Shown: positions 1 through 64,000 of the stretch, one piece after another
Numbering within the stretch: position 1 is the first letter of the stretch
How the letters are laid out: every line of letters begins with the position of its first letter
Assembly: GCA_020354645.1 (NCBI GenBank)
Contig: CP070652.1
Coordinates: forward strand, 190,330-254,329
Origin: Deltaproteobacteria bacterium
GTDB lineage: Bacteria > Desulfobacterota > Desulfobacteria > Desulfobacterales > G020354645
Reading direction: 5' to 3'
DNA: 64,000 nt
Translations under genes and position numbers: made by a program
Notes under the pieces: generated by a model
Told to the model about the DNA's origin: nothing
The model's database searches: none
What the model saw: only the letters and a program-made list of their open reading frames with translations

Positions 1-659
1 CTGGTTACGATATTCGAAGAGCTGTCATACCCATAAACATCATGGGTGGCAGGATCGTAAACCTGGCAGCCGCTGGAAAGAATAATGGAACCCACGTTAA
101 GTGTAAGGTCTCTTTGCTCGTCATCAAATTTGACGGCACCGGTGGGGCAAAACTTTTCACAGGCTTTACATTTACCCTTAATGAAATAGATGCAGTAATC
201 CGGATCGATGGCATACTTCAGGGGTACCGCCTGGGGATACTTTACATAGGCTGCTTTACGCTTGACAAGCCCTGCATCGTATTCATCCACGACCTTTTTG
301 GGACACTTTTCGGCACACAGGCCGCAGGCGATGCATTTTTCCATATCAATATACCGGGGATACTGGATAACCTTTACTTTAAAATTACCCTCTTCTCCGG
401 ATATCTCTTTTACCTCGGACAGGGTCAGTAACTCGATATTGTTATGCCGGCCGACCTCGACCAGTTTCGGCGAAATAATTCACATGGCACAGTCATTGGT
501 CGGGAACGTCTTGTCCAGCTGCGACATGATCCCGCCAATGGAGGTCGATCTTTCAACAAGGTACACATAATAACCGGAGTCGGCCACATCCAGCGCAGCC
601 TGCATACCGGCAATACCGCCACCGACGACCATTACCGAACCAATCATCTCTTGTGACAT
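1..659 (-). CDS. hdrA: Heterodisulfide reductase subunit A-like flavoprotein, N-terminal part (gene continues past left window edge); in-frame TGA at 480-482 interpreted as selenocysteine
   Basis: Minus-strand translation from ATG 659-657 gives [59 protein letters not shown][TGA][18 protein letters not shown]...[14 protein letters not shown]... This shows a GxGxxG FAD fold and a CxxCxxCxxxCP ferredoxin motif typical of HdrA. The frame stays open to position 1. It is not in the ORF track because of the TGA and the window edge. Confidence 0.85.
450..471 (-). promoter_or_regulatory. Candidate bacterial SECIS stem-loop downstream of the hdrA UGA
   Basis: The mRNA reads UGA-AUUAUUUC-GCCGAAACUGGUCGAGGUCGGC. 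A GCCGA/UCGGC stem starts 9 nt after the UGA and its apical region contains GGUC. Position is consistent with bacterial SECIS elements. The structure was judged by eye only. Confidence 0.3.
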
Positions 660-661
660 CT

Positions 662-1537
662 CTACTCCTCAGATAAAAATCCTTTTATACCAGTAATATC
701 GATCTGATTCATGTTGAGACCCAAAGCCTTTTCGTCAATACCCATTCCAAGTCCAAGCAGCTGGGGGTATAAAATGGAAGGAAGTTGATGATTGCTTCCT
801 CTTTTTGAAACAATCATCTGCTGAACATTATCGAATTGCAGTTGACACCAGGGGCAGGCCGAACAAAGATAGTCTGCACCGGCCTGCTTTGCGTCTGCCA
901 GTTTTTTTTGAGTGAGATCCATGGAAAGATCATCATTGATCCCCATCAGAGGAGCACCGCAACACTCCAGCTTCAACGGCCAATCCACACTTTTGGCACC
1001 GGTAACCTTTACCAGTTCATCGAAAATGACCGGTGCCGCCGGATTGTCAAACTGCATGATCTCACTGGGACGCAAAGCATGACACCCATAGTGGGTGGCG
1101 ATTTTAAGATCTTTAAATGCCCAGTTTATCTTCTCTTTCAAAGCGGGTATACTAATATTTTTGTAAAGCACCGCTAGATAATGAACCACCTCAAGATTTC
1201 CGTTGTAACCGAGTCCTTCTTTAGCCAGAAGAGCATTGACAGTATCCCGCAGCGATTTATCCTCTTTGAGGAGGTGATCTGCCTTCTTAAGACTGCCATA
1301 GCAGCACTTGCAGAGGGTCATCATGTCCAGACCCTGTTTCTCCGCCAAAGCCAGGTTTCTGGCAGAAAAAATAAGATAGGTATTAAAATCCGCATTGCGC
1401 ATCGGATATCCGCAACAGTTAAATTCACGGATATCAGACACATCGACATTCAGCCGGTTGAGCACCGCTCTGGCGGAAAGCTCATATTGCTCAACACGGG
1501 CCGGTATATTACACCCAATAAATAATGCAAATTTCAT
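662..1537 (-). CDS. hdrB: HdrB-like CCG-domain iron-sulfur protein
   Basis: Two Cys-rich CCG motifs (FNCCGYPMR and [10 protein letters not shown]), each with nearby CxxC pairs. The stop lies 2 nt from the hdrA start, so the two are co-transcribed. Confidence 0.8.
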
Positions 1538-1637
1538 TATCTCGGTCCCTATGGTGTTGGGTGAAGGATTTGAATTTAATCAAACCTGAGCATTTAAATC
1601 ACAATACTATAATTTGAAAAAGAAATTGCTAGTATTC

Positions 1638-1915
1638 TGTCCCAGAAATAAGTTTAAAGAGTCTTTTGACGGTTTGAAAGCCTTTTGCTCGCGCCGGCGA
1701 TCATTTTGGGGACGCCTGCTGCACTGGGCTAAATCAAAAGAACTCGACCTCAGCCCGCCTTGCGGGCCTCGGGACTCAGACAGCTTTTGATTTTCATCCG
1801 CCTCCGGCGGATTTTACGCCCAGTTGCAGCCGGCATCTTTATCCCAAAATTCTCAATGGCGCTCGCAAAAACCTTCCAAACCTTGTGTTGAATTTTGTAA
1901 CTTATTTCTGGGACA
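1638..1915. repeat. About 280-bp long-hairpin MITE-like element inserted between hdr genes
   Basis: Perfect 17-bp terminal inverted repeat: TGTCCCAGAAATAAGTT (1638-1654) and AACTTATTTCTGGGACA (1899-1915). The inner arms are also complementary (GGTTTGAAAGCCTTTTGCTCGCGCC vs GGCGCTCGCAAAAACCTTCCAAACC). Confidence 0.75.
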
Positions 1916-1925
1916 TTACACTGGT

Positions 1926-3698
1926 TTATTTGGTTATTGTCTCCTTTTTATCTGTCGCAAATGTTTCTTTTAGCGCCTGATTTTTCAGTTCATAGAGTAC
2001 ATCGGTTACCTTGACTCCCTGGGGACAGTGTTCCTGACATTGATAGCAGGTCAGGCAGTCCCACAGCATCCGTGAACCCATCGCCAAATCCTTCAAGCCC
2101 AGTCCCAACGCACGCATGATCTGGTGGGGTAGCATCCCCACAACTTCTTGGGGGTTTTCATAGTTTTCTACCACCGGACAGACCGTGCTGCAGTTTTCGC
2201 AGGAAAAACAATATGAGTAGGTATGGGCCTGGCCCGAACGATCGGCCTTTTCCTTAAAACCTTTATTGATGGGAGTTAAGGGAATGATCTTTTCAGGCTG
2301 GTTGATTAATTCGAAATTATCAGCGATCGCCTTTCTGGCCGCATCCAGTGGGTTGGAATAATCGGCGGCTTCAAGGCTCTCGCGGTTCAATCCTCGGTAC
2401 CATGAATACTGTGAAAGGACCAAGGGAACAGGATGACCCTTTTGGATAAGTTCTTCCCTCACATTCAGCCACATATCCTTAAGTGTTATCCCGGCGGGGC
2501 AGAACACCGTGCAGCGGTCACAATTGGTGCACAGATAGATACCCTCTTGGATTGCCCTGAGCGCCTGACTATCAAGATCCTTGTTGGCGGCATAAGCCCT
2601 CAGGAATTGAATTTTTTCCGAAGGACGAATATTGCGATTGCCGACATTATCATAGGCTACAGCGACCGAGCACCGTAGACTGCAGGTATTGCAATGCATG
2701 CAGGCGTCTAGTTCGATTGCCTGGCGGGTAGCGATATTGGCCGGGGCAGACTTTGCTTTGTCCATAACCGCACCGACCATTAAACTTACCGGTGTGGCAA
2801 AGACATGGAACATCTTGCTGAACGGCAGGTAGGCCAGGCCGATAAAACAGCTCAGAATGTGAAAATACCACAAAAGGGTGACACCGCCGGCTTGATCCAG
2901 TGCACTCGCGATCGGACGGATGATTTTGCTGGCCGCATATCCGCTAAAAGCCGACTGGGGTTTGGAATGACAGTCCATGCAATACCCTTCATGGAGTTCT
3001 TCCCCCTGAGCCAGAACTTCTTCATCGAAAGGGGCCTCGAGGTTGGGGGAAACCAGCCCATAATGTTGAACCCAAAAACTTTCCAGGGGTTGAATTTCCT
3101 CTTGATCCTCCAAACCGGCATAATCTTCAACCATTCGCATAAATTCGCTATGGGAGGTAATCTTGAGACCCTCAAGGAATATTCCTGATAACATGACCAT
3201 GGCTACGATGATGATGGCATAACGGTCCATGATTGTGGATGAGAGACGGGGAACTTTGAGGATAAAGCGTCGGTAGATGGCAATCCCGATGCCGACAATC
3301 ACCATGAAGCCAAAGAGATCCCTCAGAAACATATACGGATTGACGGTAGAATAATAATCGCTGAACAGGGGCTCAGAGATTGAGCCTTCAAGGGCATGCA
3401 TCAGCACTAGCAGCATAAACCCCCAGAAAATGAGCATATGCATAAGCCAGCGGAGGTAATTCTCTCGCAAAATTCTGAGTTGCAGCAAAACATCAAGGAT
3501 GAAAACCTTAATCAAAATCAAGATTTTCCGACTAAAAAAAGTGGTCAGTATACCTCTTGTGGCCGCGGAAACCCTATCCGCAGTCGTGACCTGATGGGCC
3601 ATTATGCCGATTTTTCGTGTGAACCAGGTAGAAATCTTGTATATCAGGCCCAAAATAAAAATCGCGAGAGAGGTGTAAAATAATATATCAAAGACCAT
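1926..3698 (-). CDS. Membrane-bound Hdr/DsrMK-like redox protein: N-terminal polytopic NarI/DsrM-like domain fused to two HdrC-like di-cluster ferredoxin domains
   Basis: About 6 hydrophobic helices with conserved His residues at the N-terminus. Four CxxCxxCxxxC(P) motifs follow (CMHCNTCSLRCS, CTNCDRCTVFCP, CFSCENCSTVCP, CLTCYQCQEHCP). One CMDCH (CxxCH) motif lies in a loop. Confidence 0.7.
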   Translation of the reverse strand: MVFDILFYTSLAIFILGLIYKISTWFTRKIGIMAHQVTTADRVSAATRGILTTFFSRKILILIKVFILDVLLQLRILRENYLRWLMHMLIFWGFMLLVLMHALEGSISEPLFSDYYSTVNPYMFLRDLFGFMVIVGIGIAIYRRFILKVPRLSSTIMDRYAIIIVAMVMLSGIFLEGLKITSHSEFMRMVEDYAGLEDQEEIQPLESFWVQHYGLVSPNLEAPFDEEVLAQGEELHEGYCMDCHSKPQSAFSGYAASKIIRPIASALDQAGGVTLLWYFHILSCFIGLAYLPFSKMFHVFATPVSLMVGAVMDKAKSAPANIATRQAIELDACMHCNTCSLRCSVAVAYDNVGNRNIRPSEKIQFLRAYAANKDLDSQALRAIQEGIYLCTNCDRCTVFCPAGITLKDMWLNVREELIQKGHPVPLVLSQYSWYRGLNRESLEAADYSNPLDAARKAIADNFELINQPEKIIPLTPINKGFKEKADRSGQAHTYSYCFSCENCSTVCPVVENYENPQEVVGMLPHQIMRALGLGLKDLAMGSRMLWDCLTCYQCQEHCPQGVKVTDVLYELKNQALKETFATDKKETITK

Positions 3699-4078
3699 CT
3701 AATTATTCTCCTCGATTATTGAGCGGCCCGCTTTCCCGCAAGCCCCGCCTAACAGGGCGGGGTGTTACACAAGGAAAAAGCCCCAAACCGATTTTTCAAT
3801 AATAACACGCGAATAAAATGCTAGTGCAAGGGGGTCGATTACCGATAATACCGGATTTTGTCAAGGAAAATGTCTTAAATACTTGTGTGGAAACTTTATT
3901 TCTGCTTTCTCTCTTGGGATAAAATTTTTTGCCGATTTGTAATTATCAGCATAGGTGTTTTCAGCAGTTAAGATTTAGCTTGACTAATATATCTCGTGAA
4001 CCTAATTTCGCTCTATATTCTTGATTGTGCCGTTAAGCAAAAATTTGTTCTGCGAACAGTCGATGCGACCAACAAAGA

Positions 4079-5026
4079 ATGCCTCCTTCTGGCAAAAAAC
4101 CGAAAATAATTGTTATTTGCGGTCCGACCGGGGTCGGTAAAACCGCCGCGGCCATCGATGTCGCTGAAGAGATCACCGGTCAAATTGTCAGTGCCGACTC
4201 AATGCAAGTCTACCGATACATGGACGTTGGCACGGCCAAACCTACCCCCCTCGAGCAAAAAAAAATTAAACACCACATGATTGATATCGTGGACCCGGAT
4301 GAAGCGTTTGATGCGGCCCGATATTCCTTTCTGGCTCGCAAGAAAATTGTTGAGTTGCATTCTCAAAACACCATCCCTTTCATTGTCGGCGGTACCGGGT
4401 TTTATATAAAGGCGCTATTGCATGGTCTATTCCCGTCAGAACCGCTGGCGACCGGTGTTTGCAATAAACTAAAAGACGAGGCTGCCGCCATTGGATCAGA
4501 ATCGCTTTACGAACGATTGGCAAAAGTGGATCCGAAAACCGCCCGCAGAATTCACCCCCATGACACGTATCGAATAACCAGAGCGCTTGAAACCTTTGAA
4601 GCAACAGGTGAGTCAATTTCCAAGTATCAGCAAGATCATCAATTTTCAGACACGCCTTTCAGTTTCTTGAAAATTGGTCTGACCATACCTCGAGAATTAT
4701 TGTACAAACGTATCAACCAGAGAGTGGATGCCATGATCGATGCGGGTTTTGTTGATGAAGTGAGAACTCTGTTGAAAATGGGTTACGCGGCAGACCTCAA
4801 ATCCATGCAGGCGATTGGATATCGTCACGTGGTCGCTTTCATTCAGGGACGTCTCCCCTGGACGGAGACAGTGCGGACCTTTAAACGTGACACCCGAAGA
4901 TATGCCAAACGGCAATTAACCTGGTTCGGAGCCGATCCCGAGATTTTGTGGACAGAGCCAGCAAGGATGAGTGATATGCGCACGAAGATAAAAGAATTTT
5001 TAAAAGCTAAAAATGCTGATTGCTGA
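4079..5026 (+). CDS. miaA: tRNA dimethylallyltransferase
   Basis: P-loop GPTGVGKT near the N-terminus, SADSMQVYRYMDVGTAKP motif, family-typical length of 315 aa. Confidence 0.93.
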   Translation: MPPSGKKPKIIVICGPTGVGKTAAAIDVAEEITGQIVSADSMQVYRYMDVGTAKPTPLEQKKIKHHMIDIVDPDEAFDAARYSFLARKKIVELHSQNTIPFIVGGTGFYIKALLHGLFPSEPLATGVCNKLKDEAAAIGSESLYERLAKVDPKTARRIHPHDTYRITRALETFEATGESISKYQQDHQFSDTPFSFLKIGLTIPRELLYKRINQRVDAMIDAGFVDEVRTLLKMGYAADLKSMQAIGYRHVVAFIQGRLPWTETVRTFKRDTRRYAKRQLTWFGADPEILWTEPARMSDMRTKIKEFLKAKNADC

Positions 5027-5120
5027 TGGCAGACGAGCGCAAGAATAAATGATACGACACCGTCAACCATCTAAATAGGATCGTTACCGGTCGTTGGTTT
5101 TATAATTTCATGACAATTCC

Positions 5121-5150
5121 TTGACAAATACATCCGTAACATATTAATAT
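5121..5150 (+). promoter_or_regulatory. Candidate sigma70-type promoter (TTGACA-18 nt-TAATAT)
   Basis: TTGACA at 5121-5126 and TAATAT at 5145-5150, about 175 nt upstream of the 5325 start. Sequence match only. Confidence 0.35.
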
Positions 5151-5324
5151 ATAAAGTAATTGTCCGCCCTCACCAGTTATTGTTTCATAAGCAGTTGCGC
5201 TGAGCAGAGACCATGGCCTTCAAATTCTGTCTCGCCAAATAATAGAAGATCAGCAATTATCTTCCGGCAGTTTCAAGTCTTATGACCTTTTGCGGGGGGA
5301 CTTTCTGCGGAAAGGAATTATTTC

Positions 5325-7097
5325 ATGGAAATCCAACACGATCGCAGGCGGTGGCTCAGAGAAATGTTAAACCCTCCTGAGATCGGGATTCTTTACACCG
5401 GTAATCAAGGGTTTATACCCGGAATCCATGTCACAAAACAACCAACGGCCTTCTACGTTGACTTACTCAATCGCAGCATGGGCGGTGTAATTTTAAAGAC
5501 AAAATGGGAAATCGAGCCCGAAATTATGTTTCATTTACAGATTTATAGTTCGCTTGAGGAATCTTGGGAGTTCATCCAGGTTAGAGCAAAATGGACAAAC
5601 AAAGACACGACCAATCCCGAATATAACCTCATTGGCGTGGAGTTTGAAGCACCGGACCAAATGATGGAGCAACCCAAACTCGACCAAGCGCAGAATAAAA
5701 AAATACCTCTACCCTGCGATTATGAGTTTTTGAGAAACACACGATTGTTTAAGTCCGTTCACAGGAATGTCGCATGCCCGCTTTTGAACAGCTTAATACA
5801 CAAAAAAATAAAAGCCGGTGAAAGAATCATCACTCAGGGAGCCAGAAATGATTCCCTCTATATTATTCAGCAAGGAGCATGCATCACCAAAGTAGAAAAA
5901 CATAAAAAACTATATCCCGTGGGAAGATCGCTTGAGGGTGATCTCATTGGAGAAATGGCGATTCTTGCAGAAAAGCCGCAAAGCGATCATATTGACGCTG
6001 AAACCGATATGCAACTCTGGGGGCTGAAAAGGGTCCAGTTTGATAAGATTGTAACTGAACATCCTGAATTAAGGAATTTTCTTACCGAGCTTCTGGCTGA
6101 ACGCTTTTCGTCACAGAGATTGCTCGCGGAAAAAAGAATCGGAAAATACGCTGTGACCGATACCATCGGCGATGGTCCCAATAGCATTGTATATAAAGGA
6201 ATACACGCCGAACTGGGCATCCCGGTTGCTGTCAAGATGATCCGTCATGATTTAGCCATGGATTTGGACTTTCTGCGAGGCTTCCAAAAGGAGGCCAACG
6301 CTATTGCCAATCTGAACCATAAGAACATTGTAAAAGTGTATGACATCGAAGAGCGATTTAGAACGCTATTTATCATCATGGAACTGATGGAGGGCGAAAC
6401 CATTGGATCGCTCATTAAACGATGGAAAACGATTCCGATTGCTCAGACGACAGCTTTTTTAATCCAGATCTGTTCCGGTCTGGTTTATGCCCATCAACAG
6501 GGTATGATCCACGGAATTATCAAACCATCAAATCTTTTTGTGAATCAAGATGGCGGTTTGAAAATACTAGACTTCGGCCTTGGGATACGGCATGGAGCCA
6601 AAGATCTTAATTTGTCAGGTGCAACGGCGGCCTACATGCCTCCTGAGCAGATTAGCGGCAGCACGGTTGACGAACGCAGCGACATATATGCCTTGGGTAT
6701 CACTGCTTATGAAATGTTAACAGGTAAAACGCCTTTTTCAGAAGACAATACCCGAACCAAAATGGATATGCCTTTGGAACATAATGTTCCGGACCCCGCA
6801 GGCCAGGTGCCAAACTTACCGGAAATCTTACGACGTTTTATACTTAAAACCTGTGCCAAAAATCCGGATGAAAGATATCAAAGTGCGGCATCAGCCCTAA
6901 ACGATCTTCAAGTGCTCGCAAAGTCATATGGGCTGGAGTCCGAGACCCAACCCTCAAAAAAACGAAAAATGTTAACGTTGTTTTTACTTTACAACGAAGA
7001 ACATCAGCTTGAGCTTAAACAGTTATTGGAAGAGTTCACTAACAAAACACGAAAATTAAGGGTTGACCTTAAAGCGGCTGATTTCAAAGACATATAA
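5325..7097 (+). CDS. Multidomain signalling protein: PilZ-like N-terminus, cyclic-nucleotide-binding (CAP_ED) domain, Ser/Thr kinase-like domain with degenerate catalytic loop
   Basis: RRWLR (RxxxR) and NRSMGG (D/NxSxxG) are PilZ-like motifs. GDLIGEMAIL is the cNMP-domain core. Kinase motifs VAVK, DFG, PPE and DIYALG are present. HGIIKPSN replaces HRDLKPxN, so the catalytic Asp is missing. Confidence 0.75.
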   Translation: MEIQHDRRRWLREMLNPPEIGILYTGNQGFIPGIHVTKQPTAFYVDLLNRSMGGVILKTKWEIEPEIMFHLQIYSSLEESWEFIQVRAKWTNKDTTNPEYNLIGVEFEAPDQMMEQPKLDQAQNKKIPLPCDYEFLRNTRLFKSVHRNVACPLLNSLIHKKIKAGERIITQGARNDSLYIIQQGACITKVEKHKKLYPVGRSLEGDLIGEMAILAEKPQSDHIDAETDMQLWGLKRVQFDKIVTEHPELRNFLTELLAERFSSQRLLAEKRIGKYAVTDTIGDGPNSIVYKGIHAELGIPVAVKMIRHDLAMDLDFLRGFQKEANAIANLNHKNIVKVYDIEERFRTLFIIMELMEGETIGSLIKRWKTIPIAQTTAFLIQICSGLVYAHQQGMIHGIIKPSNLFVNQDGGLKILDFGLGIRHGAKDLNLSGATAAYMPPEQISGSTVDERSDIYALGITAYEMLTGKTPFSEDNTRTKMDMPLEHNVPDPAGQVPNLPEILRRFILKTCAKNPDERYQSAASALNDLQVLAKSYGLESETQPSKKRKMLTLFLLYNEEHQLELKQLLEEFTNKTRKLRVDLKAADFKDI

Positions 7098-7269
7098 AAT
7101 CTGATTAAAAATTCGGGTTGGTTAACGACTGAATTTATGTTGTCTATCGCGCCTTGTTGAAATTGTTGTGGACGGAAACATTCACATCTACCACTATTGC
7201 ACTCTGCCGACCCGATTTGCGGATTTGCTTTAAATTCTTAATTGCCTCATCGTAAGTTAAGTAACGCTT

Positions 7270-7719
7270 CTAATACTCCCAGCCATCCATATCAATTATT
7301 TTAAAAATTTCGTTTGCAGCTGGAACTTGGCAACGACTTATTTCTTCGCTGTAGCTGTCAAGGATTGCTTCAGCCTCCTGAAAGTTGGTCACATAGTCAG
7401 TTTGATATTGACTATTCATCGACCGAAAAAATTGCATCAGGGTTTTTCCGATATCCGAGTCGGGAATGATCCGCACCGTTTTGCCCACCCCTAACCCCCA
7501 TAATCTGTTTTGCTTTTTTTCGAATAGATCCTTGCTATCTGCATTTACAAGCATGCAATTTCTGTAGTCGGTCAAGCACGTAAAATTGGGTTCCAAGGGT
7601 AAGCATAATCTTTCGACCTCCTTTAATGCTTTTCGCAACTCTTGCCTGCTTGGGTCCCCAAAGACAAGATAAAGTCGATTCTTTTTGACGTCCGTACGTA
7701 CCTGGTACATGTTTTCCAA
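7270..7719 (-). CDS. Hypothetical protein (149 aa)
   Basis: Clean ORF convergent with the kinase-like gene. No motif recognised. Confidence 0.45.
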   Translation of the reverse strand: MENMYQVRTDVKKNRLYLVFGDPSRQELRKALKEVERLCLPLEPNFTCLTDYRNCMLVNADSKDLFEKKQNRLWGLGVGKTVRIIPDSDIGKTLMQFFRSMNSQYQTDYVTNFQEAEAILDSYSEEISRCQVPAANEIFKIIDMDGWEY

Positions 7720-8705
7720 TATCTAGGGTAAAGCTAAAGCCTTTGTTATCCCGGCTCCTGATTCATTTATTACCGGCAGCCGATATTAGAATTATAATTA
7801 TCAGCGTGCAGACATAACTCCGGGCTTTTTATTTATAAGCTTTATTACCTTAATTGTGCAAAAGTCGAGGATGCTCCAGATCCAATTGAGTTCCGCGATT
7901 CTGAAAGTTCAGATGCGAAATCCCGCTGTGCGGGAAGCGTCCAAGGGTTCGCCAGGACACGCAACGCAGACACCGCAAGTGTCAAGCCGAAGGCCATGGG
8001 GTATCATCCCGCTGAAAGCGGGAGGGGTAAACAAAATGAAGACATAAATAAGACAACTATCATTCTGCTATCATTGGTTTACAGTGAGGTGCTTAAATAT
8101 TTCGGATACCTCATGATACTGAAGAGTTATAATTCACTCTTCATTTTGTTTATGCCCAGATGAGGTATTAAAAATCTCCGTTTTAATATTATGAGCCGCA
8201 GCCGGCCTAAAATATTTAAATGTCTGCTTTTTGCCTGGCAGGAATTTATATTAGATTTTAGTGAAGGAATTTGCCATTTATATTCACACGTTAATCCCAG
8301 CCCGCTGAGCGGAAGGCTGCTTTGTTGGGTTTGGGAATACGCGATCATCTTGGTGAGGGATAATGAAAAATGATCCATTTTATTTAGGTCAAAGCCGTCT
8401 GCATGTCAAACGAAAAATTTGCCTCTCACCTGGGCCAGCAAAACCGTGACAACAATTAGAAGATATTTTTATGTAGCTCGCGACATGAAGGACGGGGCTT
8501 TACAGTGAACTAAATATCTATCTCAGATATCTGACCAATCGTGGCAATTTTTTGATCCGGCTGAAAAGACGATCTGAACCGTTAACTTTCCTGTTATCAT
8601 TTATTTATAATCTTTTTCGGCTTGACAGTTGCAAGTCTTTTTTGTATTCGTTTATGTTTAAAAATTTTTCAGATTGTTAGCTAATTTTTTATTGGGGGTG
8701 TTATC

Positions 8706-11447
8706 ATGGCTAAAAAGTGGGTGTATCTTTTTAATGAAGTGGGTGCGGCTGAAGAATATGTTAGCGGCGATTGGGAAGCCGTTAGGGGGCTTCTCGGAGG
8801 TAAAGGGGCCAACCTGGCAGAGATGTCGCGATTGGAAGTACCTGTTCCTCCCGGGTTTACCGTAACGACTGAGGCATGTATTGCTTATCTTGACGAAGGT
8901 GAGAAATTTCCAGAAGGGATGTGGCAACAGGAACTGGATGCGCTTAAAACGGTAGAAACTGCAACCGGCAAAAAGTTCGGCGATGCCAAAAACCCGCTGC
9001 TGGTTTCATGTCGTTCCGGCGGCAAGTTCTCTATGCCCGGTATGATGGACACAGTCCTCAATATCGGATTGAACGACGAGACGGCCCAGGGCATGATTAA
9101 GCTAACCGGAGATGAGCGGTTCGTTTGGGACGCTTACCGCCGTCTGGTTCAAATGTTCGGTAGTGTCGTCATGGGAATGCCTGATGAAGTGTTCGAGGAA
9201 GTGATCACTGCAGCCCGCGAGAAAGCTGGCGTCACATCTGATGCTGAATTGTCAGCAGCGGATTGGAAAGCAGTGACCAACGAATTCAAACAAATTTATA
9301 AGCAACACACGCAACTGGATTTTCCCACCGATCCAGTTGCGCAACTGCGGCAGGCCACAGAGGCGGTTTTCAAAAGCTGGAACGGTAAGCGGGCAATCGA
9401 CTATCGCAATGCCGCCGGTATCTCTCATGACATGGGCACCGCGGTGAACATTCAGACGATGGTTTTCGGTAATATGGGTAGTGACAGTGCGACCGGTGTT
9501 GCTATGACCCGTAATGCTTCTACCGGAGAGAACAAGATTGAAGGTGACTATTTAATGAATGCCCAAGGTGAGGATGTTGTTGCCGGTATTCGTTTGACCG
9601 AAGATATTCAGAAACTAAAAAATGAACTGCCGGATGCGTATGCCGAATTCGAGCAGATCTGCCGGAAACTGGAAAAGCATTATCGTGAAATGCAGGACGT
9701 TGAGTTCACGATTGAAAAAAGCAAGCTTTGGATGCTGCAGACACGTGACGGAAAGCGAACCGCGCAGGCGGCTGTGCGCATCGCCGTGGATATGGCTGAG
9801 GACGGACTCATAAGCCGCGAGGAAGCTGTTTTGCGCGTAACTCCCGGGCAAATCGATTTCTTCCTGCATCCCCAGTTTGATCCTAAAGCCACCAAAGCCG
9901 CAAAAGATGGCGGGAACTTTCTCGCCAAGGGTCTCAATGTATCACCGGGTGCAGCGTGTGGTGTGGTAGCCTTTGATGCTGATTTGGCCGAAAAGTGGGC
10001 CAAGAAAGACGGCAAAAAAGTTATCATGGTGCGACCTGAGACCAAACCGGACGATGTCCACGGTATGTTGGCTGCCGAAGGGATCCTCACCAGCCGGGGG
10101 GGCCGAACCAGCCATGCTGCCCTGGTGGCCCGCCAGTTTGGCAAACCTGCTGTGGTGGGTGTGTCGCAGCTCAATATTGAAATCGACAAGCGGCAGATGA
10201 GTGTAAATAACATCACCATACAAGAGGGGGACTGGATCTCGATTGATGGTACTGCCGGTGAGGTGTTTAAAGGCCAGATTGCTACCCTGGTACCCGACAT
10301 CAAGGACCAGTGGTTGTTAAAGCTTCTCTCCTGGGCGGATGAATTCCGTCGTCTCGGTGTTTGGACCAATGCCGATTACCCGCGCGATGCGCAACGGGCA
10401 CGTGACTACGGGGCTGAAGGAATAGGACTTTGCCGCACCGAGCATATGTTTTTCGAGGCGAGTCGGCTGCCGCATGTGCAAAAGATGATCATGTCAGACT
10501 CGCCGGAGGAGCAGCGTGAGGCGCTTGACGCACTCCTGCCTTTTCAGCGCGAAGACTTTGCCGGACTTTTCAGGGTCATGGACGGCCTGCCGGTTATCAT
10601 TCGTCTGATTGATCCGCCGCTGCACGAGTTTTTACCCAATATCATCGACCTGACGCACGAAATTGCTGATTTAAAAATCCACCAGCACAAAGCCGCAACC
10701 CAATCGGAAACCGATGAATTGCTGCAGCAGGTCAAAGAAAAAGAAAGAATTCTCAAACGGGCAGAAAGCCTGCGCGAAGAAAATCCAATGCTTGGATTGC
10801 GCGGCGTCCGCCTGGGTATCCAATTGCCTGAATTGACCACCATGCAGGTGAGAGCGATATTTGAAGCAGCTTGTGAAGTAGCCCAGGAAGGCATCTCCGT
10901 GCATCCGGAGGTGATGATCCCGTTGACCTGTCACGTAAACGAGCTCAAGGTGCAGCGGGGTATCCTCGAGAGCGAGGCCAAAAAGGTCATGGAGGAAAAG
11001 AGCGTTGAAATCGAGTATAAATTCGGCACGATGATCGAGATTCCACGTGCTGCCCTGACTGCCGATCAAATCGCCGAATATGCCGCCTTTATATCTTTCG
11101 GAACCAATGATTTAACTCAAACGACTTTTGGAATCTCCCGGGACGATGCTGAAGCCGGTTTTCTGATTCAATACTTGGAGAAAGGAATTCTGCCGAACAA
11201 TCCATTTGCCACCATTGATCCGGACGGGGTGGGTGAATTAATGGCCATTGCGGTTAAAAAAGGCCGCGAAGTCAACCCTGATCTGGAATGCGGTATCTGC
11301 GGAGAACACGGTGGCGACCCGCAATCTGTTGTCTTGTGCCATAACCTCGGATTGACTTATGTCTCATGTTCACCCTATCGGTTGCCGATTGCTCGCTTGG
11401 CGGCAGCGCAGGCAGCCCTAAGCGGGAAGATTACACAAGATAAATAA
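8706..11447 (+). CDS. ppdK: Pyruvate, phosphate dikinase
   Basis: GGKGANLAEM ATP-grasp motif, phospho-His loop TSRGGRTSHAALVARQFGKPAV, GLCRTEHMFF and FFSFGTNDLTQ-like PEP-utilising motifs. Length 913 aa. GGGGGTG RBS. Confidence 0.97.
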   Translation: MAKKWVYLFNEVGAAEEYVSGDWEAVRGLLGGKGANLAEMSRLEVPVPPGFTVTTEACIAYLDEGEKFPEGMWQQELDALKTVETATGKKFGDAKNPLLVSCRSGGKFSMPGMMDTVLNIGLNDETAQGMIKLTGDERFVWDAYRRLVQMFGSVVMGMPDEVFEEVITAAREKAGVTSDAELSAADWKAVTNEFKQIYKQHTQLDFPTDPVAQLRQATEAVFKSWNGKRAIDYRNAAGISHDMGTAVNIQTMVFGNMGSDSATGVAMTRNASTGENKIEGDYLMNAQGEDVVAGIRLTEDIQKLKNELPDAYAEFEQICRKLEKHYREMQDVEFTIEKSKLWMLQTRDGKRTAQAAVRIAVDMAEDGLISREEAVLRVTPGQIDFFLHPQFDPKATKAAKDGGNFLAKGLNVSPGAACGVVAFDADLAEKWAKKDGKKVIMVRPETKPDDVHGMLAAEGILTSRGGRTSHAALVARQFGKPAVVGVSQLNIEIDKRQMSVNNITIQEGDWISIDGTAGEVFKGQIATLVPDIKDQWLLKLLSWADEFRRLGVWTNADYPRDAQRARDYGAEGIGLCRTEHMFFEASRLPHVQKMIMSDSPEEQREALDALLPFQREDFAGLFRVMDGLPVIIRLIDPPLHEFLPNIIDLTHEIADLKIHQHKAATQSETDELLQQVKEKERILKRAESLREENPMLGLRGVRLGIQLPELTTMQVRAIFEAACEVAQEGISVHPEVMIPLTCHVNELKVQRGILESEAKKVMEEKSVEIEYKFGTMIEIPRAALTADQIAEYAAFISFGTNDLTQTTFGISRDDAEAGFLIQYLEKGILPNNPFATIDPDGVGELMAIAVKKGREVNPDLECGICGEHGGDPQSVVLCHNLGLTYVSCSPYRLPIARLAAAQAALSGKITQDK

Positions 11448-11456
11448 TATACCACA

Positions 11457-11499
11457 CCCGCCGGATAACCCATACAATCACTGAGGTTTATCCGACGGG
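11457..11499 (+). terminator. Stem-loop after ppdK (possible terminator)
   Basis: CCCGCCGGATAACC pairs with GGTTTATCCGACGGG (one bulge, one mismatch), starting 10 nt after the ppdK stop. No clear U-tract follows. Confidence 0.3.
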
Positions 11500-11520
11500 T
11501 ATTTGAGGAGCAGATTAATT

Positions 11521-11774
11521 TATTCGCCTTCGCCTGAATACCCTGCAGCTTGCTGCAGGGATGATTGGCCTTTGCCCGAGGCTACGACCCAACTGAAGAG
11601 GGCAAGGTGAATCGCGCCGACCTGTCCCGCCGAAGTCTTGACGAAGGCGGAAGCTCTCCAGAGCGCAGGCGGGTTTATCGCGCCATAGCTTTGCGACGGC
11701 GGGTTATGCTACGGCGCAATTCCGCTTTGATACCCCGCAGCTTGCTGCGGGGAGCTTCATTAATTTTCGGAACC
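11521..11774. repeat. Family-B REP-like composite element (about 250 bp) with two CCCYGCAGCTTGCTGCRGGG palindromes
   Basis: The palindromes lie at 11541-11560 and 11733-11752. The element ends (TATTCGCCTTCGCCTGAATACCCTG and GGGAGCTTCATTAATTTTCGGAAC) recur in reverse orientation at 20951-21025. Confidence 0.7.
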
Positions 11775-11815
11775 GGGGCTAATCAGATTTTAGGCAATTT
11801 ATCCGCCGTTGGCGG

Positions 11816-12190
11816 CTATAGAATGTATGCTAAGAGAGCGCTTCCCAGAATAAACGTAAATAGCCCATACAGGCGAAGCGTTCCATCACCCGGCTTTTTG
11901 ATCCACCAATCAAAAAAATTTTTAACCTGCCGGGACGGCCCCAAAATAAGGTAAGCCCCCTTGAGCAATGCCAGTATCCCGAGTATAAGTGCAAGCCATA
12001 ACATCTCTGGGTAGTAAAAGACACTCGCCACCAAAATAAATCCGAAACCTAACGGTATAACTGCCACCCATTTATAGTTATCTCTATCAAGCATGCGGCT
12101 CCAACACGCCCGGGTCCCCTGGGTATATATTATCAACGCTGACCCTGCGGCGATCCATAAAATGGAAACAACAAATAATATTGGATTCAT
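11816..12190 (-). CDS. Small integral membrane protein (about 4 TM), function unknown
   Basis: 124 aa, strongly hydrophobic segments. No catalytic motif. Confidence 0.5.
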   Translation of the reverse strand: MNPILFVVSILWIAAGSALIIYTQGTRACWSRMLDRDNYKWVAVIPLGFGFILVASVFYYPEMLWLALILGILALLKGAYLILGPSRQVKNFFDWWIKKPGDGTLRLYGLFTFILGSALLAYIL

Positions 12191-12290
12191 TTAAGTTACC
12201 TCGCTTGCATCAAATTATCTGGAAGAGAATTTTTAAAAAACGCCTGCCCGTTCCCGATCCAATATAAAAAAACACCCTCATAGCAGTGCC

Positions 12291-13103
12291 CTAATCACTG
12301 CTGTGATAGTAAAGCATCGCTTTCGGAATTAAATTACGAATATTCTGAATTCGCCTTTCATCCGAAGGATGGGTGCTTAAAAATTCCGGGGGTGCCTGGT
12401 CGCCCTTCATTTTAGCCATACGTTTCCATAAATCCACGGCCGTATTGGGATGATAACCGGCCATTGCCATAAATATCAAGCCCAGGTGATCAGCTTCTGA
12501 TTCATGCAAACGACTATAGGGAAGCATAACACCATATTGCGCGCCGGCCCCATATACTTGCATCCAGAGTTCGCGAGTCTGTTGTGGCTTGTTTGCCAGA
12601 GCCGTCGACAGGGCCATGCCGCCAAATTGGACAATTAAGCCTTGCGACATGCGCTCATTGCCGTGATTAGCCACCACGTGGGCGATTTCATGGCCCATAA
12701 TGACAGCCAGGCCCTTTTCATCCTGAGCAACCGGCAAAATACCGGTATAAACCACAACTTTTCCGCCAGGCATTGCCCATGCATTTACGTCTTTGCTTTC
12801 AACCAGATTAAACTCCCATTCATAATATTTGAGTTCATGAGACAAGTTGTTTTCGGCCATATATTGCTCAACCGCCTTTTGAATTTTCCGGCCGACACGT
12901 CTGACCAATCCGGTCTGGTTAGTGTCTGCGTTTATTTTATGGGATTTCAGAAAAGCGTCGTATTGCTCCGTGCTCATCGAAAGCATTGAAGCATCTGGAA
13001 TCAGTTCCAGGTGTCTTCTGCCGGTAATTGGAACCGTGCTGCATGCCGTTAATAAAAAAAACAGCGATAAAAAAATCAAAATACTTATTTTTAAAAGTTT
13101 CAT
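12291..13103 (-). CDS. M48-family zinc metallopeptidase lipoprotein
   Basis: Lipobox LLTAC after a signal peptide, HEIAHVVANH (HExxH) motif and a downstream ESEADHLG segment typical of M48. Confidence 0.85.
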   Translation of the reverse strand: MKLLKISILIFLSLFFLLTACSTVPITGRRHLELIPDASMLSMSTEQYDAFLKSHKINADTNQTGLVRRVGRKIQKAVEQYMAENNLSHELKYYEWEFNLVESKDVNAWAMPGGKVVVYTGILPVAQDEKGLAVIMGHEIAHVVANHGNERMSQGLIVQFGGMALSTALANKPQQTRELWMQVYGAGAQYGVMLPYSRLHESEADHLGLIFMAMAGYHPNTAVDLWKRMAKMKGDQAPPEFLSTHPSDERRIQNIRNLIPKAMLYYHSSD

Positions 13104-13221
13104 AGGGAATTATCCTTTGTATTGAAAAATAAGTGAAACCCCAAAAAGTGTCAAGCGGTATGGTTACGAGGTGCCGAAACCACCCCAAAAAGCCATAAAC
13201 GAATGTGACGCTACCCGTCTG

Positions 13222-13545
13222 AGACAGCGGGGCTTCCCGGTACAGAAAATATCTGTTTCAGATTTAGTGATTTTAATAAGATGTTCCAATTGCCGCCACG
13301 GTTGTGCCGGACCTGGCAAGGGGGTAATTTTTTGCCGAGGATCATTGGCCCCCTGGAATCCGAAACGGGAACTCCCTTCTATTTTGCTGCCTGCCCACCC
13401 ACCATCCGATGTCCCACAAAATAACACCCCTCGTTCGGGCCGACGTAATTTGTAATATCTTATTGAAACACTGGTTTGACAATTATTGAAGCTTCTCTTC
13501 ATCTCCCCTTAAAAGGCGGCGCCTGCGGGGAAGCGAACCGGCCAA
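13222..13545. repeat. Family-A long-hairpin repeat, copy A1 (direct repeat with 14318-14651)
   Basis: Collinear with copy A2. Shared blocks are AAAATATCTGTTTCAGATTTAGTGATTTTAA, GGTAATTTTTTGCCGA, ACACCCCTCGTTCGGGCCG and AATATCTTATTGA. Confidence 0.75.
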
Positions 13546-13546
13546 A

Positions 13547-14098
13547 TTACCAATAATACGGATAATATCGGTAGTAGGGATGGCGCCAGTGGTAATACGG
13601 ATATGGATAATACCAGTAATAGTCGTACGGATATCGATAATATTTTTCATATTCCGGCCAGAGATGAATGCTGCGGCTGGTGATCATAAGATATGAATAA
13701 GAAGTTTTTTCGACCTTCTCCACCGTTGTGCCATTGACGATACCGGCAACCGTAATTTTGCGGTCCTTTTTGTAAACCTCGGGATCGAGAAATCCCTTAT
13801 GGGCAATGATAAATCTGCCCTGGCTGCGATCCTTGGATTTGGGTTCATCCCCTAACGAAAGCGGTGCCTGCAAAACGGTTAAGTTGGTTTTGTCATGCAA
13901 ATTTTCCACTTCCAGAATATAGCCACCCAAGATAACGGTTTTGCCGAGGTAATTGTCAACTTCTTCGATTAACTTATCAAACGGCACTCGGGGCTCTGCC
14001 TCTGATCGGATCGGTTTGGGGATTACCGCGCATGAGACGATCATCTGAATCAGGAAAATCATCACTAAAAAAAATATATGCTTTCGTCTACAAACCAT
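13547..14098 (-). CDS. slp: Slp-family outer-membrane lipoprotein with extreme Tyr/Pro-rich C-terminal tail
   Basis: Lipobox MIVSC. Slp-like core (GKTVILGGYILEV..., GRFIIAHKGFLDPEVY). C-terminus reads YEKYYRYPYDYYWYYPYPYYHWRHPYYRYYPYYW. Confidence 0.7.
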   Translation of the reverse strand: MVCRRKHIFFLVMIFLIQMIVSCAVIPKPIRSEAEPRVPFDKLIEEVDNYLGKTVILGGYILEVENLHDKTNLTVLQAPLSLGDEPKSKDRSQGRFIIAHKGFLDPEVYKKDRKITVAGIVNGTTVEKVEKTSYSYLMITSRSIHLWPEYEKYYRYPYDYYWYYPYPYYHWRHPYYRYYPYYW

Positions 14099-14317
14099 GC
14101 AGAAATGCTCTCAATTCAATTCGTTGATTTTAGATGTTTGCTAAATAAAAATATAAGGATGCGGGACAGCGAGATCAATCCGCTGTGTTGATCCAATACT
14201 GGGTGTACCATAATTTATGGTGATTTTTAAAGTACCATACGATTATTGATAAAAAAACTACATCCCTTCAGGCACAAAATCAATCGGAATATAATTTTGG
14301 AAGTGCAGCACCCCACC

Positions 14318-14651
14318 CTATAGGGCGGGACTTGCCGGTCCGAAAAATATCTGTTTCAGATTTAGTGATTTTAAAAAATATGTTCTGATTGCCGCCAAGG
14401 TTGTACCGGCGCCCGGGCGAGTGGTAATTTTTTGCCGACCAGGTGCCGGATCAGTGCCCCCTAAACTCCGAAACGGCGGGTACCCTTTGCCATTTAGCTC
14501 CGCTGTAATCATCATCTGGTCGGCCCAAAAAACACCCCTCGTTCGGGCCGGGCTAATTGCAATATCTTATTGAGACATTATTTTGGCAATTATTGAAACT
14601 TCCCTTGATTTCCCGCTAAAGGGCGGGGTTTGCAGGGAAGCAAAACGGTCA
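14318..14651. repeat. Family-A long-hairpin repeat, copy A2
   Basis: See copy A1. The two copies lie in the same orientation and flank the slp gene. Confidence 0.75.
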
Positions 14652-14740
14652 ACCGAGACGATGATTCACATCAGATGATGGGATTTTTACTTGTGTTTAA
14701 AATTTTGAATAGTTAGTGTTATCAGTCTTTAGAATTAATT

Positions 14741-15055
14741 TAGAGTGATTCTCAAAAATATGTTCTGATTCCCCCTGCGGTCATGCTGGTCCGGGCGAAG
14801 GGAAATTTTTTTGCCACAAGCTGTTCACTCCGGTGGTTTTAAATGGCCAAATGTCTGTGCTGCTCAGCCAAGCAAACCAATTTGTTCCATGGGTGTTGGG
14901 TAGGATGTTATAACCCGCTAGGCGCCAAGTGAAAGGAAGTCGCCGTCTCAAGCCCAAGGGGCAGGGATCTGGCATCTTGTGACAAAAAAATTACCCCTCA
15001 CCCGGACCACCTCATTCCATTGCTTATCGGAATATTATTTTGAGAATCACTATAG
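14741..15055. repeat. Family-A MITE-like element, copy A3, with clear terminal inverted repeats
   Basis: Left end TAGAGTGATTCTCAAAAATATGTTC, right end GGAATATTATTTTGAGAATCACTATA. Inner arms GGGAAATTTTTTTGCCACAAG and CTTGTGACAAAAAAATTACCCC are complementary. Confidence 0.75.
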
Positions 15056-15068
15056 AGGTAAAAATTCC

Positions 15069-15425
15069 ATGAATGTTCAAAGCGCCATTCTGGCATTTGC
15101 TCAAAGCGAAAAGATCAAATCAGGCCTGATATGGGTTTCTCAGGTCCTGGAACTGCTGACAGGATTGCCGGAAAAAGATAAAAAAGGTGCCGAAAGAATC
15201 GCCAGAAGTTTAATGAATTTGATATTATTTGAAGTCCGAATTGCGAGTAAGGCAGCCAAAGATTCCTCGTGGCAGGAAATTGAAAAGAATATTGATTTGG
15301 CAATTATTATGATCAATTCCGGTGTGCCCCAGGAATCCGTCTACCATCTGACCCGAGCTTTGAGCCACGTTACCAATATCGGTCAACGTTCCATGTCCTA
15401 TCTTAAAAATAGAGGGTATCTGTAA
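15069..15425 (+). CDS. Hypothetical protein (about 118 aa; the track ORF start at 14979 lies inside repeat A3)
   Basis: ORF in the track. An internal ATG at 15069 (MNVQSAILAF...) avoids the repeat. No motif recognised. Confidence 0.4.
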   Translation: MNVQSAILAFAQSEKIKSGLIWVSQVLELLTGLPEKDKKGAERIARSLMNLILFEVRIASKAAKDSSWQEIEKNIDLAIIMINSGVPQESVYHLTRALSHVTNIGQRSMSYLKNRGYL

Positions 15426-15472
15426 GGCAGCTATCTGAAAGAAATATCTTCCGTACCGGGAAATCCAGTTCT

Positions 15473-16024
15473 TCAGAGCGTTGAGCCGAGCTTCTGATGC
15501 TGGATGTTATCCATGTGAAAATGATACACCCCTCTCAGGCGATCTGAAAAATATCTTTCCAGAGTCTTCTCAATCACCCGAAACGCCAATTGGTCCCATG
15601 GTATCTCATCTTCTGATAAGAGCCTAACCTCCAAACTTTCACTTCCCGGCCTGTAATTTTGGTCGATTAGACGGGCACGGAACATAAGATAAATCTGATT
15701 GATAAAAGGAATGCTATAAAGGGCGTAAAGTTGAATTATTTGGACCTTTGCGCAGGCTTCTTCCAAGACTTCACGGATGGCGCCTTCTGAAACCGTTTCA
15801 CCGTTCTCCAGGTAGCCGGCAGGTAGGGTCCACTTCCCTTGACGAGGTCCAATCGCCCGCCGGCAGAGCAGAATTTTGGCGCCCCATTCCGCTATGCAAC
15901 CGACAACGAGTTTCGGGTTCTGATAGTGAATTGTTCCGCAAACCCTGCAATAAAATCGCGGCCGATCATCTCCCGGTGGGACACGGCGCTCGATGGTTGC
16001 ACCGCACTGACTGCAATAGTTCAT
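15473..16024 (-). CDS. Nudix hydrolase with N-terminal Zn-ribbon
   Basis: CSQCG...CRVCG Zn-ribbon, followed by the Nudix box GYLENGETVSEGAIREVLEEA. Confidence 0.85.
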   Translation of the reverse strand: MNYCSQCGATIERRVPPGDDRPRFYCRVCGTIHYQNPKLVVGCIAEWGAKILLCRRAIGPRQGKWTLPAGYLENGETVSEGAIREVLEEACAKVQIIQLYALYSIPFINQIYLMFRARLIDQNYRPGSESLEVRLLSEDEIPWDQLAFRVIEKTLERYFSDRLRGVYHFHMDNIQHQKLGSTL

Positions 16025-16079
16025 ATTAAAATCCTGCTGGCTGATTGAATTTGATTATTACCCGATACCACTCCAGCTA

Positions 16080-16931
16080 TTATTTGACGGGGGCGAAGAT
16101 TATATAGTCTGTTTCCTTGTCACTGACTGTATTCGGGTCAATGCGTCCGGGAATTTCCGGTAAAAGGACCGCATAGGTTAAATTTGAACGTTTTTTGATC
16201 TGTTGGGGAATGGCCGGCTTTCGCACATGACCGCTACCTGCCAGAATAACCATTACGGCATCCGGATCGGAATTTAAATACTCAAGCGCATTGATGGCCA
16301 TTACGGTATCCCATACCAATTGTGCTTCACAAAAGTAGGTAAAATTCAGATCTCCGTGGGCATGGGCGCCAAAAGCACTCCTGATATATTCCATATATTC
16401 TTTATCTACCCGGCATGTTATATTTGAAAGTGTTCCCTTTTGCTTTTCGTTCAGGGAACCGAAACCGTGGCTGGCGACTTGGCGGGTAAGTTTTCTGGGT
16501 ATGTTGAGACCCACCATTTTAATTCCGTGATCTCTGGCATATTTAAAAATCATGCTGTAAAACGGCCATGAATAATTCCAGTTATCGTAATATACCGCCT
16601 GAAAATCTTTCTCAGACAGTTCACCGGATATCCACCGATCGAGTCCATCCTGGCTGTCTTTTCGAAACATTTCAAGGCCTATCGCTAAGTGGACACTGCT
16701 TTCATGTAACATCTGGATAACCCGGAGTTGGGCCAGATGGTGATTTTTTTCAGTATGGTATTCACCCACCAAAATAATCCGTTTTTCTTCCAGATCGGCA
16801 AGTGCCTGTGACAGCGAAATTTCTCTGCCCTGTTTAACGTCGTAGATCCGAAATGATGAAGATTTTACAGTTACCGGCCATCCGACAGCAAATATTAATA
16901 TGGCGATTAAAAAAAGAAAATTTTTTTTCAT
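16080..16931 (-). CDS. ChaN/Tiki-superfamily (haem-binding uptake-like) periplasmic protein
   Basis: Signal peptide. ILVGEYHTEKNHH, AIGLEMF and ILAGSGHV blocks are characteristic of the ChaN/DUF399 family. Confidence 0.6.
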   Translation of the reverse strand: MKKNFLFLIAILIFAVGWPVTVKSSSFRIYDVKQGREISLSQALADLEEKRIILVGEYHTEKNHHLAQLRVIQMLHESSVHLAIGLEMFRKDSQDGLDRWISGELSEKDFQAVYYDNWNYSWPFYSMIFKYARDHGIKMVGLNIPRKLTRQVASHGFGSLNEKQKGTLSNITCRVDKEYMEYIRSAFGAHAHGDLNFTYFCEAQLVWDTVMAINALEYLNSDPDAVMVILAGSGHVRKPAIPQQIKKRSNLTYAVLLPEIPGRIDPNTVSDKETDYIIFAPVK

Positions 16932-16962
16932 AACTCGATGTCTTCCGTTTCCTGAACTCTTT

Positions 16963-19011
16963 TTACCAGTGATGAATCAGGGGAGAATTCAAAAGCGGCC
17001 AGATTCCCTTGTCACGGTTGCGACCGTTGCTGAAAGCAAGATAACTGTATTTGCCGTAGTGAGTAATCTTGCGGGCGACGGTTTCGGCATACGGTGATGA
17101 AATCGGAAAAAACAAGGCCACCACACGATCCTGGACGAAAGGATGAGGAAATACGCCAAAAAATATATCCGAATCCCGATTATACAAGGTTCCGTTAAGG
17201 TTGAACGTTTCTTTTTCTAAAACAACGTGTTCAGGTATCTGTGTTAAAATATTTTTGCGACGCGGAAACCCGATCAGCAGAATATCATTGTCAGTGATCA
17301 TCTCATCTGTGACCTTGTTTTCCCTGACAATTTCGGCTTTCTGAAATCCCAAGGAATCCTTCAAAATATCCAACACTTTTGTGGTGTCGGTTTTCAGGCT
17401 GTCTGCCAAAATCACCAGCACGGTGGACGACCCTTTGAGGGAATTGATTGAAGGCGGGATTTCGGACGGTTCAAGTCTTCTGAAAATGTTGACGTTCGGA
17501 TCCAAAGAAAGTCTCGCCGGTTTGCTGTTACAATTTACTTCAAAGGCAGTTACCTTTCCGGCCAAGCTGATCGTTTTCATTATTTTTTGACCGTCGGTCT
17601 CGAGCAACAGATCGGCTTTCAATCGATAGTAAGGCCGCTTCTGAATGATTTGTCCCCGTACCTGCCACCAATCGCCCGTGCCTTGCGATGATACCTCTTT
17701 AAAAGTTAAATACGGTGCGCCGGCCTGAGCGACCCATTGATTAAAAAATTTTTGTAATGGAAGTTTTCCCCGGCGTTCAAACGCCTTTTGAATATCCCGC
17801 CAGGATACCACTTGAAACAGTCGCTCCCGATAAAGATCTTTAAGTGCTCCCCAAAAGGCTTCTTCCCCCAGCATCACTCTGAGCATATGAAAGACCATGG
17901 CCGCCTTGTCATAGCCGATTGTTTTCGAGCTCGGGCTGTAGCGGCTTTCAAAAGACCTCAGCGGAAAATCAATCTCTGGTCGAACCAAGGTGGCATAATT
18001 GCGAAGAATTTGCCGCCGATACTCGAGAGCAGCCTCGGCAGACTCCCTTTCCCTGAAAAGATAATCCGCTACATAGGTTGTCAGACCTTCGGACCAGTTG
18101 CCTTTGGCATAATCCACATATACACCGTTCCCCCACCAACAATGGGCAATTTCATGTCCAAGGCTGGTTCGCACAATAAAGGGGAGACGCAGGACGCGGC
18201 TGCCGAGTAAGGTATACGATGAAAATCCGCAGCCAGTGGGGAAAAAATTTTCCACTACGGCAAATTTAGAGAAAGGGTAAGGACCAAATAAGTTCTCATA
18301 AAGCTCCAGATACTGGGCCGTTGCCTCAAGATAACCGGCTGCCAAATACTGACTCTCAGGGAAAAAATAGGTGGCGGCCACGATCCTTCCAACGGTTTTT
18401 TCTTGCACAATGTATTGAGCAGCAGAGAGGGAAAGGCCTCTTGTGGGATAATGGATTTCCCATGTGGACGCAGTTATACCGTTTTGAGTTTGCTGTCCCA
18501 ATGATCGACCTGCCGTAACCGATATGATTCCCGCGGGAGCGTCAACCTGTAACAGGTAAGTCGACCGGCTTTGGACGATCTCGGGATACCAGCTGGCTCC
18601 TGACAACAAAAGCGTCCCTTTTTCAGAAATTGTTGCGGTGACACCATAACCGGGGTTGTCGACACTCACCGGTTGGATTGGAACCGGATCGTCAAAGATA
18701 GCCGAATACAAAAGCCGAACCCGCACAAGGTCCGTCCTTTCATTAGGTTTCAGTAAAATCCGGTGCCGCGAATGATCCGAGATTAAATCCGCAGGCATCC
18801 CGTTTACCATCACTTCAAACCGGCCGGCTTTTTCAGTGAGGATAAAATCAAGGACTGCGGCGCCTTCGGGCCTGACGTCCATGTCGTCAATTCCGGTTAA
18901 TCTGCTTTCTTGCGGGTATATTCTAACCTTCAAATTGTGATGAACACTCAGTGCCGCTGCCGGTTGCGTAATTCCGAAAACAATAAGAAACAAAAGTATC
19001 TTGATAGCCAT
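16963..19011 (-). CDS. M1-family (gluzincin) aminopeptidase-like secreted protein
   Basis: HEIAHCWWGN (HExxH) plus WSEGLTTY downstream. The probable start is MAIKILLFLIVFG (signal peptide) at 19011. The track ORF extends to 19092. Confidence 0.8.
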   Translation of the reverse strand: MAIKILLFLIVFGITQPAAALSVHHNLKVRIYPQESRLTGIDDMDVRPEGAAVLDFILTEKAGRFEVMVNGMPADLISDHSRHRILLKPNERTDLVRVRLLYSAIFDDPVPIQPVSVDNPGYGVTATISEKGTLLLSGASWYPEIVQSRSTYLLQVDAPAGIISVTAGRSLGQQTQNGITASTWEIHYPTRGLSLSAAQYIVQEKTVGRIVAATYFFPESQYLAAGYLEATAQYLELYENLFGPYPFSKFAVVENFFPTGCGFSSYTLLGSRVLRLPFIVRTSLGHEIAHCWWGNGVYVDYAKGNWSEGLTTYVADYLFRERESAEAALEYRRQILRNYATLVRPEIDFPLRSFESRYSPSSKTIGYDKAAMVFHMLRVMLGEEAFWGALKDLYRERLFQVVSWRDIQKAFERRGKLPLQKFFNQWVAQAGAPYLTFKEVSSQGTGDWWQVRGQIIQKRPYYRLKADLLLETDGQKIMKTISLAGKVTAFEVNCNSKPARLSLDPNVNIFRRLEPSEIPPSINSLKGSSTVLVILADSLKTDTTKVLDILKDSLGFQKAEIVRENKVTDEMITDNDILLIGFPRRKNILTQIPEHVVLEKETFNLNGTLYNRDSDIFFGVFPHPFVQDRVVALFFPISSPYAETVARKITHYGKYSYLAFSNGRNRDKGIWPLLNSPLIHHW

Positions 19012-19299
19012 ACAATGCTTTGGACAATTACGAAGTGACTGGGATTTCCAAATAGATGGAAAAGATCGACATGTTTTCTGGTGAGTTACCATTTTAAGTT
19101 ATCAGCTGAAACCTTTCCGCATCTATGTAATCAATAATTATTTTTAGTGTAAACATTCAGGAAATTCGTCCCCCTAACAACCTATCAAAACCATCTGATT
19201 CGCATCGAAACATTTTTGCAAACACTATCAATTTAAGTATTATGAGAATGATGTCAAAAATCGCACTCACATATTTTGACCTATTATCAAAATGCAAGC

Positions 19300-19328
19300 T
19301 TGACTTCATAGCTTTTTTTAGTTAATAG
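19300..19328 (+). promoter_or_regulatory. Candidate promoter (TTGACT-17 nt-TAATAG) for the nudix-rbr operon
   Basis: Sequence match only. The -10 element is weak and overlaps the 19324-19342 palindrome. Confidence 0.25.
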
Positions 19329-19342
19329 GAATGATTCCTATT
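19324..19342. promoter_or_regulatory. Perfect 9-1-9 palindrome AATAGGAAT-G-ATTCCTATT, candidate Fur/PerR-family operator
   Basis: Read directly from the sequence. It lies about 80 nt upstream of the Nudix start and about 650 nt upstream of rubrerythrin in the same operon. Confidence 0.4.
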
Positions 19343-19420
19343 TGAAATAAGAAATTTTATTTGATCAATCTTTTGGTAATGCAAGGGGATTTTGTTGACA
19401 ACACAGCCTTATATGGAGAA

Positions 19421-19957
19421 ATGATGGATTTTAAGTTTTGTCCGTACTGTGGGAATTTACTTGAGGATCTATTGAAGGATAACAAAGTGCGGCTGTACTG
19501 CAATCGCTGTCGTCGAAATCATTACCGCAATCCCACGGTCGGTGTAGCCGTTATTATATATAAAAATAACAGTATCCTTCTGGTAAAACGTCGGTGCTCT
19601 TATGAAGGGAAGTGGTGTATTCCCTGCGGTCATGTCGAATGTGGAGAAGAGGTCCGCTCTGCGGCAGTTCGGGAAATAAAAGAAGAAACAGGCCTTGAGA
19701 TCGAAATCGGACCTGTTTTTGAAGTGCATTCAAATTTTCATGACTCGGAGAATCAAACGGTTGGGATCTGGTTTTGGGGAATCAACCAAGATGGAAATCT
19801 CCAAGCCGGATCGGATGCCGGTGAGGTTCGATTCTTCCCTCTGGACGCATTACCGGAATCAATGGCCTTCCCGACCGATCTTCTTGTTTGCCGTCAACTC
19901 AGGCGTCGATTAGAATCCGATAAACTGCAGGGGTGGCTGAATTCATGCTTGGCATAA
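19421..19957 (+). CDS. Nudix hydrolase with N-terminal Zn-ribbon (paralog type of 15473-16024)
   Basis: CPYCG...CNRCR ribbon and Nudix box [29 protein letters not shown] lies before ATGATG at 19421/19424. The track ORF starts at a TTG at 19361. Confidence 0.85.
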
Positions 19958-19998
19958 AAAATGAAATATTTACTGAAGTCAGAGAAAGGAGGAAGTTT

Positions 19999-20493
19999 AT
20001 GAGTAAAACCGAACAAAATCTAAAAGACGCATTTGCCGGGGAATCCCAGGCCAACCGAAAATATCTGGCCTTTGCAGAGAAAGCTAACCGTGAAGGATAT
20101 CCGCAAGTTGCCAAACTTTTTCGGGCTGCGGCCGAGGCGGAGACCGTTCATGCCCATTCGCATCTCAGAAGCCTTAAAGGGGTAAAAAGCACCGCCGAAA
20201 ACCTTCAGGAAGCCATTACAGGCGAAACCTATGAATTCAAATCAATGTATCCACATATGATCGAGGATGCCAAGGCCGAGGATGAAAGCGCCGCAGCCCG
20301 AAGCTTCACCTATGCCAATGCGGTTGAAAAGGTACACGCCGAACTGTATCAAAAGGCCCTGGATAACTTGGACAACCTTGAAGAAGTTGACTATTATGTA
20401 TGCCCGGTATGCGGCTACACCCGTGAAACCACCCCCCCTGATGTCTGCCCGGTGTGCGGCGCCAAAGCCAAAGTGTTTTTTAAAGTGGATTAA
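19999..20493 (+). CDS. rbr: Rubrerythrin
   Basis: MSKTEQNLKDAFAGESQANRKYLAFAEKA di-iron four-helix domain plus a C-terminal CPVCGY...CPVCGA rubredoxin-like domain. AGGAGG RBS before ATG 19999. Confidence 0.92.
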   Translation: MSKTEQNLKDAFAGESQANRKYLAFAEKANREGYPQVAKLFRAAAEAETVHAHSHLRSLKGVKSTAENLQEAITGETYEFKSMYPHMIEDAKAEDESAAARSFTYANAVEKVHAELYQKALDNLDNLEEVDYYVCPVCGYTRETTPPDVCPVCGAKAKVFFKVD

Positions 20494-20884
20494 GCCGCCT
20501 GCCGGTGCAAAAGGTGCGGGTACAACCTGTTAAGGTTTAAGTGGCAAGGAAAACGGTCCGATCGAATCAGGCGATTTACCTAAAGCGTAACCCTTTCGAT
20601 CGGACCTATCTCTATCATAGCGCTAAAACCGTTCAGTGTAAAACCGCTTGTAGCGACCCAACGGACACGTTAAAGGCGACATCCTGCTTTAATCTTTCCA
20701 GATATTTTCCCCCCCAACTATTTTAGGATCTTCTCAAGAATGCATGCGCTCTGGAATTCAAAAACGCTTTATCTCGTTTTCATGCGCACATTTATGTAAA
20801 AAGCTTTAATTTAATCGTAATTAAGAAACAAATACTTGATTCGGGTTTGTAAAGAATTACTTTTAAGAAAATCGAAAATTTATC

Positions 20885-20906
20885 GTGATTCTCAAAATAA
20901 TGTTCC
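20885..20906. repeat. Solo family-A terminal repeat fragment (GTGATTCTCAAAATAATGTTCC)
   Basis: Matches the ends of A3 (14745-) and A4 (26951-26972, reverse orientation). Confidence 0.6.
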
Positions 20907-20950
20907 ACTTCAATTATTATGAGAAGCGTTTGGGGTTTCGGGCGAAGTCA

Positions 20951-21025
20951 TTCGGAACATATTTCTAATGAAGCTCCCTGAAGTCCCGCTGTAAGCGGGA
21001 CAGTGTATTCAGGCGAAGGCGAATA
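20951..21025. repeat. Internally deleted, inverted copy of the family-B element
   Basis: TTCGGAACATATTTCTAATGAAGCTCCCTG and CAGTGTATTCAGGCGAAGGCGAATA match the reverse complements of both ends of 11521-11774. The core is a short CCCGCTGTAAGCGGG hairpin. Confidence 0.65.
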
Positions 21026-21048
21026 ACCAGCTTAACACGAGGATTTCC

Positions 21049-21663
21049 ATGGCACAAAACAAACAAGACCAAAATAAATATGTTAAAAAAGAAACCATGC
21101 TGATGGTGGCCTTCATCACCTTTACCGCCGGTTTTTTAGCCGGCATTGCCTATGGCATATTCAAAGACGAACCGCGTCAAGCAGCCCGGGTAGAACAGCG
21201 GCAAGCGACTCAGCCGGCCACCGGCCCCGACTTCAGTTCAAAGATTGCCGCCCTTGAACTCGAGGTTGCCCAAAACCCCACCAAAGTGGGGTCATGGATT
21301 CAGCTGGGTAATCTGTATTTTGACACTAATAAATACGATCGGGCCATTATGGCTTACAAAAAGTCTCTTGAACTGAACCCTCAAAATGCAGATGTATGGA
21401 CGGACATGGGTGTGATGTACCGCCGCAGCGGCCAGCCGGCTGAAGCCATCAAGGCCTTTGATAAAGCCATTGAAATAAATCCGCGGCACGAAATATCTCG
21501 CTTCAACAAAGGGATTGTACTGCTGCACGATTTAAACGATCAGGAAAATGCTATCCGGGCATGGGAAGAACTCATCAAAATAAACCCCATTGCCATGGCC
21601 CCAACGGGGCAATCGGTAGACCAGCTCGTCGTTCAGCTAAAAAACCAAAAGAAATCCCAGTAA
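21049..21663 (+). CDS. Membrane-anchored TPR-repeat protein
   Basis: One N-terminal TM helix, then TPR-like repeats (WIQLGNLYFDTNKYDRAIMAYKKSLELNPQNADVW...). Confidence 0.7.
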   Translation: MAQNKQDQNKYVKKETMLMVAFITFTAGFLAGIAYGIFKDEPRQAARVEQRQATQPATGPDFSSKIAALELEVAQNPTKVGSWIQLGNLYFDTNKYDRAIMAYKKSLELNPQNADVWTDMGVMYRRSGQPAEAIKAFDKAIEINPRHEISRFNKGIVLLHDLNDQENAIRAWEELIKINPIAMAPTGQSVDQLVVQLKNQKKSQ

Positions 21664-21735
21664 ACGCTGTTAAAAGTTAGGTGAAGCATTCCGCTAAAAT
21701 AGTGCTTGAACGCTGACTTTTTCCATCGAATGGGC

Positions 21736-22956
21736 TTACCGGTAGTCCCAATCCCGTAACCCCCAGATCATTGCAATTATGGCCAAGGCAGTAATTCCAG
21801 CAGAAACCAATCCAGTTGCCTCTATTCCACCGAATGACCAGATAAAACCGCCTATCAATACTCCGATCACTCTCCCAAGGCCACCCGCAGCCGAAAAAAA
21901 AGATATCAGTGTCGCGCGCAACTCCGGCATAATTTCCGTGCAAAGAGAAACAAACACGACAATGGAAAATTCAAATGCTAAAAAAATAATAAAAAGCCCG
22001 ATCAGGGCCGGTGAAAGTGACTTGCCGATAAATGGCAACAATAAGAAGCCTATCAGTGTGATGAATAAACCGATTATGGCTGCCCGTTTCAACCCCACTC
22101 TGTCAGCCAAAAGAGCCGTTAGCAACTCTCCCAAAAACTCGGCGATACCGATCAAGCTGACCCCTAATCCAAGAGCAATAATACTCAATCCAAAATATTC
22201 TTCCAACCAGACACCATACACCACGAAAAGATTATCAATGGCGATGCTTATCAATAATGCGAAAGCCAAAGCGCCCAAAGCCGCACGCTTTTGCACTAAT
22301 TGTTTCCAGGCAACCCATATACTGGCGCTAGCGCTACGTAAAGTCTTTTTTCCATCTCTGGGTATCAGCATTCCCAAGACCATCATACACACTAAACCCG
22401 AACCGGCCAGAAAGAAAAAGGGGGAACGCCACCCCCCCCGGTCTATGAGAAAACCAATTATGGGTATGCCGATCAGTGTGCTCCCTGCCCAACTGAACTC
22501 AAACAAGCCGATCGCCAGACCTCGCCGCCGGTAGGGTATCCGTTCACCGGTATATGCCAGTACGGCCGGATCATAAACGGTTTTTGCCAAACCAGCCATA
22601 AATATCGCTACCAGGACAACCCAGTAAAACGGCCAGAGCCCAACGCTAAACATTCCTAAGACCAACATGCCCAAACCACTCATCATCATCAATCTGTAGC
22701 CAAAACGATCTGCCAGAGGTCCAAAAAACAAGCCCAGCAGCCCGGTAACCTGGTTCACGGCAATTAATGATGTCACTGCAGTTAAAGGTACACCCATCCC
22801 TCGACTCAAGGCAGGTGCAAAGGGATATGCAAATCTGCGGGCGGTAGATAAAAGCAATCGACACAGCGAGGCAATCACTATCTGCCAGACTAAAACTGAA
22901 GATGATCCGATCCGTTGCGAAACATTTGAGTGGTCGGGCATAATCATCCTATTCAA
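21736..22956 (-). CDS. MFS transporter
   Basis: 406 aa, about 12 hydrophobic helices. MFS-like GPLADRFGYR and DRVGLKR loops. Confidence 0.85.
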   Translation of the reverse strand: MNRMIMPDHSNVSQRIGSSSVLVWQIVIASLCRLLLSTARRFAYPFAPALSRGMGVPLTAVTSLIAVNQVTGLLGLFFGPLADRFGYRLMMMSGLGMLVLGMFSVGLWPFYWVVLVAIFMAGLAKTVYDPAVLAYTGERIPYRRRGLAIGLFEFSWAGSTLIGIPIIGFLIDRGGWRSPFFFLAGSGLVCMMVLGMLIPRDGKKTLRSASASIWVAWKQLVQKRAALGALAFALLISIAIDNLFVVYGVWLEEYFGLSIIALGLGVSLIGIAEFLGELLTALLADRVGLKRAAIIGLFITLIGFLLLPFIGKSLSPALIGLFIIFLAFEFSIVVFVSLCTEIMPELRATLISFFSAAGGLGRVIGVLIGGFIWSFGGIEATGLVSAGITALAIIAMIWGLRDWDYR

Positions 22957-22970
22957 AGGGATTCATTGCC

Positions 22971-24377
22971 TTATACATCCCCCTTACCAAGCTGATTGGA
23001 GACCTCAGCCACAGCATCTTTTGCAATGGCAATGATTTGGTCGATATCAGCTTCCATCACGATTAACGGCGGAGCGAATCCGAGAATGTCACCATGGGGC
23101 ATCGGGCGTGCAATCAATCCCCTATCCAAACAGGCCGTCGAAACACGGGCACCCACTTTCAAATCCGCGTCAAACTTCGCCTTGGTGGCTTTATCGGCCA
23201 CAAACTCCAGGGCGCCCAGCAGCGCCACACCGCGGACCTCTCCGACCATGGGATGGTCGTCAAAGGTCTCATGCAGGCGTTTCTGGAAGTATGCGCCGGT
23301 GGTGCGGGCATTTTCAATAATCTTTTCCTTTTCGAGGATAGCAAGGTTTGCCAGACCGGCGGCGGCAGCCAGGGCATGCCCCGAATAGGTCCACCCGTGC
23401 CCGATGGGACCAAATTTTTCACTGCCCTGCTCCAGAACTTCCCAGACCTTGTCACTGACGATAACGCCCGACAGCGGAAGATAACCGCTGGTGAGTCCCT
23501 TGGCAATGGTCATCAGATCGGGTTTAATTTTGTAAAGATCACTACCGAAATTATATCCTACACGACCAAAGCCGGTAACCACTTCATCGACAATCAGCAA
23601 TACGTCGTATTTGTCGAGGATGGGTTGGATTTCGTCCCAGTAGCCCTCAGGGGGCGGGATAATTCCACCGGTCCCCAGTATGGGTTCACCGATGAAGGCA
23701 GCAATCGTATCCGGATTTTCTGCAATGATCTTTTGCTCCAGTTTCTCAGCGCACCAGCGAGAAAACTCCCGTTCGGTCATGCCGTCACGGGCTTCCCGGT
23801 AATAATGCGGCGTTTCGGTATATTTAACGTCATCAACCGGCAGGTTGAAATTTTCCTGAAAAACGGGCAGTCCGGTGAGGCTGCCGGTCATGATTCCCGA
23901 ACCGTGATATCCGCGATAGCGCGAGATGATCTTACGCCTTTGAGGCCGCCCGAGAACATGGTTGTAGTACCAGGCCAGCTTAATCTGGGTCTCATTGGCA
24001 TCCGAGCCGGAAAGGCCGTAAAATACCTTGCTCATGCCCTCCGGTGCCATCGCCAGAATTTTTTCAGAGAGTCTGATCACCGGTTCGTTGGAATGTCCGA
24101 CATAGGTATGGTAGTAAGCCAGTTTTTGGGCTTGGGCATAAATAGCATCGGCGATCTCCATGCGGCCAAAGCCGACGTTGACACAATAGAGACCGGCGAA
24201 ACCATCGATGTATTCATTCCCTTTGGTATCCCGAATGCGGATTCCGTTGCCGGCATCAATGATCCGCGGGGTGCCGAGTTTGCCTCCGGCATGGTCTTTC
24301 AAGTGGGTAGCAGCATGAAAGACGGTGCGACGATCGATTTCTTCCAAACTTAGACTGTGGCGATTTTCACTGTTCAT
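22971..24377 (-). CDS. Class-III (omega) PLP aminotransferase, DoeD/diaminobutyrate- or beta-alanine-type
   Basis: Class-III blocks are present: GFAGLYCVNVGFGR, SGSDANE, LLIVDEVVTGFGRVG and the TIAKGLTSGYLP Lys. GGAGG RBS before ATG 24377. The track ORF starts at 24419. Confidence 0.88.
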   Translation of the reverse strand: MNSENRHSLSLEEIDRRTVFHAATHLKDHAGGKLGTPRIIDAGNGIRIRDTKGNEYIDGFAGLYCVNVGFGRMEIADAIYAQAQKLAYYHTYVGHSNEPVIRLSEKILAMAPEGMSKVFYGLSGSDANETQIKLAWYYNHVLGRPQRRKIISRYRGYHGSGIMTGSLTGLPVFQENFNLPVDDVKYTETPHYYREARDGMTEREFSRWCAEKLEQKIIAENPDTIAAFIGEPILGTGGIIPPPEGYWDEIQPILDKYDVLLIVDEVVTGFGRVGYNFGSDLYKIKPDLMTIAKGLTSGYLPLSGVIVSDKVWEVLEQGSEKFGPIGHGWTYSGHALAAAAGLANLAILEKEKIIENARTTGAYFQKRLHETFDDHPMVGEVRGVALLGALEFVADKATKAKFDADLKVGARVSTACLDRGLIARPMPHGDILGFAPPLIVMEADIDQIIAIAKDAVAEVSNQLGKGDV

Positions 24378-24534
24378 TACAAAACCTCCAGGAGTAATAT
24401 TTATGGATTTTATTTCCAAGCAGCCCCGCTCTTCATGGCGGAGAGCTTTACTTCAGCTGGGATCGAATGTGGGGACTTTTACACTGGATGGGGATGAAAT
24501 GTCAATTCTGATTGATATTTTATTTGGATCTCAA

Positions 24535-25521
24535 TTAATGTTTTTTGTATCGGTTGGCAATAATGTCGGTCAGCAAAGATATATCCACGTTGCTGCCACT
24601 GACAACGACTGCCACATTCTGTCCCAAGTCGGTTATGTGATCGTGCAGGATTGCAGCAATACCAACTGCTCCCGCTCCCTCCACAACCAAGCGATGCGTA
24701 TCAAGCGCAAAGCGCATTGCGGCAGCGATTTCTTCCTCAGAGACCAGCACGATGTCATCGACGGTGTCCCGTACAATCGGAAAGGTGTAAGCATTGTCCA
24801 ATCCGATACCTCCAAGGAGGGCATCAGCCAGACTGTCTTTTTCTTCCACTTCAACCGGCTTGCCGGCTTTTAAGCTATGGTACATAGCCGGTGCGCAATC
24901 CATGGAGACACCGATGATTCGAATCCGCGAATCGGCGGATTTCAGAGCCAGGGCGATCCCGGCGATGAGTCCCCCGCCGGACAGCGGAACAACAACGCTG
25001 TCAACATTGGGAAGGTCTTCGAGAATTTCAATTCCTATAGTCCCCTGGCCCGCAATGATCATAGGATCGTCAAAAGGATTGATCATGGTTAATCCACGGT
25101 CCTTTTCAAGCTTCAGTGCATGGTTGTATGCTTCGTCCTGGCTGCTACCGTGTTGAACAACTTCGGCCCCGAGCGTTTGCATGGCTTCCACCCGGTAGTG
25201 CGGAACCCGGTTGGAAAGGCATATGACCGCATGGATTCCCATTTGCTTGGCCATGTAAGCCACCGCTCGACCGTGATTTCCGGTGGAAAAAGCGATCACA
25301 CCGCATGATTTTTCCTGACTGCTCAAAGAGATAAGTTTGTTCGCAGCCCCGCGGGCCTTGAATGATCCGGTTTCCTGAAGGCTTTCGAGTTTTAAATGCA
25401 CGGAAGCTCCCGCCTGTTCTGAGAGACTACCGGAAAAAATTAACGGTGTTTTACGTACAGTGAGGGATATGCGGTCTCTTGCAAGATAAATATCCCGTAA
25501 GGTTATTTTGCGGTTTCCCAT
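24535..25521 (-). CDS. PLP-dependent threonine/serine dehydratase-family enzyme (EutB-like)
   Basis: LESLQETGSFKARGA carries the PLP-Lys motif. The GGGLIAG glycine loop is present. 328 aa with no ACT regulatory domain. Confidence 0.85.
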   Translation of the reverse strand: MGNRKITLRDIYLARDRISLTVRKTPLIFSGSLSEQAGASVHLKLESLQETGSFKARGAANKLISLSSQEKSCGVIAFSTGNHGRAVAYMAKQMGIHAVICLSNRVPHYRVEAMQTLGAEVVQHGSSQDEAYNHALKLEKDRGLTMINPFDDPMIIAGQGTIGIEILEDLPNVDSVVVPLSGGGLIAGIALALKSADSRIRIIGVSMDCAPAMYHSLKAGKPVEVEEKDSLADALLGGIGLDNAYTFPIVRDTVDDIVLVSEEEIAAAMRFALDTHRLVVEGAGAVGIAAILHDHITDLGQNVAVVVSGSNVDISLLTDIIANRYKKH

Positions 25522-25586
25522 TAGGCTTAACAGCTCCGCTTCATGTGAATGAATTTCAAACTTGTATTTTTAGGAATTGGTCGATG

Positions 25587-26582
25587 TTAATCATGCTGTC
25601 TTTCCAGCCGCTTTTTCGTCGCTCCCAGATAATGCATGATTAAGGCCGCACCCATCATCGAGGTCACCCCGCCGCAGTCAAGACTCGGCGCGATTTCTAA
25701 TACGTCCAACCCTTTTGACAGCGGATGCTGCCCCATCTGCCAGACCATTTCCAGAGCTTCGTATGCGGTTAAGCCACCTGGGTTGGGTGCACACGTTCCC
25801 GGGGCAATGCTCATGTCCAGCCCATCAATGTCGATGCTGAGAAAAATCGCCTGGGTACCATCACTGGCAATCTCAAGCGCCTGTATGATAACATCATCAA
25901 CACCCCGGCGATGGACTTGACGGGCCGGAATGACAGTCACACCAATTTCACGGCAGTAGTCCATGTAATATCGCGAGTTGAGCCACCCATTGATCCCCAC
26001 TTGCACAAGATTCCTGGGTAAGACGGGATTTTCAGGTTCTTCCATGATGCGGCGGAAAGGGGTTCCGCTGGATACTTCTCCGTGGTGCGAGTGACGAACA
26101 TCAAGATGACCATCGATCATGATGACACCGACGTTACCTTCGGTGTTGTTGATCAGCGATTTGACATTCGGATAGGTGATCGAATGATCCCCGCCGATAA
26201 TGACCGGTGTCACGCCAAGTGCGAATACGACTGTCATGACCTGTTCGATCCGGTCGTGGGTACCGAGCACATCGGTTTGCAGGACATCAATATTGCCGAA
26301 ATCCGTGATAATTAACCCTGAAGACAGGTCCACATCGATACTCGGGTCATACACGTTGGAAAAAACTAACGAACTCCGCACGCTTTCCGGCCCGAACCGG
26401 CAACCGCGCCGTCCCATTACAGCGGTATCGAAGGGAACTCCCAGGATGCCGACATCGGCGTGTTCCGCTTCTCTCCAGTCCACCATGATATCGCTCAAGC
26501 CCACATCGTATTCATCCGGTACCCAGTTGGACGGGCGCGGTGCCTCGATCAGCAGCCTCTCAGCCTCTTTTGAGATTTGCAT
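25587..26582 (-). CDS. Arginase/agmatinase/formiminoglutamase-family ureohydrolase
   Basis: Mn-ligand blocks GGDHSITYP, IDGHLDV and SIDIDGLD are typical of the family. Confidence 0.85.
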   Translation of the reverse strand: MQISKEAERLLIEAPRPSNWVPDEYDVGLSDIMVDWREAEHADVGILGVPFDTAVMGRRGCRFGPESVRSSLVFSNVYDPSIDVDLSSGLIITDFGNIDVLQTDVLGTHDRIEQVMTVVFALGVTPVIIGGDHSITYPNVKSLINNTEGNVGVIMIDGHLDVRHSHHGEVSSGTPFRRIMEEPENPVLPRNLVQVGINGWLNSRYYMDYCREIGVTVIPARQVHRRGVDDVIIQALEIASDGTQAIFLSIDIDGLDMSIAPGTCAPNPGGLTAYEALEMVWQMGQHPLSKGLDVLEIAPSLDCGGVTSMMGAALIMHYLGATKKRLERQHD

Positions 26583-26626
26583 ATTCCCTGCCTCTTTCGA
26601 TTAAGTTTAAAGTTGATTCAGCCTTG

Positions 26627-26975
26627 AGTGTTTTCAGAAATAGGTTCCGGTTGCCGGTATTGTCTTGCCAGCCCCGGCAACGGGTGAGCAATTCAGGAAT
26701 CGGGGCAATTTTTTCAACAACCAGATGCCGAATCATTGGCACCGGGGCTTCGAGACGGCGACCGCCCCTCATCTTGCTCCCTGCCGATAGAAAGACCTTT
26801 GCAAAACCACAAGACGCAGCCGCTTTTGCCCAGCGCGGCGGCAGAAGCCCTTTGCCATTTAAAAGCACCGGGGTGATCATCTGGTTGTGAAAAAAATACC
26901 CCGACCCCTGAATCATCCTGCGCAAGAACCGGCCTGAATGAAATAGTTTATCAGAACATTATTTTGAGAATCGCG
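26627..26975. repeat. Family-A MITE-like element, copy A4
   Basis: Right end CAGAACATTATTTTGAGAATCGC. Complementary inner arms GGGGCAATTTTTTCAACAACCAGATG and CATCTGGTTGTGAAAAAAATACCCCG. Confidence 0.7.
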
Positions 26976-27057
26976 CTCGATCAATTCCAGATATCCGGAA
27001 AATGAGCGGGAGGTTTTATCCGAATTCTGCAAAAGATCTCGGGGTCCTTCAATTTAG

Positions 27058-27205
27058 CTATTGTGCAAAACCGGCATTGGGTAAAAACAGTGCAATACTG
27101 GGGAACATAACCAGCAGAATGTTTACCAGTAGCGATATGATAATAAACGGCGGTGTATGCCTGCTCACTTCCAAATACGGTCGGTTTTCAAGATTTTTTC
27201 CGCGT
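27058..27205 (-). pseudogene. Relic of a TRAP large-permease (DctM) C-terminus
   Basis: The minus-strand frame gives NRPYLEVSRHTPPFIIISLLVNILLVMFPSIALFLPNAGFAQ*. This parallels the C-terminus of the intact DctM at 28774 (RRPYLEVISHALPFLLILILATIILIALPDIALFLPNLALGG*). No upstream body remains. Confidence 0.6.
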
Positions 27206-27366
27206 GTTTGAATGCATTTGTTGAAACAAACCCCCAGTCGGTTACGATAAGTGGTTTTTTAATTTTCAGTTCTGACAAATGGCTATGCGAAAATGATTTC
27301 TAATATTTCAAAGGCCCAAATTCTCTTTTATTAAGTAGCTTAAAAAATTATTTTGACGCTTCTCAT

Positions 27367-27685
27367 TTAGGAAACAAACAATTTTCGGGGAAAATTTGCG
27401 AAGGTTTCGCAACCATTTTCGGTTACCACAAAACTTTCGCTGATGATAAAACCCAAATCCTCTTTATCCTCATATTTTTGCCAAATTGGAGGTATCATAT
27501 GGAATGTCATGTTCGGTTTGAGTATCGTTTTATCTCCAGGGAGACAATGACGCCTTGATGTATATAAAACGACCAGCCGTATCCATCAGCAGCAGCATTT
27601 CCATACCGCCTTTGTCCATCATCTCTTTTGTCTTTCGGATCCACCGCTGAAATTCTTCCTTGGAGAATATTAATGTTTTACGCAT
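27367..27685 (-). pseudogene. Internally deleted, frameshifted relic of a DoeA/EutD-like M24 hydrolase gene
   Basis: The N-terminal piece MRKTLIFSKEEFQRWIRKTKEMMDKGGMEMLLLMD resembles the N-termini of 33904-35091 and 41526-42692. After a 1-nt frame change the C-terminal piece reads PGDKTILKPNMTFHMIPP...SESFVVTENGCETFANFPRKLFVS*. About 280 aa of central sequence are missing. Confidence 0.65.
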
Positions 27686-27696
27686 GTGTTGATCAT

Positions 27697-28728
27697 TTAG
27701 TTCTTTTTGGCCCACTCTATGTCTTTGATAACCGCATCTAAGACTTCCTTTGCCCCTTCACCGCCCATCTTCAGATACTTTTGTCTAAGTGGTTTCGCTT
27801 TTTCCCTGAAAGCGCCAATCTCTTCATCCGTCAACTCGATATACTTCATTGTCGGTTTGGCCTTCATAATCATTTGCTTTCGCTGTTCGTTCAACGTAGG
27901 TTCAAAATCGAAAATATACTCATTGGCACTTTCGATGGCACTGTCTATCAGAGCTCGAATATTTTCCGGAAGGCCCCTAATAAATTCATAGTTGGCAGCA
28001 AAAGTTCCGATAAACGGCAGTTGATCGGCTTTGATCATGTAATCCTGGACCTCGTAGAATTTCATCTCCTGGATGGCAAAAAACGGCTGCGTTTCGGCAT
28101 CAATCCGACCTAACGCAAGGTCGTCGTAAATTTGACCATACGGGACTGTAATTACATAAGCGCCGTATAATCGGTAAGCAGTAATGAGAAGTGGTGAGGA
28201 CATCACTCGAAAAGTAATACCCTCGAAATCGGCTGGTTTGCGCAAGGGTTTATTGGCCGTCCAAATTTGCCAACCCTCTTCGATAATGGATAGGAGGTCC
28301 AGCTTGTGCTTTCTGTAATATTTTTGAAGGGCTTTATAAGTATTGGGCCCTTTGCGCAATATTTTCTCGAGGAGCTTGAACTCCGTTGGAAAAAGGTAGT
28401 GAATGGAAAAGACCTGAACCTCGGGAATATAGGAACCCAGGTGACCGGGGGATTGGAAGGCAAAATGAAGATCTCCCTTTTGCAGAAGTTCTGTGATATC
28501 TCCGGACGTACCGAGCTCTCCATATAAGTGAATGTTGCAGCGAATCTCCCCTTTAGATTTCTTCTCTATAATTTCGACAAACTTTTTTGCGTACTCATGT
28601 TGCATACTGCCTTCGATTTCTTCCAGAGCCACTTGCCACAAATATTGAACAGCACCGGCTCTTCCACTGAAGCCAAAGATTAGAGCGCATACTATAAATA
28701 CCGACATGAGCTCTGTTCTTCGTTTCAT
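27697..28728 (-). CDS. TRAP transporter substrate-binding protein (DctP family), copy 1
   Basis: Signal peptide. DctP-type blocks include the conserved Arg context (GITFRVMSSP) and FYEVQDY. Confidence 0.85.
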   Translation of the reverse strand: MKRRTELMSVFIVCALIFGFSGRAGAVQYLWQVALEEIEGSMQHEYAKKFVEIIEKKSKGEIRCNIHLYGELGTSGDITELLQKGDLHFAFQSPGHLGSYIPEVQVFSIHYLFPTEFKLLEKILRKGPNTYKALQKYYRKHKLDLLSIIEEGWQIWTANKPLRKPADFEGITFRVMSSPLLITAYRLYGAYVITVPYGQIYDDLALGRIDAETQPFFAIQEMKFYEVQDYMIKADQLPFIGTFAANYEFIRGLPENIRALIDSAIESANEYIFDFEPTLNEQRKQMIMKAKPTMKYIELTDEEIGAFREKAKPLRQKYLKMGGEGAKEVLDAVIKDIEWAKKN

Positions 28729-28773
28729 GGTTGCCCTCCTTCCACGGTTGTTAAAGATACGAATCCCTGCTTC

Positions 28774-30063
28774 TTACCCGCCCAAAGCAAGATTTGGTAG
28801 AAACAAGGCAATATCCGGCAGGGCGATCAGGATAATCGTTGCCAGTATCAGTATCAGAAGAAACGGAAGCGCGTGACTTATGACCTCAAGGTAGGGTCGT
28901 CTGAATATCAGCTGGGCAGTGAAGATGTCACACCCAAACGGCGGCGTGGCCGAACCGATGGCAGCTTGCAATGTCACAAGCGTTCCAAGGAGAATGGGGT
29001 GAACGCCCGCACTGACAACATAGGGCTGAAAAATAGGGCTCAATATGAATATGGCTACAATCGGGTCGACAAACATGCAGGCCACAAAATATACGGTGAC
29101 AATGATAACGATCACCCTGAGCATCGACGGATCCGTTCCAAAAAGCGGTGGCAGGAGTTGCTGAGGAATCTGCATAAAGCCGATCATCCATGAAAACGCC
29201 TGTCCAGCGCCAACTAAAATGAACACCACACCGGTAATCACCCCGGTCTGTAAAAAGGAGTCAATAATTCTGTCAAAAGTAAGACTTCTATAGACGATTA
29301 TCTCCAGAAACAGCGCATAAAAAACAGAAGCCGCAGCGGCCTCGGTCGGACTGAAAATCCCTGCGTAGATTCCGCCCACAATGATAAACGGAAAGCCCAT
29401 GACCGGGAGCCCGTCTTTGATGGCTGCCATCCGCTCCGACCAGCTTGCCTTGGCCAGGGTCCCGACTTTTTTCATCTTTGAATAGATATAACAATATACA
29501 GAAAACATCACCAGTATCAGCAGGCCTGGAAAAACACCGGAAAGAAACAGCATCCCGATGGAGGTGCTGGTGGCGACGCCGTACACGATAAACCCGATAC
29601 TGGGGGGGATCAAAAAGGCAATATCACTTGAATTGATAATCAGCCCCAGTGTAAAAGAGCTTTTGTAGCCCGCTTCCATCAACATGGGGCGCATGGTGCC
29701 CCCAATAGCGGCCACAGTTGCCTGTGTCGACCCGGAAACCGCACCGAAGAGCGTACAGCTGGCATTGGTCGTAATCGGCAGACCTCCCGGAAGATGGCCG
29801 ACAAAGGCTTTGATCATCCGTATTAATCTGCCCGCGGACTCTCCGGATGTGATAATGCTGGCCGAAAGAATAAACATTGGCACACACACAAGCGCCGGTG
29901 GGGTGACCCCCGTAATCACCTGCTGAACCATCGTTGTAACCAGTTTCGGCGCAAAATCCGGCATATAGACATACACGTACAATATCAGGGATCCCAAAAG
30001 GGTTACCATAAAGGGAAACCCGAACAGCAACATGCTTGCAAGACTGATTCCAAAAAGTGTCAT
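28774..30063 (-). CDS. dctM: TRAP transporter large permease
   Basis: 429 aa polytopic membrane protein. 4-nt overlap with the upstream small-permease gene. Confidence 0.9.
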   Translation of the reverse strand: MTLFGISLASMLLFGFPFMVTLLGSLILYVYVYMPDFAPKLVTTMVQQVITGVTPPALVCVPMFILSASIITSGESAGRLIRMIKAFVGHLPGGLPITTNASCTLFGAVSGSTQATVAAIGGTMRPMLMEAGYKSSFTLGLIINSSDIAFLIPPSIGFIVYGVATSTSIGMLFLSGVFPGLLILVMFSVYCYIYSKMKKVGTLAKASWSERMAAIKDGLPVMGFPFIIVGGIYAGIFSPTEAAAASVFYALFLEIIVYRSLTFDRIIDSFLQTGVITGVVFILVGAGQAFSWMIGFMQIPQQLLPPLFGTDPSMLRVIVIIVTVYFVACMFVDPIVAIFILSPIFQPYVVSAGVHPILLGTLVTLQAAIGSATPPFGCDIFTAQLIFRRPYLEVISHALPFLLILILATIILIALPDIALFLPNLALGG

Positions 30064-30644
30064 ATCTGCGCCCCCCCGATATCTTCATCTTCATATTCGC
30101 TTTGTTGATCCGGCGACTGCCAGGCCTCCTTTTCAGTGAAATTCTTGATGATCGTTCTGATATACTGAATACAGGCAAGGCCGAACCCGATGGGAATGAT
30201 CACATAAAAAGTCCATTTCGGCACCCTCAGGGCGGGCGTCATATGCCCCATATTCATAGCGTTTATCAGATACTTATAAGAGAACCATGTCATAATCCCC
30301 ATCACAATGGCGCTGACAAGTGAAATGATGATGATGAACACCTTCTCCATTTTCTCTGGCATGGAATCTAGAAATGCCCCCATCCGAATGTGCCTGGCTT
30401 TTCTAACCGCATAGCTCACACCGGTAAATGTTGTCAGCATTACAAGGAACTTCGACACCTCTTCGGCAAAATAAATACTTTGGAAAAATGTTCGGGCAAA
30501 CACATTGGTGATAAGCAGTATCCCAAGTGACGCGACGCAAAAAACCAGAATTGACACCTCAACAGCATTGACTGCCGAACCGAGATACCTGTTTAACTGC
30601 TGGAAATTGGTCAACTTTTTTGGATCATCATTTCTTTCGTTCAT
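30060..30644 (-). CDS. dctQ: TRAP transporter small permease
   Basis: 194 aa, 4 TM helices, positioned directly upstream of and overlapping dctM. Confidence 0.85.
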   Translation of the reverse strand: MNERNDDPKKLTNFQQLNRYLGSAVNAVEVSILVFCVASLGILLITNVFARTFFQSIYFAEEVSKFLVMLTTFTGVSYAVRKARHIRMGAFLDSMPEKMEKVFIIIISLVSAIVMGIMTWFSYKYLINAMNMGHMTPALRVPKWTFYVIIPIGFGLACIQYIRTIIKNFTEKEAWQSPDQQSEYEDEDIGGAQI

Positions 30645-30715
30645 TGTTCACCTCTACCGTCAACAGGCTAAGGCACTGCAGCAATCATGCTGCTGCAGTG
30701 CCTAACAATGGTCCG

Positions 30716-31816
30716 CTATTTAATGTTTAGTGCTTTTTTTGCATTCTTGATATCCTTAAGAAGGGCATCGAGCATTGCCTGGGAACCTTCACCGCCGATT
30801 TCGATATATTTGGGATATACCGTTTCAGCCCTTTTCTTGAATGTGGCAATGGTGGCGTCATCCAGCACAGTAAACTTTAACTTGGATTTGGCCTTTTTCA
30901 TTTTTTCTTTATCGCTGGCATTTCTTTTAGTAATCCATTTCCCAGCAGGGATGATCGCATCGATCCAGAACTTGCGCATCTCCTGCTGAACCTCTTCGGG
31001 AAGGCTGTCAAAAAATTTCTGATTGACCGTGGGAATCCCCACAAACGGTTCGCTCTTTAGCTGAGTGCAGTAGTTCTGTACTTCATAGAACTTCATGCTA
31101 TAGATCGCAAAAAGCGGGTTGACCTGGGCATCAATAAGGCCCATCTGAAGCCCGCTGTAAACTTCCCCGTAGCTCATGGGCGTCGGAGCGGCCCCGTAAG
31201 CCTTGTAGTCTTCCACCAGCAGCTTCGAAGACATGAGTCTGAGCTTGAGACCTTTCATGTCATCCAGCGAGGTGATCGCCTTTTTGGAAGTCAGCCATTG
31301 CCACCCTTCAAACATTATCGACAGCGGCACCAGACCGTTCTTCCGGAAGGCCTCTTCCATCAGCGGCATGAACTCGCCGTTTCTGGCCATCCAGTCTAAT
31401 ACTTCCGGCACTTTTTCAGTGGGGAAGATATAGTTCAGCGCTAAAACCTGGGCCTGGGGAACAAATGAGCTGATCCAGGCGTAATCGGAAAAAACAAATT
31501 CTACCACCCCGAGCTGAGCCAGTTCATTGATATCGCCGCTGGCACCCAGCGTCCCGTATGGATATACATTAATATCAATCTTTCCGCCGGACCACTTTTT
31601 CATGTGATCAGAGAAATTTCTGGCCCAGACTGTCATAAAATCGCCTTCTATTTCTTCTGATGCCAGTCGCGCTTTAATGACCCTTCCCTCGTACTTCGCG
31701 GCAGAGACAATGCCGACACTAAAGATAAGCAAAAGCATCACTGTAATACTGATAATTTTTTTCACGGTAATACTCCTTCCTTTCCGGATTCGCAAAGCAG
31801 TCTTTTTACTTCGCAC
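30716..31816 (-). CDS. TRAP transporter substrate-binding protein (DctP family), copy 2
   Basis: Paralogous to 27697-28728. Shared blocks include EEIEG, YG.LG.SGDI.EL, GLKLRLMSS and MKFYEVQNY. Confidence 0.85.
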   Translation of the reverse strand: MRSKKTALRIRKGRSITVKKIISITVMLLLIFSVGIVSAAKYEGRVIKARLASEEIEGDFMTVWARNFSDHMKKWSGGKIDINVYPYGTLGASGDINELAQLGVVEFVFSDYAWISSFVPQAQVLALNYIFPTEKVPEVLDWMARNGEFMPLMEEAFRKNGLVPLSIMFEGWQWLTSKKAITSLDDMKGLKLRLMSSKLLVEDYKAYGAAPTPMSYGEVYSGLQMGLIDAQVNPLFAIYSMKFYEVQNYCTQLKSEPFVGIPTVNQKFFDSLPEEVQQEMRKFWIDAIIPAGKWITKRNASDKEKMKKAKSKLKFTVLDDATIATFKKRAETVYPKYIEIGGEGSQAMLDALLKDIKNAKKALNIK

Positions 31817-31855
31817 ACTTATTTTCTTAAAACTTAACCCTAGCCGCCTTTCAGA

Positions 31856-33064
31856 TCACCTCCTTTTAAGGAATTTCAAATTGTCTGCATTATTAAAAAA
31901 ATTCAGCGCTCCTCTTACGTGCATTTCAACTCCGACGCGCAGTACGTCTTCATCGATGTTAAACCGCGGATGATGGTGCGGGAAATGCGTCTCCTTGGCC
32001 GGATTACCGGCACCGAGGAAATAAAAAGCGCCGGGCACCCGGGCGGCAAACTCTGAAAAGTCCTCACCAGCCAGTGTAACAATAGAGACAATCTCCGGCG
32101 TAGGATTTAGTTCGTGTGCTGCTACCGAACGGACCAAACCGGTCATCACCGGGTGGTTGATCAACGTAGGGTGGCCATACAGGAAAGAGAGGTCATACTC
32201 GGCACGGTGTGCTGCGCATATATGCGATACAACCCGCTCAAAGCGCTTTTTCGGGTTGCCCTGGCTTTCTTCGTCCCCCTCAAACAGATAGCGCATCGTT
32301 CCCGACAAGGTGACTGAATCCGGGATTACGTTGGATGCGGTTCCGCCCTCGATTTTGCCGAACATGATAATCGTAGGCTCCGTGAGCACATCGATTTCCC
32401 GCGTCTGGATGATTTGGACTCCCTGAATGATGCCGGCGACGGTAAGAATCGGATCGATGGCGCTTTGCGGTGTAGCCGTGTGACCACCCCGGCCCTTCAC
32501 GATCAGCTTGAAATGCTCCATCCCCGCCATCACCGGTCCTTCAGAAATACCAATCTGCCCGGTCTGAATCGGCGTCCAGATATGCAGCCCCAGGCAGGCA
32601 TCCACATGAGGATTTTCCATGACCCCTTCTTCAATCATTGCCAGAGCACCCACGTTTTCCTCATTGGGTTCAAAGACAAATTTGATGTTGCCTTTGATCA
32701 GTTCCTTACAGGCCGATAAAATCTTGGCTGCCACCAGCAACATGGCCACATGGGCATCATGGCCGCAGGCGTGCATGACACCGGCATTGACTGATTTGTA
32801 AGGGACATCGTTTTCCTCCTGAATCGGTAATGCATCCATGTCGGCCCGCAGCAGCAGCGTCGGGCCCGGCCGGTCGCCCCTCAGAATACCCACCACGCCT
32901 GTCCGGTTCATCCCGCTGACCTCAAGACCGCATCCCTCCAGATAAGCGGAAACCCTTTTGGATGTCCGATGCTCTTGCAGGCCCAGTTCCGGATGCCGAT
33001 GAAAATCGCGTCTCAACTCAATAACTTCATCATTGAGTTCGGCAATCAGTTTGGAAATTTCCAT
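31856..33064 (-). CDS. M20-family amidohydrolase (N-acyl-amino-acid deacylase / hippurate-hydrolase type)
   Basis: MHACGHDAH metal-binding block, FEPNEE, GGHTATP. 402 aa. Confidence 0.85.
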   Translation of the reverse strand: MEISKLIAELNDEVIELRRDFHRHPELGLQEHRTSKRVSAYLEGCGLEVSGMNRTGVVGILRGDRPGPTLLLRADMDALPIQEENDVPYKSVNAGVMHACGHDAHVAMLLVAAKILSACKELIKGNIKFVFEPNEENVGALAMIEEGVMENPHVDACLGLHIWTPIQTGQIGISEGPVMAGMEHFKLIVKGRGGHTATPQSAIDPILTVAGIIQGVQIIQTREIDVLTEPTIIMFGKIEGGTASNVIPDSVTLSGTMRYLFEGDEESQGNPKKRFERVVSHICAAHRAEYDLSFLYGHPTLINHPVMTGLVRSVAAHELNPTPEIVSIVTLAGEDFSEFAARVPGAFYFLGAGNPAKETHFPHHHPRFNIDEDVLRVGVEMHVRGALNFFNNADNLKFLKRR

Positions 33065-33139
33065 CGAAAATCTCCTTTATCAATCTTCTCGCAAAAAAAC
33101 CGAACCGCTTTAGAACCGTAAACCTTAGTATCGGACAAA

Positions 33140-33871
33140 CTACATAAACCCTCTATATCGCTGTTTGACCACGGCAGAAAAGACAAAATTTATCATGGTT
33201 ATATAGTCAAAGACCGGTAAATTTACCGCCTCCTGAACGGCGGCGGCATATGGCGGCAACAGGCTGCATTCCAGAAGAATCGCACGGATGTTTGGTCCCC
33301 CAGCAACCAAACGCTTGGCCACACCAACCACTTCCGCTTCAACGGCATCGGCATCTAAAAATCCACTCTCCTCAATGGCAAACTCGTGGAAGTTTCTCTG
33401 GTCCTGCAAGCCGCCAATGACTAAATTGGATGAATCCGATACGCCGACGGCATTCAATAAATCATCGGTCACCTGGGTCGCATCGGCGGTGATCACACCC
33501 AACTTGGCTTCGCCACCGAGGATGCAGGAAATAAATGGAATTTGAATGAGACTCGATAGAAAAACCGGCACATGGAGTTCGCGAGCAAGTCGGGGTTGAT
33601 GGATCCCCATGAAGCCGCAATCACCAGTAACAGCTCTGACTCCCTGCTGCACGAGAGAACGGGCAGCATGCAGAAGGTTGTCGTAGACGGTCGTATCTTG
33701 GCCGATGGCCCTGTTCACCGAAAAATTCTCCACCTTTTGAAACCGCACCGGAAAGCTATATGTGGTTGCATTGGCCACGTCACCCGGGATGAATGGAACG
33801 GGGCTGTCGAGCAGTAAAATCCCGATTGCCTCCCCGGAACTCACCTGCCCTTTCTGGGTGTGATAGATCAT
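33140..33871 (-). CDS. Asp/Glu/hydantoin-racemase-superfamily protein (possible EutA analogue)
   Basis: 243 aa with two Cys-containing blocks (TGDCGFMG and LLECSLLPPY), as in two-base racemase/decarboxylase folds. The EutA assignment rests on context only. Confidence 0.55.
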   Translation of the reverse strand: MIYHTQKGQVSSGEAIGILLLDSPVPFIPGDVANATTYSFPVRFQKVENFSVNRAIGQDTTVYDNLLHAARSLVQQGVRAVTGDCGFMGIHQPRLARELHVPVFLSSLIQIPFISCILGGEAKLGVITADATQVTDDLLNAVGVSDSSNLVIGGLQDQRNFHEFAIEESGFLDADAVEAEVVGVAKRLVAGGPNIRAILLECSLLPPYAAAVQEAVNLPVFDYITMINFVFSAVVKQRYRGFM

Positions 33872-33903
33872 TGGTTGGTACTCCCTAGCCGAAACATTTC
33901 AGC

Positions 33904-35091
33904 TTAATTTTTGATAAAAAGCTTTCGCGGAAAATCGGCAAATGTTTCACAGCCGTTTGCAGTAACCCGGAATGATTCACTGCACTCAAACCCCCAGTCG
34001 TCCATCCACATGCCGAGAATCATGTGGAAGGTCATATTCGGTTCCAGAATGGTCTTATCGCCGGGCCGCAAGCTGGCGGTATGCTCCCCCCAGTCCGGCG
34101 GGTAATTCAGGCCCATGGAATAACCGATTCTTGATTCTTTTTCGAAACCCTCTTTGGCAATATGGTTTCGCCATACCAGCTCCACTTCCTCACATTGCAA
34201 GCCGGGTTTGATGGCATCCAGAGTTAGATTAAGCCCTTCGACGGTAATATCTGCAAGCTGTTTTAGCTTTTCCGGTGGATTTTTCCCAATAAAAGCGGTG
34301 CGGGCAATGGGACAGTGATACCGATGCCGGCAGGCCGCCAGTTCCAGGTTCACGGCCTCCTCTTTTTTATAGGGATGGTCCGTCCATGTCAAATGTGGGG
34401 CTGAGGTCTTTTCCCCGGTGGGCATCATGGGAACAATGGCCGGATAGTCTCCACCGAATTCCGGGGTACCGCTGGCCTGAGCATGATAAACGGCTGCGAC
34501 GGCATCGCATTCCCTCACACCGGCGGCCAAAGTGTCAATGGCGGTTTGCATTACCTTACCTGCTATCTTTCCGGCTTGCTGCATGTATTCGATTTCCCCG
34601 GGAGATTTAATGATACGGATCCAGTTGACCAAGAGATTGCCGTCGATAAATTGGCTGTCGGGCAGACTTTTTTTGAGCTCTCCAAAACTGCGCGCCGTAA
34701 AATAATACGCATCCATTTCAACACCAATGGGTCTTTTTTCCCAACCGCGCTGCTTGATTTCATCAGCCACAAAATTCATGGGGTGTTTATCCAGGGCCTG
34801 GACATAATGATCCGGATACCCGATGATATGCTCGTGAGATAGAAACACGGTGTGCCTGGCACCGTTGGCATCCATGCCCCGGCCGATCCAAAATGGTTCA
34901 TCTTCATCCAGGATAACCATGACCACTTGCGGCGTGTAAAAAGACCAACCATCATAGCCGGTGAGATAATTCATGTTGGCCGGATCTGCAACCAATAGAA
35001 TCTCAATCCCCTGCCGGGCCATGCTTTTTTTGGTTTTTTCAATCCTTGTTTTATATTCGTCAATTTCAAACAGCGCCATCATCTCCCCCAT
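33904..35091 (-). CDS. M24-family creatinase/ectoine-hydrolase-like protein (DoeA/EutD-like), copy 1
   Basis: Creatinase-type N-domain (LLVADPANMNYLTGYDGWSFY) plus a pita-bread C-domain (YPPDWGEHTASLRPGDKTILEPNMTFH). About 395 aa. Confidence 0.78.
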   Translation of the reverse strand: MGEMMALFEIDEYKTRIEKTKKSMARQGIEILLVADPANMNYLTGYDGWSFYTPQVVMVILDEDEPFWIGRGMDANGARHTVFLSHEHIIGYPDHYVQALDKHPMNFVADEIKQRGWEKRPIGVEMDAYYFTARSFGELKKSLPDSQFIDGNLLVNWIRIIKSPGEIEYMQQAGKIAGKVMQTAIDTLAAGVRECDAVAAVYHAQASGTPEFGGDYPAIVPMMPTGEKTSAPHLTWTDHPYKKEEAVNLELAACRHRYHCPIARTAFIGKNPPEKLKQLADITVEGLNLTLDAIKPGLQCEEVELVWRNHIAKEGFEKESRIGYSMGLNYPPDWGEHTASLRPGDKTILEPNMTFHMILGMWMDDWGFECSESFRVTANGCETFADFPRKLFIKN

Positions 35092-35209
35092 GATCTGTCA
35101 ATCGCTGCATCGGCCTTTTAATTCACAGCGGCCGGTGCGTGAACGTAAAAATAAATATAGGATGCAGTCAACGCGACGATCTTCATTAAGGCTTTCATAT
35201 CTCCGTGTA

Positions 35210-36424
35210 TTAAAGCCGCAAGTTTGCCACCCCTTTTTTTATCCTGGAAATGCCTTCCTGCAGCTTTTCCGTATCGGCGGCAAATGAAATACGGACATAA
35301 CCTTCACCTCTTTTTCCGAAAATACTTCCCGGTACCACAGCCACCTTGTGATCCTTTACAAGGTATCGTGCCAAATCCCAAGAAGTCATCCCGAAACTGG
35401 AGATGTTCGGAAAAGCATAGAACGTGGATTCAGGTTGAATGCAGGAAATACCGTCAATGGCATTCAGACCCTCATGGATGATTTTTCTTCTTTTATCGTA
35501 TGCTTTCACCATTTCGTGGACGCAATCCCGCGGAGCTTGGAGGGCTGCCAATGCGGCTCTCTGGGCCACGGCCGTTACGCCTGAAACCATATGTTCCTGG
35601 AGTTTTTCCATTTCATCGATGAAGGCCTTGGGAGCGACGGCATACCCCACCCGCCAGCCGGTCATGGCATAAGACTTGGAAAACGTAAAAGCGGAGATCG
35701 TCAACTCTTTCATACCATCAAGAGACCCGATACTCACATGCTTTTTGCCGTCAAAAAGAATATGTTCGTAGGGTTCATCCGACAGAACAAAGATATTGCG
35801 TTCTCTTGCAATTTGAGCAATTTGAATCAATATGTCTTCATCAAATACTGCCCCGGTAGGATTGGACGGTGAATTGAGGATAATGAGCTTGGTCTTGTTT
35901 GAGACAGCCGCCTTAATGTCGGCAGGGTCCACCTTGAATAAATTTTTTTCATAGGCCGCAACCGGGACGGGCCTGCCGCTGAAGAGCCGAATTTGGGAAT
36001 AGTAATCGTATCCGGGATCGACGACGATCACTTCATCACCGGGCTCGACAAGATGCAGCACGGTGTTGAAAATGACCTGCATGGCGCCGACGCTGACAAA
36101 GATTTCTGTGTCCGGATCGGCTATCACCTTGTTTTCTGTTTTTAGCTTCTCGGCAATTGCCTCTCTTAGATCCTGGAAACCCTTGGCAGGTGGATAGCGT
36201 GTATAGCCGTCGTCCAGGGCTTTTTTGGCTGCCTCGCAGATAAACGCCGGAGTGTCAAAATCAGGCTGGCCGATGCCGAGATTGATCACACCGGGGATTT
36301 CACCGGCAAAGGCGAACATCACTCGGATTCCCGACCAGTCCACTTCAAAGCTTCGTTTGGCTATAAATTGTTGTATATCCATTAAGACACCGTGTTGAAG
36401 ATAATAGTTATAAACTTTGCACAT
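35210..36424 (-). CDS. Class I/II PLP aminotransferase (aspartate-aminotransferase type)
   Basis: Blocks GQPDF, SPSNPTG and the FSKSYAMTGWRVGY Lys block. The start could instead be the ATG at 36382 (MDIQQF...). Confidence 0.85.
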   Translation of the reverse strand: MCKVYNYYLQHGVLMDIQQFIAKRSFEVDWSGIRVMFAFAGEIPGVINLGIGQPDFDTPAFICEAAKKALDDGYTRYPPAKGFQDLREAIAEKLKTENKVIADPDTEIFVSVGAMQVIFNTVLHLVEPGDEVIVVDPGYDYYSQIRLFSGRPVPVAAYEKNLFKVDPADIKAAVSNKTKLIILNSPSNPTGAVFDEDILIQIAQIARERNIFVLSDEPYEHILFDGKKHVSIGSLDGMKELTISAFTFSKSYAMTGWRVGYAVAPKAFIDEMEKLQEHMVSGVTAVAQRAALAALQAPRDCVHEMVKAYDKRRKIIHEGLNAIDGISCIQPESTFYAFPNISSFGMTSWDLARYLVKDHKVAVVPGSIFGKRGEGYVRISFAADTEKLQEGISRIKKGVANLRL

Positions 36425-36440
36425 GTGGTAAGTGCATCGG

Positions 36441-37391
36441 TCAACCGGTTACGGGAAGGACTAAATCACTGGCACCTTTCCCCGAAATCTTTAATTCCGG
36501 CGCGTGCCGCTGCACAATTTCCTGAACGATGGATGCAATTTTTACTTTTTCGCGGATAAGCCCCTGGTGCCAAGCTTCGGCAACCCAGGGTTTGTATATA
36601 TCTCCCTCCGAAGTACCCGGTTCAAATTTAAAATAGCACGGCGACGCGATCCGGGCGATTTCAGGGGCTTCGTAAGCGCGATACATGCCGCCGAATGAAT
36701 CCACGATAATGATATAAACATCCAAGGGTATATCTATGGCTTGACGGATGCTTCCCAAAATGGGAAGTGAGACATCGGATATCGGATTCATGGAGTTTAC
36801 CCCCATGGATTCAATTACTTTGGCACCTGCCGCACTGCAGTATCCGCCGAAAACCGAAAACTTGAATATGGTCTCTTTCGGAATAAGTCCTTCCGCCCGC
36901 ATTTTATTTAAAAGAAAAAGGACGCCTTCATCATAAACCAAAAACCCTCTGTGTCCGGCTTCGATATTTCTCATGATGTCTGCGATATGGTAAGAAACAT
37001 TATCCGAGCCCCTTAACCTGAATGCCTGCATGGCACCTTCAGCCGTCGAGATTTCCTTCGATCCCGCATCCCAGCCTTTTCGATGCCCGACGGTCATCAC
37101 AACTTCAATTTTTTCTTCATAGGCCATTTGGGCCATGGCTTTGAGCTCTTCGAAATCACAATATGTCGAACCCCCGACGGCTGCGATGGCCCGATGGATG
37201 GTCACATCTCTTTTGCGGGCTTCATCGATCATGGCCTCCATGGTTGAAGCTCTCTCGACCCCGGCAATTTCAATCCGGTAATTGGCGCCATCCGGGAAGG
37301 TTTTCGGGGATGTGGGCAGTTCGTATGCATCACGACCGGGAATGCCCTCTTTTTCCATAAAACCACGAATTTTCTTCAGTACTTCTGACAT
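36441..37391 (-). CDS. Conserved-looking protein of unknown function (316 aa)
   Basis: Clean ORF translationally coupled to the iclR stop (shared nt 37391). I could not recognise any catalytic motif. Confidence 0.55.
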   Translation of the reverse strand: MSEVLKKIRGFMEKEGIPGRDAYELPTSPKTFPDGANYRIEIAGVERASTMEAMIDEARKRDVTIHRAIAAVGGSTYCDFEELKAMAQMAYEEKIEVVMTVGHRKGWDAGSKEISTAEGAMQAFRLRGSDNVSYHIADIMRNIEAGHRGFLVYDEGVLFLLNKMRAEGLIPKETIFKFSVFGGYCSAAGAKVIESMGVNSMNPISDVSLPILGSIRQAIDIPLDVYIIIVDSFGGMYRAYEAPEIARIASPCYFKFEPGTSEGDIYKPWVAEAWHQGLIREKVKIASIVQEIVQRHAPELKISGKGASDLVLPVTG

Positions 37392-38212
37392 TATAGCCCC
37401 TCCTTATCATGATCGCCCGGATCGCCGAGTTGATGGGAAAGTTTGCTGCAAACTTCTCTAATTACTTTCCGGATTTGTTCGATACGCTGGTTTTTTAGCC
37501 GCATTGAAGGTCCAGAGACACTGATGGCATAATGAGCTTGACCCGTATGATTGAAAACCGGTGCAGCGACACACCTTAGACCGGCAGCCAATTCCTCATT
37601 ATCCACTGCAAATCCCTTCTTTCGAATTTTTTTAAGTTCTTTTTTAAGCTTTTCTTTGGAGGTAATCGTGTTGGGGCCAAGCGGTTGGAGCTTTTGCCCA
37701 GCCAAAAAATCATCCAGATCATCTGCAGGCAAATGCGCGAGAATCACTTTGCCCAGGGCGGTGCAGTAAGCCGGTGCAGTGGACCCCAACGGCGTGTCCA
37801 TGCGCAGAATCTCCCGGCTGTCGATTTTGTCCAAATGCAATATCCCCCGGCCGTTCCAGTATCCAAGATTGACAGTTTCATTGAAAGCGTTTGAAATCTC
37901 CTGCATGTAAGGGCGAGCAACCGATCGGATTTCAAATCTAGCGGCAACCTTCATTCCAAGTTCCAGTATCTTCAGAGTTGCCTGATACCGACCCTCGGTG
38001 TTTTTTTCAACATAACCCAAGTCACGGAGGGTGGCTAAAAATCGGTGGCTTCCGGCGCGGTTAATCCCTGAAATTTCGGCAACCCTTGAAACGGTTAACT
38101 CCTTCTCCGCTATGAGGAGTTCCAATATTTTAAGGCCCTTTTGAAGTGAGCTGATTTGGTAATATTTCTTTTTCGGTGGCGTCATCTTTATGGTTTTTGA
38201 ACTATGTCGCAA
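37391..38212 (-). CDS. IclR-family transcriptional regulator
   Basis: N-terminal wHTH (SLQKGLKILELL...LTVSRVAEISGINRAGSHRFLATL) plus a C-terminal IclR effector domain (AVDNEELAAGLRCVAAPV). The start may be the ATG at 38185. Confidence 0.9.
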   Translation of the reverse strand: MRHSSKTIKMTPPKKKYYQISSLQKGLKILELLIAEKELTVSRVAEISGINRAGSHRFLATLRDLGYVEKNTEGRYQATLKILELGMKVAARFEIRSVARPYMQEISNAFNETVNLGYWNGRGILHLDKIDSREILRMDTPLGSTAPAYCTALGKVILAHLPADDLDDFLAGQKLQPLGPNTITSKEKLKKELKKIRKKGFAVDNEELAAGLRCVAAPVFNHTGQAHYAISVSGPSMRLKNQRIEQIRKVIREVCSKLSHQLGDPGDHDKEGL

Positions 38213-38325
38213 AGATTTCTGCGGTGTGGATTGAAAGCGGCTAACAATTTATGAACGAATATCAGCGGGTAGATCCGGCGCTTGCAATTAATCCGGAGGG
38301 GAGTTCGCAACAGCTTTAAAAATTG

Positions 38326-38339
38326 TTCACTATATGTGA
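38326..38339. promoter_or_regulatory. Candidate operator TTCACTATATGTGA (TCAC-N5-GTGA palindrome) upstream of iclR
   Basis: A 13/14-identical copy (TTCATTATATGTGA) occurs at 41172-41185, in the divergent promoter region of the same island. Confidence 0.4.
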
Positions 38340-38541
38340 CATAGTCTCATATATTATTACAACCTTTAATCACATTAATGGTGCACCTTGTCAAGTCTTT
38401 TTTTTATTTTTTTTACAATTTCTTAAACTACCGTTGATATTCTGATTTTTTTAATATCCCTTCTTGTCTTTAGATTTCGCTCACGCAGAACTCGGAACAT
38501 TTCTCTTGACTCCAGATGAAATACCGACAGAACAACGGATA

Positions 38542-38862
38542 TCAATACCCAACCAGATCTTTGATAACTTTTTTTCTATCCCGGGGTTCGACCACGATAT
38601 CGCCGGTAACGATTTTGGTGCAGCTCAAAACCGATTTTCCGTTCACCATAACAACACATCCTTTGCACAACCCGCACCGACACGACTGGTAAAAGGCCAA
38701 GCCGCCATCATATCGCTCATTAATAAATTGCAAAATGTTTGATACACTCATGCGCTCATTAAGAGGTACTCGGTAGGTTTGATAATAAGGCTCTTTTCCA
38801 ATTTCCCGTGAAAACCGCAATATTTTTACATTGATTTCGGAATTAGACATTGTCCTGATCAT
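38542..38862 (-). CDS. Stand-alone 2Fe-2S protein equivalent to the N-terminal domain of SdhB/FrdB
   Basis: SCRCGLCKGCVVMVNGKSVLSC has the C-x4-C-x2-C-x11-C spacing of the SdhB 2Fe-2S site. At 106 aa it has no 4Fe-4S or 3Fe-4S domain. Confidence 0.75.
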   Translation of the reverse strand: MIRTMSNSEINVKILRFSREIGKEPYYQTYRVPLNERMSVSNILQFINERYDGGLAFYQSCRCGLCKGCVVMVNGKSVLSCTKIVTGDIVVEPRDRKKVIKDLVGY

Positions 38863-38867
38863 TCCCG

Positions 38868-40586
38868 CTACTCAATAGGGTTACGCGGATAAATCTCCAA
38901 ACCGGAGGCTGTTAATTCTACGACCAAATTGCATCGCCACTTTTCGATCTGCTGGGGCCAATCAATTCGGTAATGAACACCGCGGCTTTCTTCCCTGGCC
39001 AACGCGCATTGAATGATCGCTTCCAAGAGAATCAATAGGTTCCTGTTTTGGAGTACCTGTATCCATTCTGGATTATAGACGCGATCCTTGCAAGTAAGAC
39101 CAGATTGATGGTGTTCATGCGTGAGCTCTTTGAGAGAAGCCAGGGCCCCTTCAAGTTCCTGGCCATCGCGAATTGGGCCCACTTTCCCCCAAGCCCTTTC
39201 TTGAATCTTTTTCTTAACCATAAAGGTTGTATGGCTGCCTTTTCTTTCCAACGGAGCTTGGGCCTCCGTAACAATTTCATCGATTTGCGATTGGTCAACC
39301 ACTGACCCGTTTGCCTGTTTGGCATACTCGGCCGCCTTGCGACCGGCCATTTCACCTGCCACAAGTATCTCCATACAGGCATTTCCGGAAAGTCGGTTGG
39401 CGCCATGCAGCCCGCCGACCACTTCTCCTGCGGCAAATAGGCCCGGCAAAGAGGTCTGGCAATCCAGATCCACGTCGATCCCACCAACAAAAAAATGACA
39501 AGCAGGGCCAACTTCCAACGCTTCTCCCCGGGAGAGGATATCCCGGATGAATGAAAAGTCAAAGCCTTCAAACCGCCAATTCTTCTTCAGATGCAATTTT
39601 AAGGTCCGGTTGGCAAAATCATCCAAAATGTTGCGGGGTAGATGTGCTAGAGATAGATAAATGCCACCATTTGGTGTGCCGCGACCGTGCTTGACTTCAT
39701 AACCGATGGCTGCAGATAATTTGTCTCGCGTCGTTTTTTCGAGAAGTTCCGGATCCCAGCGGCGCATGAAACGCTCTCCCCGGCGGTTCAAAAGCCAACC
39801 ATCGAGAGAATCCACACTTTCTGCAACCAATGAAAAGGGAAAGTAACTGCCCCTGTAAGGCAGTGGTCCTATTAGGCAAAGTGGCATGAACTGTATCATT
39901 TCGAAGTCGACGAGACGGGCACCGGCTCGAAGGGCCATGGCGTAGCCATCGCCGGTGAGTTCCACTGCTCCGGTCTGGATAGGATACAGCATAGATCCGC
40001 CTCCTGTCGCCAGAATGACCGCGCGTGCGCGAAACACGGCAAATTCGCCGGTTCGCAAATCCAGCCCGATTGCTCCGATAACCGAATTTCCAGTGGTCAG
40101 CAGATCTATAACAAAGGTGTACTCTTTTACTGTTAGGTCAACGGAGCGCAGCTGTTTATTTAATACACGGACGATCTCTCGACCGGTGGTGCTGACACCC
40201 CGAGGATAACGGTGGCCTGGACACTGCATCACGCCTCTAATTTTCATGCCCCAGGCCATCATCTCTTTGACCCGTATCGGAGCTGCTTCAACAATTTTTT
40301 CAGCAAGGGGAAGGTTGTTGATGAATTTTCCTGCCCTTAAAATGTCTTCCAGAAAAATTTGAGGACTGTCTTTTGAATTTCCGACAGATAAGCCCAGAAC
40401 ATCGAAGATACTGGCCCCGTCGACGCTAATGTCTGCAGCAGCCATCAGGGTTGCACCGCTTTTCCCTATGCGTCCCTTGGTTACGATCAGTACTGAAGCC
40501 CCCTGTTTTGCCGCCGCGATGGCCGCTCGAGTGCCAGCACCTTCACTGCCGATAATCAAAACGTCGGTATCGTAAATAGTATTCAT
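38868..40586 (-). CDS. FAD flavoprotein of the succinate dehydrogenase / fumarate reductase / L-aspartate oxidase family
   Basis: DVLIIGSEGAGTRAA dinucleotide fold. GLFAAGEVVGGLHGANRLSGN and SRGVHYRIDWP blocks. The His used for covalent FAD in SdhA is absent (SGATLMAAAD), as in NadB. Confidence 0.85.
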   Translation of the reverse strand: MNTIYDTDVLIIGSEGAGTRAAIAAAKQGASVLIVTKGRIGKSGATLMAAADISVDGASIFDVLGLSVGNSKDSPQIFLEDILRAGKFINNLPLAEKIVEAAPIRVKEMMAWGMKIRGVMQCPGHRYPRGVSTTGREIVRVLNKQLRSVDLTVKEYTFVIDLLTTGNSVIGAIGLDLRTGEFAVFRARAVILATGGGSMLYPIQTGAVELTGDGYAMALRAGARLVDFEMIQFMPLCLIGPLPYRGSYFPFSLVAESVDSLDGWLLNRRGERFMRRWDPELLEKTTRDKLSAAIGYEVKHGRGTPNGGIYLSLAHLPRNILDDFANRTLKLHLKKNWRFEGFDFSFIRDILSRGEALEVGPACHFFVGGIDVDLDCQTSLPGLFAAGEVVGGLHGANRLSGNACMEILVAGEMAGRKAAEYAKQANGSVVDQSQIDEIVTEAQAPLERKGSHTTFMVKKKIQERAWGKVGPIRDGQELEGALASLKELTHEHHQSGLTCKDRVYNPEWIQVLQNRNLLILLEAIIQCALAREESRGVHYRIDWPQQIEKWRCNLVVELTASGLEIYPRNPIE

Positions 40587-40645
40587 TGGGTGGGAGGTGG
40601 ATCTGAACTACATGAAATAACCACCGTAAAATTAAAAGGATTGAA

Positions 40646-41107
40646 TCAAGGTTCAACTTCCACGATCATTTCAATTTCAACCGCGATGTTGCCCGGCAGC
40701 GAAATCGTACCGACGGCGGATCGAGCATGTTTTCCGGCAGGGCCGAAGACCTCTACGAGCAAATCAGAAGCACCATTGATCACTTTGGGTTGATCGTAAA
40801 AATCAGGTGTGCAATTGACCATAGCCAAAAGCTTAACGATTCGCCTGATCTTGTCCAGATCACCCAGTTCCTTTTTTAAAGACGCCAGCAGATTGACGAC
40901 CGTCCGGCGGGCAGCCTCGTAGCCCTGCTCTAAATTCAGATCCTGTCCCAGCTTGCCGGTGATCAGGGTTCCATCCGGTCGGCGTGGGTCGTGACCCGAT
41001 AAAAAGATCAGGTTGTCTGTCCGAACAGCCTTGATATAATTGGCTTCCGGCGTCACAGGCGATGGGAGTTCAATCCCCATTTCTTTGAGCTTTGCTTCGG
41101 GTTTCAT
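40646..41107 (-). CDS. RidA/YjgF/TdcF-family enamine/imine deaminase
   Basis: About 153 aa with family blocks LIFLSGH and ARSAVGTISLPGNIAVEIEMIVEV. AAGAGGG RBS before ATG 41107. The track ORF starts at 41137. Confidence 0.85.
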   Translation of the reverse strand: MKPEAKLKEMGIELPSPVTPEANYIKAVRTDNLIFLSGHDPRRPDGTLITGKLGQDLNLEQGYEAARRTVVNLLASLKKELGDLDKIRRIVKLLAMVNCTPDFYDQPKVINGASDLLVEVFGPAGKHARSAVGTISLPGNIAVEIEMIVEVEP

Positions 41108-41171
41108 AGACGGTGCCCTCTTATCAGGAAAATTCAATTTTAAGTGCTTCTAACAAAGCGGTTCAACATTA

Positions 41172-41185
41172 TTCATTATATGTGA
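41172..41185. promoter_or_regulatory. Second copy of the candidate IclR operator (TTCATTATATGTGA)
   Basis: Lies in the divergent intergenic region between ridA (minus) and the second doeA-like gene (plus). 13/14 identical to 38326-38339. Confidence 0.4.
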
Positions 41186-41389
41186 TTATGTTCTATATTA
41201 TGTTATATTTTCCTAACCAAGCAAAATGTCCATGTCAAGCTACAATAATTGCTTGCCTGTTGACAAAACAAATTTCCAAGCAGTATGTGAAGGTTCAGCG
41301 ACAGTGAAACTTTAACTGTAAGACGTTGGCAGGATTGATAAATTTTTGATTTCTTGGATTCGAAAGTCGCTCAAATTGGGTTGGAATCT

Positions 41390-41467
41390 GAGGGAAAATT
41401 TGGCTTGGGTGGTTGCGGTCTCCCCCCATTGCCAAATCAAGAAAAACACTAAAGGGCTCCGACAATG
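41390..41467. repeat. Family-C hairpin-repeat fragment in the 5' leader of the second doeA-like gene
   Basis: GGTGGTTGCGGTCTCCCCCCATTGCCAAATCAAGAAAAACA...GACAATG closely parallels 59271-59320 (GGTGGCTGCGGTCTCCCCCACTGCCAAATTGCAGAAAAACA...GACAATG). Confidence 0.6.
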
Positions 41468-41525
41468 ACATTATGAGGAAATGGCCCCCCGTCAATCAAT
41501 AATTACCAAAGAGGTGATTGCAATA

Positions 41526-42692
41526 ATGTATTTTGAGTTCATAGAATACCAAGAAAGATTGAGAAAAATCAAGGAAGCCATGTACAAACAGGGAATCGAA
41601 GTTCTCCTGGTGACCGATCCCGCTAATATGAATTATGTGTCCGGTTATGACGGCTGGTCTTTCTATGTTCATCAGGGAGTCCTGGTCATTATTGACCGGG
41701 ACGAGCCGATCTGGTTTGGACGTCAGCAGGACAGCAATGGTGCACGCTTGACCACCTGGCTGAATGATGAGAGCATCCGCGGCTATCAGGACGACTACGT
41801 GCAATCGAAACTCAAGCATCAGATGGACTTTGTTGCGGACATACTCAAAGAGAGCGGTTGGGATCGAAGAAGCCTGGGGGTTGAAATGGACAATTATTAT
41901 TTTACCGGCCAGTGCCTGGAACAGCTTCGAAAGAATTTACCGCAAACCAGAATTATGGATGCCAATCTATTGGTTAACTGGATTCGGGTCATCAAGTCCG
42001 ATAAAGAAATCGAATACATGATAATGGCGGCCCGCATCGTGGAAAATGTCATGCAAACCGCCATCGAAGCAATTGGACCGGGGGTGAGAGAGGGTGATGC
42101 CGCCGGCAAGGTCTACCAGGCACAGATTCGCGGCACGCCTGAATATACCGGTGATTACAGCGCCATCATACCCATCATGCCGTCCGGCATCAGAACCTCC
42201 ACGGCCCATCTGTCCTGGACCGACCGGAAATATGAAACCGGGGACATGGTATTGCTTGAATTGTCAGGATGTAAATACCGCTATCATGCTCCGCTTTCCC
42301 GGACAGTGATGATCGGCAAAGCTCCGGCAGAACTTCAAGATATTGCCAAGGTGGTGATCGAGGGATTAAATCAAACCATCGATTTTATCAAACCGGGAGT
42401 CACCGCAGAAGAGGTGGAACAAAAATGGCGGGAGGCCATTGCAGGCAGTACCGTTGCCAAAGAGTCTCGTATCGGATATTGTTATGGACTGAATTACCCC
42501 CCGGATTGGGGTGAACACACCATTAGTTTGCGTCCCGGAGACAAGAACGTGCTCCAACCAAATATGACCTTGCATGTGATGCCCGGTATTTGGATCGAAA
42601 AATTCGGTTTCGAGTGCAGTGAACCGGTCCGGGTTACAGATAACGGTTGCGAGACATTTGTCAATTTTGCGAGAGAGCTTTTTATCAAATAA
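41526..42692 (+). CDS. M24-family creatinase/ectoine-hydrolase-like protein (DoeA/EutD-like), copy 2
   Basis: Collinear with copy 1 (LLVTDPANMNYVSGYDGWSFYVHQ..., YPPDWGEHTISLRPGDKNVLQPNMTLH, ARELFIK*). AAGAGGTGA RBS before ATG 41526. The track ORF starts at 41481. Confidence 0.8.
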   Translation: MYFEFIEYQERLRKIKEAMYKQGIEVLLVTDPANMNYVSGYDGWSFYVHQGVLVIIDRDEPIWFGRQQDSNGARLTTWLNDESIRGYQDDYVQSKLKHQMDFVADILKESGWDRRSLGVEMDNYYFTGQCLEQLRKNLPQTRIMDANLLVNWIRVIKSDKEIEYMIMAARIVENVMQTAIEAIGPGVREGDAAGKVYQAQIRGTPEYTGDYSAIIPIMPSGIRTSTAHLSWTDRKYETGDMVLLELSGCKYRYHAPLSRTVMIGKAPAELQDIAKVVIEGLNQTIDFIKPGVTAEEVEQKWREAIAGSTVAKESRIGYCYGLNYPPDWGEHTISLRPGDKNVLQPNMTLHVMPGIWIEKFGFECSEPVRVTDNGCETFVNFARELFIK

Positions 42693-42712
42693 CAGAAAGG
42701 TAGAATGAATCG

Positions 42713-43711
42713 ATGAAGGTTAGAATCCTGACGGAGAAAGAATTGCGCCGGTCCATTTCGGTCAATCAAGAGGCGCTTGCTGCAATTGAAGAAGCTTTCA
42801 GCTGGCTGGCGGAAGGAAAGGCGACGATGCCGCCAATTATGCATATCGAAGTGCCGGAATATAAGGGAGATGTGGATATCAAATCGGCCTATGTCTTAGG
42901 GCTGGAAAGCTTTGCCGTTAAATTGGGGGCCGGGTTTTTTGAAAACTACCGCCTGGGATTGCCCAACAGCCCCGCGATGATGGTTGTCCTCAGCGCCAAG
43001 ACCGGTTTTGCCGAGGCAGTTCTGTTGGATAATGCTTATCTGACCGATGTGAGAACCGGGGCCGCGGGCGCGGTGGTGGCAAAACACCTGGCACGCGCCA
43101 GCATCGAAAGTGCCGGTGTTATCGGAGCCGGCGCCCAGGGTCGCTACCAAATGATGGGGCTCAAGGTAGTTCGCGACTTCAAACGACTGCTGGCTTATGA
43201 CACCGACGCAGATCGGCTTGCACAATATAAACAGGAAATGGAGCCGGTCTTGGGGGTTGAGGTCATTGCTGCCGCTGACGCCAGCGAAGTCGTAAAAGAA
43301 AGCGATGCGGTGGTCACCAGCACACCTTCCCGCACGCCTTACCTGAAACCGGAATGGCTCCACCCGGGTTTACACATCACCGCCATGGGCGCTGATCTTC
43401 CGGATAAACAGGAGCTTGATCCGGAGGTGTTAAGACTGGCCGATTTGCTGGTATGCGACCGCAAAGCTCAATGCTTTTCAATGGGTGAGCTGCACCACGG
43501 CCTGACAACCGGGATTCTTTCCGAAGATTCTGACATTACCGAGTTGGGGGAAATCACATCCGGCAGGGCGCCCGGTCGGCAAAACGATGATCAGATCACT
43601 CTGTGTGATCTGACCGGCACCGGCGTCCAGGACACCGCAATAGCCTGTCTTGCTTTACACAAGGCCATTGAAAATGGGTTGGGGGTTGAAATCGACCTCG
43701 GTCTCCCGTGA
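42713..43711 (+). CDS. Ornithine cyclodeaminase / mu-crystallin-family NAD(P) enzyme (EutC-like)
   Basis: 332 aa. Rossmann GVIGAGAQG motif and family-typical blocks (LTDVRTGAA, TAMGAD). Confidence 0.87.
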   Translation: MKVRILTEKELRRSISVNQEALAAIEEAFSWLAEGKATMPPIMHIEVPEYKGDVDIKSAYVLGLESFAVKLGAGFFENYRLGLPNSPAMMVVLSAKTGFAEAVLLDNAYLTDVRTGAAGAVVAKHLARASIESAGVIGAGAQGRYQMMGLKVVRDFKRLLAYDTDADRLAQYKQEMEPVLGVEVIAAADASEVVKESDAVVTSTPSRTPYLKPEWLHPGLHITAMGADLPDKQELDPEVLRLADLLVCDRKAQCFSMGELHHGLTTGILSEDSDITELGEITSGRAPGRQNDDQITLCDLTGTGVQDTAIACLALHKAIENGLGVEIDLGLP

Positions 43712-43855
43712 TTATCACGACTGTTCCCATACAATTTAGCCCTAAAAAAACCACAGCTCACACGGAGGATATAACAAATCCAATTCAACCCCGATTCCAC
43801 AAATAAAGTCTGGCATGGGATACGTTGTTTAATGTTAACATAATAGGATAAAGCC

Positions 43856-44467
43856 ATGATAGAAATGGGAACATTGGTTAGCGAGGTCCGCGTGCCGGGT
43901 GGGTATGCCAAAGCATTTGAGATGAAAAAGTCACAATTTTTAACCATAATCGATGTTGAAGGGCAGCAGGTTGGTGATTTCGTGGCCTTCAGCAAGTCAG
44001 ATCTCAAAGAAAAACTTTCTCCGGTGCATACCAGAACCTCCCTGCTGAAGGTGAAGATTTCGATGGGTGATATCCTGCGGAGCAACTATCGAAACCCGAT
44101 GTTTAAAATTGTTGCCGATGCAGTGGGGTGTCATGACATACTGTTGGCCATGTGTGACGAACAACGTTACCTTGTCGATTATGGCGTCAAAGATCATCGA
44201 AGTTGTCTGGCTAATTTTGAAGAGGTGTTACGAACATATGGCATTTCACGAGAGCAGATTCCTGATCCCTTTAATACTTTTCAACACACTAAAATAAAGG
44301 CCGACGGGTCGCTGCTACAGCTGCCCGGCCTGTCGCAACCTGGAGACTGTATTGTGTTTCAGGCACTGATGGATGTAATCGGCGCCGTCTCTGCCTGCCC
44401 CATGGATTTAAATCCAATTGGCGGCAACAAAATAAGCGACCTCATCATTAAGATCAATGAGAGATGA
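43856..44467 (+). CDS. DUF1989-family protein (urea-carboxylase-associated / carboxyguanidine-deiminase-like fold)
   Basis: About 200 aa with N-terminal VPGGYAKAFEMKKSQFLTIIDVEGQQVGDF and a C-terminal ACPMDLNP-type block, as I recall for this family. Confidence 0.65.
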   Translation: MIEMGTLVSEVRVPGGYAKAFEMKKSQFLTIIDVEGQQVGDFVAFSKSDLKEKLSPVHTRTSLLKVKISMGDILRSNYRNPMFKIVADAVGCHDILLAMCDEQRYLVDYGVKDHRSCLANFEEVLRTYGISREQIPDPFNTFQHTKIKADGSLLQLPGLSQPGDCIVFQALMDVIGAVSACPMDLNPIGGNKISDLIIKINER

Positions 44468-44556
44468 AATAAGCTACTAGATCTGGTTATCAAATCACCT
44501 CTAGTCAATTCATCCCAATCGATTCCTCCGAAACTCGAATTACAGGGAAAACTTCT

Positions 44557-45249
44557 ATGGCAGACAGTTTGCCAACGAACATTCACGAGTTGGCGGAACT
44601 AAGAAATCGGACGGCAGTGTTTCACGACCGGATCCACGCCGGCCAGGTACTGGCTGAAATGTTGTCGGCTTTTGATCAAAACGGCGGAATCGTGCTGGGT
44701 ATCCCGGCAGGCGGTGTGCCGGTTGCCGCTGAAATTGCCAAAAAACTCGGTTTGCCGTTTGATATAGCCGTGGTGAGCAAAATCACGCTTCCGTGGAATA
44801 CTGAGGCCGGCTATGGCGCTGTGGCTTTCGACGGAACTCACCGGTTAAACGAGGAGATGCTGCCCCGGCTGGGATTATCGCAAAAGGAGATACGAGCCGG
44901 TATCGAAAAAACAAGTTCAAAAGTTCTCCAGCGGGTTGTCAGCCTGCGGGGTGAAAAACCTTTCCCTGAGCTTTCCCGAAAAAAAGTCATTGTGGTCGAC
45001 GACGGTCTGGCTTCCGGCTTTACCATGCGTGTGGCGGTGGAGACTTTGAGCAAAGCAGGTGCAGAACACATCATAGTGGCGGTACCCACCGGCCATAGCG
45101 AAACTGTAGAAAAAATTTCCACTAAAGTCGAAGCGCTCTATTGCCCGAATATTCGTGGCGGTTGGCGTTTTGCGGTGGCAGATGCCTATGAGAAATGGTC
45201 GGATGTACCCGACATTGAAATTCGTAAAATAGTCAAGAAACTTCTGTGA
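44557..45249 (+). CDS. Type-I phosphoribosyltransferase-domain protein
   Basis: PRPP-binding loop VIVVDDGLASGFTM. 230 aa. Confidence 0.8.
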   Translation: MADSLPTNIHELAELRNRTAVFHDRIHAGQVLAEMLSAFDQNGGIVLGIPAGGVPVAAEIAKKLGLPFDIAVVSKITLPWNTEAGYGAVAFDGTHRLNEEMLPRLGLSQKEIRAGIEKTSSKVLQRVVSLRGEKPFPELSRKKVIVVDDGLASGFTMRVAVETLSKAGAEHIIVAVPTGHSETVEKISTKVEALYCPNIRGGWRFAVADAYEKWSDVPDIEIRKIVKKLL

Positions 45250-45638
45250 TTCTCATCAATATCATCATCAAGAAGATTTTTGTCCGAGCGGGGTAATATT
45301 TTTCCGGCAAGACAATAATATCGGTCGACAAACCATCTGTCAGCGCCCGAATGCGGGCAAGCTTTCTTCAGCCTTTCCAATTGGCTGACTACTTCAGTTC
45401 ATGGAGAATATTTCACTGTTGTCGGCCGTATTTCTTTTGGATCTCGCACTGCCATTTCTGTTAAACTCTGCTTTCGAAAGCTTTGGGTATTTCTTTACTG
45501 ACAGGATATCTCTATATTCTAAATTATTCATAAACAGAAAGCATACTCAAACCCCACCAGCAATTTCGGATAGCAATAAGAAGAGATCACTTGTTACCGC
45601 GTGTTTATTCTAGTATTATTATGTGTATCAAGAGGGAG

Positions 45639-46826
45639 ATGATGAACGGAGCTATCATAAACAGGCCTAAAAAATTAATCCTCTCTTCCATTTATATTAT
45701 ATTCTTGCTGACGATCCCTTGCGGGGCTCTTGTGGCCGGCAAGTTGGAAGACGCTCGAATTCCCGATGAGGTCTTAACCGAGCTTGCTTACCTGTTAAAG
45801 TTTATCGGTACTGAAAATGAGGCACCGAATTTTGAACCCGGGCGCATCGCTAATTTATTGGGCTTCGTTGCCAAACAAAATACAAATTCTAGATTATACC
45901 ATGACGGCACCTCCTTTGGCCTTCCTTCGGCTTATTACGGATTGGACATCAACCGCAGCCTTGAGGACGTACTTCGTTATGTCTACAACCCGTCTATCCC
46001 TTATTGCTCCATTGCGCCGTCGACTGTTCGAATTTGCCAATTGAAAGAAACCAATAAAGGCCAAAAATCGTGGCCCTTGCTGTGGAAACTTCTGCCCGAC
46101 CTTGACAAACCGATTGTCATAAGGGGTGTCGAAAGGGTCACCAATACACCGGATCTCTTTTCGGGCGCCTATTACTCCTATGACCAGGATAGAACCCTGA
46201 TACTGTTTAAATACCAGGACCGAAAAATATTAGCTTCGATTTCAAAACAAAAAGGCAAATCTGATGTGGGTAAAAAGGGGCTGGTTTTAGGAACAGATGA
46301 TAGTTGGGATTATATCTATACCGGTGAGGAAGGTTTGACAAAATCCGGTCTGAATTGGGTGCGTTCCTACATGTATGATTCTTTCGGTATCGCACTGTAT
46401 CATGAAATCAATCCTTCGAAACCATTGGTGCGGTGTGGCATATTTAAATGGGTGCGGGCCGGATGGGCGAAAATGAATGTGGTCAGGCCAGAACATATTT
46501 ACAACGGTATGGAACGCTTTGCAAAGGCTTTTAAACAAATCTTAGAATATCCAGAGCTGCCGAGGGATTATGAGCTGGCAAAAAGCTTTTCAAAAATTGA
46601 GAGTATGTCCTTTGAGGAGTTAAGAACAAAAATAAAAGATTATTTGACAACTCTTGAAAATCGATACCGCAACGAAAAGAAACTTTCCAAAAAATGGCGA
46701 ACGTATCTTTTTGAAAATGAAAAGTATATAAATCAGTTGAAAAGGGAGGAAATGCAATCCATCTTATTTGTTGAACACTTGAAACGATTACTGGGAAAGA
46801 ATTATCCTATGGATGCATCGCAATAA
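45639..46826 (+). CDS. Secreted hypothetical protein
   Basis: N-terminal signal-like helix (LILSSIYIIFLLTIPCGALVAG). AAGAGGGAG RBS before ATGATG at 45639/45642. No recognisable domain. Confidence 0.5.
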   Translation: MMNGAIINRPKKLILSSIYIIFLLTIPCGALVAGKLEDARIPDEVLTELAYLLKFIGTENEAPNFEPGRIANLLGFVAKQNTNSRLYHDGTSFGLPSAYYGLDINRSLEDVLRYVYNPSIPYCSIAPSTVRICQLKETNKGQKSWPLLWKLLPDLDKPIVIRGVERVTNTPDLFSGAYYSYDQDRTLILFKYQDRKILASISKQKGKSDVGKKGLVLGTDDSWDYIYTGEEGLTKSGLNWVRSYMYDSFGIALYHEINPSKPLVRCGIFKWVRAGWAKMNVVRPEHIYNGMERFAKAFKQILEYPELPRDYELAKSFSKIESMSFEELRTKIKDYLTTLENRYRNEKKLSKKWRTYLFENEKYINQLKREEMQSILFVEHLKRLLGKNYPMDASQ

Positions 46827-46876
46827 GCTTAAGGTTTATATCTTAATATCCTCAATTTTAAAGGAGGAAAATCCCA

Positions 46877-48325
46877 TTGGATAAAAAAACACATGAAATA
46901 TTAGAAATATTTGAAAAAATTAACCGCATTCCACGTTGTTCCAAAAAAGAGGAAAAAATTTCTCGATGGCTTGCGCAATGGGCCAGTCAAAATATGTATG
47001 ATTGTCGGAAAGATTCATCAGGAAATATCAATATCAAGGTGCCGGCAAGGCAAGCGGGAGCCAAAGCTCCAAGTATCATCATTCAGGGGCATATGGATAT
47101 GGTATGTGAGAAAACCGATGATTCAGGTCATGATTTTTCCTCGGATCCCATTCGGTGTATCTATGACGGAGAATGGTTGAAAGCCGATAAAACCACCCTC
47201 GGGGCAGACAATGGCATTGCGATTGCTATAGGACTGGCTCTCTCCGGTGACCCGGCCATTGTCCATCCCCCACTTGAGCTTCTTTTCACGGTCGATGAAG
47301 AGTCCGGCTTGACGGGGGCCAAAAACATGGACCCGGAATTCCTTGAGGGCAGCATACTTTTAAATATTGATTCAGAAGAAGAAGGGATTTTTACAATCGG
47401 ATGTGCCGGCGGCGAGGAAACGCGGATCGTTCTACCCATCAATTTTTCACAAATAACCTCCCAATACCATATATACAAGCTCACTGCCGCAGGCATGCGC
47501 GGCGGTCATTCCGGCATCGATATCAATAAGCACAGGGCCAGTGCCAATAAAATTCTGGCCCGCGCGCTTCATTTACTGGCGAAAACAGCCACCATGCAAT
47601 TGATATCCATCAAAGGCGGCACAACTCACAATGCCATTGCTCGCAGCGCCGAAGCCACCATTGCTTTAAGCCCGTCTGAATTTAGCCGTATTCAGGACTG
47701 CATCAAGAATTTTGGGCAAACCGTTATCAGTGAATACGCAGCCGCAGAAAATTCCCTGGCGCTGTCAATCAGCCAGCTAGAAAATGATCCAAACGACATT
47801 TCTGCCGCAACCCCCCAAGACACGTATAAAATAATCCAGTTGTTATTGGCACTGCCCCACGGTGTGACCGCAATGTCTGCGGACATAGAAGACCTGGTGG
47901 AGACCTCAAGCAACCTGGCCGCCATTGAAATTGAAGGGAAATCATTGAAGATTCTGACCAGCCAGCGAAGTTCCGTGATGTCAAAGCTTGAAGAAATCAC
48001 CGCAAAAGTGGAGGCCTCCGCTGCCCTGGCAGGCGCCACGATGCATCATGTAAACCGTTATCCGGCCTGGCAACCGAATACAGCCTCGCCACTGCTTGAA
48101 CGCTGCAAAGAGGTTTATCAAAAGCTTTTTTCCAAAGATCCAAAGGTGCAAACGATACATGCCGGATTGGAATGCGGCATCATCGGTTCGAAACACCGGA
48201 ATATGGATATGATCTCTTTCGGCCCGACCATCAAAAATCCGCATTCGCCGGATGAAAGGCTTTTTATTCCTTCGATTGCTAAAATTTGGGACTTTTTGGT
48301 GGCTTTATTAAAATCTTATTCCTGA
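46877..48325 (+). CDS. pepD: Aminoacyl-histidine (Xaa-His) dipeptidase, M20 family
   Basis: FEKINRIPRCS, GHMDMV, LGADNGIA, FTVDEESGLTGA and HSPDE blocks. AAGGAGG RBS 9 nt before the TTG start. Confidence 0.88.
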   Translation: MDKKTHEILEIFEKINRIPRCSKKEEKISRWLAQWASQNMYDCRKDSSGNINIKVPARQAGAKAPSIIIQGHMDMVCEKTDDSGHDFSSDPIRCIYDGEWLKADKTTLGADNGIAIAIGLALSGDPAIVHPPLELLFTVDEESGLTGAKNMDPEFLEGSILLNIDSEEEGIFTIGCAGGEETRIVLPINFSQITSQYHIYKLTAAGMRGGHSGIDINKHRASANKILARALHLLAKTATMQLISIKGGTTHNAIARSAEATIALSPSEFSRIQDCIKNFGQTVISEYAAAENSLALSISQLENDPNDISAATPQDTYKIIQLLLALPHGVTAMSADIEDLVETSSNLAAIEIEGKSLKILTSQRSSVMSKLEEITAKVEASAALAGATMHHVNRYPAWQPNTASPLLERCKEVYQKLFSKDPKVQTIHAGLECGIIGSKHRNMDMISFGPTIKNPHSPDERLFIPSIAKIWDFLVALLKSYS

Positions 48326-48403
48326 CAGCTACACGCCCGGGCCGGCTTAATGTCCCTGCCAAATTGATACCGCTAATATTAGCTTTCAATCCGTGGTGTC
48401 CGG

Positions 48404-49279
48404 CTACCCTTTTCCTGCCCGGACCTCGTCCAAAAATTCTCGCACCTGGCTGCTCGGTACTCCAAAGCCAATACTCTGGGCTTCGACGACACCGGCCGTG
48501 TTAACGCCGATCCATGCACCGGTAAGCGTAATAAGCGGCCCCCCCGAGGAGCCCGGGTTAATAGCGGTATCGGTTTGAATAAAACGAATATGCCGCGCTT
48601 CCTCACTCGAAACGCCGGAAAGATTGCGTCCTGTTTGGCTGATGATACCGGCGGTAACCGTATGGCCCAGACCCAGCGGATTGCCCACTGCTATCACTTG
48701 ATCACCGACACCAACCGCCTCAGCGTCACCCATTGGGAGAATCGAAAATTTCTGTTGCGATCCTCTGATTTTTAGAAGTGCAAGATCGAACACCGGATCC
48801 CGGGCTAAAACGTCCACCTTGTACCCTGTGCCCTCGCGCGTCAGCACCATGATCTCTTCTGCTCCCTGGATTACATGGTTGTTGGTCAGGATATAACCGG
48901 AAGGATGGATAAAAAATCCGGACCCCAAACCGGCACCGGGCACCGACACCCGAATACCCTTACCGATTTTTGGAATCAAACGAATGCGATAGGGAGTTTT
49001 GGTTTGGACATAGATACTGACGACTGCGCGTTTTGATTTTTCGGCAACCTGTCTGATCAGCTGGGTGTGAAAGGGCATATCCGCCACTGTATTTTTGGTT
49101 TCGACCAGCAGGTCCTCCGATTTGGCACCAAGCAGTTCACGTGCAGCCGGACGCAGAAGCGTCGGTCCTTCGACCAGAAACCCGGGCTCCTCTAAAGTAG
49201 CACAGCCCCAAATCGTAAATACCGCCAGGACGGCAAATATCATTACCAATAATTTATTCACTTTCTTCTCCTTTCCCAA
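48404..49279 (-). CDS. Trypsin-like S1C serine protease lipoprotein (HtrA-like catalytic domain, no PDZ)
   Basis: Lipobox TIWGC. Catalytic triad contexts TNNHVI, DLALLKI and NPGSSGGPL. Confidence 0.85.
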   Translation of the reverse strand: MGKEKKVNKLLVMIFAVLAVFTIWGCATLEEPGFLVEGPTLLRPAARELLGAKSEDLLVETKNTVADMPFHTQLIRQVAEKSKRAVVSIYVQTKTPYRIRLIPKIGKGIRVSVPGAGLGSGFFIHPSGYILTNNHVIQGAEEIMVLTREGTGYKVDVLARDPVFDLALLKIRGSQQKFSILPMGDAEAVGVGDQVIAVGNPLGLGHTVTAGIISQTGRNLSGVSSEEARHIRFIQTDTAINPGSSGGPLITLTGAWIGVNTAGVVEAQSIGFGVPSSQVREFLDEVRAGKG

Positions 49280-49406
49280 CTTATTTCTCTGTAAGATCGG
49301 ATATTTTTGAGATAGCAGTGTTGTGCCTATGAAATAACTGTCAAAACTGGAACGATTGAAAATTTATGCTCAGCCCATCGGAGATGATAGGTTGACCACC
49401 ACCCCT

Positions 49407-50867
49407 TCAGTCTGTTTCAGCCGATAAAACGCCGGTCAAGCGCTGTTTCACATAATCGAAAAAGGGATTGTAACGGAGACGCATAAGCTGACTTACCGAA
49501 ACCCTGAGTATATTTCGCTCACCGCGTGGCTCAATGGACCCCAAACGAAGGCCGGATATTGGACCCTCTTGCTTACCACTCCCATAAACTGGATCCTCGG
49601 GAGCAACCGGGATTGCAACGTGGGACAGAGAATATAGTCCTCGCGGCCAGTTGAGATCCAGGGAAGCGTTGTTAAACATTTTGGATCGCGGCATCTTGGT
49701 TTTCGCAATGATAGCCAGCGAATCAGGGCTGGCGTTGGTGACGACCGTGATTTTGTATGGTAAGTCAGTCCTTTTTTCGAGTTGCATCAAAAGTTTGGAG
49801 TGGTCCGAAGCCAGAAAGTCCTTTAACGGAGCATGCCGATTGACGTCAAAAATTACGAGTTCACTGTTTGGATTTTCAATCTTGTTGTGGAGTTTCTCGA
49901 TTATTGCAGGGATCAATACTGTGGAATCCACTAATGATTGAAACGTCAGAATTGGTGGCAGTTTGTAAATTTGACCGGCCCGTTTGACCTCGTCGATCTG
50001 ACGTTGAACCTTGCGGGTCAAGTGATAAATCTGATCGCCGGCATTTTTTGAAAACGAGTTGTATTTGAAAGGATCATACTCTGGTTGAATGGATGTCCAT
50101 TTAAATTTTTCAAAATATGGGATGAAGCTTAAAATTTTATGCCAATCGGCTACTGCTCCCAACCGGGATACGCCAATCGCTGGAGAAAAGAGAACCAACC
50201 TTTGCGGCATGGGCAAATTCGAATTCTGCGCCGCATCCAAAGTATATTTGACTGCCAGCGCGCCACCGTTTGAATAACCCACTACATAAAACGGGCTATG
50301 CTTGTCAATCTGCTTGCGAACGTGAGCTGCACCGACCTTGGTTGCCGCCAACCAATCTGCCCATGTTACTGACGTAAGTGCCGCCGGAATAGTACCATGC
50401 CCCGGGATTCGAAGGCCCAAAACGTAAAAACCCTGCTGTTTAAAAATTTCTGCGACGCCTCTGAGACTGTAAGGTGAATCTGTGAGACCATGAAGAAATA
50501 AGGCGCCTCCCCTGATCTTAGACGGAATAAACTCATATGAACGATTCCAGTTTCGGGAGAAGCTTTGGGGGTTGCTGGGGCTGCGAAAGGAGTATCGATT
50601 AAATTTCAACGCCCCCGTTTGCTCGACTTTCTGGTAAACCTCCTCCCCAAGCTCTTTAAAAAGCCGCTCTTCAATCCTCAGATAGTCTTGAAATGTGAAG
50701 TTTTCGTGATAATCGCCCGCTTTAAATTCGGCATCCAGTGATGCCCGATGCCAAACACCAAGCGCCGGCATCCGCCGTGCATCAAAGGCCCGTACGAGGA
50801 TTATGGTAAACACGGGCAAAAGGATTATCAGGAAAACTTTCACAAGGACTTTTAGTACACGTTTCAT
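49407..50867 (-). CDS. Membrane-anchored alpha/beta-hydrolase (lysophospholipase/monoacylglycerol-lipase-like)
   Basis: LHGLTDSP oxyanion region and the GYSNGG nucleophile elbow. The likely start is ATG 50867 (MKRVLKVL..., TM anchor), just after the upstream stop. The track ORF starts at 50918. Confidence 0.75.
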   Translation of the reverse strand: MKRVLKVLVKVFLIILLPVFTIILVRAFDARRMPALGVWHRASLDAEFKAGDYHENFTFQDYLRIEERLFKELGEEVYQKVEQTGALKFNRYSFRSPSNPQSFSRNWNRSYEFIPSKIRGGALFLHGLTDSPYSLRGVAEIFKQQGFYVLGLRIPGHGTIPAALTSVTWADWLAATKVGAAHVRKQIDKHSPFYVVGYSNGGALAVKYTLDAAQNSNLPMPQRLVLFSPAIGVSRLGAVADWHKILSFIPYFEKFKWTSIQPEYDPFKYNSFSKNAGDQIYHLTRKVQRQIDEVKRAGQIYKLPPILTFQSLVDSTVLIPAIIEKLHNKIENPNSELVIFDVNRHAPLKDFLASDHSKLLMQLEKRTDLPYKITVVTNASPDSLAIIAKTKMPRSKMFNNASLDLNWPRGLYSLSHVAIPVAPEDPVYGSGKQEGPISGLRLGSIEPRGERNILRVSVSQLMRLRYNPFFDYVKQRLTGVLSAETD

Positions 50868-50877
50868 GAGTATACCG

Positions 50878-51996
50878 CTAATTTCGCTGATGTATGGGAC
50901 TTTGCTTGAGTTGTTCAATGATTAGGGTCACAGCCGGCGGTATCCGCTCACTTTTTTCTGAAACATTTCGAATCATGGATAGGTGTGTGCCGCGAACGAT
51001 CCGATGAGGAACCCCGTCCAGCCGCGAGGTAGATACCGTAACAATCCCATCGCCCAAACTATCGCTGACAGATTTTAAAAACTTTTTCAGCTCACCGAGC
51101 ATCTGATGTTCATTTTCAGATACTTCATCATGGATGGATTCAACAAACTCGTTGATGTCATCTTCATGCCAAGGACTGGCCACACCGGCGATCACAGACA
51201 TTTTTACACCTACCGGTTGAGGACGCGAATTTAGTCTGGTCAGAAACTTGCTGTCCGGCAGGAGATCGATCTTGGCTTCACCAGCACCGTCCAAAATCCA
51301 TTTAAGCCAATGGCCTTTACCTTCCGTGGCATTAATCCATTGATCTCGAAATTCCGTAAACACGCTAAAACGAGCAAGCTCCGAACCGTGGTTGGGGGTT
51401 CCCACCATGATGAGATCAACTACTTCCGGCACTTCGCCTGTTCCAGCTTTCTCAATGTATAAAAGATCAGGATTGGTCAGCATCTCGCGGGATACCAACC
51501 CGCCCATACTGTGCGCCACAATGCTGATGCGGTTGGTGCCGAGTTCTTTGAAACCACCTAACTCGTCAAAAAAGAGGCGCGCCGACATTGCAATCGGCTG
51601 ATCATTGGGATAACTCATTTCCCAAACATTAAAACCTTCTGCGGCTAAAGCGGGTGCCAGATTCATCCATACTTTTCCCGGTTCATCCAACCCGTGAATC
51701 AGGACGACTGTGGGGTAAAATTGTTTATTTGGTAGTGGGATGGCAAGGTTTGACCGAAACTGATGCAATCCGTATGTACCGGCCTCTTTGGCAGCTTGAT
51801 CAGGAAATTTACGTTCCACAGCCTCACGAATCTGTCGGCGAAGGCCTTTCTCCTCTTCACGGAAAAAATCCAAGCCAAAATGCCATCCAAAGATCAGCCC
51901 AAAAGATATTCCTATGGCAATCAACCAGCGCCGCCGCTTGCCGGTTTTAGTTTCTCTTTTTCCATTCCCTAAAATTCCAGCTCTTTCTTTAACCAC
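50878..51996 (-). CDS. Membrane-anchored alpha/beta-hydrolase (PGAP1/lipase-like)
   Basis: N-terminal TM helix, LIHGLDEPG, AHSMGG nucleophile elbow. Confidence 0.75.
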   Translation of the reverse strand: MVKERAGILGNGKRETKTGKRRRWLIAIGISFGLIFGWHFGLDFFREEEKGLRRQIREAVERKFPDQAAKEAGTYGLHQFRSNLAIPLPNKQFYPTVVLIHGLDEPGKVWMNLAPALAAEGFNVWEMSYPNDQPIAMSARLFFDELGGFKELGTNRISIVAHSMGGLVSREMLTNPDLLYIEKAGTGEVPEVVDLIMVGTPNHGSELARFSVFTEFRDQWINATEGKGHWLKWILDGAGEAKIDLLPDSKFLTRLNSRPQPVGVKMSVIAGVASPWHEDDINEFVESIHDEVSENEHQMLGELKKFLKSVSDSLGDGIVTVSTSRLDGVPHRIVRGTHLSMIRNVSEKSERIPPAVTLIIEQLKQSPIHQRN

Positions 51997-52316
51997 TCCT
52001 TTACCTCACCCTCCAATGCGTACACCCCTTTGAGCTCACAAATCGGTTTTTCAAATTGGTGGGGCAATTCGAATTTGGCCAGTTCAACGGCCTCTTCTGA
52101 ATTTCGCCGTATGAGATAAATATAATACGGTTTGGACCAGCAATTAACGACAAAATAATGGGTGTAATCATCCTTAGACCGGATGACGTATCCGTCACCA
52201 CGAACCCAGTTGTTTCCCCACTCGAGATAAAGCCGCACGGCTTCCTCGGGTGTCATTTCCCAATTGATCTCATCAATGAGTTCTCTTTCCTGTTTTAATT
52301 CTTCGAGGGTCAGCAT
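51969..52316 (-). CDS. Hypothetical protein (about 115 aa)
   Basis: ORF with a GAAGGGGAAA RBS before ATG 52316. The track ORF starts at 52349. No motif recognised. Confidence 0.45.
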   Translation of the reverse strand: MLTLEELKQERELIDEINWEMTPEEAVRLYLEWGNNWVRGDGYVIRSKDDYTHYFVVNCWSKPYYIYLIRRNSEEAVELAKFELPHQFEKPICELKGVYALEGEVKEWLKKELEF

Positions 52317-52524
52317 GTTGTTTTTCCCCTTCAATTTTTTCAATGCCATTTGACATAGTTACAGACGAGACTAAGGGCTCTTAAACAAAAGATCACAAAA
52401 TGGCTTCTCAAACCGCTTTGAGTAATTGAAATTGGGTTATTTTTCGGTAAAAAGTGCGTCGGGCATCGCAATATGTCAAGGCATCGATTTCAAGAAAAAT
52501 GACATCCAGATAGTGTTTGAAACC

Positions 52525-53361
52525 TCAGGCGGATAAGGCTTTCTTTGCTGTCCTGTTGAACAGATATATAAACAAAACGGCAACCAGCCAGCCGGCGATA
52601 ATATCGACGGCATAATGAAACATACAGTAGACGGTAGCAATTGAAAGGAAAAAGAGAACCGACCAGTAATAAATTTTCAATCTGCCCAGATGATTGTGTG
52701 CCCACCAGGCTACCAGAAAAGTTACGGCAACGTGGGAACTCGGAAAAGCTCCCCCGGCATTGTCACCCTTCGCGTAAAAATAATCCACGATAGCTTTAAA
52801 TAGCCCACCACCTTGAAAATAATCGTGTCTCAATTTGAGGGGTCCCTCAACCGGCAGGAATATGTATATCAAAAAACATACATAAAATAAGATAGAAATC
52901 TCGTAGACAAAACGTTCGAACAGCTTTTTGTCCTTCGGATACAACAGGAATGCGGTCATTGGAATAACAATGTAATAATTTGCATACGCAAAGTGAAAAA
53001 ACTCATCCAGGAACAGGTTCCCATTTTCTCCACGGAGATAAAAAGCGGGAAATTTGCCGAAGATTTTGACATCAAGATTCAAAAAAAAATCATCGAGAAA
53101 GCGCGGTATAACCACTGTATTGAGCATTCCTGACTGATAGTGCAAAAAAGCATATAACACCAAGGGATACCAGAGGCTCATAATAAAGAAGGTTGCATGG
53201 TTCCGCCGATTCAGGCTAAGCAACAGGATGATAAAAATAACAGAAAGGTTGAAGGTGATATGATAAGCTTGCAGAGAAATCTTTTTCCAAAAAACGAGAA
53301 CAAAAAAGACGACAACCAAGTTGTAGATTATCGTCATCCTATCGGTACCATTCAGATTCAC
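52525..53361 (-). CDS. PAP2-superfamily integral membrane protein with sphingomyelin-synthase/Aur1-like motifs
   Basis: About 6 TM helices. AFPSSHVAV (S-x-H) and FHYAVDIIAGW (H-Y-x-x-D) motifs. ATGA overlap with the upstream SDR gene. Confidence 0.72.
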   Translation of the reverse strand: MNLNGTDRMTIIYNLVVVFFVLVFWKKISLQAYHITFNLSVIFIILLLSLNRRNHATFFIMSLWYPLVLYAFLHYQSGMLNTVVIPRFLDDFFLNLDVKIFGKFPAFYLRGENGNLFLDEFFHFAYANYYIVIPMTAFLLYPKDKKLFERFVYEISILFYVCFLIYIFLPVEGPLKLRHDYFQGGGLFKAIVDYFYAKGDNAGGAFPSSHVAVTFLVAWWAHNHLGRLKIYYWSVLFFLSIATVYCMFHYAVDIIAGWLVAVLFIYLFNRTAKKALSA

Positions 53362-54338
53362 AACCAGCCTGCATTCCTGTACCAGTGATAGGTCGATTCG
53401 AAACCGTTTTCAAGTTCAACGTTTGGAATAAACCCGAGATGGGCCCTGATCTTATCAGTATTACAGACCCAGCCGTCTTGGAGAGCTTCCTTTACTTTCT
53501 GGCTGTTTATTACCTGAGGTTTATTGCTGAGATAGGCGATGCCGTCACCGACAACACCGGCAATCTTTCCAAAAATCGAAGGAACCCGGATGACTTTTCC
53601 ACCACCCTTGATTTTAATGATCAGCTTTGCGATTTCTTCCCAGGTATGAACCCCCCCATCGGAAAGATGGAAAATTTCTCCGTCACTCTTTTCGGTAAAG
53701 GCCGCCAGGATCACCCCATCGGTTACATCGTCCACGTGGATCATGGAAAGTTCCAGTTTACCCTTCCCCATAATCGGAACCACCCCGAGTTTGGCCATTC
53801 TAAAATAAACAAAAATCTGTTTGTCAAAGGGGCCATAAACCGCCGGCGGCCTGATGATGGTCCAGGGTATATCCTTGCACTTCTCCTTTAATAGTTGTTC
53901 TCCCCGGAGTTTGCTTTCCCCATAATGGGTTATCGGTGAAACTTCACCGTTTTCCTGCGCAGGATATTTTGCGGTGTGAGGCCCGGCAACAGCCAGTGAG
54001 GAAACGTACAGAATTTTTCTGACATTTTTTCCCGCCGATAAGACGGATTCAAACAAGTTTCCTGCCCCCTCACCGTTGATGCGGAAATACTCTTCTCTAT
54101 GTTTGGCCGTGTTCACACCAGCGAGATGGAAAACCGTTACTATATCCCCGAGGTAAGGAATAATGGTTTTTGGATGCTCTAAGTCCCCTTTAATTGGTTC
54201 GAGGCCATTATGCTGTTTCATCCAGGCCGCCCGATTCAGGTCGCGCACAAGACATCGAACGCAGTGTCCCATCTTGGAAAGCTTCACCGCAAGGTTTTTG
54301 CCGATAAACCCTGTAGCGCCGGTGAGAAATATTTTCAT
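53358..54338 (-). CDS. NAD(P)-dependent epimerase/dehydratase-family SDR (CerR-like candidate)
   Basis: MKIFLTGATGFIGKNL Rossmann motif and YGESK (YxxxK). 326 aa. ATGA overlaps on both sides. Confidence 0.8.
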   Translation of the reverse strand: MKIFLTGATGFIGKNLAVKLSKMGHCVRCLVRDLNRAAWMKQHNGLEPIKGDLEHPKTIIPYLGDIVTVFHLAGVNTAKHREEYFRINGEGAGNLFESVLSAGKNVRKILYVSSLAVAGPHTAKYPAQENGEVSPITHYGESKLRGEQLLKEKCKDIPWTIIRPPAVYGPFDKQIFVYFRMAKLGVVPIMGKGKLELSMIHVDDVTDGVILAAFTEKSDGEIFHLSDGGVHTWEEIAKLIIKIKGGGKVIRVPSIFGKIAGVVGDGIAYLSNKPQVINSQKVKEALQDGWVCNTDKIRAHLGFIPNVELENGFESTYHWYRNAGWL

Positions 54339-55462
54339 AACTGCTTTCCATATATCCGGTAGGTTTTGTAAGGTTCCCTGACTATTCTGGATATAATCCT
54401 GTTCATTGCAACATTATCTTCCAGTATCCAGGATATTTCTCCTTCGAAATACCCCTTCAATGGTCCGACACGATAAATTTCTTCGAACATTGCCGCTTCG
54501 ATTCCGCTTTTTCGATACTCTTCAATGACGCCCATGACGAGTACCCGCAACCGGTCTATTTTTCGACGTCCCAGAAGAAGCTTCAAAAAGCCGAAAGGGA
54601 AAAGTCTGCCTTTCATTTTTTTAAAGATAAGGTTGTAGTCCGGCAGGGCCAGAAAAAATCCCGCTGGTTGATCTCCCACATAGGCGAAATAGGCCAGGCT
54701 GGGATTCACAATTTGTTTCAGATCAGCTGCAATAAACTCGATGTCTTCGTCCGTCCTGGGGACAAACCCCCAGTTTTTCTCCCAGGCGGAGTTATAAATT
54801 TTGTTCACCAGCTGGAGATCTGAATCAAAGTTCTTTAAGTTGAATCTCCTCAAATAAACCCCGTATCGTTTTTTTATCCTTGCACTGATACGCGTTATGA
54901 ACTGAGGTACGGTACCGTCATATTTAACATGATATGCATAAAGATCTTTAACTTTGTCAAATCCGCAGACCTCAATAAGGCGCCGGTAATAAGGGTAATT
55001 GTAAGGCATCATAAAATAAGGGCTCGAGTCAAAGCCATTAACGAGAAGACCCAGCTCATCATTTGTATTAAAATTCATGGGGCCAAGAACGGATTCCATT
55101 CCCTTTTTGCGGTGAAAATCGCAAACTTTTTCAAAAAGCGCCCCAGCCACATCAGCATCATCAATACAGTCGAAAAATCCAAAAAATCCTGACCTGTCTT
55201 CATGAAATTTTACGTAATTCCAGTCGATCTGCGCACTGATCCGACCCAACACTTCACCATTGTCGGATAGGGCAAGGTAATATTCTACCTCTGCATGTTT
55301 AAAAAAAGGATTTTTCCGGGGATTAAATAAGTTTTTTCGCTCGAAGAGCAGATGGGGAACATAATATGGGGATTGCGAATAAAGGCTTAAAGGAAATTTA
55401 ATAAATTTAAGAAGTTCTTGCCCTGAAGAAGCGTTGACCGCGACAACCTTCAATTGCAGCAC
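54335..55462 (-). CDS. GNAT-like acyltransferase-fold protein (bacterial ceramide synthase bCerS-like candidate)
   Basis: 375 aa. The C-terminal half has a GNAT-like block (GVIEEYRKSGIEAAMFEE). It sits between Spt-like and SDR genes with 3-4 nt junctions. Confidence 0.55.
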   Translation of the reverse strand: MLQLKVVAVNASSGQELLKFIKFPLSLYSQSPYYVPHLLFERKNLFNPRKNPFFKHAEVEYYLALSDNGEVLGRISAQIDWNYVKFHEDRSGFFGFFDCIDDADVAGALFEKVCDFHRKKGMESVLGPMNFNTNDELGLLVNGFDSSPYFMMPYNYPYYRRLIEVCGFDKVKDLYAYHVKYDGTVPQFITRISARIKKRYGVYLRRFNLKNFDSDLQLVNKIYNSAWEKNWGFVPRTDEDIEFIAADLKQIVNPSLAYFAYVGDQPAGFFLALPDYNLIFKKMKGRLFPFGFLKLLLGRRKIDRLRVLVMGVIEEYRKSGIEAAMFEEIYRVGPLKGYFEGEISWILEDNVAMNRIISRIVREPYKTYRIYGKQL

Positions 55463-55465
55463 TCC

Positions 55466-56659
55466 TTATATAATACCGAGTTCTCGTCCAATCTTTTCCA
55501 GCTTGGCCAAGGCAAAATCAATATGCTCGAAAGTATGGGTAGCCATCAAACTCAGACGTATCAGGCAATCTCCTTCAGGAACTGCAGGAGCTACGACAGG
55601 ATTCACCCAGACCCCTTCTTCCTGAAGTTTTTTGCAGCACATAAAAGTGTTTAACGTATCTCCCACTCTAATCGGAATTATCGGAGTTTCTGATTTTCCG
55701 GTATCAAATCCGAGTTGCTTAAGACCCTCCATCAACCGGGCAGTATTTTGCCACAGCTGCTCGATGCGCTCCGGCTCCCTTTTCATAATATTCAGGGCAG
55801 CTTTAACTGCGGCAACATTTGCAGGCGTCATGCTGGCGCTGAAGATCAAGGCCCTGGCGGTGTGCTTGAGATAGTCAATGGTATCCTCATCGGACGCGAC
55901 GAATCCCCCCAAGGATGCAAGAGATTTGCTGAAAGTGCCCATGATGATCTGGACTTCATCAGTAACACCGAAGTGGTTAGAAGTGCCGGCGCCATTCCTG
56001 CCCATTACGCCGATTCCATGGGCATCATCAACCATCAGCGCAGATCCATACTTTTTGCATGATTCTATAATTTCCGGCAGCTTTGCAATATCGCCCTCCA
56101 TGCTGAAAACGCCGTCCACAACGACCAGTTTCCCTTTTCCTCGCGGCAGGCTATCAAGGACTCTCGCGAGATTCACCATATCATTGTGGCTGAAATTTAC
56201 CTTTTTACCGAAACTAAGCCTGGCACCATCGATGATACTTGCATGGTTAAACTTATCTGTTATGACATATTCTCCTTTGCCGACCAGCGACGAAATTATC
56301 CCAAGATTCGTTTGAAAGCCGGTGGAAAATACAAGCGCGCTTTCCTTCCCGACCAGTTCAGCAAGCTCCTCCTCAAGTTCTCTGTGAATGTCTAAGGTCC
56401 CGTTTAAAAACCTGGATCCGGCACATCCGGTTCCGTAATTTTCGATGGCATCAATGGTTGCCTTTTTTACGTCGGGATGAGTGGTAAGGCCGAGATAGCT
56501 ATTTGATCCGAGCATCACCAGCATATTACCGTCTAATCTGACCACAGGGCCCTGCGGAGAGGAAATTTCCCTGAAGTATGGGTAAATACCCATATCCTTG
56601 ATAAGTTTAGCGGCATCGAAACTAACAGCCTTTTCCATCAGCGAGATTCCATCAGGCAT
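55466..56659 (-). CDS. Alpha-oxoamine synthase family PLP enzyme (serine palmitoyltransferase-like; BioF/Kbl not excluded)
   Basis: [15 protein letters not shown] and the [15 protein letters not shown]-Lys block. GGAGAAG RBS. Confidence 0.82.
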
Positions 56660-56980
56660 GGCAGCTTCTCCTTCTTTCCTCTTTTAAGCTATTGTTAGGG
56701 AGATATCACATCTACCCACGGGTGTGTCAAGATTTGAAATTAAATATAGCTGTTATTCACAATTTTTCTTTGATTTATGGCTAAAATATGAGCCGAATTC
56801 CAAGAACACACTTGGATTGCAGCTTTCATATCGTGCTTTTGACTAAAAATTAACGTAAAAAAACAAAATGCTGGCTCAAAATGCAAATAAAAAAGTCGCA
56901 ATCACAAAAAAACTGTTAGAATTCAAACCTTCTCAGAGGATCTTTTTTTTGGTGAAAATATTTTCTGAACCTTCTGTGTA

Positions 56981-57724
56981 TTAAATTTCAACTATCATTC
57001 CGTCGTAAGCTGATTCGACGTCGAGTTGTTCGAGCCTGTCAAGCATGTCCTGGCCCATATGCGTGATAATCAGTCTTTTTGGTTTGAGTCTTCCCACATG
57101 GGCTATTAGTGTCTGATAATTGAGATGATATTTGATTGGCTTTTCGTAGAAATAAGCCTCTGCAATCAACAGATCGACCCCGCTGGCGGCGGGGAGAAGG
57201 CCTTCGGTCCATTCGGTGTCTCCGGTGTAGGCAATCGTTTTACCGTTGCATTCGATACGTAAAGCAAATGACGGATCCCCACTCGGATGTTGAACAGTAT
57301 GGGGTGTAACTGTAACACCGCAGAAAAGCCAGTTTTTTTCCGTCTGTAACTCATATACCTCAATATCAAATCTTTGTTTTACTTTGGAGGATCCCGGAAA
57401 CATCAGCTCCATGGCTGAGGTGAGCCTTTTACGGGTACCGGCTGGGCCTGCAATAACCAGAGGGTCGGTCCGCTTGCTGTTGAGCTGGGCGTCCAGTATA
57501 AAAAAGGGCAATCCACCAAAATGATCACCGTGCAAGTGCGTCAGCACGATCATGTCAATGGTGTTGGGATCAATTCCAAAACGATACAAACTGATCATGG
57601 CCGAAGCGCCAAAATCAATCAGGAATCGACATGTGGTTGTCTGAACTAAAATGCAGGTTTGCAAGCGACCGCCGTGACCAAACGCATCACCGGTCCCCAG
57701 AAACCTTACTTGTATAAACCTCAT
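56981..57724 (-). CDS. MBL-fold metallo-hydrolase (RNase Z/BN-like)
   Basis: LTHLHGDHFGG motif. 247 aa. Confidence 0.85.
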   Translation of the reverse strand: MRFIQVRFLGTGDAFGHGGRLQTCILVQTTTCRFLIDFGASAMISLYRFGIDPNTIDMIVLTHLHGDHFGGLPFFILDAQLNSKRTDPLVIAGPAGTRKRLTSAMELMFPGSSKVKQRFDIEVYELQTEKNWLFCGVTVTPHTVQHPSGDPSFALRIECNGKTIAYTGDTEWTEGLLPAASGVDLLIAEAYFYEKPIKYHLNYQTLIAHVGRLKPKRLIITHMGQDMLDRLEQLDVESAYDGMIVEI

Positions 57725-57817
57725 TCCAACCTCACTAAATGGTTAATAAAACAAATATTAATCAGACTTATGAATCGAAGGATTTAGCAACCCCTTCAAT
57801 GGGTTTTCACCCTGTCA

Positions 57818-58240
57818 TTAAGAATCTCCGCAGTATATCTTTACATTTTCTCCCTTTTTATCTTCGACGTTGACTTCGAATTCGGCTAAGGCTTCCAAGA
57901 GTTCATGGATGTTTTCTTCGCTGATGTCTTCAAGTTTGAAATCTACCCCTTTCTCACCGAGCTTTTCGTCGATTTTTTCCTGGGCTTCCTGGGGAATGAG
58001 AGATTTTAGTTTGATGCCGGCCCGAATGATTTTTAGCGGAACGCGAATATTTACTTTGTCCCCATTGGTTGAATCTACTTTTACAAAAAGATACTTGGGG
58101 ATTTTAGTTTTCGATGACGCATCTCCTTTCTGTGTTTCATCGATTTTACTTTCAAAAGTATTCAGCAGTTTTTCGGCCTCTTCAGTGGTAATTTTTCCGT
58201 TTGCCAGCATTTCGAGTATTTTTTTTCTTTCCTCAGTCAT
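57818..58240 (-). CDS. SHOCT-like-domain protein
   Basis: MTEERKKILEMLANGKITTEEAEKLL is a SHOCT-type helix motif. GGAGAAAAC RBS before ATG 58240. The track ORF starts at 58378. Confidence 0.5.
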   Translation of the reverse strand: MTEERKKILEMLANGKITTEEAEKLLNTFESKIDETQKGDASSKTKIPKYLFVKVDSTNGDKVNIRVPLKIIRAGIKLKSLIPQEAQEKIDEKLGEKGVDFKLEDISEENIHELLEALAEFEVNVEDKKGENVKIYCGDS

Positions 58241-58256
58241 GGGTTTTCTCCTTTCA

Positions 58257-58529
58257 TTATTGAATCGAAAAATAAACTTTTGAATCCTTAGAGTTAATAT
58301 CGATATTGAGTCCGCGTAATGATGATATAAAGATGAAAATGGCGGGCAGAACCCCGACAATCCGGATTCCTTTAACAATAGTTAAAACAATAACGGCAAC
58401 GAGCAGTATCGGAGACAGCAAAAAAACAAGGATTAATGCGGGAAAATATAAGAGTGGAAGCGGAATCCATAAGCGCCATCCTTTCTTGTTTTCTGCTTGG
58501 ATTTTTATTTTGACGACCATCGGAATCAT
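58257..58529 (-). CDS. Small membrane protein (about 2 TM)
   Basis: Hydrophobic 90-aa ORF. ATGA overlap with the DUF2089 gene stop. Confidence 0.45.
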   Translation of the reverse strand: MIPMVVKIKIQAENKKGWRLWIPLPLLYFPALILVFLLSPILLVAVIVLTIVKGIRIVGVLPAIFIFISSLRGLNIDINSKDSKVYFSIQ

Positions 58530-58888
58530 TTTTTGAGCGCTTCCATAGCTTGATCAAATGAGATTTGTCCCTTTTCGAGGTCTTCAAGAATGTCGTGCAC
58601 CGCAGCAACCGGGGTGATATCAATGAAATCAAATGCTTTTGATATTCGGTTGAGTCTGTTTTTGATTGACGGATAGCTCACCCCGAAGAGTTTCTCCATT
58701 TCTTTGATGGATCCGTGACTTTTTACAAATGCCGCCACAAATACCTGATCTTCCATTGAAAGTTTCGCGAGCGGCGGGAGTTCAAAATCCCCTTCGATTG
58801 TGATTCCTGATTCCGCAATCTTTACACTCTTTATGGTGATTTTTTTATCCTGCGTGAGTTCCGTTAACTGTTGCCAATCGTGTACCAT
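58526..58888 (-). CDS. DUF2089-family putative DNA-binding protein
   Basis: HTH-like SIKEMEKLFGVSYPSIKNRLNRI and a SHOCT-like tail (ILEDLEKGQISFDQAMEALKK). AAGGAG RBS before ATG 58888. The track ORF starts at 58912. Confidence 0.62.
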   Translation of the reverse strand: MVHDWQQLTELTQDKKITIKSVKIAESGITIEGDFELPPLAKLSMEDQVFVAAFVKSHGSIKEMEKLFGVSYPSIKNRLNRISKAFDFIDITPVAAVHDILEDLEKGQISFDQAMEALKK

Positions 58889-58950
58889 AATGTACTCCTT
58901 TTTGTTTTTCACATATAATAACTAAAATTAATATAATGTCAAGAATAAAA

Positions 58951-58984
58951 TTAATTTATTTAATTTATATATTAAATAAATTAA
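58951..58984. promoter_or_regulatory. Perfect 14-bp inverted repeat TTAATTTATTTAAT-N6-ATTAAATAAATTAA upstream of the DUF2089 operon
   Basis: Read directly from the sequence. It lies 63-96 nt upstream of ATG 58888 in a very AT-rich region. Confidence 0.35.
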
Positions 58985-59164
58985 TATAAGATGGTAATTA
59001 CTAATGAATGCTAATTCTTCCCTCCTAACTTCCGGGTATTTACTTTGCCCTAAATTGTTTTAATTTTGACCTAAGTCAACGATATCCCGACTACAAAAGA
59101 GTATCTTTTTTTCCAATGAATAAAATGACGTTTTATATGATATCTTTGAATATTAAGATAACTT

Positions 59165-59345
59165 GAGGGGTCGGAAAGTTTTTTTGACCCTGTGCCTCCA
59201 GTCTTTGTTTTTCTAAGCAATTTGGCAGCGGGGGATACTTGCCCCCTCCGCATTCCACCTTCGGTGGCTGCGGTCTCCCCCACTGCCAAATTGCAGAAAA
59301 ACAAAAGACTTACGACAATGGATCAAAAAAACTCCCCGACCCCTC
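59165..59345. repeat. Family-C 181-bp long-hairpin MITE-like element
   Basis: Termini GAGGGGTCGG and CCGACCCCTC. Arms GTTTTTTTGACC and GGATCAAAAAAAC, and CTTTGTTTTTCTAAGCAATTTGGCAGCGGGGGA and TCCCCCACTGCCAAATTGCAGAAAAACAAAAG, are complementary. Confidence 0.75.
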
Positions 59346-59465
59346 AAATATTTATAATGTGGCTTGACAGCTTGATTTTTATGCTGTAAGCTTGACTGAC
59401 CGGTCGGTACTATATAAGCAAAAATTTTAAATCAAAAATATTATTAAATGCAATTTCAGTAAGTT

Positions 59466-59487
59466 ATATTGACCAGAAAGTCAATAT
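59466..59487. promoter_or_regulatory. Candidate TetR operator ATATTGAC-N6-GTCAATAT
   Basis: Perfect 8-bp inverted repeat ending 3 nt before the annotated GTG start of the TetR gene. Confidence 0.45.
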
Positions 59488-59490
59488 TAG

Positions 59491-60123
59491 GTGAGAAAAT
59501 TGGTCGATTTCAAACAAAAGCGTTCGGACAAAAAAGATCAAATTATCGGCGCTGCTGCCCAAGTTTTTGCTCAAAAGGGATTTGCAGGAGCGGTTATGGC
59601 CGAGATTGCTGCCACTGCAGGAATTGGGAAAGGAACCATCTACGAATATTTCAACAGCAAAGAAGATCTTTTCTTTGCCGTATTTGAATGGCTCAGCCAC
59701 AAAATCGCCTCGGCAGCCACGGTCAGGATTTCTGCCCTTGGGGGATCGGCCGCCGAGCGTTTGGTTGCATTAAACGATTCCGTGGTATGTTCCGTGTTGA
59801 AGATGATGGATATGTACTCTCTGGTCATGGAGTTTTGGGCCGCATCGTCGTCTTCCGTTATGAGAAAACGCTTTAAGACAGCTTTCAGACAAGCCTATCG
59901 TGACTTTCGAGCTATTGTAACATCATTAATTCAAGAGGGTATCGAGCGTGGTGAATTTACTTCAGGCGTGAATCCTGAATCGATTGCTGCCGCATTGGTC
60001 GGAATGTGGGATGCCCTTCTCCTTCAAGCGTGGTTTGATGATGCGTTTGAGCCACTGAAAACGTCTAAAGATTTCTTGGTCATACTCCTGGTGGGTCTGG
60101 CAGCAGAAAAGCAAAAATTATGA
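59491..60123 (+). CDS. TetR/AcrR-family transcriptional regulator
   Basis: N-terminal HTH (IIGAAAQVFAQKGFAGAVMAEIAATAGIGKGTIYEYF). The start may be the in-frame TTG at 59500, after AGGTGAG. Confidence 0.88.
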   Translation: MRKLVDFKQKRSDKKDQIIGAAAQVFAQKGFAGAVMAEIAATAGIGKGTIYEYFNSKEDLFFAVFEWLSHKIASAATVRISALGGSAAERLVALNDSVVCSVLKMMDMYSLVMEFWAASSSSVMRKRFKTAFRQAYRDFRAIVTSLIQEGIERGEFTSGVNPESIAAALVGMWDALLLQAWFDDAFEPLKTSKDFLVILLVGLAAEKQKL

Positions 60124-60920
60124 TGGCATCGAGTATGAACGGGTTGTTGCCCAAAGGTATGTTCGGAAGATTTGTTAAAGCACTTTTACCAACCGCACTC
60201 ATATGGTTTACAGGTTCCGTCGGTGTCGGGGCCATGGACGCTGAAACTCTGGTGGTTTCCAGCTTCAACTACATGCGGGGAAAGGCTTCGATTTCAACCG
60301 TAGAAATGGTTATTCATCGTCCAGATTGGGAAAGGCGCATGACGATCAAAGCTTGGACCAAAGGTGAAAAGGAAAGCCTCTTAATTATTACCGCTCCGCC
60401 CAAGGATAAAGGGAACGGCACGTTAAAAAAAGGGCGGGAAATGTGGATTTACAATCCCAAGGTCAACAGGGTTATGAAGCTGCCCCCTTCAATGATGTCC
60501 CAGGCATGGATGGGATCAGATTTTTCAAATAACGACCTCGCCAAATCGGACAGCCTGATCTATGATTACAGCCACCGGGTGATCGAAACCGAAATTAATG
60601 CGGGTAAAAAAGTATATCACATCGAATCGCGGCCGAAACCGGATGCACCGGTAGTTTGGGGAATGCTAAAACTTAAAATAAGGGAAGATCTGATTCTGTT
60701 AAGCGAAACCTTTTTTGACGAAGAGCTTAAGCCGGTAAAAGTTATGACGACTTTAGAAATACAATTGCTGGGCGGTAAACTCTACCCAAAGGTGTGGAAA
60801 ATGCAAAAAGCCGGCACCCAAGACGAATATACCCTATTAGACTACAAGGCCCTATCGTTTAAACCCGGTTTACCCGACCGATTTTTCACCGTTTCGAATT
60901 TAAAAACCATCAGGAGGTAA
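60120..60920 (+). CDS. LolA-like outer-membrane lipoprotein-sorting-family protein
   Basis: Signal peptide. The GREMWIYNPKVNRVMKLPPSMMSQAWMGSDFSNNDL block is typical of this family. 4-nt overlap with tetR. Confidence 0.68.
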   Translation: MMASSMNGLLPKGMFGRFVKALLPTALIWFTGSVGVGAMDAETLVVSSFNYMRGKASISTVEMVIHRPDWERRMTIKAWTKGEKESLLIITAPPKDKGNGTLKKGREMWIYNPKVNRVMKLPPSMMSQAWMGSDFSNNDLAKSDSLIYDYSHRVIETEINAGKKVYHIESRPKPDAPVVWGMLKLKIREDLILLSETFFDEELKPVKVMTTLEIQLLGGKLYPKVWKMQKAGTQDEYTLLDYKALSFKPGLPDRFFTVSNLKTIRR

Positions 60921-60926
60921 CCGGCT

Positions 60927-62165
60927 TTGTCCGTAAATGCCAAAATGGCCTGGCGAAACATCTGGCGTAATCCGCGCAGAAGCATATTGACGATATCCGC
61001 AATCGCCTTTGCTAGCCTTCTGCTCGTGTTTATGCTGTCTTTTCAGTTTGGATTCTACGAGGCGGCTATAAACGCCTCCGTTAAGATACACGCCGGCCAT
61101 CTGCAGATCCAGGCCGAAGGATACCAGGATAAAAAAAGCATGCGACTGGTGGTACCCGATCCCGGCTCCATGGGCAGCATTCTAGCAAATATTGAAGCCG
61201 TCAAAGCGTATACGTATCGTGCCAACGCCTTCTCCTTAGTGTCCTCTGAGAAACGAATTCACGGCGTCATGGTAACCGGCATTGACCCGGTCAGTGAGGC
61301 AAAAGTATCAACACTCAAAAATCTGATTCGTGATGGAACCTACCTGACAGATAAGGATGATTATCAGGCTTTGGTAGGCCAGCTTTTGGCCCAAAACTTG
61401 CGCATCGGTCCCGGCGATGAATTAACGTTATTGGGCCAGGCCCGAGACGGATCTGTTGCCGCCACGGTCGTAAAGGTTCAAGGGATTTACCGATCCGGCC
61501 TGGATGAACTCGACCGGTCGTCCGTCCATATACCTTTAAAAACCTTTCAGGAAGTGTACGCCATGGGGAATGCCGTTCATCAAGTCGTAGCCATCGGAGA
61601 ATCATTGTCGGCCATACCGGAGATTAGGGCATCATTAAAATCCCGTTTATCATCACTGAATCAAAACAATCCTCTAAAGGTGCTGGATTGGGAAGAACTC
61701 ATGCCCGGCTTGCGCCAGGCCATTGAAATGGATCTGGTCAGCGGTTTGATCTTTTATGTGCTTTTGATCATCGTTGTGGGCTTTAGCATTCTCAATACCT
61801 TTCTGATGGCGATTTTTGAGCGGACCAAAGAATTTGGCATAATGAAAGCTATCGGCACAACTCCGGTAAGGCTCACCAAACTGCTGCTGATAGAATCATT
61901 GTCGATTACGATAGTGGGTATTATCGCCGGTATTATTCTTGGTATCGGGATTACGTATTATTTCCAAATTCATGGGATCGATTTCTCGGGATCATCTGAC
62001 TTGTTAAGCCAATTCGGTATTTCCGGCCGGATGTATCCAAAAATTACAGTGCTCTCGATTTTGATCGGACCCAGCCTGGTGCTGGGAATCACCTTCCTGG
62101 CAGCACTTTATCCGGCCCTTAAAGTCCGAAGAATCCGCCCGGTGGAAGCCCTGACGCATGTATAG
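60927..62165 (+). CDS. ABC transporter permease, FtsX/MacB/LolC type
   Basis: N-terminal AWRNIWRNPRRS motif, large periplasmic domain, C-terminal 3 TM FtsX domain. Confidence 0.85.
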   Translation: MSVNAKMAWRNIWRNPRRSILTISAIAFASLLLVFMLSFQFGFYEAAINASVKIHAGHLQIQAEGYQDKKSMRLVVPDPGSMGSILANIEAVKAYTYRANAFSLVSSEKRIHGVMVTGIDPVSEAKVSTLKNLIRDGTYLTDKDDYQALVGQLLAQNLRIGPGDELTLLGQARDGSVAATVVKVQGIYRSGLDELDRSSVHIPLKTFQEVYAMGNAVHQVVAIGESLSAIPEIRASLKSRLSSLNQNNPLKVLDWEELMPGLRQAIEMDLVSGLIFYVLLIIVVGFSILNTFLMAIFERTKEFGIMKAIGTTPVRLTKLLLIESLSITIVGIIAGIILGIGITYYFQIHGIDFSGSSDLLSQFGISGRMYPKITVLSILIGPSLVLGITFLAALYPALKVRRIRPVEALTHV

Positions 62166-62167
62166 CA

Positions 62168-62199
62168 ATGCTGAATTCGGAAAACACCGAATTCAGCAT
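62168..62199 (+). terminator. Perfect 13-bp stem-loop between the two permease genes (terminator/attenuator-like)
   Basis: ATGCTGAATTCGG-AAAACA-CCGAATTCAGCAT followed by GTTTTAGGTTTTA, starting 3 nt after the stop. Confidence 0.45.
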
Positions 62200-62280
62200 G
62201 TTTTAGGTTTTAAGTCCGTTCAAACCTAAAGCTTAATAAAACCAAATACTAAAAACTTAACACCTAAAACTATAATAACA

Positions 62281-63501
62281 ATGTATCTCCAATTGGCCTG
62301 GCGCAACATTTGGCGAAATCCCCGACGAACAACGGTCATTTTGCTGGCCATAATTATTGGCGTATGGAGTATGATCTTTGAAAACGCCCTCATGCGGGGG
62401 ATTACGGTGGGGATGATTAAAAATAGCATCGCCACCCTAACCGGGCACATCCAGATCCATCGCCGGGGATATCGGAGTGACCCGGTGATTGAAAACAGCA
62501 TAACCGAGCCTGAAGCAGTCATCGCCGCACTCAAGAGGATTTTGCCACCCGGAACCCAATGGGCCGCTAGAGTCCGGGTTAATGGAATCGCCAGTAATGC
62601 CAGGCATTCCAGCGGTGTTACCCTTGTCGGAATTGATCCGGCTTCCGAAGCTAAGGTTTCGTTTATCGGAGATGCAATTGCCGGTGGACATCAGCTTCAG
62701 CCGGATGACCCCCACGCGATTGTGGTGGGTGAGGCGCTGTTGGACAAATTTGAAACCAAAATCGGTCATAAATTGGTGTTGATGTCCCAGGACACCAATC
62801 AGGAAATTGCCTCCAAGGCTTTCCGCATTGTTGGAACATTCAAGGCAGAAATGCAGTCCACCGAAAAACAATTTGTTTTTATAACCCGTAAAGCCGCTCA
62901 GCAAATGCTGAAACTGCGACAGGGCCTGTCAGAAGTTTCAATCGTTTTACCGGATCAGCAAGAGTCTGGGGTGGCATCACGTTTAAAGGCAATTTTGTCA
63001 CCGAATGGATATGAAGTAAATACATGGAAAGAACTACTTCCCTTCCTCCGGGCGTATCTGAAACTGTTGGATGTTTTCGTATATATTTGGAGCCTTGTGA
63101 TTTTTATCGCCATGGGGTTTGGCATCGTTAACACCACATTAATGGCCGTATTTGAACGGATAAGAGAATTTGGATTGATGAAGGCCCTGGGCATGAAGCC
63201 TTGGTGGATTGTGCGACAGGTTTTGACCGAATCTTTCCTGCTTTTGATAATCGGAATAATTATGGGAAACATCCTGGCATTTTTAACCGTACTGGCGCTA
63301 TCGGATAGCGGCATCGATTTGTCCGCTCTGGCTGCCGGCGCCGAGTTTGCCGGAATGACCCGTGTCATCTACCCGATTGTAAGTATTAAGGATTGGTCAA
63401 TCGCCAATCTGTTAGTCATGGTTCTGGGTCTTCTCATATGCATTTATCCCGCCGCAAAGGCAGCCAAGTTTACGCCGATCGAGGCATTGGCTTATACGTA
63501 A
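62281..63501 (+). CDS. ABC transporter permease, FtsX/MacB/LolC type (second copy)
   Basis: Same architecture and the same N-terminal AWRNIWRNPRRT motif as 60927-62165. Confidence 0.85.
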   Translation: MYLQLAWRNIWRNPRRTTVILLAIIIGVWSMIFENALMRGITVGMIKNSIATLTGHIQIHRRGYRSDPVIENSITEPEAVIAALKRILPPGTQWAARVRVNGIASNARHSSGVTLVGIDPASEAKVSFIGDAIAGGHQLQPDDPHAIVVGEALLDKFETKIGHKLVLMSQDTNQEIASKAFRIVGTFKAEMQSTEKQFVFITRKAAQQMLKLRQGLSEVSIVLPDQQESGVASRLKAILSPNGYEVNTWKELLPFLRAYLKLLDVFVYIWSLVIFIAMGFGIVNTTLMAVFERIREFGLMKALGMKPWWIVRQVLTESFLLLIIGIIMGNILAFLTVLALSDSGIDLSALAAGAEFAGMTRVIYPIVSIKDWSIANLLVMVLGLLICIYPAAKAAKFTPIEALAYT

Positions 63502-63540
63502 TTGTCATTTAAATCTGGGATCGGGGTGTTTTTTTGATTA

Positions 63541-63668
63541 GCTCGCTGCATGGACCGCGATAGCGAGCTTTAACCCCGCAGCTTGCTGCGGGTTAGAGAG
63601 CGAATCGGAAAATGGATAGGATTCCTCTCGGTGAAGCGTACCCTGCAGCGTGCTGCAGGGTACGCTTC
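63541..63668. repeat. Cluster of three REP-like hairpins related to family B
   Basis: GCTCGCT...AGCGAGC (63541-63568). AACCCCGCAGCTTGCTGCGGGTT (63572-63594). A 16-bp perfect stem GAAGCGTACCCTGCAG-CGTG-CTGCAGGGTACGCTTC (63633-63668). Confidence 0.7.
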
Positions 63669-63704
63669 AATCATCAGCGACTGCATCGGATTGGAGGTAT
63701 ATCA

Positions 63705-64000
63705 ATGAAAATTGTGGAATGCATTGAAATAGATAAAACGTATCAGCAGGGAAAAGTTAAGGTTCATGCACTGAGGAACATCAGCATGAACATCGAAAAA
63801 GGGGATTTTGTCGCCTTGGCCGGCCCCTCGGGTTCAGGTAAAACCACCATGCTCAACATCATAGGGGGCCTGGACTCCGCCGATTCCGGCAAAATTATTG
63901 TGGATGGCAATGCATTGAGTGAAATGAACCAAACCCAACTGGCAAATCTTCGTTTACATAACATCGGCTTTGTTTTTCAGGCCTACAATCTAATTCCGGT
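63705..64000 (+). CDS. ABC transporter ATP-binding protein (5' part; continues past right window edge)
   Basis: Translation gives MKIVECIEIDKTYQQGKVKVHALRNISMNIEKGDFVALAGPSGSGKTTMLNIIGGLD... with Walker A GPSGSGKT. GGAGG RBS at 63693-63697. Not in the ORF track because there is no stop inside the window. Confidence 0.9.
   Translation, partial: MKIVECIEIDKTYQQGKVKVHALRNISMNIEKGDFVALAGPSGSGKTTMLNIIGGLDSADSGKIIVDGNALSEMNQTQLANLRLHNIGFVFQAYNLIP

Follow-up and report, generated by a model that had tools for sequence, protein, structure and literature searches.

An in-frame UGA, very probably a selenocysteine codon, in an HdrA-type flavoprotein gene of a deltaproteobacterium

Results

An hdrA-like gene carrying a single in-frame TGA

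The window, that is, the 64,000-nucleotide stretch of contig CP070652.1 (assembly GCA_020354645.1, Deltaproteobacteria bacterium) that was analysed, begins inside an hdrA-like gene on the minus strand, with an hdrB-like gene and a membrane protein gene lying upstream of it on the same strand. The features of this region, numbered from the first base of the window, are as follows:

1..659, minus: 5' part of the hdrA-like gene, 219 codons, cut by the window edge (translation; Pfam, PDB and NCBIfam matches)
606..623, minus: GGGIAG dinucleotide (FAD) binding motif, residues 13-18 (translation, Pfam, PDB alignment)
489..491, minus: TGT, Cys57, first residue of the CxxU motif; corresponds to Cys194 of HdrA and Cys59 of BamE; invariant in 88 of 88 Sec-type copies
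480..482, minus: in-frame TGA, codon 60, probably read as Sec; corresponds to Cys197/Sec197 of HdrA and Cys62 of BamE
447..464, minus: putative bacterial SECIS, CUGGUCG-AGGU-CGGCCGG, with a 7-bp stem (464-458/453-447) and loop 457-454 (MFE fold and synonymous constraint)
300..335, minus: first [4Fe-4S] motif of the inserted ferredoxin domain, residues 109-120 (translation, Pfam, PDB alignment)
665..670, minus: Shine-Dalgarno-like GAGGAG, 5 nt upstream of ATG 659-657 (read from the sequence)
662..1537, minus: hdrB-like gene, 291 aa, two CCG domains (Pfam CCG, E=7e-25; NCBIfam CoB_CoM_SS_B, E=7e-78, below cut-off)
1926..3698, minus: membrane protein gene, 590 aa, with an N-terminal NarI-like transmembrane part and two HdrC-like dicluster domains (Pfam Fer4_8 twice, partial Nitrate_red_gam)

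Translation of the reverse complement of positions 1-659 placed the start of the hdrA-like ORF at ATG 659-657 and its sole in-frame TGA at 482-480, past which the frame is open down to window base 1 and encodes, among other motifs, CKACEKFCP. An earlier note on this DNA had described an HdrA N-terminus starting at this minus-strand ATG, and a TGA at 482-480 with the same frame continuing to the window edge; the translation agrees on both points, the former being further backed by the Pfam and PDB homology given below. The note had also described the ORF track as holding only short out-of-frame ORFs here. Spurious overlapping ORFs are indeed listed, but so is a 59-aa N-terminal ORF (480..659) that is in frame, and the 3' piece of the gene is absent from the list because it runs off the window. 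Upstream, the stop codon of the hdrB-like gene, TAG (664-662), sits between the GAGGAG and the ATG, an arrangement that suggests translational coupling of the two genes.

The product is an HdrA-type flavoprotein

Homology searches were performed with the 219-aa fragment after a Cys had been put at position 60. The fragment matched Pfam FAD_oxidored, Pyr_redox_2 and Fer4, and covers an FAD-binding, thioredoxin-reductase (TrxR)-like domain together with an inserted 2x[4Fe-4S] ferredoxin domain. All solved HdrA chains were matched (8rvv_A, E=7e-69; 5odc_A, E=2e-63; also 9sfi_A and 7bkb_A), with values ranging to E=3.5e-45. The NCBIfam HdrA2 model was matched at E=2e-79, which is below its equivalog cut-off, and the NCBIfam HdrA scores fell far below the cut-offs. 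Judged by its sequence, then, the product is an HdrA-type flavoprotein.

No gap interrupts the alignment to 5odc_A between query residue 9 (residue 146 of the chain) and the end of the motif, so that residue 60 corresponds to Cys197, and Cys57 to Cys194, of Methanothermococcus thermolithotrophicus HdrA (5ODC_A). Since the start codon falls at the beginning of the TrxR-like domain (5odc_A residue 146), the protein lacks the N-terminal Fe-S domain, ~140 aa long, that methanogen HdrA has. This absence and the sub-cut-off NCBIfam scores rule out a canonical methanogen-type HdrA (HdrABC-MvhAGD, ~650 aa).

Orthologs in related loci (L004, L005, L007, L009, L016, L039 and others) are 1005-1014 codons long, contain exactly one in-frame TGA and hold two TrxR-like FAD domains. 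Their second half, whose alignment to methanogen HdrA begins at residue ~9 and thus takes in the N-terminal Fe-S domain, is without the inserted ferredoxin domain and has HETWDGGDVQ in place of CxxC. Such complementarity has been described for fused HdrA halves, one of which has Cys197 and is without the N-terminal domain, the other being the reverse (PMC9012536). As judged from these orthologs, the gene in the window would be the first 219 aa of a ~1010-aa fused HdrA-HdrA of the BamE type, and the 3' four-fifths of the gene, which lie beyond the window, are expected from the relatives to be intact.

The TGA occupies a conserved cysteine column

We compared the column of the TGA in proteins and in genomic DNA. 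Among the 120 best database matches at the protein level, the residue was Cys in ~108 and Ser in one, and another homolog starts just past the column. In the 10 closest database proteins it was written as W; the DNA behind two of these (L001 and L002) was read and has TGA at this column in both, and the W records thus appear to stem from a code-4-type translation of UGA by the gene caller. The genome scan covered one genome per species and the 80 best-matching loci (67-82% amino-acid identity), from Desulfobacterales, Syntrophobacterales, Desulfatiglandales and relatives. In these loci, 92 hdrA copies contained the motif, 88 with TGA, 3 with TGC and 1 with TGT, the TGA-bearing copies spanning ~75 species. 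The earlier note had assigned the TGA to the second Cys of a D-C-x-x-C motif and had named an alignment of HdrA homologs as a check; the column proved to be conserved as Cys or TGA, and its assignment is confirmed by the gapless 5ODC_A alignment and by the prevalence of Cys among the homologs.

A synonymously constrained hairpin lies downstream of the TGA

On either side of the TGA, codon positions 1 and 2 hardly varied among the 88 Sec-type copies, while the third-position entropy of Val, Gly, Leu and Arg codons elsewhere in the gene reached 1.5-1.9 bit, a pattern that indicates a translated gene under purifying selection past the TGA. The third positions of codons +5 to +11 (AAA CUG GUC GAG GUC GGC CGG) showed an entropy of only 0-0.57 bit, and this low-entropy block coincides exactly with a hairpin predicted by MFE folding at 464-447. 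The hairpin begins 15 nt past the UGA, with its apical loop 22 nt past it (spacer 479-458), and folds with an MFE of -9.1 kcal/mol alone and -10.2 kcal/mol in context.

In 78 of 84 distinct Sec-type sequences, the stem has all seven pairs in canonical form. The variants comprise one compensatory change, C-G to U-A at the closing pair (L041), and otherwise compatible G-U or A-U pairs; covariation is minimal because the hairpin is almost invariant. The loop AGGU is fixed in all distinct main-group Sec-type copies except L060 and L080, which have AGUG. As controls we used ten Cys-type genes that encode the corresponding KLVE[VC]GR[HN] (four from the genome scan and six fetched). The exact 18-mer was found in 78 of 83 Sec-type genes and in none of these ten (Fisher p = 4e-10), in which the peptide is written with other synonymous codons, only 3-7 of the 7 pairs remain and the loop is often AAGU.

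The published model of the bacterial SECIS specifies a loop of 3-9 nt and an upper stem of 4-16 bp (PMC13188914, Fig. 2A), a G within the first two bases of the loop, as a rule with G or U after it, a UGA-to-loop distance of 16-37 nt and an MFE of -7.5 kcal/mol or lower (PMC13188914). The hairpin at 464-447 lies within these ranges throughout, with a loop of 4 nt, a stem of 7 bp, a G at loop position 2 and the spacing and MFE given above. The local fold was no stabler than that of shuffled sequence (z = -0.4 over 66 nt, a measure that is uninformative for a short hairpin), and Rfam gave no match at the gathering threshold over the whole window and none at E<=10 over positions 380-540; support for the hairpin therefore rests on the comparative data. 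Its fixation at synonymous sites in Sec-type and not in Cys-type genes supports its interpretation as a bacterial SECIS.

A different stem, GCCGA...UCGGC at 471-450, had been put forward in the earlier note. Its two 5-mers are present (471-467 and 454-450), but it is not the SECIS: the stem is complete in only 6 of 84 sequences, its MFE of -6.2 kcal/mol misses the -7.5 limit, and it uses third-codon positions that vary freely (G471 and G468), for which reasons we do not regard it as a functional element. The conserved hairpin lies 7 nt further 3'.

A paralogous group of Sec-hdrA genes in the same loci (ILSPKMLDVGRH) has another hairpin, GAUGUC-GGUC-GACAUC, shifted 6 nt in the 3' direction.

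Gene neighbourhood

The hdrB-like gene lies directly upstream of the hdrA-like gene, as it does in 26 of 70 related loci, and the two are probably co-transcribed. The 590-aa membrane protein gave partial matches to NCBIfam qmoC and HdrC, and its gene is syntenic in 23 of 54 related loci. The order membrane hdrC-like, hdrB-like, hdrA is common to about 25 species of Desulfobacterales, mainly in the closest loci. In three of the related loci (L004, L005 and L009), hdrA is directly followed on its 3' side by a VhuD/MvhD-like gene with an in-frame TGA of its own (WVSG*HPGECHY), the downstream genes there being mvhD and one for an Fe-S protein, not BamGHI. A motif scan of all loci found a Sec-type mvhD in 34 of them, in most cases just 3' of hdrA, and a Cys-type mvhD in 2 of the 4 loci with a Cys-type hdrA (L048 and L053).

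ARAGORN and NCBIfam scans of 50 ORFs detected no selA, selB, selD or tRNA-Sec in the 64-kb window, in which no tRNA of any kind was found, and no tRNA-Sec was present in 60 related loci. The source organism would nonetheless be expected to possess the Sec-decoding machinery. Searching the window for pairs of ORFs that an in-frame TGA connects gave no other convincing selenoprotein gene; the pair at 33076-30716 was rejected, being two separate genes.

Discussion

Selenocysteine is the preferred reading of the TGA

Taken together, we consider it very probable that the TGA at 482-480 is a Sec codon in an HdrA-type flavoprotein gene and that the hairpin at 464-447 serves as its recoding element. 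Three other explanations were weighed. One is that the gene is a pseudogene or truncated, the TGA being a true stop that arose by mutation of TGC or TGT and left a dead gene or one for a 59-aa peptide. The TGA is a single base away from either Cys codon, the window shows 219 codons and no sel genes are nearby, all of which would fit; but 88 hdrA copies from ~75 species share this TGA, the sequence past it evolves as a coding region under purifying selection, and the orthologs run on for ~950 more codons before another stop. A 59-aa fragment would moreover split the FAD-binding fold, and re-initiation could not rescue the domain because the next in-frame ATG, GTG or TTG is that of Met106. We regard a pseudogene as extremely unlikely. 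Another is a sequencing or assembly error, or a reassigned code (UGA as Trp or Gly, tables 4 or 25), for which ten public gene calls of close homologs with W at this position would speak; this explanation is already refuted by stop-codon usage and by agreement across assemblies, and we assign it next to no probability. Of the 46 other genes in the window, 14 end in TGA as an ordinary stop, which shows that the code is not reassigned; the homologous residue is Cys, neither Trp nor Gly, and the codon is identical in independent assemblies.

The remaining explanation is that the UGA is read through without Sec, either by a near-cognate tRNA that gives Cys or Trp, or as a relic, along with its SECIS, of a recent loss of the Sec machinery. 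Partial SECIS remnants in the Cys-type relatives show that Sec-to-Cys turnover occurs in this clade. Yet the hairpin in the window is the consensus 18-mer, whose synonymous sites are strongly constrained only in Sec-type genes, and the Cys-type mvhD found in the two Cys-hdrA loci suggests that lineages losing Sec convert the codon rather than keep the UGA. We therefore hold read-through without Sec to be very unlikely, and retain Sec insertion as the reading of this codon.

Proposed mechanism

By analogy to characterised bacterial SECIS elements, the hairpin at 464-447, within the coding sequence, would recruit SelB with GTP and Sec-tRNA(Sec), and Sec would be inserted at the UGA with no chain termination. 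The product would then carry a Cys57-x-x-Sec60 motif in its thioredoxin-reductase-like FAD-binding domain. From homology, Sec60 most likely takes part in a Cys57-Sec60 selenenylsulfide or cluster-ligand switch, which may relay electrons between the bifurcating FAD of the first half and an Fe-S cluster of the second. The predicted architecture is one in which half 1 has CxxU and the inserted ferredoxin domain and is without the N-terminal domain, and half 2 has the N-terminal Fe-S domain and is without CxxC. Structures of related proteins offer precedents: in HdrA, Cys197 is a ligand of the [4Fe-4S] cluster in the N-terminal domain of the partner (PMC9012536); in Methanococcus maripaludis HdrA, Sec197 shows continuous density with a Cys between cluster A3 and FAD, and a selenenylsulfide relay was proposed (PMC13518236); and in one state of Geobacter metallireducens BamE, Cys59 and Cys62 are linked by a disulfide that lies ~3.5 A from cluster E3 (bioRxiv 10.64898/2026.04.10.717634).

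Relation to known systems

Lists of prokaryotic selenoprotein families include HdrA, with its CxxU motif (PMC13188914). For Deltaproteobacteria, a catalogue of 2006 already contained Sec-HdrA, hdrA-hdrA fusions included (PMC1794560); the protein is abundant in the delta-symbionts of Olavius (PMC1976440) and occurs in Desulfobacterium autotrophicum HRM2 as HdrA1, HdrA2 and HdrL (PMC2702500). The annotation of Desulfococcus multivorans gives each of HdrA, MvhD and BamE as a Sec protein with a SECIS element (PMC5109826). The statement in the earlier note that Sec variants of HdrA exist in methanogens and some sulfate reducers is thus well founded in the literature (PMC1794560, PMC2702500, PMC5109826, PMC13188914).

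The gene described here shares with the CxxU proteins of M. maripaludis (HdrA(U), Sec197) and D. autotrophicum HRM2 (HdrA1/HdrA2) the TrxR-like FAD domain and the D-C-x-x-U position, and in relatives of the window locus the next gene is likewise a Sec-type mvhD/vhuD (PMC13518236, PMC2702500, PMC13188914). It differs from methanogen Sec-HdrA in that the protein is without the ~140-aa N-terminal Fe-S domain, in that its orthologs are ~1010-aa fused dimers as opposed to ~650 aa, and in having a putative SECIS of the bacterial in-frame type, whereas that of archaea is of the 3'-UTR type. Like the model used by bSECISearch, whose best characterised example is that of E. coli fdhF, the hairpin is internal to the ORF, has a 4-nt loop with G-G-U and a 7-bp stem and can be described by the same criteria; its sequence is peculiar to this HdrA clade, where it hardly varies between families.

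A further close relative in architecture is BamE of class II benzoyl-CoA reductase (G. metallireducens; with Sec in D. multivorans), a ~1000-aa fused HdrA dimer whose halves are complementary as in the orthologs, whose N-terminal TrxR1 domain has Cys59-x-x-Cys62 beside the bifurcating FAD, and which has an MvhD-like Sec adaptor (BamF) alongside. The neighbours in the window are HdrB-like and membrane HdrC-like, unlike those of BamE: there is no tungsten AOR-type BamB/BamC and no NuoEFG-like BamGHI, and NCBIfam scans of the larger ORFs of the window gave no BamB- or BamC-like match. BamE proper was rejected on this gene context, the upstream genes being hdrB-like and membrane hdrC-like and the downstream genes in L004, L005 and L009 not being those of BamGHI. 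The system is probably a complex paralogous to that of BamE, with a different electron acceptor.

QmoABC and DsrMK-type complexes likewise pair one or more HdrA-like flavoproteins with a membrane subunit in which a NarI/HdrE-like part and HdrC-like Fe-S domains are combined, but the cluster in the window also has an HdrB-like CCG protein of its own and one fused HdrA-HdrA. Membership in either group is not supported, all matches being far below the family cut-offs.

Implications

The Sec-HdrA reading is almost certainly correct but already known: sulfate reducers have long been known to carry this selenoprotein family, and the gene is an ordinary member of it. As such it adds nothing new on Sec recoding or on HdrA, and some potential for novelty lies only in the membrane-linked gene cluster. 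Its practical consequences concern annotation. Standard gene callers end the gene at codon 60, restart downstream or read the UGA as Trp, as is seen in several public homolog records, which bear out the suggestion that an automated caller would split or drop it; the product, a probable electron-bifurcating flavoprotein, is consequently lost from metabolic reconstructions. The near-invariant 18-nt hairpin offers a simple signature for Sec-type copies of this HdrA clade, and the presence of Sec-HdrA marks the source organism as a probable selenium user.

A further possibility, which we put forward as a doubtful one, is that the cluster encodes an uncharacterised, membrane-anchored, electron-bifurcating module made up of the NarI-/HdrC-like membrane protein, the HdrB-like CCG protein, the CxxU HdrA-HdrA and a Sec-type MvhD. 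If this were true, the module would be distinct from Qmo, DsrMK and the class II benzoyl-CoA reductase (BCR-II), its two Sec residues would form a selenenylsulfide relay, and it may link flavin-based bifurcation or confurcation to the menaquinone pool.

Sec column in database homologs of HdrA

In the public gene calls of the closest database homologs of the window HdrA, the Sec column is either given as W or skipped by a protein start placed just past it (affected proteins P0001, P0002, P0005, P0007-P0009, P0011, P0012, P0040, P0053 and P0056, the call of P0056 beginning just downstream of the column). A TGA at the W column was confirmed in the DNA of P0001 and P0008, the two that were checked. 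This HdrA selenoprotein is systematically mis-annotated by metagenome pipelines.

Genes surrounding the hdr-like operon

Within the operon, the membrane HdrC-like and hdrB-like genes are separated by a gap of 388 nt lacking a long ORF (window 1538-1925), whereas the same gap measures only ~25 nt in orthologous loci such as L004. The operon is transcribed divergently from miaA, which adjoins a kinase gene. Further along lies a large cluster for ectoine or hydroxyectoine degradation (22971-43711), which includes two aminotransferase genes along with the eutB, TRAP transporter, DoeB-like, DoeA/EutD-type, IclR and eutC-like entries below, and is adjoined by a homolog of the fumarate reductase flavoprotein TfrA. 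The window features are:

4079-5026, miaA
5325-7097, Ser/Thr protein kinase, 590 aa, with an N-terminal cyclic-nucleotide-binding domain
24535-25521, eutB
27697-31816, TRAP transporter genes, two DctP paralogs among them
31856-33064, DoeB-like amidohydrolase
33904-35091, minus strand, first of two DoeA/EutD-type ectoine hydrolase genes
37391-38212, IclR regulator
38868-40586, fumarate reductase flavoprotein homolog, TfrA-like (CoM/CoB-type), with E=2e-120, under the cut-off
41481-42692, plus strand, second DoeA/EutD-type ectoine hydrolase gene
42713-43711, eutC-like cyclodeaminase
55466-56659, serine palmitoyltransferase family match (604 bits, below the cut-off of 640)

The last of these adjoins an NAD-dependent epimerase/reductase-like gene, and its second neighbour ORF had no NCBIfam match; together, window 53358-56659 may constitute a sphingolipid-type lipid locus in an apparent Desulfobacterales genome.

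Paralogous, split and partner genes in related loci

A second, paralogous Sec-hdrA, with the sequence ILSPKMLDVGRHPNI, is found 4-6 kb downstream in some related loci (L011 at 14820, L026 at 15256, L044 at 12041 and L049 at 10382), and carries the hairpin GAUGUC-GGUC-GACAUC, which is unlike that of the main gene and displaced 6 nt 3'. The copy at 10105 in L013, where divergence begins immediately past the motif, looks truncated or misassembled. In the Cys-type relatives L083, L084 and L085 (the loci of homologs P0015, P0020 and P0010, respectively), gene calls divide the fused HdrA dimer between two genes that overlap, of 343-381 and 638-668 aa, reflecting either a natural split of the halves or a frameshift.

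Directly 3' of the orthologous hdrA, L004 (13040-13520), L005, L009 and 31 other related loci, all outside the window, encode a VhuD/MvhD-like gene with an in-frame TGA of its own (context GADGVWVSG*HPGECHY, the asterisk marking the TGA). One locus, L041, is mixed, combining a Sec-hdrA with a Cys-mvhD. The presence of Cys in mvhD as well at two of the four Cys-hdrA loci (L048 and L053) suggests that Sec-to-Cys conversion was lineage-wide.

What the first reader, a model, noticed from the sequence alone, without database searches (positions are those of the whole stretch)
5325..7097. PilZ-like + cNMP-binding + Ser/Thr kinase fusion in which both the cNMP pocket and the kinase catalytic loop are degenerate
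- PilZ-like part: the N-terminal roughly 110 aa carries RRWLR and NRSMGG, matching the c-di-GMP PilZ motifs RxxxR and D/NxSxxG.
- CAP_ED part: the domain keeps GDLIGEMAIL, but its phosphate-binding cassette reads PQSD where the canonical motif is P-R-S/T-A.
- Kinase part: it keeps VAVK, DFG, PPE and DIYALG. The catalytic loop is HGIIKPSN instead of HRDLKPxN, so there is no catalytic Asp. The Gly-loop is GDGPNS.
- This looks like a pseudokinase scaffold that integrates two second-messenger-type sensor domains. I do not recognise this architecture as described.
Basis: partly seen in the sequence, partly recalled or inferred. Interest (0 to 1): 0.6.

Follow-up and report, generated by a model that had tools for sequence, protein, structure and literature searches.

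The report
c-di-GMP-sensing dead kinase beside PPDK
This gene encodes a three-part signalling protein in which the c-di-GMP sensor looks intact but the cyclic-nucleotide pocket and the kinase active site are both disabled, and in every relative examined it sits just upstream of the gene for pyruvate phosphate dikinase, which hints at an undescribed link between biofilm signalling and central carbon metabolism.

Summary

- **Kinase:** an ungapped alignment to PknB puts Ile398 where the catalytic Asp belongs. Lys304, Glu323, Asn403 and Asp416 are kept.
- **cNMP pocket:** the phosphate-binding Arg is Gln219.
- **PilZ:** the sequence match is below the Pfam cut-off, but the modelled fold matches only PilZ structures.

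The architecture itself is not rare. More than 100 full-length homologues in Desulfobacterota and Nitrospirota are canonical, and they often lie next to a PP2C phosphatase or a class III cyclase.

The window's gene belongs to a small, discrete offshoot: 21 clusters at 90% identity, and one representative at 50%. The whole offshoot has lost the pocket Arg, and two of its lineages have lost the catalytic Asp. PilZ has become its most conserved domain. All domains are under purifying selection (dN/dS 0.07-0.23).

PPDK lies directly downstream in 10 of 10 offshoot loci and in 0 of 69 canonical loci.

My best reading is a c-di-GMP-gated, non-catalytic regulator that probably acts on PPDK. Ligand binding, lack of activity and the PPDK link are all inferred, not shown. 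I rate it a new variant of known kinds, of moderate to high interest.

The parts
5325..7097 (+). Whole gene: 590-aa PilZ / cNMP-binding-like / pseudokinase / C-terminal tail protein
   Evidence: ORF list and translation; Pfam; full-length AlphaFold model with pLDDT 85.8 and pTM 0.81
5325..5654 (+). PilZ domain (residues 1-110), a six-stranded beta-barrel
   Evidence: Model of residues 1-126. The top 40 PDB fold matches are all PilZ domains, including Alg44, YcgR, MrkH, BcsA and MapZ. The Pfam PilZ match is below cut-off for this protein, but 27 of 39 relatives match. This is the most conserved domain in the subfamily and has the lowest dN/dS, about 0.07.
5346..5360 (+). RxxxR c-di-GMP motif (R8-R-W-L-R12), in the loop before strand 1
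   Evidence: R12 is invariant and R8 is at least 90% conserved across 92 family members. RRRW[IL]RE is invariant in the degenerate subfamily.
5469..5486 (+). [D/N]xSxxG c-di-GMP motif (N49-R-S-M-G-G54), at the hairpin between strands 2 and 3
   Evidence: DLLNRS[LM]GGV is nearly invariant in the subfamily.
5712..6110 (+). Cyclic-nucleotide-binding (CAP_ED) fold, residues about 130-262
   Evidence: Pfam PF00027 at 160-245, E 3.9e-13. It aligns colinearly with the CNB-B plus kinase part of PKG. dN/dS is 0.12-0.17.
5949..5987 (+). Degenerate phosphate-binding cassette GEMAILAEKPQSD: Glu210 is kept, Arg is replaced by Gln219, and Ala by Asp221
   Evidence: Canonical relatives read GEMALITGEPRSA. 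All 22 subfamily members lack the Arg.
6138..6899 (+). Hanks-type protein-kinase fold, residues about 272-525, predicted to be catalytically dead
   Evidence: Pfam PF00069, E 1.1e-49. PknB match at E 3e-39. Fold matches to PknB, PknA and Stk1 have TM 0.8-0.87 relative to the target.
6168..6185 (+). Gly-rich loop GDGPNS (canonical relatives read GxGGYS)
6234..6236 (+). VAVK lysine K304, retained
   Evidence: at least 90% conserved in the subfamily
6510..6533 (+). Catalytic loop HGIIKPSN: the HRD Arg is Gly397, the catalytic Asp is Ile398, and Lys400 and Asn403 are kept
   Evidence: Ungapped alignment to PknB HRDVKPAN
6570..6578 (+). DFG motif, with Asp416 retained (invariant in the subfamily)
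6957..7094 (+). Conserved C-terminal tail of 46 aa (KKRKMLTLFLLY...ADFKDI), with no known family
   Evidence: Conserved across the whole family (consensus). No Pfam match. The model shows one helix at 558-576 with pLDDT 57-84. dN/dS is 0.07-0.12.
8706..11447 (+). Pyruvate, phosphate dikinase (913 aa), the proposed functional partner; it keeps the GGRTSHAALVAR centre (T468, H470)
   Evidence: Pfam. TIGR01828 equivalog at 1276 bits against a cut-off of 843. Motif. It lies directly downstream on the same strand in 10 of 10 subfamily loci and in 0 of 69 canonical loci.
7270..7719 (-). Antisense 149-aa ORF of unknown function between the two genes, present only in the window's own lineage (group A)
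   Evidence: Homologues at 69-88% identity in L081 and L082, and in no other locus. No Pfam or NCBIfam match.
5121..5150 (+). Promoter-like site TTGACA-18-TAATAT upstream of the gene (a consensus match only)

Best explanation
The gene encodes a c-di-GMP receptor built on a disabled cyclic-nucleotide-dependent kinase.

Its ancestors were PilZ / CNB / Ser-Thr kinases, a family still common in Desulfobacterota and Nitrospirota, where the genes usually sit next to a PP2C phosphatase or a class III nucleotide cyclase. In one small lineage:
- the cNMP pocket lost its phosphate-binding Arg;
- the Gly loop changed;
- the catalytic Asp (groups A and C) or the catalytic-loop Lys (group B) was later lost;
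- the PilZ domain became the most tightly conserved part of the protein.

I propose the following mechanism. c-di-GMP binds the N-terminal RxxxR and NxSxxG site of PilZ. The dead CNB fold relays the change to the kinase fold, as CNB-B docks on the catalytic domain in PKG. The kinase fold may still bind ATP/Mg, because Lys304, Glu323, Asn403 and Asp416 are kept. It then acts as a non-catalytic switch or docking module rather than as a phosphotransferase. The most likely target is pyruvate phosphate dikinase, which is encoded immediately downstream throughout the lineage. That would couple c-di-GMP level to the pyruvate/PEP node.

**Shown:** domain folds, motif states, the subfamily pattern, purifying selection, synteny.
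**Inferred:** c-di-GMP binding, loss of cNMP binding, lack of phosphotransfer, and any action on PPDK.
For: **Domains and motif states.**
- Pfam finds the CNB and kinase domains.
- The PilZ fold is supported by 40 of the top 40 PDB matches, and both c-di-GMP motifs are in the expected structural positions.
- The ungapped PknB alignment puts Ile398 at the catalytic Asp.
- All 22 subfamily members lack the phosphate-binding Arg. Groups A and C lack the HRD Asp. Group B reads HRDINPAN.
- Subfamily-specific losses cluster in the phosphate-binding cassette (T215, G216, E217, R219) and the catalytic loop (D398, K400). Subfamily-specific gains cluster in PilZ (14 of 28) and the kinase C-lobe (10 of 28).

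**Reversal of constraint (mean pairwise identity).**

| Group | PilZ | Kinase N-lobe |
|---|---|---|
| Canonical relatives | 33% | 70% |
| Degenerate subfamily | 72% | 55% |

**The gene is not decaying.** dN/dS is 0.07 (PilZ) to 0.23 (kinase C-lobe) against two relatives.

**The subfamily is discrete.**
- It is monophyletic in a neighbour-joining tree.
- A profile of the subfamily scores its members at 915-1063 bits and the next protein at 710 bits.
- An exhaustive HMMER scan of 1.84 billion representatives finds a single representative at 1050 bits, with the next at 617.

**Gene context.**
- PPDK is directly downstream on the same strand in 10 of 10 subfamily places. The gap is 15-161 bp in group B, group C and P0045.
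- PPDK is downstream in 0 of 69 canonical loci (Fisher p about 7e-13, though the loci are not phylogenetically independent).
- Of 79 canonical loci, 34 carry a PP2C phosphatase, 19 a class III cyclase, and 49 at least one of the two. None of the 9 subfamily loci carries either.
- Upstream flanks differ between lineages (miaA; TRL/PIN; thiolase-AlaDH-Alr) while the pair persists.
Against: - No biochemical data exist for any member of the family.
- The PilZ sequence score for this protein is below the Pfam cut-off.
- The long C-terminal helix that Galperin & Chou list for canonical PilZ domains is not seen in the model.
- Lys304, Asn403, Asp416 and two Gly-loop glycines are retained. Residual or atypical phosphotransfer therefore cannot be excluded, and group B and P0045 still have the Asp.
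- Part of the synteny is simply inherited. The NUDIX-ChaN-peptidase M1 genes further downstream are also shared between the window and group C loci, so adjacency to PPDK may partly reflect common descent within about four related lineages.
- In the window's own lineage the two genes are 1.6 kb apart, an antisense ORF lies between them, and PPDK has its own promoter-like site at 8582-8611. Co-transcription is therefore unlikely here.
- No physical or co-evolutionary evidence links the protein to PPDK.
Confidence: 0.45

Rival explanations
1. It is still an enzyme: a weak or atypical kinase. ATP and Mg are held by Lys304, Asn403 and Asp416. Phosphotransfer proceeds slowly without a catalytic base, or with a substitute such as Glu397 in the HETIKPSN relatives. 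PPDK (T468 in the TSH centre) or another protein would be the substrate, and c-di-GMP would gate the reaction.
For: - Lys304, Glu323, Asn403, Asp416, G282 and G284 are retained.
- Group B and P0045 keep the Asp (HRDINPAN, HGDIKPSN).
- The kinase domain is under purifying selection.
- PPDK keeps the Thr-Ser-His centre. From my own knowledge, this is the site that PDRP phosphorylates in plants and bacteria.
- From my own knowledge, some proteins called pseudokinases that lack the HRD Asp (JAK2 JH2, HER3) show weak activity.
Against: - Ile398 and Gly397 replace Asp and Arg, and the catalytic loop holds no acidic residue.
- The residue at the Asp position varies within the subfamily (I, T, R), as expected once catalysis is no longer selected.
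- The alpha-C Glu is lost in P0002-P0005 and group C, and group C reads DFM instead of DFG.
- No PP2C phosphatase neighbour is present, unlike canonical relatives.
- The kinase N-lobe, the most conserved domain in canonical relatives, is relaxed here.
Confidence: 0.2
2. It is a pseudokinase whose partner is not PPDK. For example, it could pair with a canonical PilZ-CNB-kinase paralogue or another signalling protein, as pseudokinase/kinase pairs do in eukaryotes. The PPDK adjacency would then be a neutral, inherited feature of a few related genomes.
For: - The wider downstream gene order (NUDIX, ChaN, peptidase M1) is also conserved between the window and group C.
- The subfamily comprises only about four lineages.
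- Genomes with two family members exist: Desulfomonile tiedjei L051 and L075, and JAQYVL01 L056 and L080.
- In group A the genes are separated by 1.6 kb and an antisense ORF.
Against: - Upstream flanks differ completely between groups A, B and C, and group B also differs downstream of PPDK (AraC, sulfatase), yet the pair is kept.
- Gaps of 15-161 bp on the same strand in group B, group C and P0045 suggest an operon.
- The pseudokinases are only 45-50% identical between groups, a depth at which neutral adjacency usually decays.
Confidence: 0.2
3. The CNB fold is not dead but rewired to a different small ligand, for example a metabolite of the pyruvate/PEP node. The protein would then still integrate two inputs. 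This is compatible with either output model above.
For: - The CNB domain is under purifying selection (dN/dS 0.12-0.17), with many invariant residues in the subfamily, including Glu210 of the cassette.
- The replaced cassette is itself conserved within each lineage (PLGF, PLEM, PQS/PQR).
- From my own knowledge, CAP-family folds bind non-nucleotide ligands in CooA, CprK and PrfA.
Against: - The cassette differs between lineages (PQSD, PLGF, PLEM, PVEV), which argues against one shared new ligand.
- Only 2 of 28 subfamily-specific conserved gains fall in the CNB domain.
Confidence: 0.12
4. It is a decaying relic with no function.
For: Several hallmark residues are lost.
Against: - The reading frame is intact at 590 aa.
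- dN/dS is 0.07-0.23 in every domain at dS up to about 1.6.
- 129 of 590 positions are invariant across 22 members of the subfamily.
Confidence: 0.02

Closest known systems
Canonical PilZ / cNMP-binding / Ser-Thr kinase proteins of Desulfobacterota and Nitrospirota (uncharacterised; e.g. P0009-P0120, loci L002-L080)
   Same: They have the same three domains plus the same C-terminal tail, the same length (about 588 aa), 42-50% identity over the full length, and the same RxxxR and [D/N]xSxxG motifs.
   Different: They keep GxGGYS, HQD/HRD, DFG and the GEPRSA cassette. Their neighbours are a PP2C phosphatase or a class III cyclase, never PPDK. PilZ is their least conserved domain. I found no paper on them.
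Myxococcus xanthus Pkn1 (MXAN_1467), a Ser/Thr kinase with a PilZ domain
   Same: It is a Hanks-type kinase fused to PilZ (bioRxiv 10.1101/814665; PMC8316039).
   Different: In Pkn1 the kinase is active and the PilZ domain is predicted not to bind c-di-GMP (PMC8316039), which is the reverse of the case here. From my own knowledge, PilZ lies C-terminal to the kinase in Pkn1. Pkn1 has no CNB domain.
cGMP-dependent protein kinase (PKG), CNB-B plus catalytic domain (PDB 7lv3, 7t4u)
   Same: [quoted passage not shown] A single colinear alignment covers residues 133-529 (E 6e-29), and PKG structures are the best whole-chain fold matches.
   Different: PKG binds cGMP through an intact cassette Arg and is an active kinase. 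It has no PilZ domain. The relative domain placement in the model differs (rmsd 18-21 A).
Bacterial pseudokinase families of the bacterial STK atlas (CP1, DYD, ActPs1-3, DLHK, GLW; bioRxiv 10.1101/2025.01.12.632604), including the MviN pseudokinase domain
   Same: They have a Hanks-type fold with catalytic-triad substitutions, and are conserved as families.
   Different: All seven families show substitutions of the VAIK Lys, and most also lose the DFG Asp. This subfamily keeps both and loses only the HRD Asp. The main text of the atlas does not mention PilZ or cNMP domains.
PPDK regulatory protein (PDRP, DUF299), from my own knowledge
   Same: It would be a dedicated regulator of PPDK encoded in bacterial genomes.
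   Different: PDRP has an unrelated fold and is an active bifunctional kinase/phosphatase. This protein shows no similarity to it (no such Pfam match).

Membership tests
PilZ domain (PF07238) | Six-stranded beta-barrel fold | tested here: met
   The model of residues 1-126 has pLDDT 82.7 and six strands. The top 40 PDB fold matches are all PilZ domains, with probability 1.00 and TM about 0.5.
PilZ domain (PF07238) | RxxxR motif in the N-terminal loop | tested here: met
   R8-R-W-L-R12 lies before strand 1, which spans residues 13-24. R12 is invariant in 92 relatives.
PilZ domain (PF07238) | [D/N]xSxxG motif | tested here: met
   N49-R-S-M-G-G54 lies at the hairpin between strands 2 and 3.
PilZ domain (PF07238) | Pfam HMM score above the gathering cut-off | tested here: not met
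   The score is 17.7-18.2 bits against a cut-off of 22.5. However, 27 of 39 homologous N-termini match at E <= 0.01, the best at 2.3e-11.
PilZ domain (PF07238) | C-terminal alpha-helix of canonical PilZ domains (Galperin & Chou) | tested here: not met
   No helix follows strand 6. Residues 108-129 form a low-confidence linker, and the next helix (130-136) belongs to the CNB domain.
PilZ domain (PF07238) | Binds c-di-GMP | not testable with these tools
   Needs DRaCALA, ITC or a co-crystal structure.
Cyclic nucleotide-binding domain (PF00027) | HMM score above the gathering cut-off | tested here: met
   49.6 bits against 27.5, E 3.9e-13, residues 160-245.
Cyclic nucleotide-binding domain (PF00027) | Phosphate-binding cassette Arg, and the Ala that follows Ser/Thr | tested here: not met
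   The cassette reads PQSD where canonical relatives read PRSA. The Arg is absent in all 22 subfamily members.
Cyclic nucleotide-binding domain (PF00027) | Cassette Gly-Glu | tested here: met
   G209 and E210 are invariant.
Hanks-type Ser/Thr protein kinase (PF00069) | Kinase fold / HMM match | tested here: met
   169.6 bits, E 1.1e-49. TM 0.8-0.87 to PknB and PknA.
Hanks-type Ser/Thr protein kinase (PF00069) | VAIK Lys and alpha-C Glu | tested here: met
   K304 and E323 are present. The Glu is lost in P0002-P0005 and in group C.
Hanks-type Ser/Thr protein kinase (PF00069) | HRD catalytic Asp | tested here: not met
   H396-G397-I398 aligns without gaps to the HRD of PknB.
Hanks-type Ser/Thr protein kinase (PF00069) | Catalytic-loop Asn and DFG Asp (Mg ligands) | tested here: met
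   N403 and D416 are present.
Hanks-type Ser/Thr protein kinase (PF00069) | Gly-rich loop GxGxxG | tested here: inconclusive
   GDGPNS keeps G282 and G284. PknB itself reads GFGGMS. The Pro at position 4 and the loss of the aromatic at position 5 are unusual.
Hanks-type Ser/Thr protein kinase (PF00069) | Phosphotransferase activity | not testable with these tools
   Needs a radiolabel or Phos-tag assay.
Pseudokinase (kinase fold lacking at least one of VAIK-Lys, HRD-Asp, DFG-Asp) | At least one catalytic-triad residue substituted | tested here: met
   HRD-Asp is replaced by Ile398. The definition is as used in bioRxiv 10.1101/2025.01.12.632604.
Published bacterial pseudokinase families (CP1, DYD, ActPs1-3, DLHK, GLW) | VAIK-Lys substitutions occur in all seven families | tested here: not met
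   K304 is at least 90% conserved in the subfamily. The comparison rests on the paper's text only, because its family models were not available.
PDRP (DUF299) PPDK regulator | Kinase-PPPase domain | tested here: not met
   No such Pfam match at E <= 1.

The most novel reading that the evidence does not exclude
A c-di-GMP-gated pseudokinase is a dedicated allosteric regulator of pyruvate phosphate dikinase. c-di-GMP binding to PilZ switches the dead CNB-kinase module between a form that binds PPDK and a form that releases it. This would tie the decision between biofilm and motile life directly to gluconeogenic flux at the pyruvate/PEP node in sulfate-reducing Desulfobacterota. It would be a bacterial example of a kinase-to-pseudokinase transition accompanied by a change of target and of controlling messenger, from cNMP to c-di-GMP.
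Probability: 0.2. Interest if true: 0.75.

Novelty: new variant of a known kind. Interest (0 to 1): 0.58.

Why it matters
Three points.

1. It points to a large, unstudied family of bacterial kinases that carry receptors for two different second messengers, c-di-GMP and cNMP, on one chain. These genes sit next to cyclases and PP2C phosphatases.

2. It offers a clean natural experiment in pseudokinase evolution. One small lineage lost the cNMP pocket, and then lost catalysis in more than one way. Over the same period it tightened constraint on PilZ and on parts of the kinase C-lobe.

3. The invariant pairing with PPDK gives a concrete, testable hypothesis for how c-di-GMP could control central carbon metabolism. 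I found no paper that reports a link between PilZ proteins or pseudokinases and PPDK.

Tried and rejected
- **PilZ by sequence against solved structures.** A profile of 39 N-termini gave only chance-level matches (E about 0.6, chromate reductase, TubZ). PilZ domains are too divergent for this, and the fold search settled the question instead.
- **Census with the PilZ region alone.** The word-indexed search returned only 5 short fragments. I replaced it with a profile search of the subfamily and an exhaustive HMMER scan.
- **Exact look-up of the window's protein.** It is not on record, so the source genome is not identified. The closest relative, P0001, is 92% identical and comes from a JGI metagenome. 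Relatives are Desulfobacterales or 'Deltaproteobacteria' genomes assembled from metagenomes.
- **Genome-collection scan.** The search patterns came from canonical motifs, so only one subfamily genome was retrieved (L001, SG8_13). Whether carriers also encode a canonical paralogue could not be determined.
- **Riboswitch or other RNA between the genes.** There are no Rfam matches at gathering score anywhere in the window.
- **Register shift rescuing the Asp.** Rejected.
- **Pseudogene decay.** Rejected by dN/dS.
- **Second kinase or paralogue in the window.** None found.
- **Literature.** Seven full-text searches found no paper on PilZ-CNB-kinase proteins or on a pseudokinase/PPDK link. The supplements of the bacterial STK atlas were not available.
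- **Not attempted.** A multimer model with PPDK, and inspection of domain contacts in the full-length model.
Full report
**1. What is in the sequence**

The ORF at 5325-7097 (+) is real. It encodes 590 aa, has an AGGA about 10 nt before the ATG, and has an N-terminus (MEI..RRRW) that is invariant in its closest relatives.

- Pfam finds a cyclic-nucleotide-binding domain at 160-245 (E 3.9e-13) and a protein-kinase domain at 275-523 (E 1.1e-49).
- PilZ is not reported for the whole protein. It appears only below the cut-off when the N-terminus is scanned alone: 17.7-18.2 bits against 22.5.

**2. Is the N-terminus a PilZ domain?**

Yes, on three grounds.

- 27 of 39 homologous N-termini match Pfam PilZ, the best at E 2.3e-11.
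- The AlphaFold model of residues 1-126 (pLDDT 82.7) is a six-stranded barrel. Its 40 best matches among solved structures are all PilZ domains: Alg44, YcgR, MrkH, BcsA, MapZ, MotI and PlzA.
- R8xxxR12 lies in the loop before strand 1, and N49xSxxG54 lies at the hairpin between strands 2 and 3. [quoted passage not shown] R12 is invariant, and R8, S51 and G54 are at least 90% conserved in 92 relatives.

Two departures from a textbook PilZ:

- A loop of about 17 residues (25-41) lies between the motifs. This probably explains why the Pfam alignment starts only at residue 43.
- The long C-terminal helix described for canonical PilZ domains is absent (for the description; for the model).

**3. Are the kinase and the cNMP pocket really degenerate?**

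- The phmmer alignment to M. tuberculosis PknB is ungapped from residue 373 to about 420. It pairs H396-G397-I398 with H-R-D.
- The loop HGIIKPSN has no acidic residue, so no register shift restores the Asp.
- Lys304 (VAVK), Glu323 (alpha-C), Lys400, Asn403, Asp416 (DFG) and the first two Gly-loop glycines are present. The protein therefore lacks the catalytic base but keeps the residues that hold ATP and Mg.
- GDGPNS is only mildly abnormal, since PknB itself reads GFGGMS.
- In the CNB domain, Gly209-Glu210 are kept, but the phosphate-binding Arg is Gln219 and the following Ala is Asp221.

**4. The family and the offshoot**

The protein has more than 100 full-length homologues of about 588 aa in genomes assembled from metagenomes and labelled Desulfobacterales, Desulfarculaceae, Syntrophobacteraceae, Desulfovibrionaceae, Desulfomonile, Nitrospirota and Thermodesulfovibrionales. 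Most are canonical: GxGGYS, VAIK, HQDIKPGN or HRDVKPAN, DFG and GEPRSA.

A monophyletic offshoot of 22 sequences is marked by HN/HD-RRRW[IL]RE and DLLNRS[LM]GGV. All of its members lack the cassette Arg and the fourth Gly-loop glycine. The rest of the kinase site has decayed in different ways:

| Lineage | Members | Catalytic loop | Other changes |
|---|---|---|---|
| Group A | window, P0001-P0005 | HGII / HETI | alpha-C Glu lost in P0002-P0005 |
| Group B | P0006-P0008, P0010, P0014 | HRDINPAN (Asp kept, Lys lost) | Gly loop GEESHS |
| Group C | 10 sequences | HCRITPGN | DFM; alpha-C Glu replaced by Gln |
| P0045 | single sequence | HGDIKPSN | none noted |

The offshoot is discrete and small.

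- A profile built from it scores its 21 database clusters at 915-1063 bits and the next protein at 710 bits.
- An exhaustive HMMER scan of 1.84 billion representatives at 50% identity finds one representative at 1050 bits, with the next at 617.

**5. Selection**

| Mean pairwise identity | PilZ | CNB | Kinase N-lobe |
|---|---|---|---|
| Canonical relatives | 33% | 58% | 70% |
| Offshoot | 72% | 62% | 55% |

- Comparisons between groups A, B and C show the same order.
- Residues conserved only in the offshoot lie mainly in PilZ (14 of 28) and the kinase C-lobe (10 of 28).
- Residues conserved only in canonical relatives and lost in the offshoot lie in the cassette (T215, G216, E217, R219), the catalytic loop (D398, K400) and elsewhere in the kinase.
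- dN/dS against two relatives (dS 0.23 and 1.65) is 0.07 for PilZ and 0.10-0.23 for the CNB and kinase domains.

The degenerate domains are therefore maintained by selection. They are not decaying.

**6. Gene context**

In the window the gene is preceded by miaA (4079-5026) and followed by an antisense 149-aa ORF (7270-7719). After that comes pyruvate phosphate dikinase (8706-11447; TIGR01828 at 1276 bits), whose GGRTSHAALVAR centre is intact.

PPDK is the next gene on the same strand in all 10 offshoot places examined:

- the window;
- L081 and L082 (group A);
- L083 and L086/L087 (group B; L086 and L087 are the same locus from two samples, counted once);
- L084 (P0045);
- L001, L085, L088 and the P0023 contig (group C).

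The gap is 15-161 bp outside group A. None of the 69 canonical loci with at least 1.5 kb of downstream DNA has PPDK. Instead, 34 of the 79 canonical loci carry a PP2C phosphatase (usually directly downstream) and 19 carry a class III adenylate/guanylate cyclase. Forty-nine carry at least one of the two, and none of the offshoot loci carries either. That fits a working cNMP/kinase/phosphatase circuit in the canonical family and a different job in the offshoot.

Upstream flanks differ between lineages: miaA in group A, TRL/PIN in group B, and thiolase, alanine dehydrogenase and alanine racemase (divergently oriented) in group C and P0045. Alanine dehydrogenase is also present in L081.

Two caveats apply.

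- The NUDIX-ChaN-peptidase M1 block further downstream is also shared between the window and group C. Some of the synteny is therefore simply inherited, and the 10 places represent about four lineages.
- In group A the 1.6 kb gap, the antisense ORF and a promoter-like site before PPDK argue against co-transcription.

**7. Mechanism**

I consider it most likely (0.45) that the protein is a c-di-GMP receptor whose dead CNB-kinase module acts non-catalytically, possibly still binding ATP, and that PPDK is its target.

The domain order resembles PKG. PKG I-beta aligns colinearly over residues 133-529 (E 6e-29), and PKG structures are the best whole-chain fold matches. The CNB fold may therefore still serve as the relay between the sensor and the kinase fold.

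Rival readings:

- a weak or atypical kinase (0.2);
- a pseudokinase with a partner other than PPDK, with inherited synteny (0.2);
- a CNB fold rewired to another ligand (0.12; compatible with the others);
- a relic without function (0.02; contradicted).

**8. Comparison with what is known**

- Kinase-PilZ fusions are known. M. xanthus Pkn1 has an active kinase and a PilZ domain predicted not to bind c-di-GMP, which is the reverse of the situation here.
- Bacterial pseudokinase families have been catalogued. All seven show substitutions of the VAIK Lys, and most also lose the DFG Asp, whereas this offshoot keeps both. The main text of that paper does not mention PilZ or cNMP domains.
- I found no paper on the PilZ-CNB-kinase architecture, on its degenerate offshoot, or on any pseudokinase or PilZ link to PPDK.
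- The domain combination is visible in precomputed database annotation, so the architecture is undescribed rather than undiscovered.

**9. Verdict**

This is a new variant of known kinds: a PilZ receptor fusion and a bacterial pseudokinase. Its functional context, the invariant pairing with PPDK, is testable and has not been reported. Interest 0.58.

Noticed in passing
window 7270-7719 (-): A 149-aa antisense ORF lies between the pseudokinase and PPDK. It is conserved at 69-88% identity in the two group A loci (L081, L082) and absent from groups B and C. It has no Pfam or NCBIfam family. It looks like an insertion that split a former two-gene unit.
   Followed up: partly
window 7748-8318 and 8489-8614: The window carries about 570 bp and about 126 bp of extra DNA upstream of PPDK relative to the 92%-identical relative L082. 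The region is AT-rich and holds short inverted repeats (7975-7991/8616-8632; 8028-8042/8138-8152) and an 83-aa ORF (8127-8378, -) with no family. It could be a small inserted element or regulatory DNA. Rfam finds nothing there.
   Followed up: partly
window 6957-7094 (residues 545-590): A C-terminal tail (KKRKMLTLFLLY...LEEF...ADFKDI) is conserved in the whole family, canonical and degenerate, and is under strong purifying selection (dN/dS 0.07-0.12). It matches no known domain. The model shows one helix at moderate confidence.
   Followed up: partly
loci L002-L080 (canonical relatives): The canonical PilZ-CNB-kinase genes frequently sit next to a PP2C phosphatase (34 of 79 loci), a class III nucleotide cyclase fused to AAA/TPR domains (19 of 79), or hybrid histidine kinases. 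This suggests an unstudied cNMP plus c-di-GMP dual-input kinase circuit. Some relatives lack PilZ and match only from residue 130 onward.
   Followed up: partly
L081 6451-7563; L084 285-4447; L085 1943-5640; L088 1734-5435; P0023 contig: Alanine dehydrogenase, often with alanine racemase and a thiolase, is divergently transcribed upstream of the pseudokinase in group C, in P0045 and in one group A locus. It is another pyruvate-linked enzyme. It is not present upstream in the window, where miaA is the neighbour.
   Followed up: partly
proteins P0122 (178 aa) and P0079 (400 aa), same 21.7 kb JGI contig: Together these two proteins cover a group A homologue (PilZ part plus CNB-kinase part). The gene is therefore split on that contig, either by a real frameshift or by an assembly error.
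   Followed up: no
window 662-1537 (-) and 1926-3698 (-): A CCG-domain protein lies next to a 590-aa protein that combines a nitrate-reductase-gamma-like membrane part with two 4Fe-4S dicluster regions (weak QmoC/HdrC/DsrK-like matches). This is a respiratory electron-transfer module typical of sulfate reducers. Its length of 590 aa, equal to the target's, is a coincidence.
   Followed up: no
window 12291-19092 (-): A peptidase M48, Slp lipoprotein, Zn-ribbon NUDIX, ChaN haem-binding protein and peptidase M1 block lies downstream of PPDK. The NUDIX-ChaN-M1 part recurs in group C loci, which shows that wider gene order is conserved among these genomes.
   Followed up: partly

Follow-up and report, generated by a model that had tools for sequence, protein, structure and literature searches.

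A putative ectoine-type uptake and degradation cluster of Desulfobacterota that encodes a conserved protein of a predicted undescribed family

To our knowledge, the canonical Doe/Eut route runs without O2 at each of its steps (hydrolase, deacetylase, transaminase and NAD-dependent dehydrogenase). Putative ectoine catabolism clusters of Thermodesulfobacteriota were described in silico in AEM in April 2026 (PMC13188858): they comprise 9-13 co-directional genes, usually hold two copies of eutD and lack eutE and ssd, and two Desulfovibrio relatives carry complete canonical ectoine clusters. Here, we analyze a locus from an uncultured marine relative of sulfate reducers, whose placement was derived from related loci, in a window of 64,000 nucleotides (the whole stretch of DNA analyzed). 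On balance, sequence comparison leads us to favor reading it as a real Desulfobacterota version of an uptake and degradation cluster for ectoine and 5-hydroxyectoine in which several enzymes have been replaced. It also seems somewhat probable that this ectoine-type core is interspersed with parts of another catabolic module related to it and that scars of the rearrangement remain.

Gene inventory and conservation

Open reading frames and family matches at 21.7-45.2 kb delineate 18 co-directional minus-strand genes, from 41137 down to 21736, and three divergent plus-strand genes, encoding M24 number 2, an OCD/EutC-like protein and a DUF1989 protein (scores below are bits versus model cut-off):

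21736-22956, minus: MFS transporter at the end of the array (weak MFS family matches alone; membership uncertain)
22971-24419, minus: class-III (omega) aminotransferase (NF005684, 767 versus 687)
24535-25521, minus: EutB-type PLP dehydratase of the threonine-dehydratase family, core gene (NF005680 EutB, 443 versus 413)
25587-26582, minus: arginase/agmatinase/HutG-family ureohydrolase (HutG, 203 versus 229; agmatinase, 157 versus 174)
27076-27183, minus: DctM C-terminal remnant, 36 codons (tblastx against the DctM gene ends of 11 related loci)
27373-27673, minus: M24 (DoeA-like) pseudogene (roughly 50 codons left at the N-terminus and 56 at the C-terminus, middle deleted)
27697-28728, minus: DctP2, second TRAP substrate-binding protein (PDB matches to 4PFI, TeaA and UehA)
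28774-30063, minus: DctM, TRAP membrane subunit (TIGR00786, 322 versus 268)
30060-30644, minus: DctQ, TRAP membrane subunit (family matches)
30716-31816, minus: DctP1, first TRAP substrate-binding protein, TeaA/UehA-like (PDB matches to both)
31856-33064, minus: M20D aminoacylase-type amidohydrolase (TIGR01891, 347 versus 154)
33140-33871, minus: Asp/Glu-racemase-superfamily protein, PRK07475 type (NF005679, 284 versus 231)
33904-35091, minus: M24 number 1, DoeA-like hydrolase (TIGR02993, 502 versus 613; PDB 6TWK, 414 bits)
35210-36424, minus: class I/II aminotransferase (family-level matches only)
36441-37391, minus: U316, conserved protein of 316 aa (no Pfam, NCBIfam or PDB sequence match)
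37391-38212, minus: IclR-family regulator (BhcR, 196 versus 350; PcaR, 194 versus 285)
38332-38353, no strand assigned: 22-bp motif TATATGAGACTATGTCACATAT, candidate shared operator upstream of the IclR gene (second copy at 41177-41198)
38542-38862, minus: 2Fe-2S protein of 106 aa, SdhB/TfrB N-terminal domain only (TIGR00384, 74 bits), second module
38868-40586, minus: FrdA/NadB/TfrA-like flavoprotein (TfrA, 403 versus 718; NadB, 259 versus 453), second module
40646-41137, minus: YjgF/RidA-superfamily protein of 163 aa (PF14588)
41481-42692, plus (divergent): M24 number 2, DoeA-like hydrolase (TIGR02993, 471 versus 613)
42713-43711, plus: OCD/mu-crystallin family protein, EutC-like (NF006141 "cyclodeaminase", 431 versus 408)
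43856-44467, plus: DUF1989 protein (PF09347, 162 bits; membership uncertain)
44557-45249, plus: phosphoribosyltransferase (PF00156, 65 bits; probably unrelated)

Every gene that a first-pass annotation had listed here is present, and the absences it reported are borne out as well: no ORF at 21.7-45.2 kb matches an AstE/AspA-type DoeB/EutE, an aldehyde dehydrogenase or a MocR/AsnC regulator, nor do the larger flanking ORFs scanned, and nothing in the cluster replaces DoeC. Its label of "island" has to be dropped, as no tRNA was found for the region, no mobile-element gene is among the families matched by its ORFs and G+C is just slightly raised. The end it had set at 45249 takes in the phosphoribosyltransferase gene, which occurs in no related locus and probably lies outside the cluster.

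About 18 Desulfobacterota loci share a core order, IclR-(PanB)-U316-(aminotransferase or GDH-like dehydrogenase)-M24-racemase-like-M20-transporter-EutB-(second M24), and since these loci are independent, its recurrence is beyond chance. They come from metagenome-assembled genomes labeled Desulfobacterales, Desulfobacteraceae, Desulfococcaceae and Desulfohalobiaceae, from Desulfopila inferna and from Desulfoferrobacter suflitae. Relatives carry a PanB homologue, and in many of them a GDH-like dehydrogenase substitutes for the aminotransferase, neither of which was visible to the first-pass annotation. The divergent pair of a second M24 gene and a cyclodeaminase-family gene is shared by the window and one relative (L032). 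The IclR gene heads the operon in relatives too (50-65% identity). The 22-bp motif was not found in relatives, and its statistic is circular because the pattern was built from the same two sites.

Uptake and ring opening

TeaA and UehA are the nearest ectoine binders of both DctP proteins, in line with the uptake function first proposed. Top PDB matches are TeaA (3GYY, 2VPN) and UehA (3FXB) for DctP1, at 175 bits and about 35% identity, and 4PFI (250 bits), TeaA and UehA (same entries) for DctP2. We take the ligand contacts of TeaA to be E9, F66, R144, W167, N184, W188 and F209 (Kuhlmann et al. 2008), at which residue types only were checked, against the 2VPN sequence. DctP1 has E/W/R/Y/N/A/F at these positions, so that four of the seven are identical (E9, R144, N184 and F209) and two more are aromatic swaps; DctP2 has E/H/R/Y/Q/A/F. 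Both differ from TeaA in carrying Ala for W188, and also at the F66 and W167 positions, and DctP2 appears to be more like 4PFI, an entry that has no ligand in its PDB molecule name. Orthologues of DctM and DctQ in relatives are 76-91% identical, and those of DctP2 73-79% (L012, L013, L016 and L024). Two relatives, L017 and L018, have the same core with the ectoine ABC transporter EhuABCD replacing the TRAP genes, a swap that lends independent support to the ectoine reading. All four L018 proteins, on which the full scoring was done, exceed their equivalog cut-offs (EhuA 390 versus 345 bits, EhuB 283 versus 191, EhuC 269 versus 197, EhuD 307 versus 205), and EhuA and EhuB of L017 are 94% identical to them. 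An MFS transporter of 34-37% identity to that of the window likewise terminates the cluster in L007 and L008.

We propose M24 number 1 as a candidate ectoine ring-opening hydrolase. Its top PDB match is the ectoine hydrolase DoeA (6TWK, 6TWJ; E=6e-123, 48% identity), and its orthologues in about 20 loci are 67-77% identical. M24 number 2 shares 43% identity with DoeA and 58% with M24 number 1, and has a 76% identical orthologue in L032 that is likewise divergent and adjoins the IclR gene. The M24 relic noticed at first pass is real, with N- and C-terminal codon stretches surviving: by tblastn a 56-aa stretch of it is 68% identical to M24 number 1, and its N-terminal fragments match the second M24 copies of L024 and L008. 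The DctM C-terminal remnant adjoins this pseudogene.

An M24 protein could instead be a prolidase or a creatinase, as the first-pass annotation had cautioned. In the PDB sequence search, M24 number 1 scores 414 bits against DoeA and 82 bits or less against prolidases, with no creatinase-named chain at E<=1e-10; among NCBIfam families, DoeA comes out on top for both proteins (502 and 471 bits), followed by DoeA_2 at about 205-214 and PepQ at 76-103. This outcome favors the first-pass reading. DoeA-like proteins below threshold (about 425 bits) also occur without the other cluster genes in the alphaproteobacterial loci L021-L023, so M24 likeness alone cannot fix the substrate.

Replaced enzymes and a second module

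When window proteins are tested against equivalog models, only the EutB-type dehydratase reaches a Eut/Doe threshold, and by one of two models: it passes NF005680 but narrowly misses TIGR02991 (403 versus 413 bits). Its orthologues in 12 related loci are 52-70% identical. The OCD/EutC-like protein falls below TIGR02992 EutC (383 versus 472 bits); its orthologues lie beside the M24 gene in L032 (68%) and beside EutB in L018 (53%). The racemase-superfamily protein, placed earlier in the EutA position, has no match to the EutA model TIGR02990 even at E<=0.1, nor any in the PDB sequence search; its gene is kept in most relatives and absent in L017 and L018.

The M20D protein, whose gene is kept next to the M24 gene in relatives, belongs by sequence to the N-acyl-amino-acid amidohydrolase subgroup, and among solved structures it comes closest to YxeP, ILL2 and an N-acyl-glutamine aminoacylase. 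We propose that it may stand in for DoeB/EutE as the N-alpha-acetyl-diaminobutyrate deacetylase. Replacement of DoeB by an M20 enzyme has a precedent, as NCBIfam contains an M20-type "DoeB2" model. Membership of the window protein in DoeB2 itself is ruled out (NF038260, 257 versus 550 bits), and CpsA is also below cut-off (383 versus 500).

Class I/II aminotransferase orthologues of 69-78% identity lie between the U316 and M24 genes in L009-L011, L015, L017, L018, L026 and L032. A GDH-like ELFV dehydrogenase takes this slot in L001-L004, L007, L008, L012, L016 and L024; in L013 and L006 it lies before the M24 gene (the L006 copy is cut by the contig end). This swap points to an alpha-deamination step. 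The class-III aminotransferase, an accessory gene of the window, is a candidate DoeD/Atf-like diaminobutyrate (DABA) transaminase; the Desulfobacterota relatives compared have no orthologue of it beside the core.

The flavoprotein, 2Fe-2S protein and arginase-like gene probably form a separate module. The closest homologues of the flavoprotein (62-63% identity) lie within arginase/Ldh_2/M20/TRAP clusters. In two loci, L030 and L031, the Fer2_3 gene after the flavoprotein is 53% identical to the 2Fe-2S protein, and an arginase-family gene two genes upstream is 85-87% identical to that of the window. This module recurs elsewhere with its own TeaA-like transporter. Together with the YjgF gene, these genes probably belong to a sister module that handles a related solute. 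In place of the 163-aa YjgF protein, relatives have a canonical 125-aa RidA, encoded at the cluster end; neither the YjgF protein, the class-III aminotransferase nor the DUF1989 protein, which also matches UAAP models and the Tdm N-terminal domain, is present in the clusters of the Desulfobacterota relatives compared. Of the genes that the first-pass annotation had found in place of the missing ones, M20, U316 and IclR are conserved in the core, whereas the flavoprotein, 2Fe-2S and arginase-like genes probably belong to the second module and the DUF1989 and YjgF genes are not kept.

Proposed pathway and comparison with known clusters

Homology and gene context suggest every step of the following route. 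A zwitterionic solute would be imported by the TeaA/UehA-type TRAP transporter with its two binding proteins, and the cyclic amidine opened by a DoeA-like M24 hydrolase, yielding N-alpha-acetyl-diaminobutyrate or the corresponding 3-hydroxy compound; the second of the M24 paralogues may act on the hydroxylated substrate or give the other regiochemistry of ring opening. The M20D enzyme would then remove acetate in place of DoeB/EutE. In the hydroxylated branch, where the racemase-like protein would adjust stereochemistry, the EutB-type dehydratase would convert 3-hydroxy-diaminobutyrate to a 2-imino acid, which either the OCD-family protein might reduce to diaminobutyrate, by analogy with BhcB and BhcD of the beta-hydroxyaspartate cycle, or RidA-assisted hydrolysis might convert to 4-amino-2-oxobutanoate. 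Nitrogen removal by the class I/II aminotransferase, or by the GDH-like dehydrogenase of the same slot in relatives, would give a 2-oxo acid, and the class-III aminotransferase of the window could additionally yield aspartate semialdehyde, like DoeD. More speculatively, the 2-oxo acid may be handled by U316 and, in relatives, the PanB homologue. The IclR regulator would take the place of EnuR/AsnC.

U316 is predicted by an AlphaFold model (pLDDT 95) to be a TIM barrel of an undescribed family, new here; its fold bears only a distant resemblance to class II aldolases and peptidase U32 (TM 0.4-0.5). At 77-88% identity in relatives, it is better conserved than any other protein of the cluster, a rank that could not be seen from the window alone.

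Literature searches found no growth, induction or enzyme data for Desulfobacterota that bear the cluster. Of the earlier ectoine-type interpretation, the part that persists is carried by the M24, DctP and EutB matches and by the Ehu swap in relatives; several of the "found instead" genes fall away, as do the terms "undescribed", since the cluster type is already in PMC13188858, and "probably anaerobic enzyme set". Because the canonical steps are free of O2 and two Desulfovibrio relatives hold complete canonical clusters (PMC13188858), the contrast with the canonical route is one of lineage, not oxygen. The cluster type is thus already known, and what is new here is the highly conserved putative enzyme U316, of an undescribed family.

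Gene content, relics and conserved core

An ORF listing combined with family scans bore out the gene inventory of the first-pass annotation almost gene for gene, so that its observation is confirmed, while its interpretation is supported in part only. On the minus strand, an array of 18 co-directional genes runs from 41137 down to 21736, with a divergent unit on the plus strand:

from 41137, minus strand: YjgF/RidA-like protein, FrdA/NadB/TfrA-like flavoprotein, 106-aa 2Fe-2S protein, IclR regulator and U316 (a 316-aa protein, 36441-37391)
next genes, minus strand: class I/II aminotransferase, M24 number 1 (33904-35091), Asp/Glu-racemase-superfamily protein, M20 amidohydrolase
later genes, minus strand: DctP1 (first TRAP binding protein), DctQ, DctM, DctP2 (second TRAP binding protein), arginase/HutG-family protein
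last genes, to 21736, minus strand: EutB-type dehydratase, class-III aminotransferase, MFS transporter
26560-26925: 121-aa ORF without a family match
27076-27183: C-terminal remnant of DctM (36 codons), adjoining an M24 relic
41481-42692, plus strand: M24 number 2, divergent unit
42713-43711, plus strand: OCD/EutC-like protein, divergent unit
43856-44467, plus strand: DUF1989 protein, divergent unit
44557-45249, plus strand: phosphoribosyltransferase, inside the 21.7-45.2 kb studied and probably not a cluster member

The deposited start of the window M24 protein lies 4 codons after the first in-frame start codon of its ORF. Genes at 662-3698 and 19933-20493 encode an HdrB-like CCG-domain protein, a 4Fe-4S oxidoreductase and a rubrerythrin/nigerythrin-like protein, which fits a strictly anaerobic host; the source is the MAG of an uncultured Deltaproteobacteria bacterium with a 5.57-Mb contig. 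Just downstream of the cluster (45591-48325), a 411-aa ORF without a Pfam or NCBIfam match is followed by a PepD-type beta-Ala-His dipeptidase-family protein (46877-48325; 595 bits to TIGR01893, cut-off 344). The region had been called an island. There are no tRNA genes in the 64 kb and no transposase or integrase families among the ORFs scanned, and G+C is only slightly higher in the cluster (0.46-0.52) than in the flanks (0.43-0.47). The term is therefore unwarranted, and a genomic island is rejected on these grounds.

The M24 relic that had been noticed is real, with about 50 N-terminal and 56 C-terminal codons left at 27373-27673 and the middle deleted. This pseudogene, the DctM remnant and the 121-aa ORF occupy 26583-27697, between DctP2 and the arginase-like gene. 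Because the M24 and DctM relics lie side by side, we read the stretch as a rearrangement scar; it looks as if two cluster copies, or two modules, had recombined here. The same stretch holds an inverted repeat pair (26691-26727 / 26878-26913) and 37-51-bp stretches similar to sequence at ~14.7-15.05 kb; the repeats at 26691-26913 and 14732-15048 may be a small dispersed intergenic repeat.

Upstream of both the IclR operon (38332-38353) and the YjgF-flavoprotein operon (41177-41198) stands an AT-rich 22-bp motif, TATATGWGAYTATGTYMYATAT, in near-identical copies. It is a candidate shared operator and a weak lead, as the pattern was built from its own two sites, which makes the evidence circular, and it was not found in related loci. 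Terminator-like sites in the window are no commoner than in shuffled sequence, and promoter-like sites (41 versus 25 expected) do not single out intergenic gaps.

A genome scan with M24 number 1 yielded 25 loci, mapped by tblastn and called genes. Comparing neighborhoods across Desulfobacterota, as had been proposed, revealed a core gene order kept in about 18 loci: IclR - PanB homolog - U316 - (class I/II aminotransferase or GDH-like ELFV dehydrogenase) - M24 - racemase-like protein - M20 - (TRAP DctPQM or Ehu ABC) - EutB - (DctP2) - (second M24) - RidA. Two of the source organisms are Desulfopila inferna and Desulfoferrobacter suflitae, and the others are MAGs labeled Desulfobacterales, Desulfobacteraceae, Desulfococcaceae and Desulfohalobiaceae. 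In genome CP070771, a second M24 gene (76% identity) and an OCD gene (68%) diverge from IclR, the same as in the window. The PanB homolog is present in every relative with that region, scoring above panB cut-offs in locus L008; it is absent among the ORFs scanned in the 64-kb window, where the IclR and U316 genes abut. Metagenome and MAG data are rich in close M24 orthologs; a protein search gave at least 8000 scored candidates, of which the best 120 were all at least 74% identical.

By tblastn, the class-III aminotransferase, DUF1989 protein, 163-aa YjgF protein, flavoprotein, 2Fe-2S protein and arginase-like protein have no orthologs beside the core in these relatives. Two loci from Solirubrobacteraceae MAGs (Actinomycetota; L019 2976-11158 and L020 1410-11182) carry a DoeA-like M24 gene (505-510 bits to TIGR02993) beside arginase-family genes, with a class-III aminotransferase or DUF1989-like gene in one or the other. 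Families that look "accessory" in the window are thus found together with DoeA-like genes in a second phylum.

Substrate and unit boundaries

We favor, with moderate confidence, ectoine/hydroxyectoine as the substrate of the cluster. Four independent lines of sequence evidence, namely the hydrolases, the binding proteins, the dehydratase and a transporter swap, probably favor the ectoine link. DoeA is the top NCBIfam family of both M24 proteins by more than 250 bits: M24 number 1 and number 2 score 502 and 471 bits to the DoeA/EutD model TIGR02993 (cut-off 613), with DoeA_2 at about 205-214 bits and PepQ at 76-103. The top PDB match of M24 number 1 is the H. elongata ectoine hydrolase 6TWK (414 bits, prolidases at most 82), with no creatinase-named PDB chain at E<=1e-10, and identity to DoeA is 48% for number 1 and 43% for number 2. 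The suggested placement of the M24 proteins against DoeA, creatinases and prolidases, made here by scores, thus finds DoeA nearest, and a prolidase or creatinase identity is rejected on these scores. The DoeA-like family would be wider than ectoine clusters, judging from three alphaproteobacterial loci (L021-L023), in which a sub-threshold DoeA-like M24 gene (~425 bits) has no other cluster genes within 10 kb.

TeaA/UehA are among the best PDB matches of the binding proteins (33-36% identity), first for DctP1 and behind 4PFI for DctP2. The ligand-contact positions of TeaA, which we take to be E9, F66, R144, W167, N184, W188 and F209 (residue types confirmed in the 2VPN sequence), were reportedly described by Kuhlmann et al. 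in 2008, and the Glu is said to touch the positive charge of the ligand. At these seven positions (E/F/R/W/N/W/F in TeaA), DctP1 has E/W/R/Y/N/A/F, with four identities and two aromatic swaps, and DctP2 has E/H/R/Y/Q/A/F; the Glu9-equivalent is retained in both.

Profile checks of the Eut families gave a divided answer: EutB was recovered with one of two models, and EutA, EutC and DoeA/EutD fell below cut-off or found no match. The dehydratase passes NF005680 (443 bits versus 413) and falls just below TIGR02991 (403 versus 413). A racemase-superfamily protein does stand in what had been called the EutA position, but it is not of the EutA family, as it has no match to TIGR02990 even at E<=0.1 and is of the PRK07475 type. 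The OCD-family protein scores 383 bits to the EutC model TIGR02992 (cut-off 472) and passes the "cyclodeaminase" model NF006141 (431 versus 408). Against an ectoine assignment, EutB aside, no Eut/Doe equivalog threshold is reached.

The fourth line comes from two Desulfobacterales/Desulfobacteraceae MAGs, in which the same core has an EhuBCDA ABC transporter in place of the TRAP genes (L017 9069-12298; L018 7186-10364). All four Ehu subunits of L018 score above equivalog cut-offs, and EhuB and EhuA of L017 are 94% identical to those of L018. The exchange of one ectoine-type transporter for another in a conserved operon is good contextual evidence on the substrate. Both loci lack the racemase-like gene, and in L018 an OCD gene directly follows EutB, then genes for a PepQ-like M24 protein and a CysK-like PLP enzyme.

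The main rival to ectoine keeps the same architecture and logic and changes only the substrate, to another zwitterionic amidine or N-acyl-diamino acid; candidates include N-gamma-acetyl-diaminobutyrate, N-epsilon-acetyl-beta-lysine, another cyclic amidino/guanidino amino acid, or a sediment or invertebrate osmolyte. The sub-threshold DoeA-family scores, the partial conservation of the binding pockets and the non-EutA racemase-like protein all suit this explanation, as do the arginase-family and DUF1989 relatives of amidino/guanidino hydrolases, which recur with DoeA-like genes in Solirubrobacteraceae, and the separate TeaA-like binder of a second recurrent cluster, module B (47% identical to DctP1), which points to at least two related ligands in these organisms. 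We nevertheless think it unlikely, given the EhuABCD replacement in L017/L018, at ectoine/hydroxyectoine equivalog scores in L018, an EutB above one curated cut-off and DoeA as by far the nearest characterized enzyme. Generic peptide or amino-acid scavenging, by a prolidase-type M24, an M20 dipeptidase, aminotransferases and a dicarboxylate-type TRAP transporter, appears highly improbable: many homologs are annotated at source as "Xaa-Pro dipeptidase" or "M24 family metallopeptidase" and the PepD-like gene lies just downstream, but the gap between prolidases and DoeA in PDB scores, the Glu9-equivalent of ectoine binders and the tight synteny with EutB and an Ehu or TeaA-type transporter do not fit.

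A different question is where the unit ends. A second recurrent cluster, module B, has the order arginase-family - EamA - FrdA-like flavoprotein - 2Fe-2S - Ldh_2 - M20/M28 - second arginase-family - 2-hydroxyacid dehydrogenase - racemase-like paralog (58% identity) - SDR - TRAP in two loci (L030 7621-21719; L031 6295-21719), the latter also with IS genes and fragments of PanB, OCD and flavoprotein genes. The nearest homologs of the window flavoprotein (62-63% identity) lie in these module B loci and not in core loci; the arginase-like protein is 85-87% identical and the 2Fe-2S protein 53%. Parts of two modules are thus interspersed in the window, which agrees with the gene relics. Since module B has its own TeaA-like DctP and a racemase-like paralog, its substrate may be a related solute, perhaps of guanidino or opine-like type. 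An ectoine-type core joined by rearrangement to an unrelated catabolic module, rather than one functional unit of 23.5 kb, is thus a strong contender, only somewhat short of an even chance; the module would consist of the arginase-like, flavoprotein, 2Fe-2S and YjgF genes with the neighboring DUF1989 and class-III aminotransferase genes and would act on a guanidino or opine-like substrate. Its case is built on the joint occurrence of three of these homologs with separate TRAP genes in L030/L031, the distance of 3.9 Mb between module B and the IclR-PanB-U316-aminotransferase-M24 locus in CP070771, and the relics that adjoin the arginase-like gene in the window. It is weakened by the kinship of module B's own binder and racemase-like protein to those of the core, by the CP070771 core locus, which has no transporter, M20, racemase-like gene or EutB nearby, so that the two loci may complement each other, and, weakly and circularly, by the 22-bp motif common to the two operons. 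This is a question of unit boundaries and is compatible with the ectoine explanation of the core.

Ectoines are among the most abundant osmolytes of bacteria, and to our knowledge their breakdown has been established experimentally only in Proteobacteria under aerobic growth; our literature searches turned up no experiments on ectoine breakdown in sulfate reducers. Should the ectoine assignment prove right, these organisms would remove ectoines on a considerable scale under anoxic conditions, in sediments and possibly in gutless-worm symbioses; one M24 homolog comes from the Olavius Delta 1 symbiont.

The U316 family and a candidate route

U316 is the best-conserved protein of the cluster, with 77-88% identity across relatives versus 67-77% for the M24 gene. 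It has no match among Pfam, NCBIfam or PDB sequences, nothing significant among PDB profiles, and no relationship to PanB in a profile comparison. AlphaFold models a (beta/alpha)8 barrel at pLDDT 95 with a diverse alignment (pLDDT 49 with only orthologs at least 83% identical), which would make U316 an undescribed TIM-barrel family. The nearest folds found by Foldseek are the class II aldolases YdjI, AgaY and FBA class II and the U32 protein Mk0906, at TM scores of just 0.41-0.52 and 10-14% identity, and 26 of 39 diverse family members match Pfam Peptidase_U32 at E<=0.1, mostly weakly (best 7.7e-8). In contrast to class II aldolases, U316 has no conserved His-based zinc site, and the Cys motif of the Fe-S-containing U32 proteins is not conserved in it. 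Residues conserved family-wide are E40, R147, D153, K176, N201, R215, D223, R237 and K254. The family comprises about 740 representative clusters at 50% identity; the search returned 2259 matches at E<=0.001, the best 120 all at least 84% identical.

Elsewhere, U316 relatives adjoin aminotransferases, a TPP-dependent enzyme, a C-C lyase or MttB methyltransferases. One relative of 44% identity, P0244, lies between two MttB-family genes and beside a Cys/Met-metabolism PLP enzyme (L033, the same as L037, 1513-6830), a further osmolyte or one-carbon context for the family; the metagenome scan was run with this single protein. A subfamily of ~297 aa belongs to a conserved operon around position 8000 (L047, L074, L062, L066, L103, L111 and others): ATP-grasp - MmgE/PrpD - aldo/keto reductase - TPP enzyme - U316-like - C-C_Bond_Lyase (PF15617) - fumarase-like beta and alpha - DegT aminotransferase. 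These neighbor families occur in 26-54 of 80 loci, which include human-gut, fermentation and marine contigs.

The most likely pathway, as far as gene families allow it to be drawn, would begin with uptake by the TRAP transporter, after which the DoeA-like M24 enzyme would open the ring and the M20D aminoacylase-type enzyme, whose nearest solved structures are YxeP, ILL2 and N-acyl-glutamine aminoacylase, would deacetylate the product. The M20-type "DoeB2" of NCBIfam is a precedent for such a deacetylase, of which the window protein is not a member. On the hydroxylated branch, dehydration by EutB would be followed by imine reduction by the OCD-family protein or RidA-assisted hydrolysis, in parallel to BhcB/BhcD. 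An aminotransferase or dehydrogenase would then remove the alpha-amino group: the slot between U316 and M24 holds an aminotransferase in some loci and an amino-acid dehydrogenase in others, which argues for an alpha-deamination step giving a 2-oxo acid. U316 and PanB would act downstream.

PanB chemistry couples methylene-tetrahydrofolate to a 2-oxo acid. It is conceivable, if rather doubtful, that the core encodes a new downstream ectoine route in which U316 and the PanB paralog cleave 4-amino-2-oxobutanoate to pyruvate and a tetrahydrofolate-bound C1 unit. The two branches would meet at 4-amino-2-oxobutanoate, reached from diaminobutyrate through the aminotransferase or GDH-like dehydrogenase and from 3-hydroxy-diaminobutyrate through EutB and RidA, and the C1 unit would enter folate-linked one-carbon metabolism, for instance the Wood-Ljungdahl pathway if present. 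Circumstantial hints come from gene adjacency, the aminotransferase/dehydrogenase alternation, PanB chemistry and the surroundings of U316 relatives. DoeD and DoeC would both be dispensable in such a route, and U316 would gain its first function. The chief interest of the cluster lies in this conserved undescribed TIM-barrel family, in the route beyond diaminobutyrate and in how abundant the cluster seems to be in sulfate reducers, judging from metagenome and MAG data.

Relation to known systems

Canonical ectoine catabolism has been described (PMC5924519), and the window shares with it TRAP uptake with a TeaA/UehA-type binder, a ring-opening hydrolase of the DoeA/EutD family, an EutB-type dehydratase, an EutC-like OCD-family protein and a class-III aminotransferase (767 bits to NF005684, cut-off 687), the last of these not conserved in relatives. 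The absences reported by the first-pass annotation hold among the ORFs scanned in the 64 kb. DoeB/EutE (succinylglutamate desuccinylase/aspartoacylase family) has no counterpart in 21.7-45.2 kb or in the scanned flanking ORFs, and an M20D amidohydrolase fills the position adjoining the M24 gene; the window has no DoeC/Ssd-type aldehyde dehydrogenase; and in the absence of EnuR (MocR/GabR) or AsnC the sole cluster regulator is of the IclR family. Further differences from the canonical system are the two DoeA paralogs, the two binding proteins, the racemase-like protein outside EutA, and the extra conserved U316, PanB homolog (in relatives) and aminotransferase or GDH-like dehydrogenase. The textbook steps replaced are the deacetylase, the regulator and everything past diaminobutyrate.

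An M20-type enzyme also replaces DoeB/EutE in the putative Bacillales cluster pucR-eutBCD-atf-abgB-thrA-adh-eutD-msf (PMC13188858) and in the DoeA_2/DoeB2 models (NF038259, NF038260). The Bacillales cluster resembles the window in its two eutD copies, terminal MFS gene and non-EnuR regulator, and differs in thrA and adh, which are missing from the window. Scores to the models are well below cut-off, at 257 bits for M20 against DoeB2 (cut-off 550) and 205-214 for the M24 proteins against DoeA_2 (cut-off 575). The beta-hydroxyaspartate cycle has the same family trio in BhcR/BhcB/BhcD, an IclR regulator, a PLP beta-hydroxy-amino-acid dehydratase and an OCD-family imine reductase. Scores of the window proteins to these models are 196, 239 and 194 bits, far below the cut-offs (350, 550 and 500), and BhcA and BhcC are missing. 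By analogy, the likeness is one of mechanism and not of membership, and would provide a template for converting hydroxy-diaminobutyrate to diaminobutyrate without ammonia release.

We know of no oxygen-dependent step in the canonical ectoine route. Since canonical clusters also occur in Maridesulfovibrio and Oceanidesulfovibrio (PMC13188858), what had been proposed as a probably anaerobic enzyme set is therefore better termed a lineage-specific variant.

As of 2018, predicted ectoine consumers were Proteobacteria only, one Desulfovibrio among them. In April 2026, putative ectoine clusters in further Thermodesulfobacteriota were reported in silico and called tentative by their authors (PMC13188858, AEM; Fig. 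6, with Desulfospira joergensenii in Fig. 1D). These clusters have 9-13 contiguous, co-directional genes, usually two eutD copies, eutA/B/C-like genes and a TRAP transporter, with no eutE/ssd and no synteny with Proteobacteria; additional "gray" genes are left uninterpreted. The window has all features of this type, and its gene order is common to about 18 Desulfobacterota loci, so the cluster type is not new and the "undescribed route" first suggested for it was already in print. Taken together, these comparisons suggest that the cluster is a lineage variant that had been pointed out in silico. It is best assigned to the Thermodesulfobacteriota type; peculiar to the window are the missing PanB homolog, which every relative examined has, the insertion of the YjgF, flavoprotein and 2Fe-2S genes, the arginase-like and class-III aminotransferase genes, and the gene relics.
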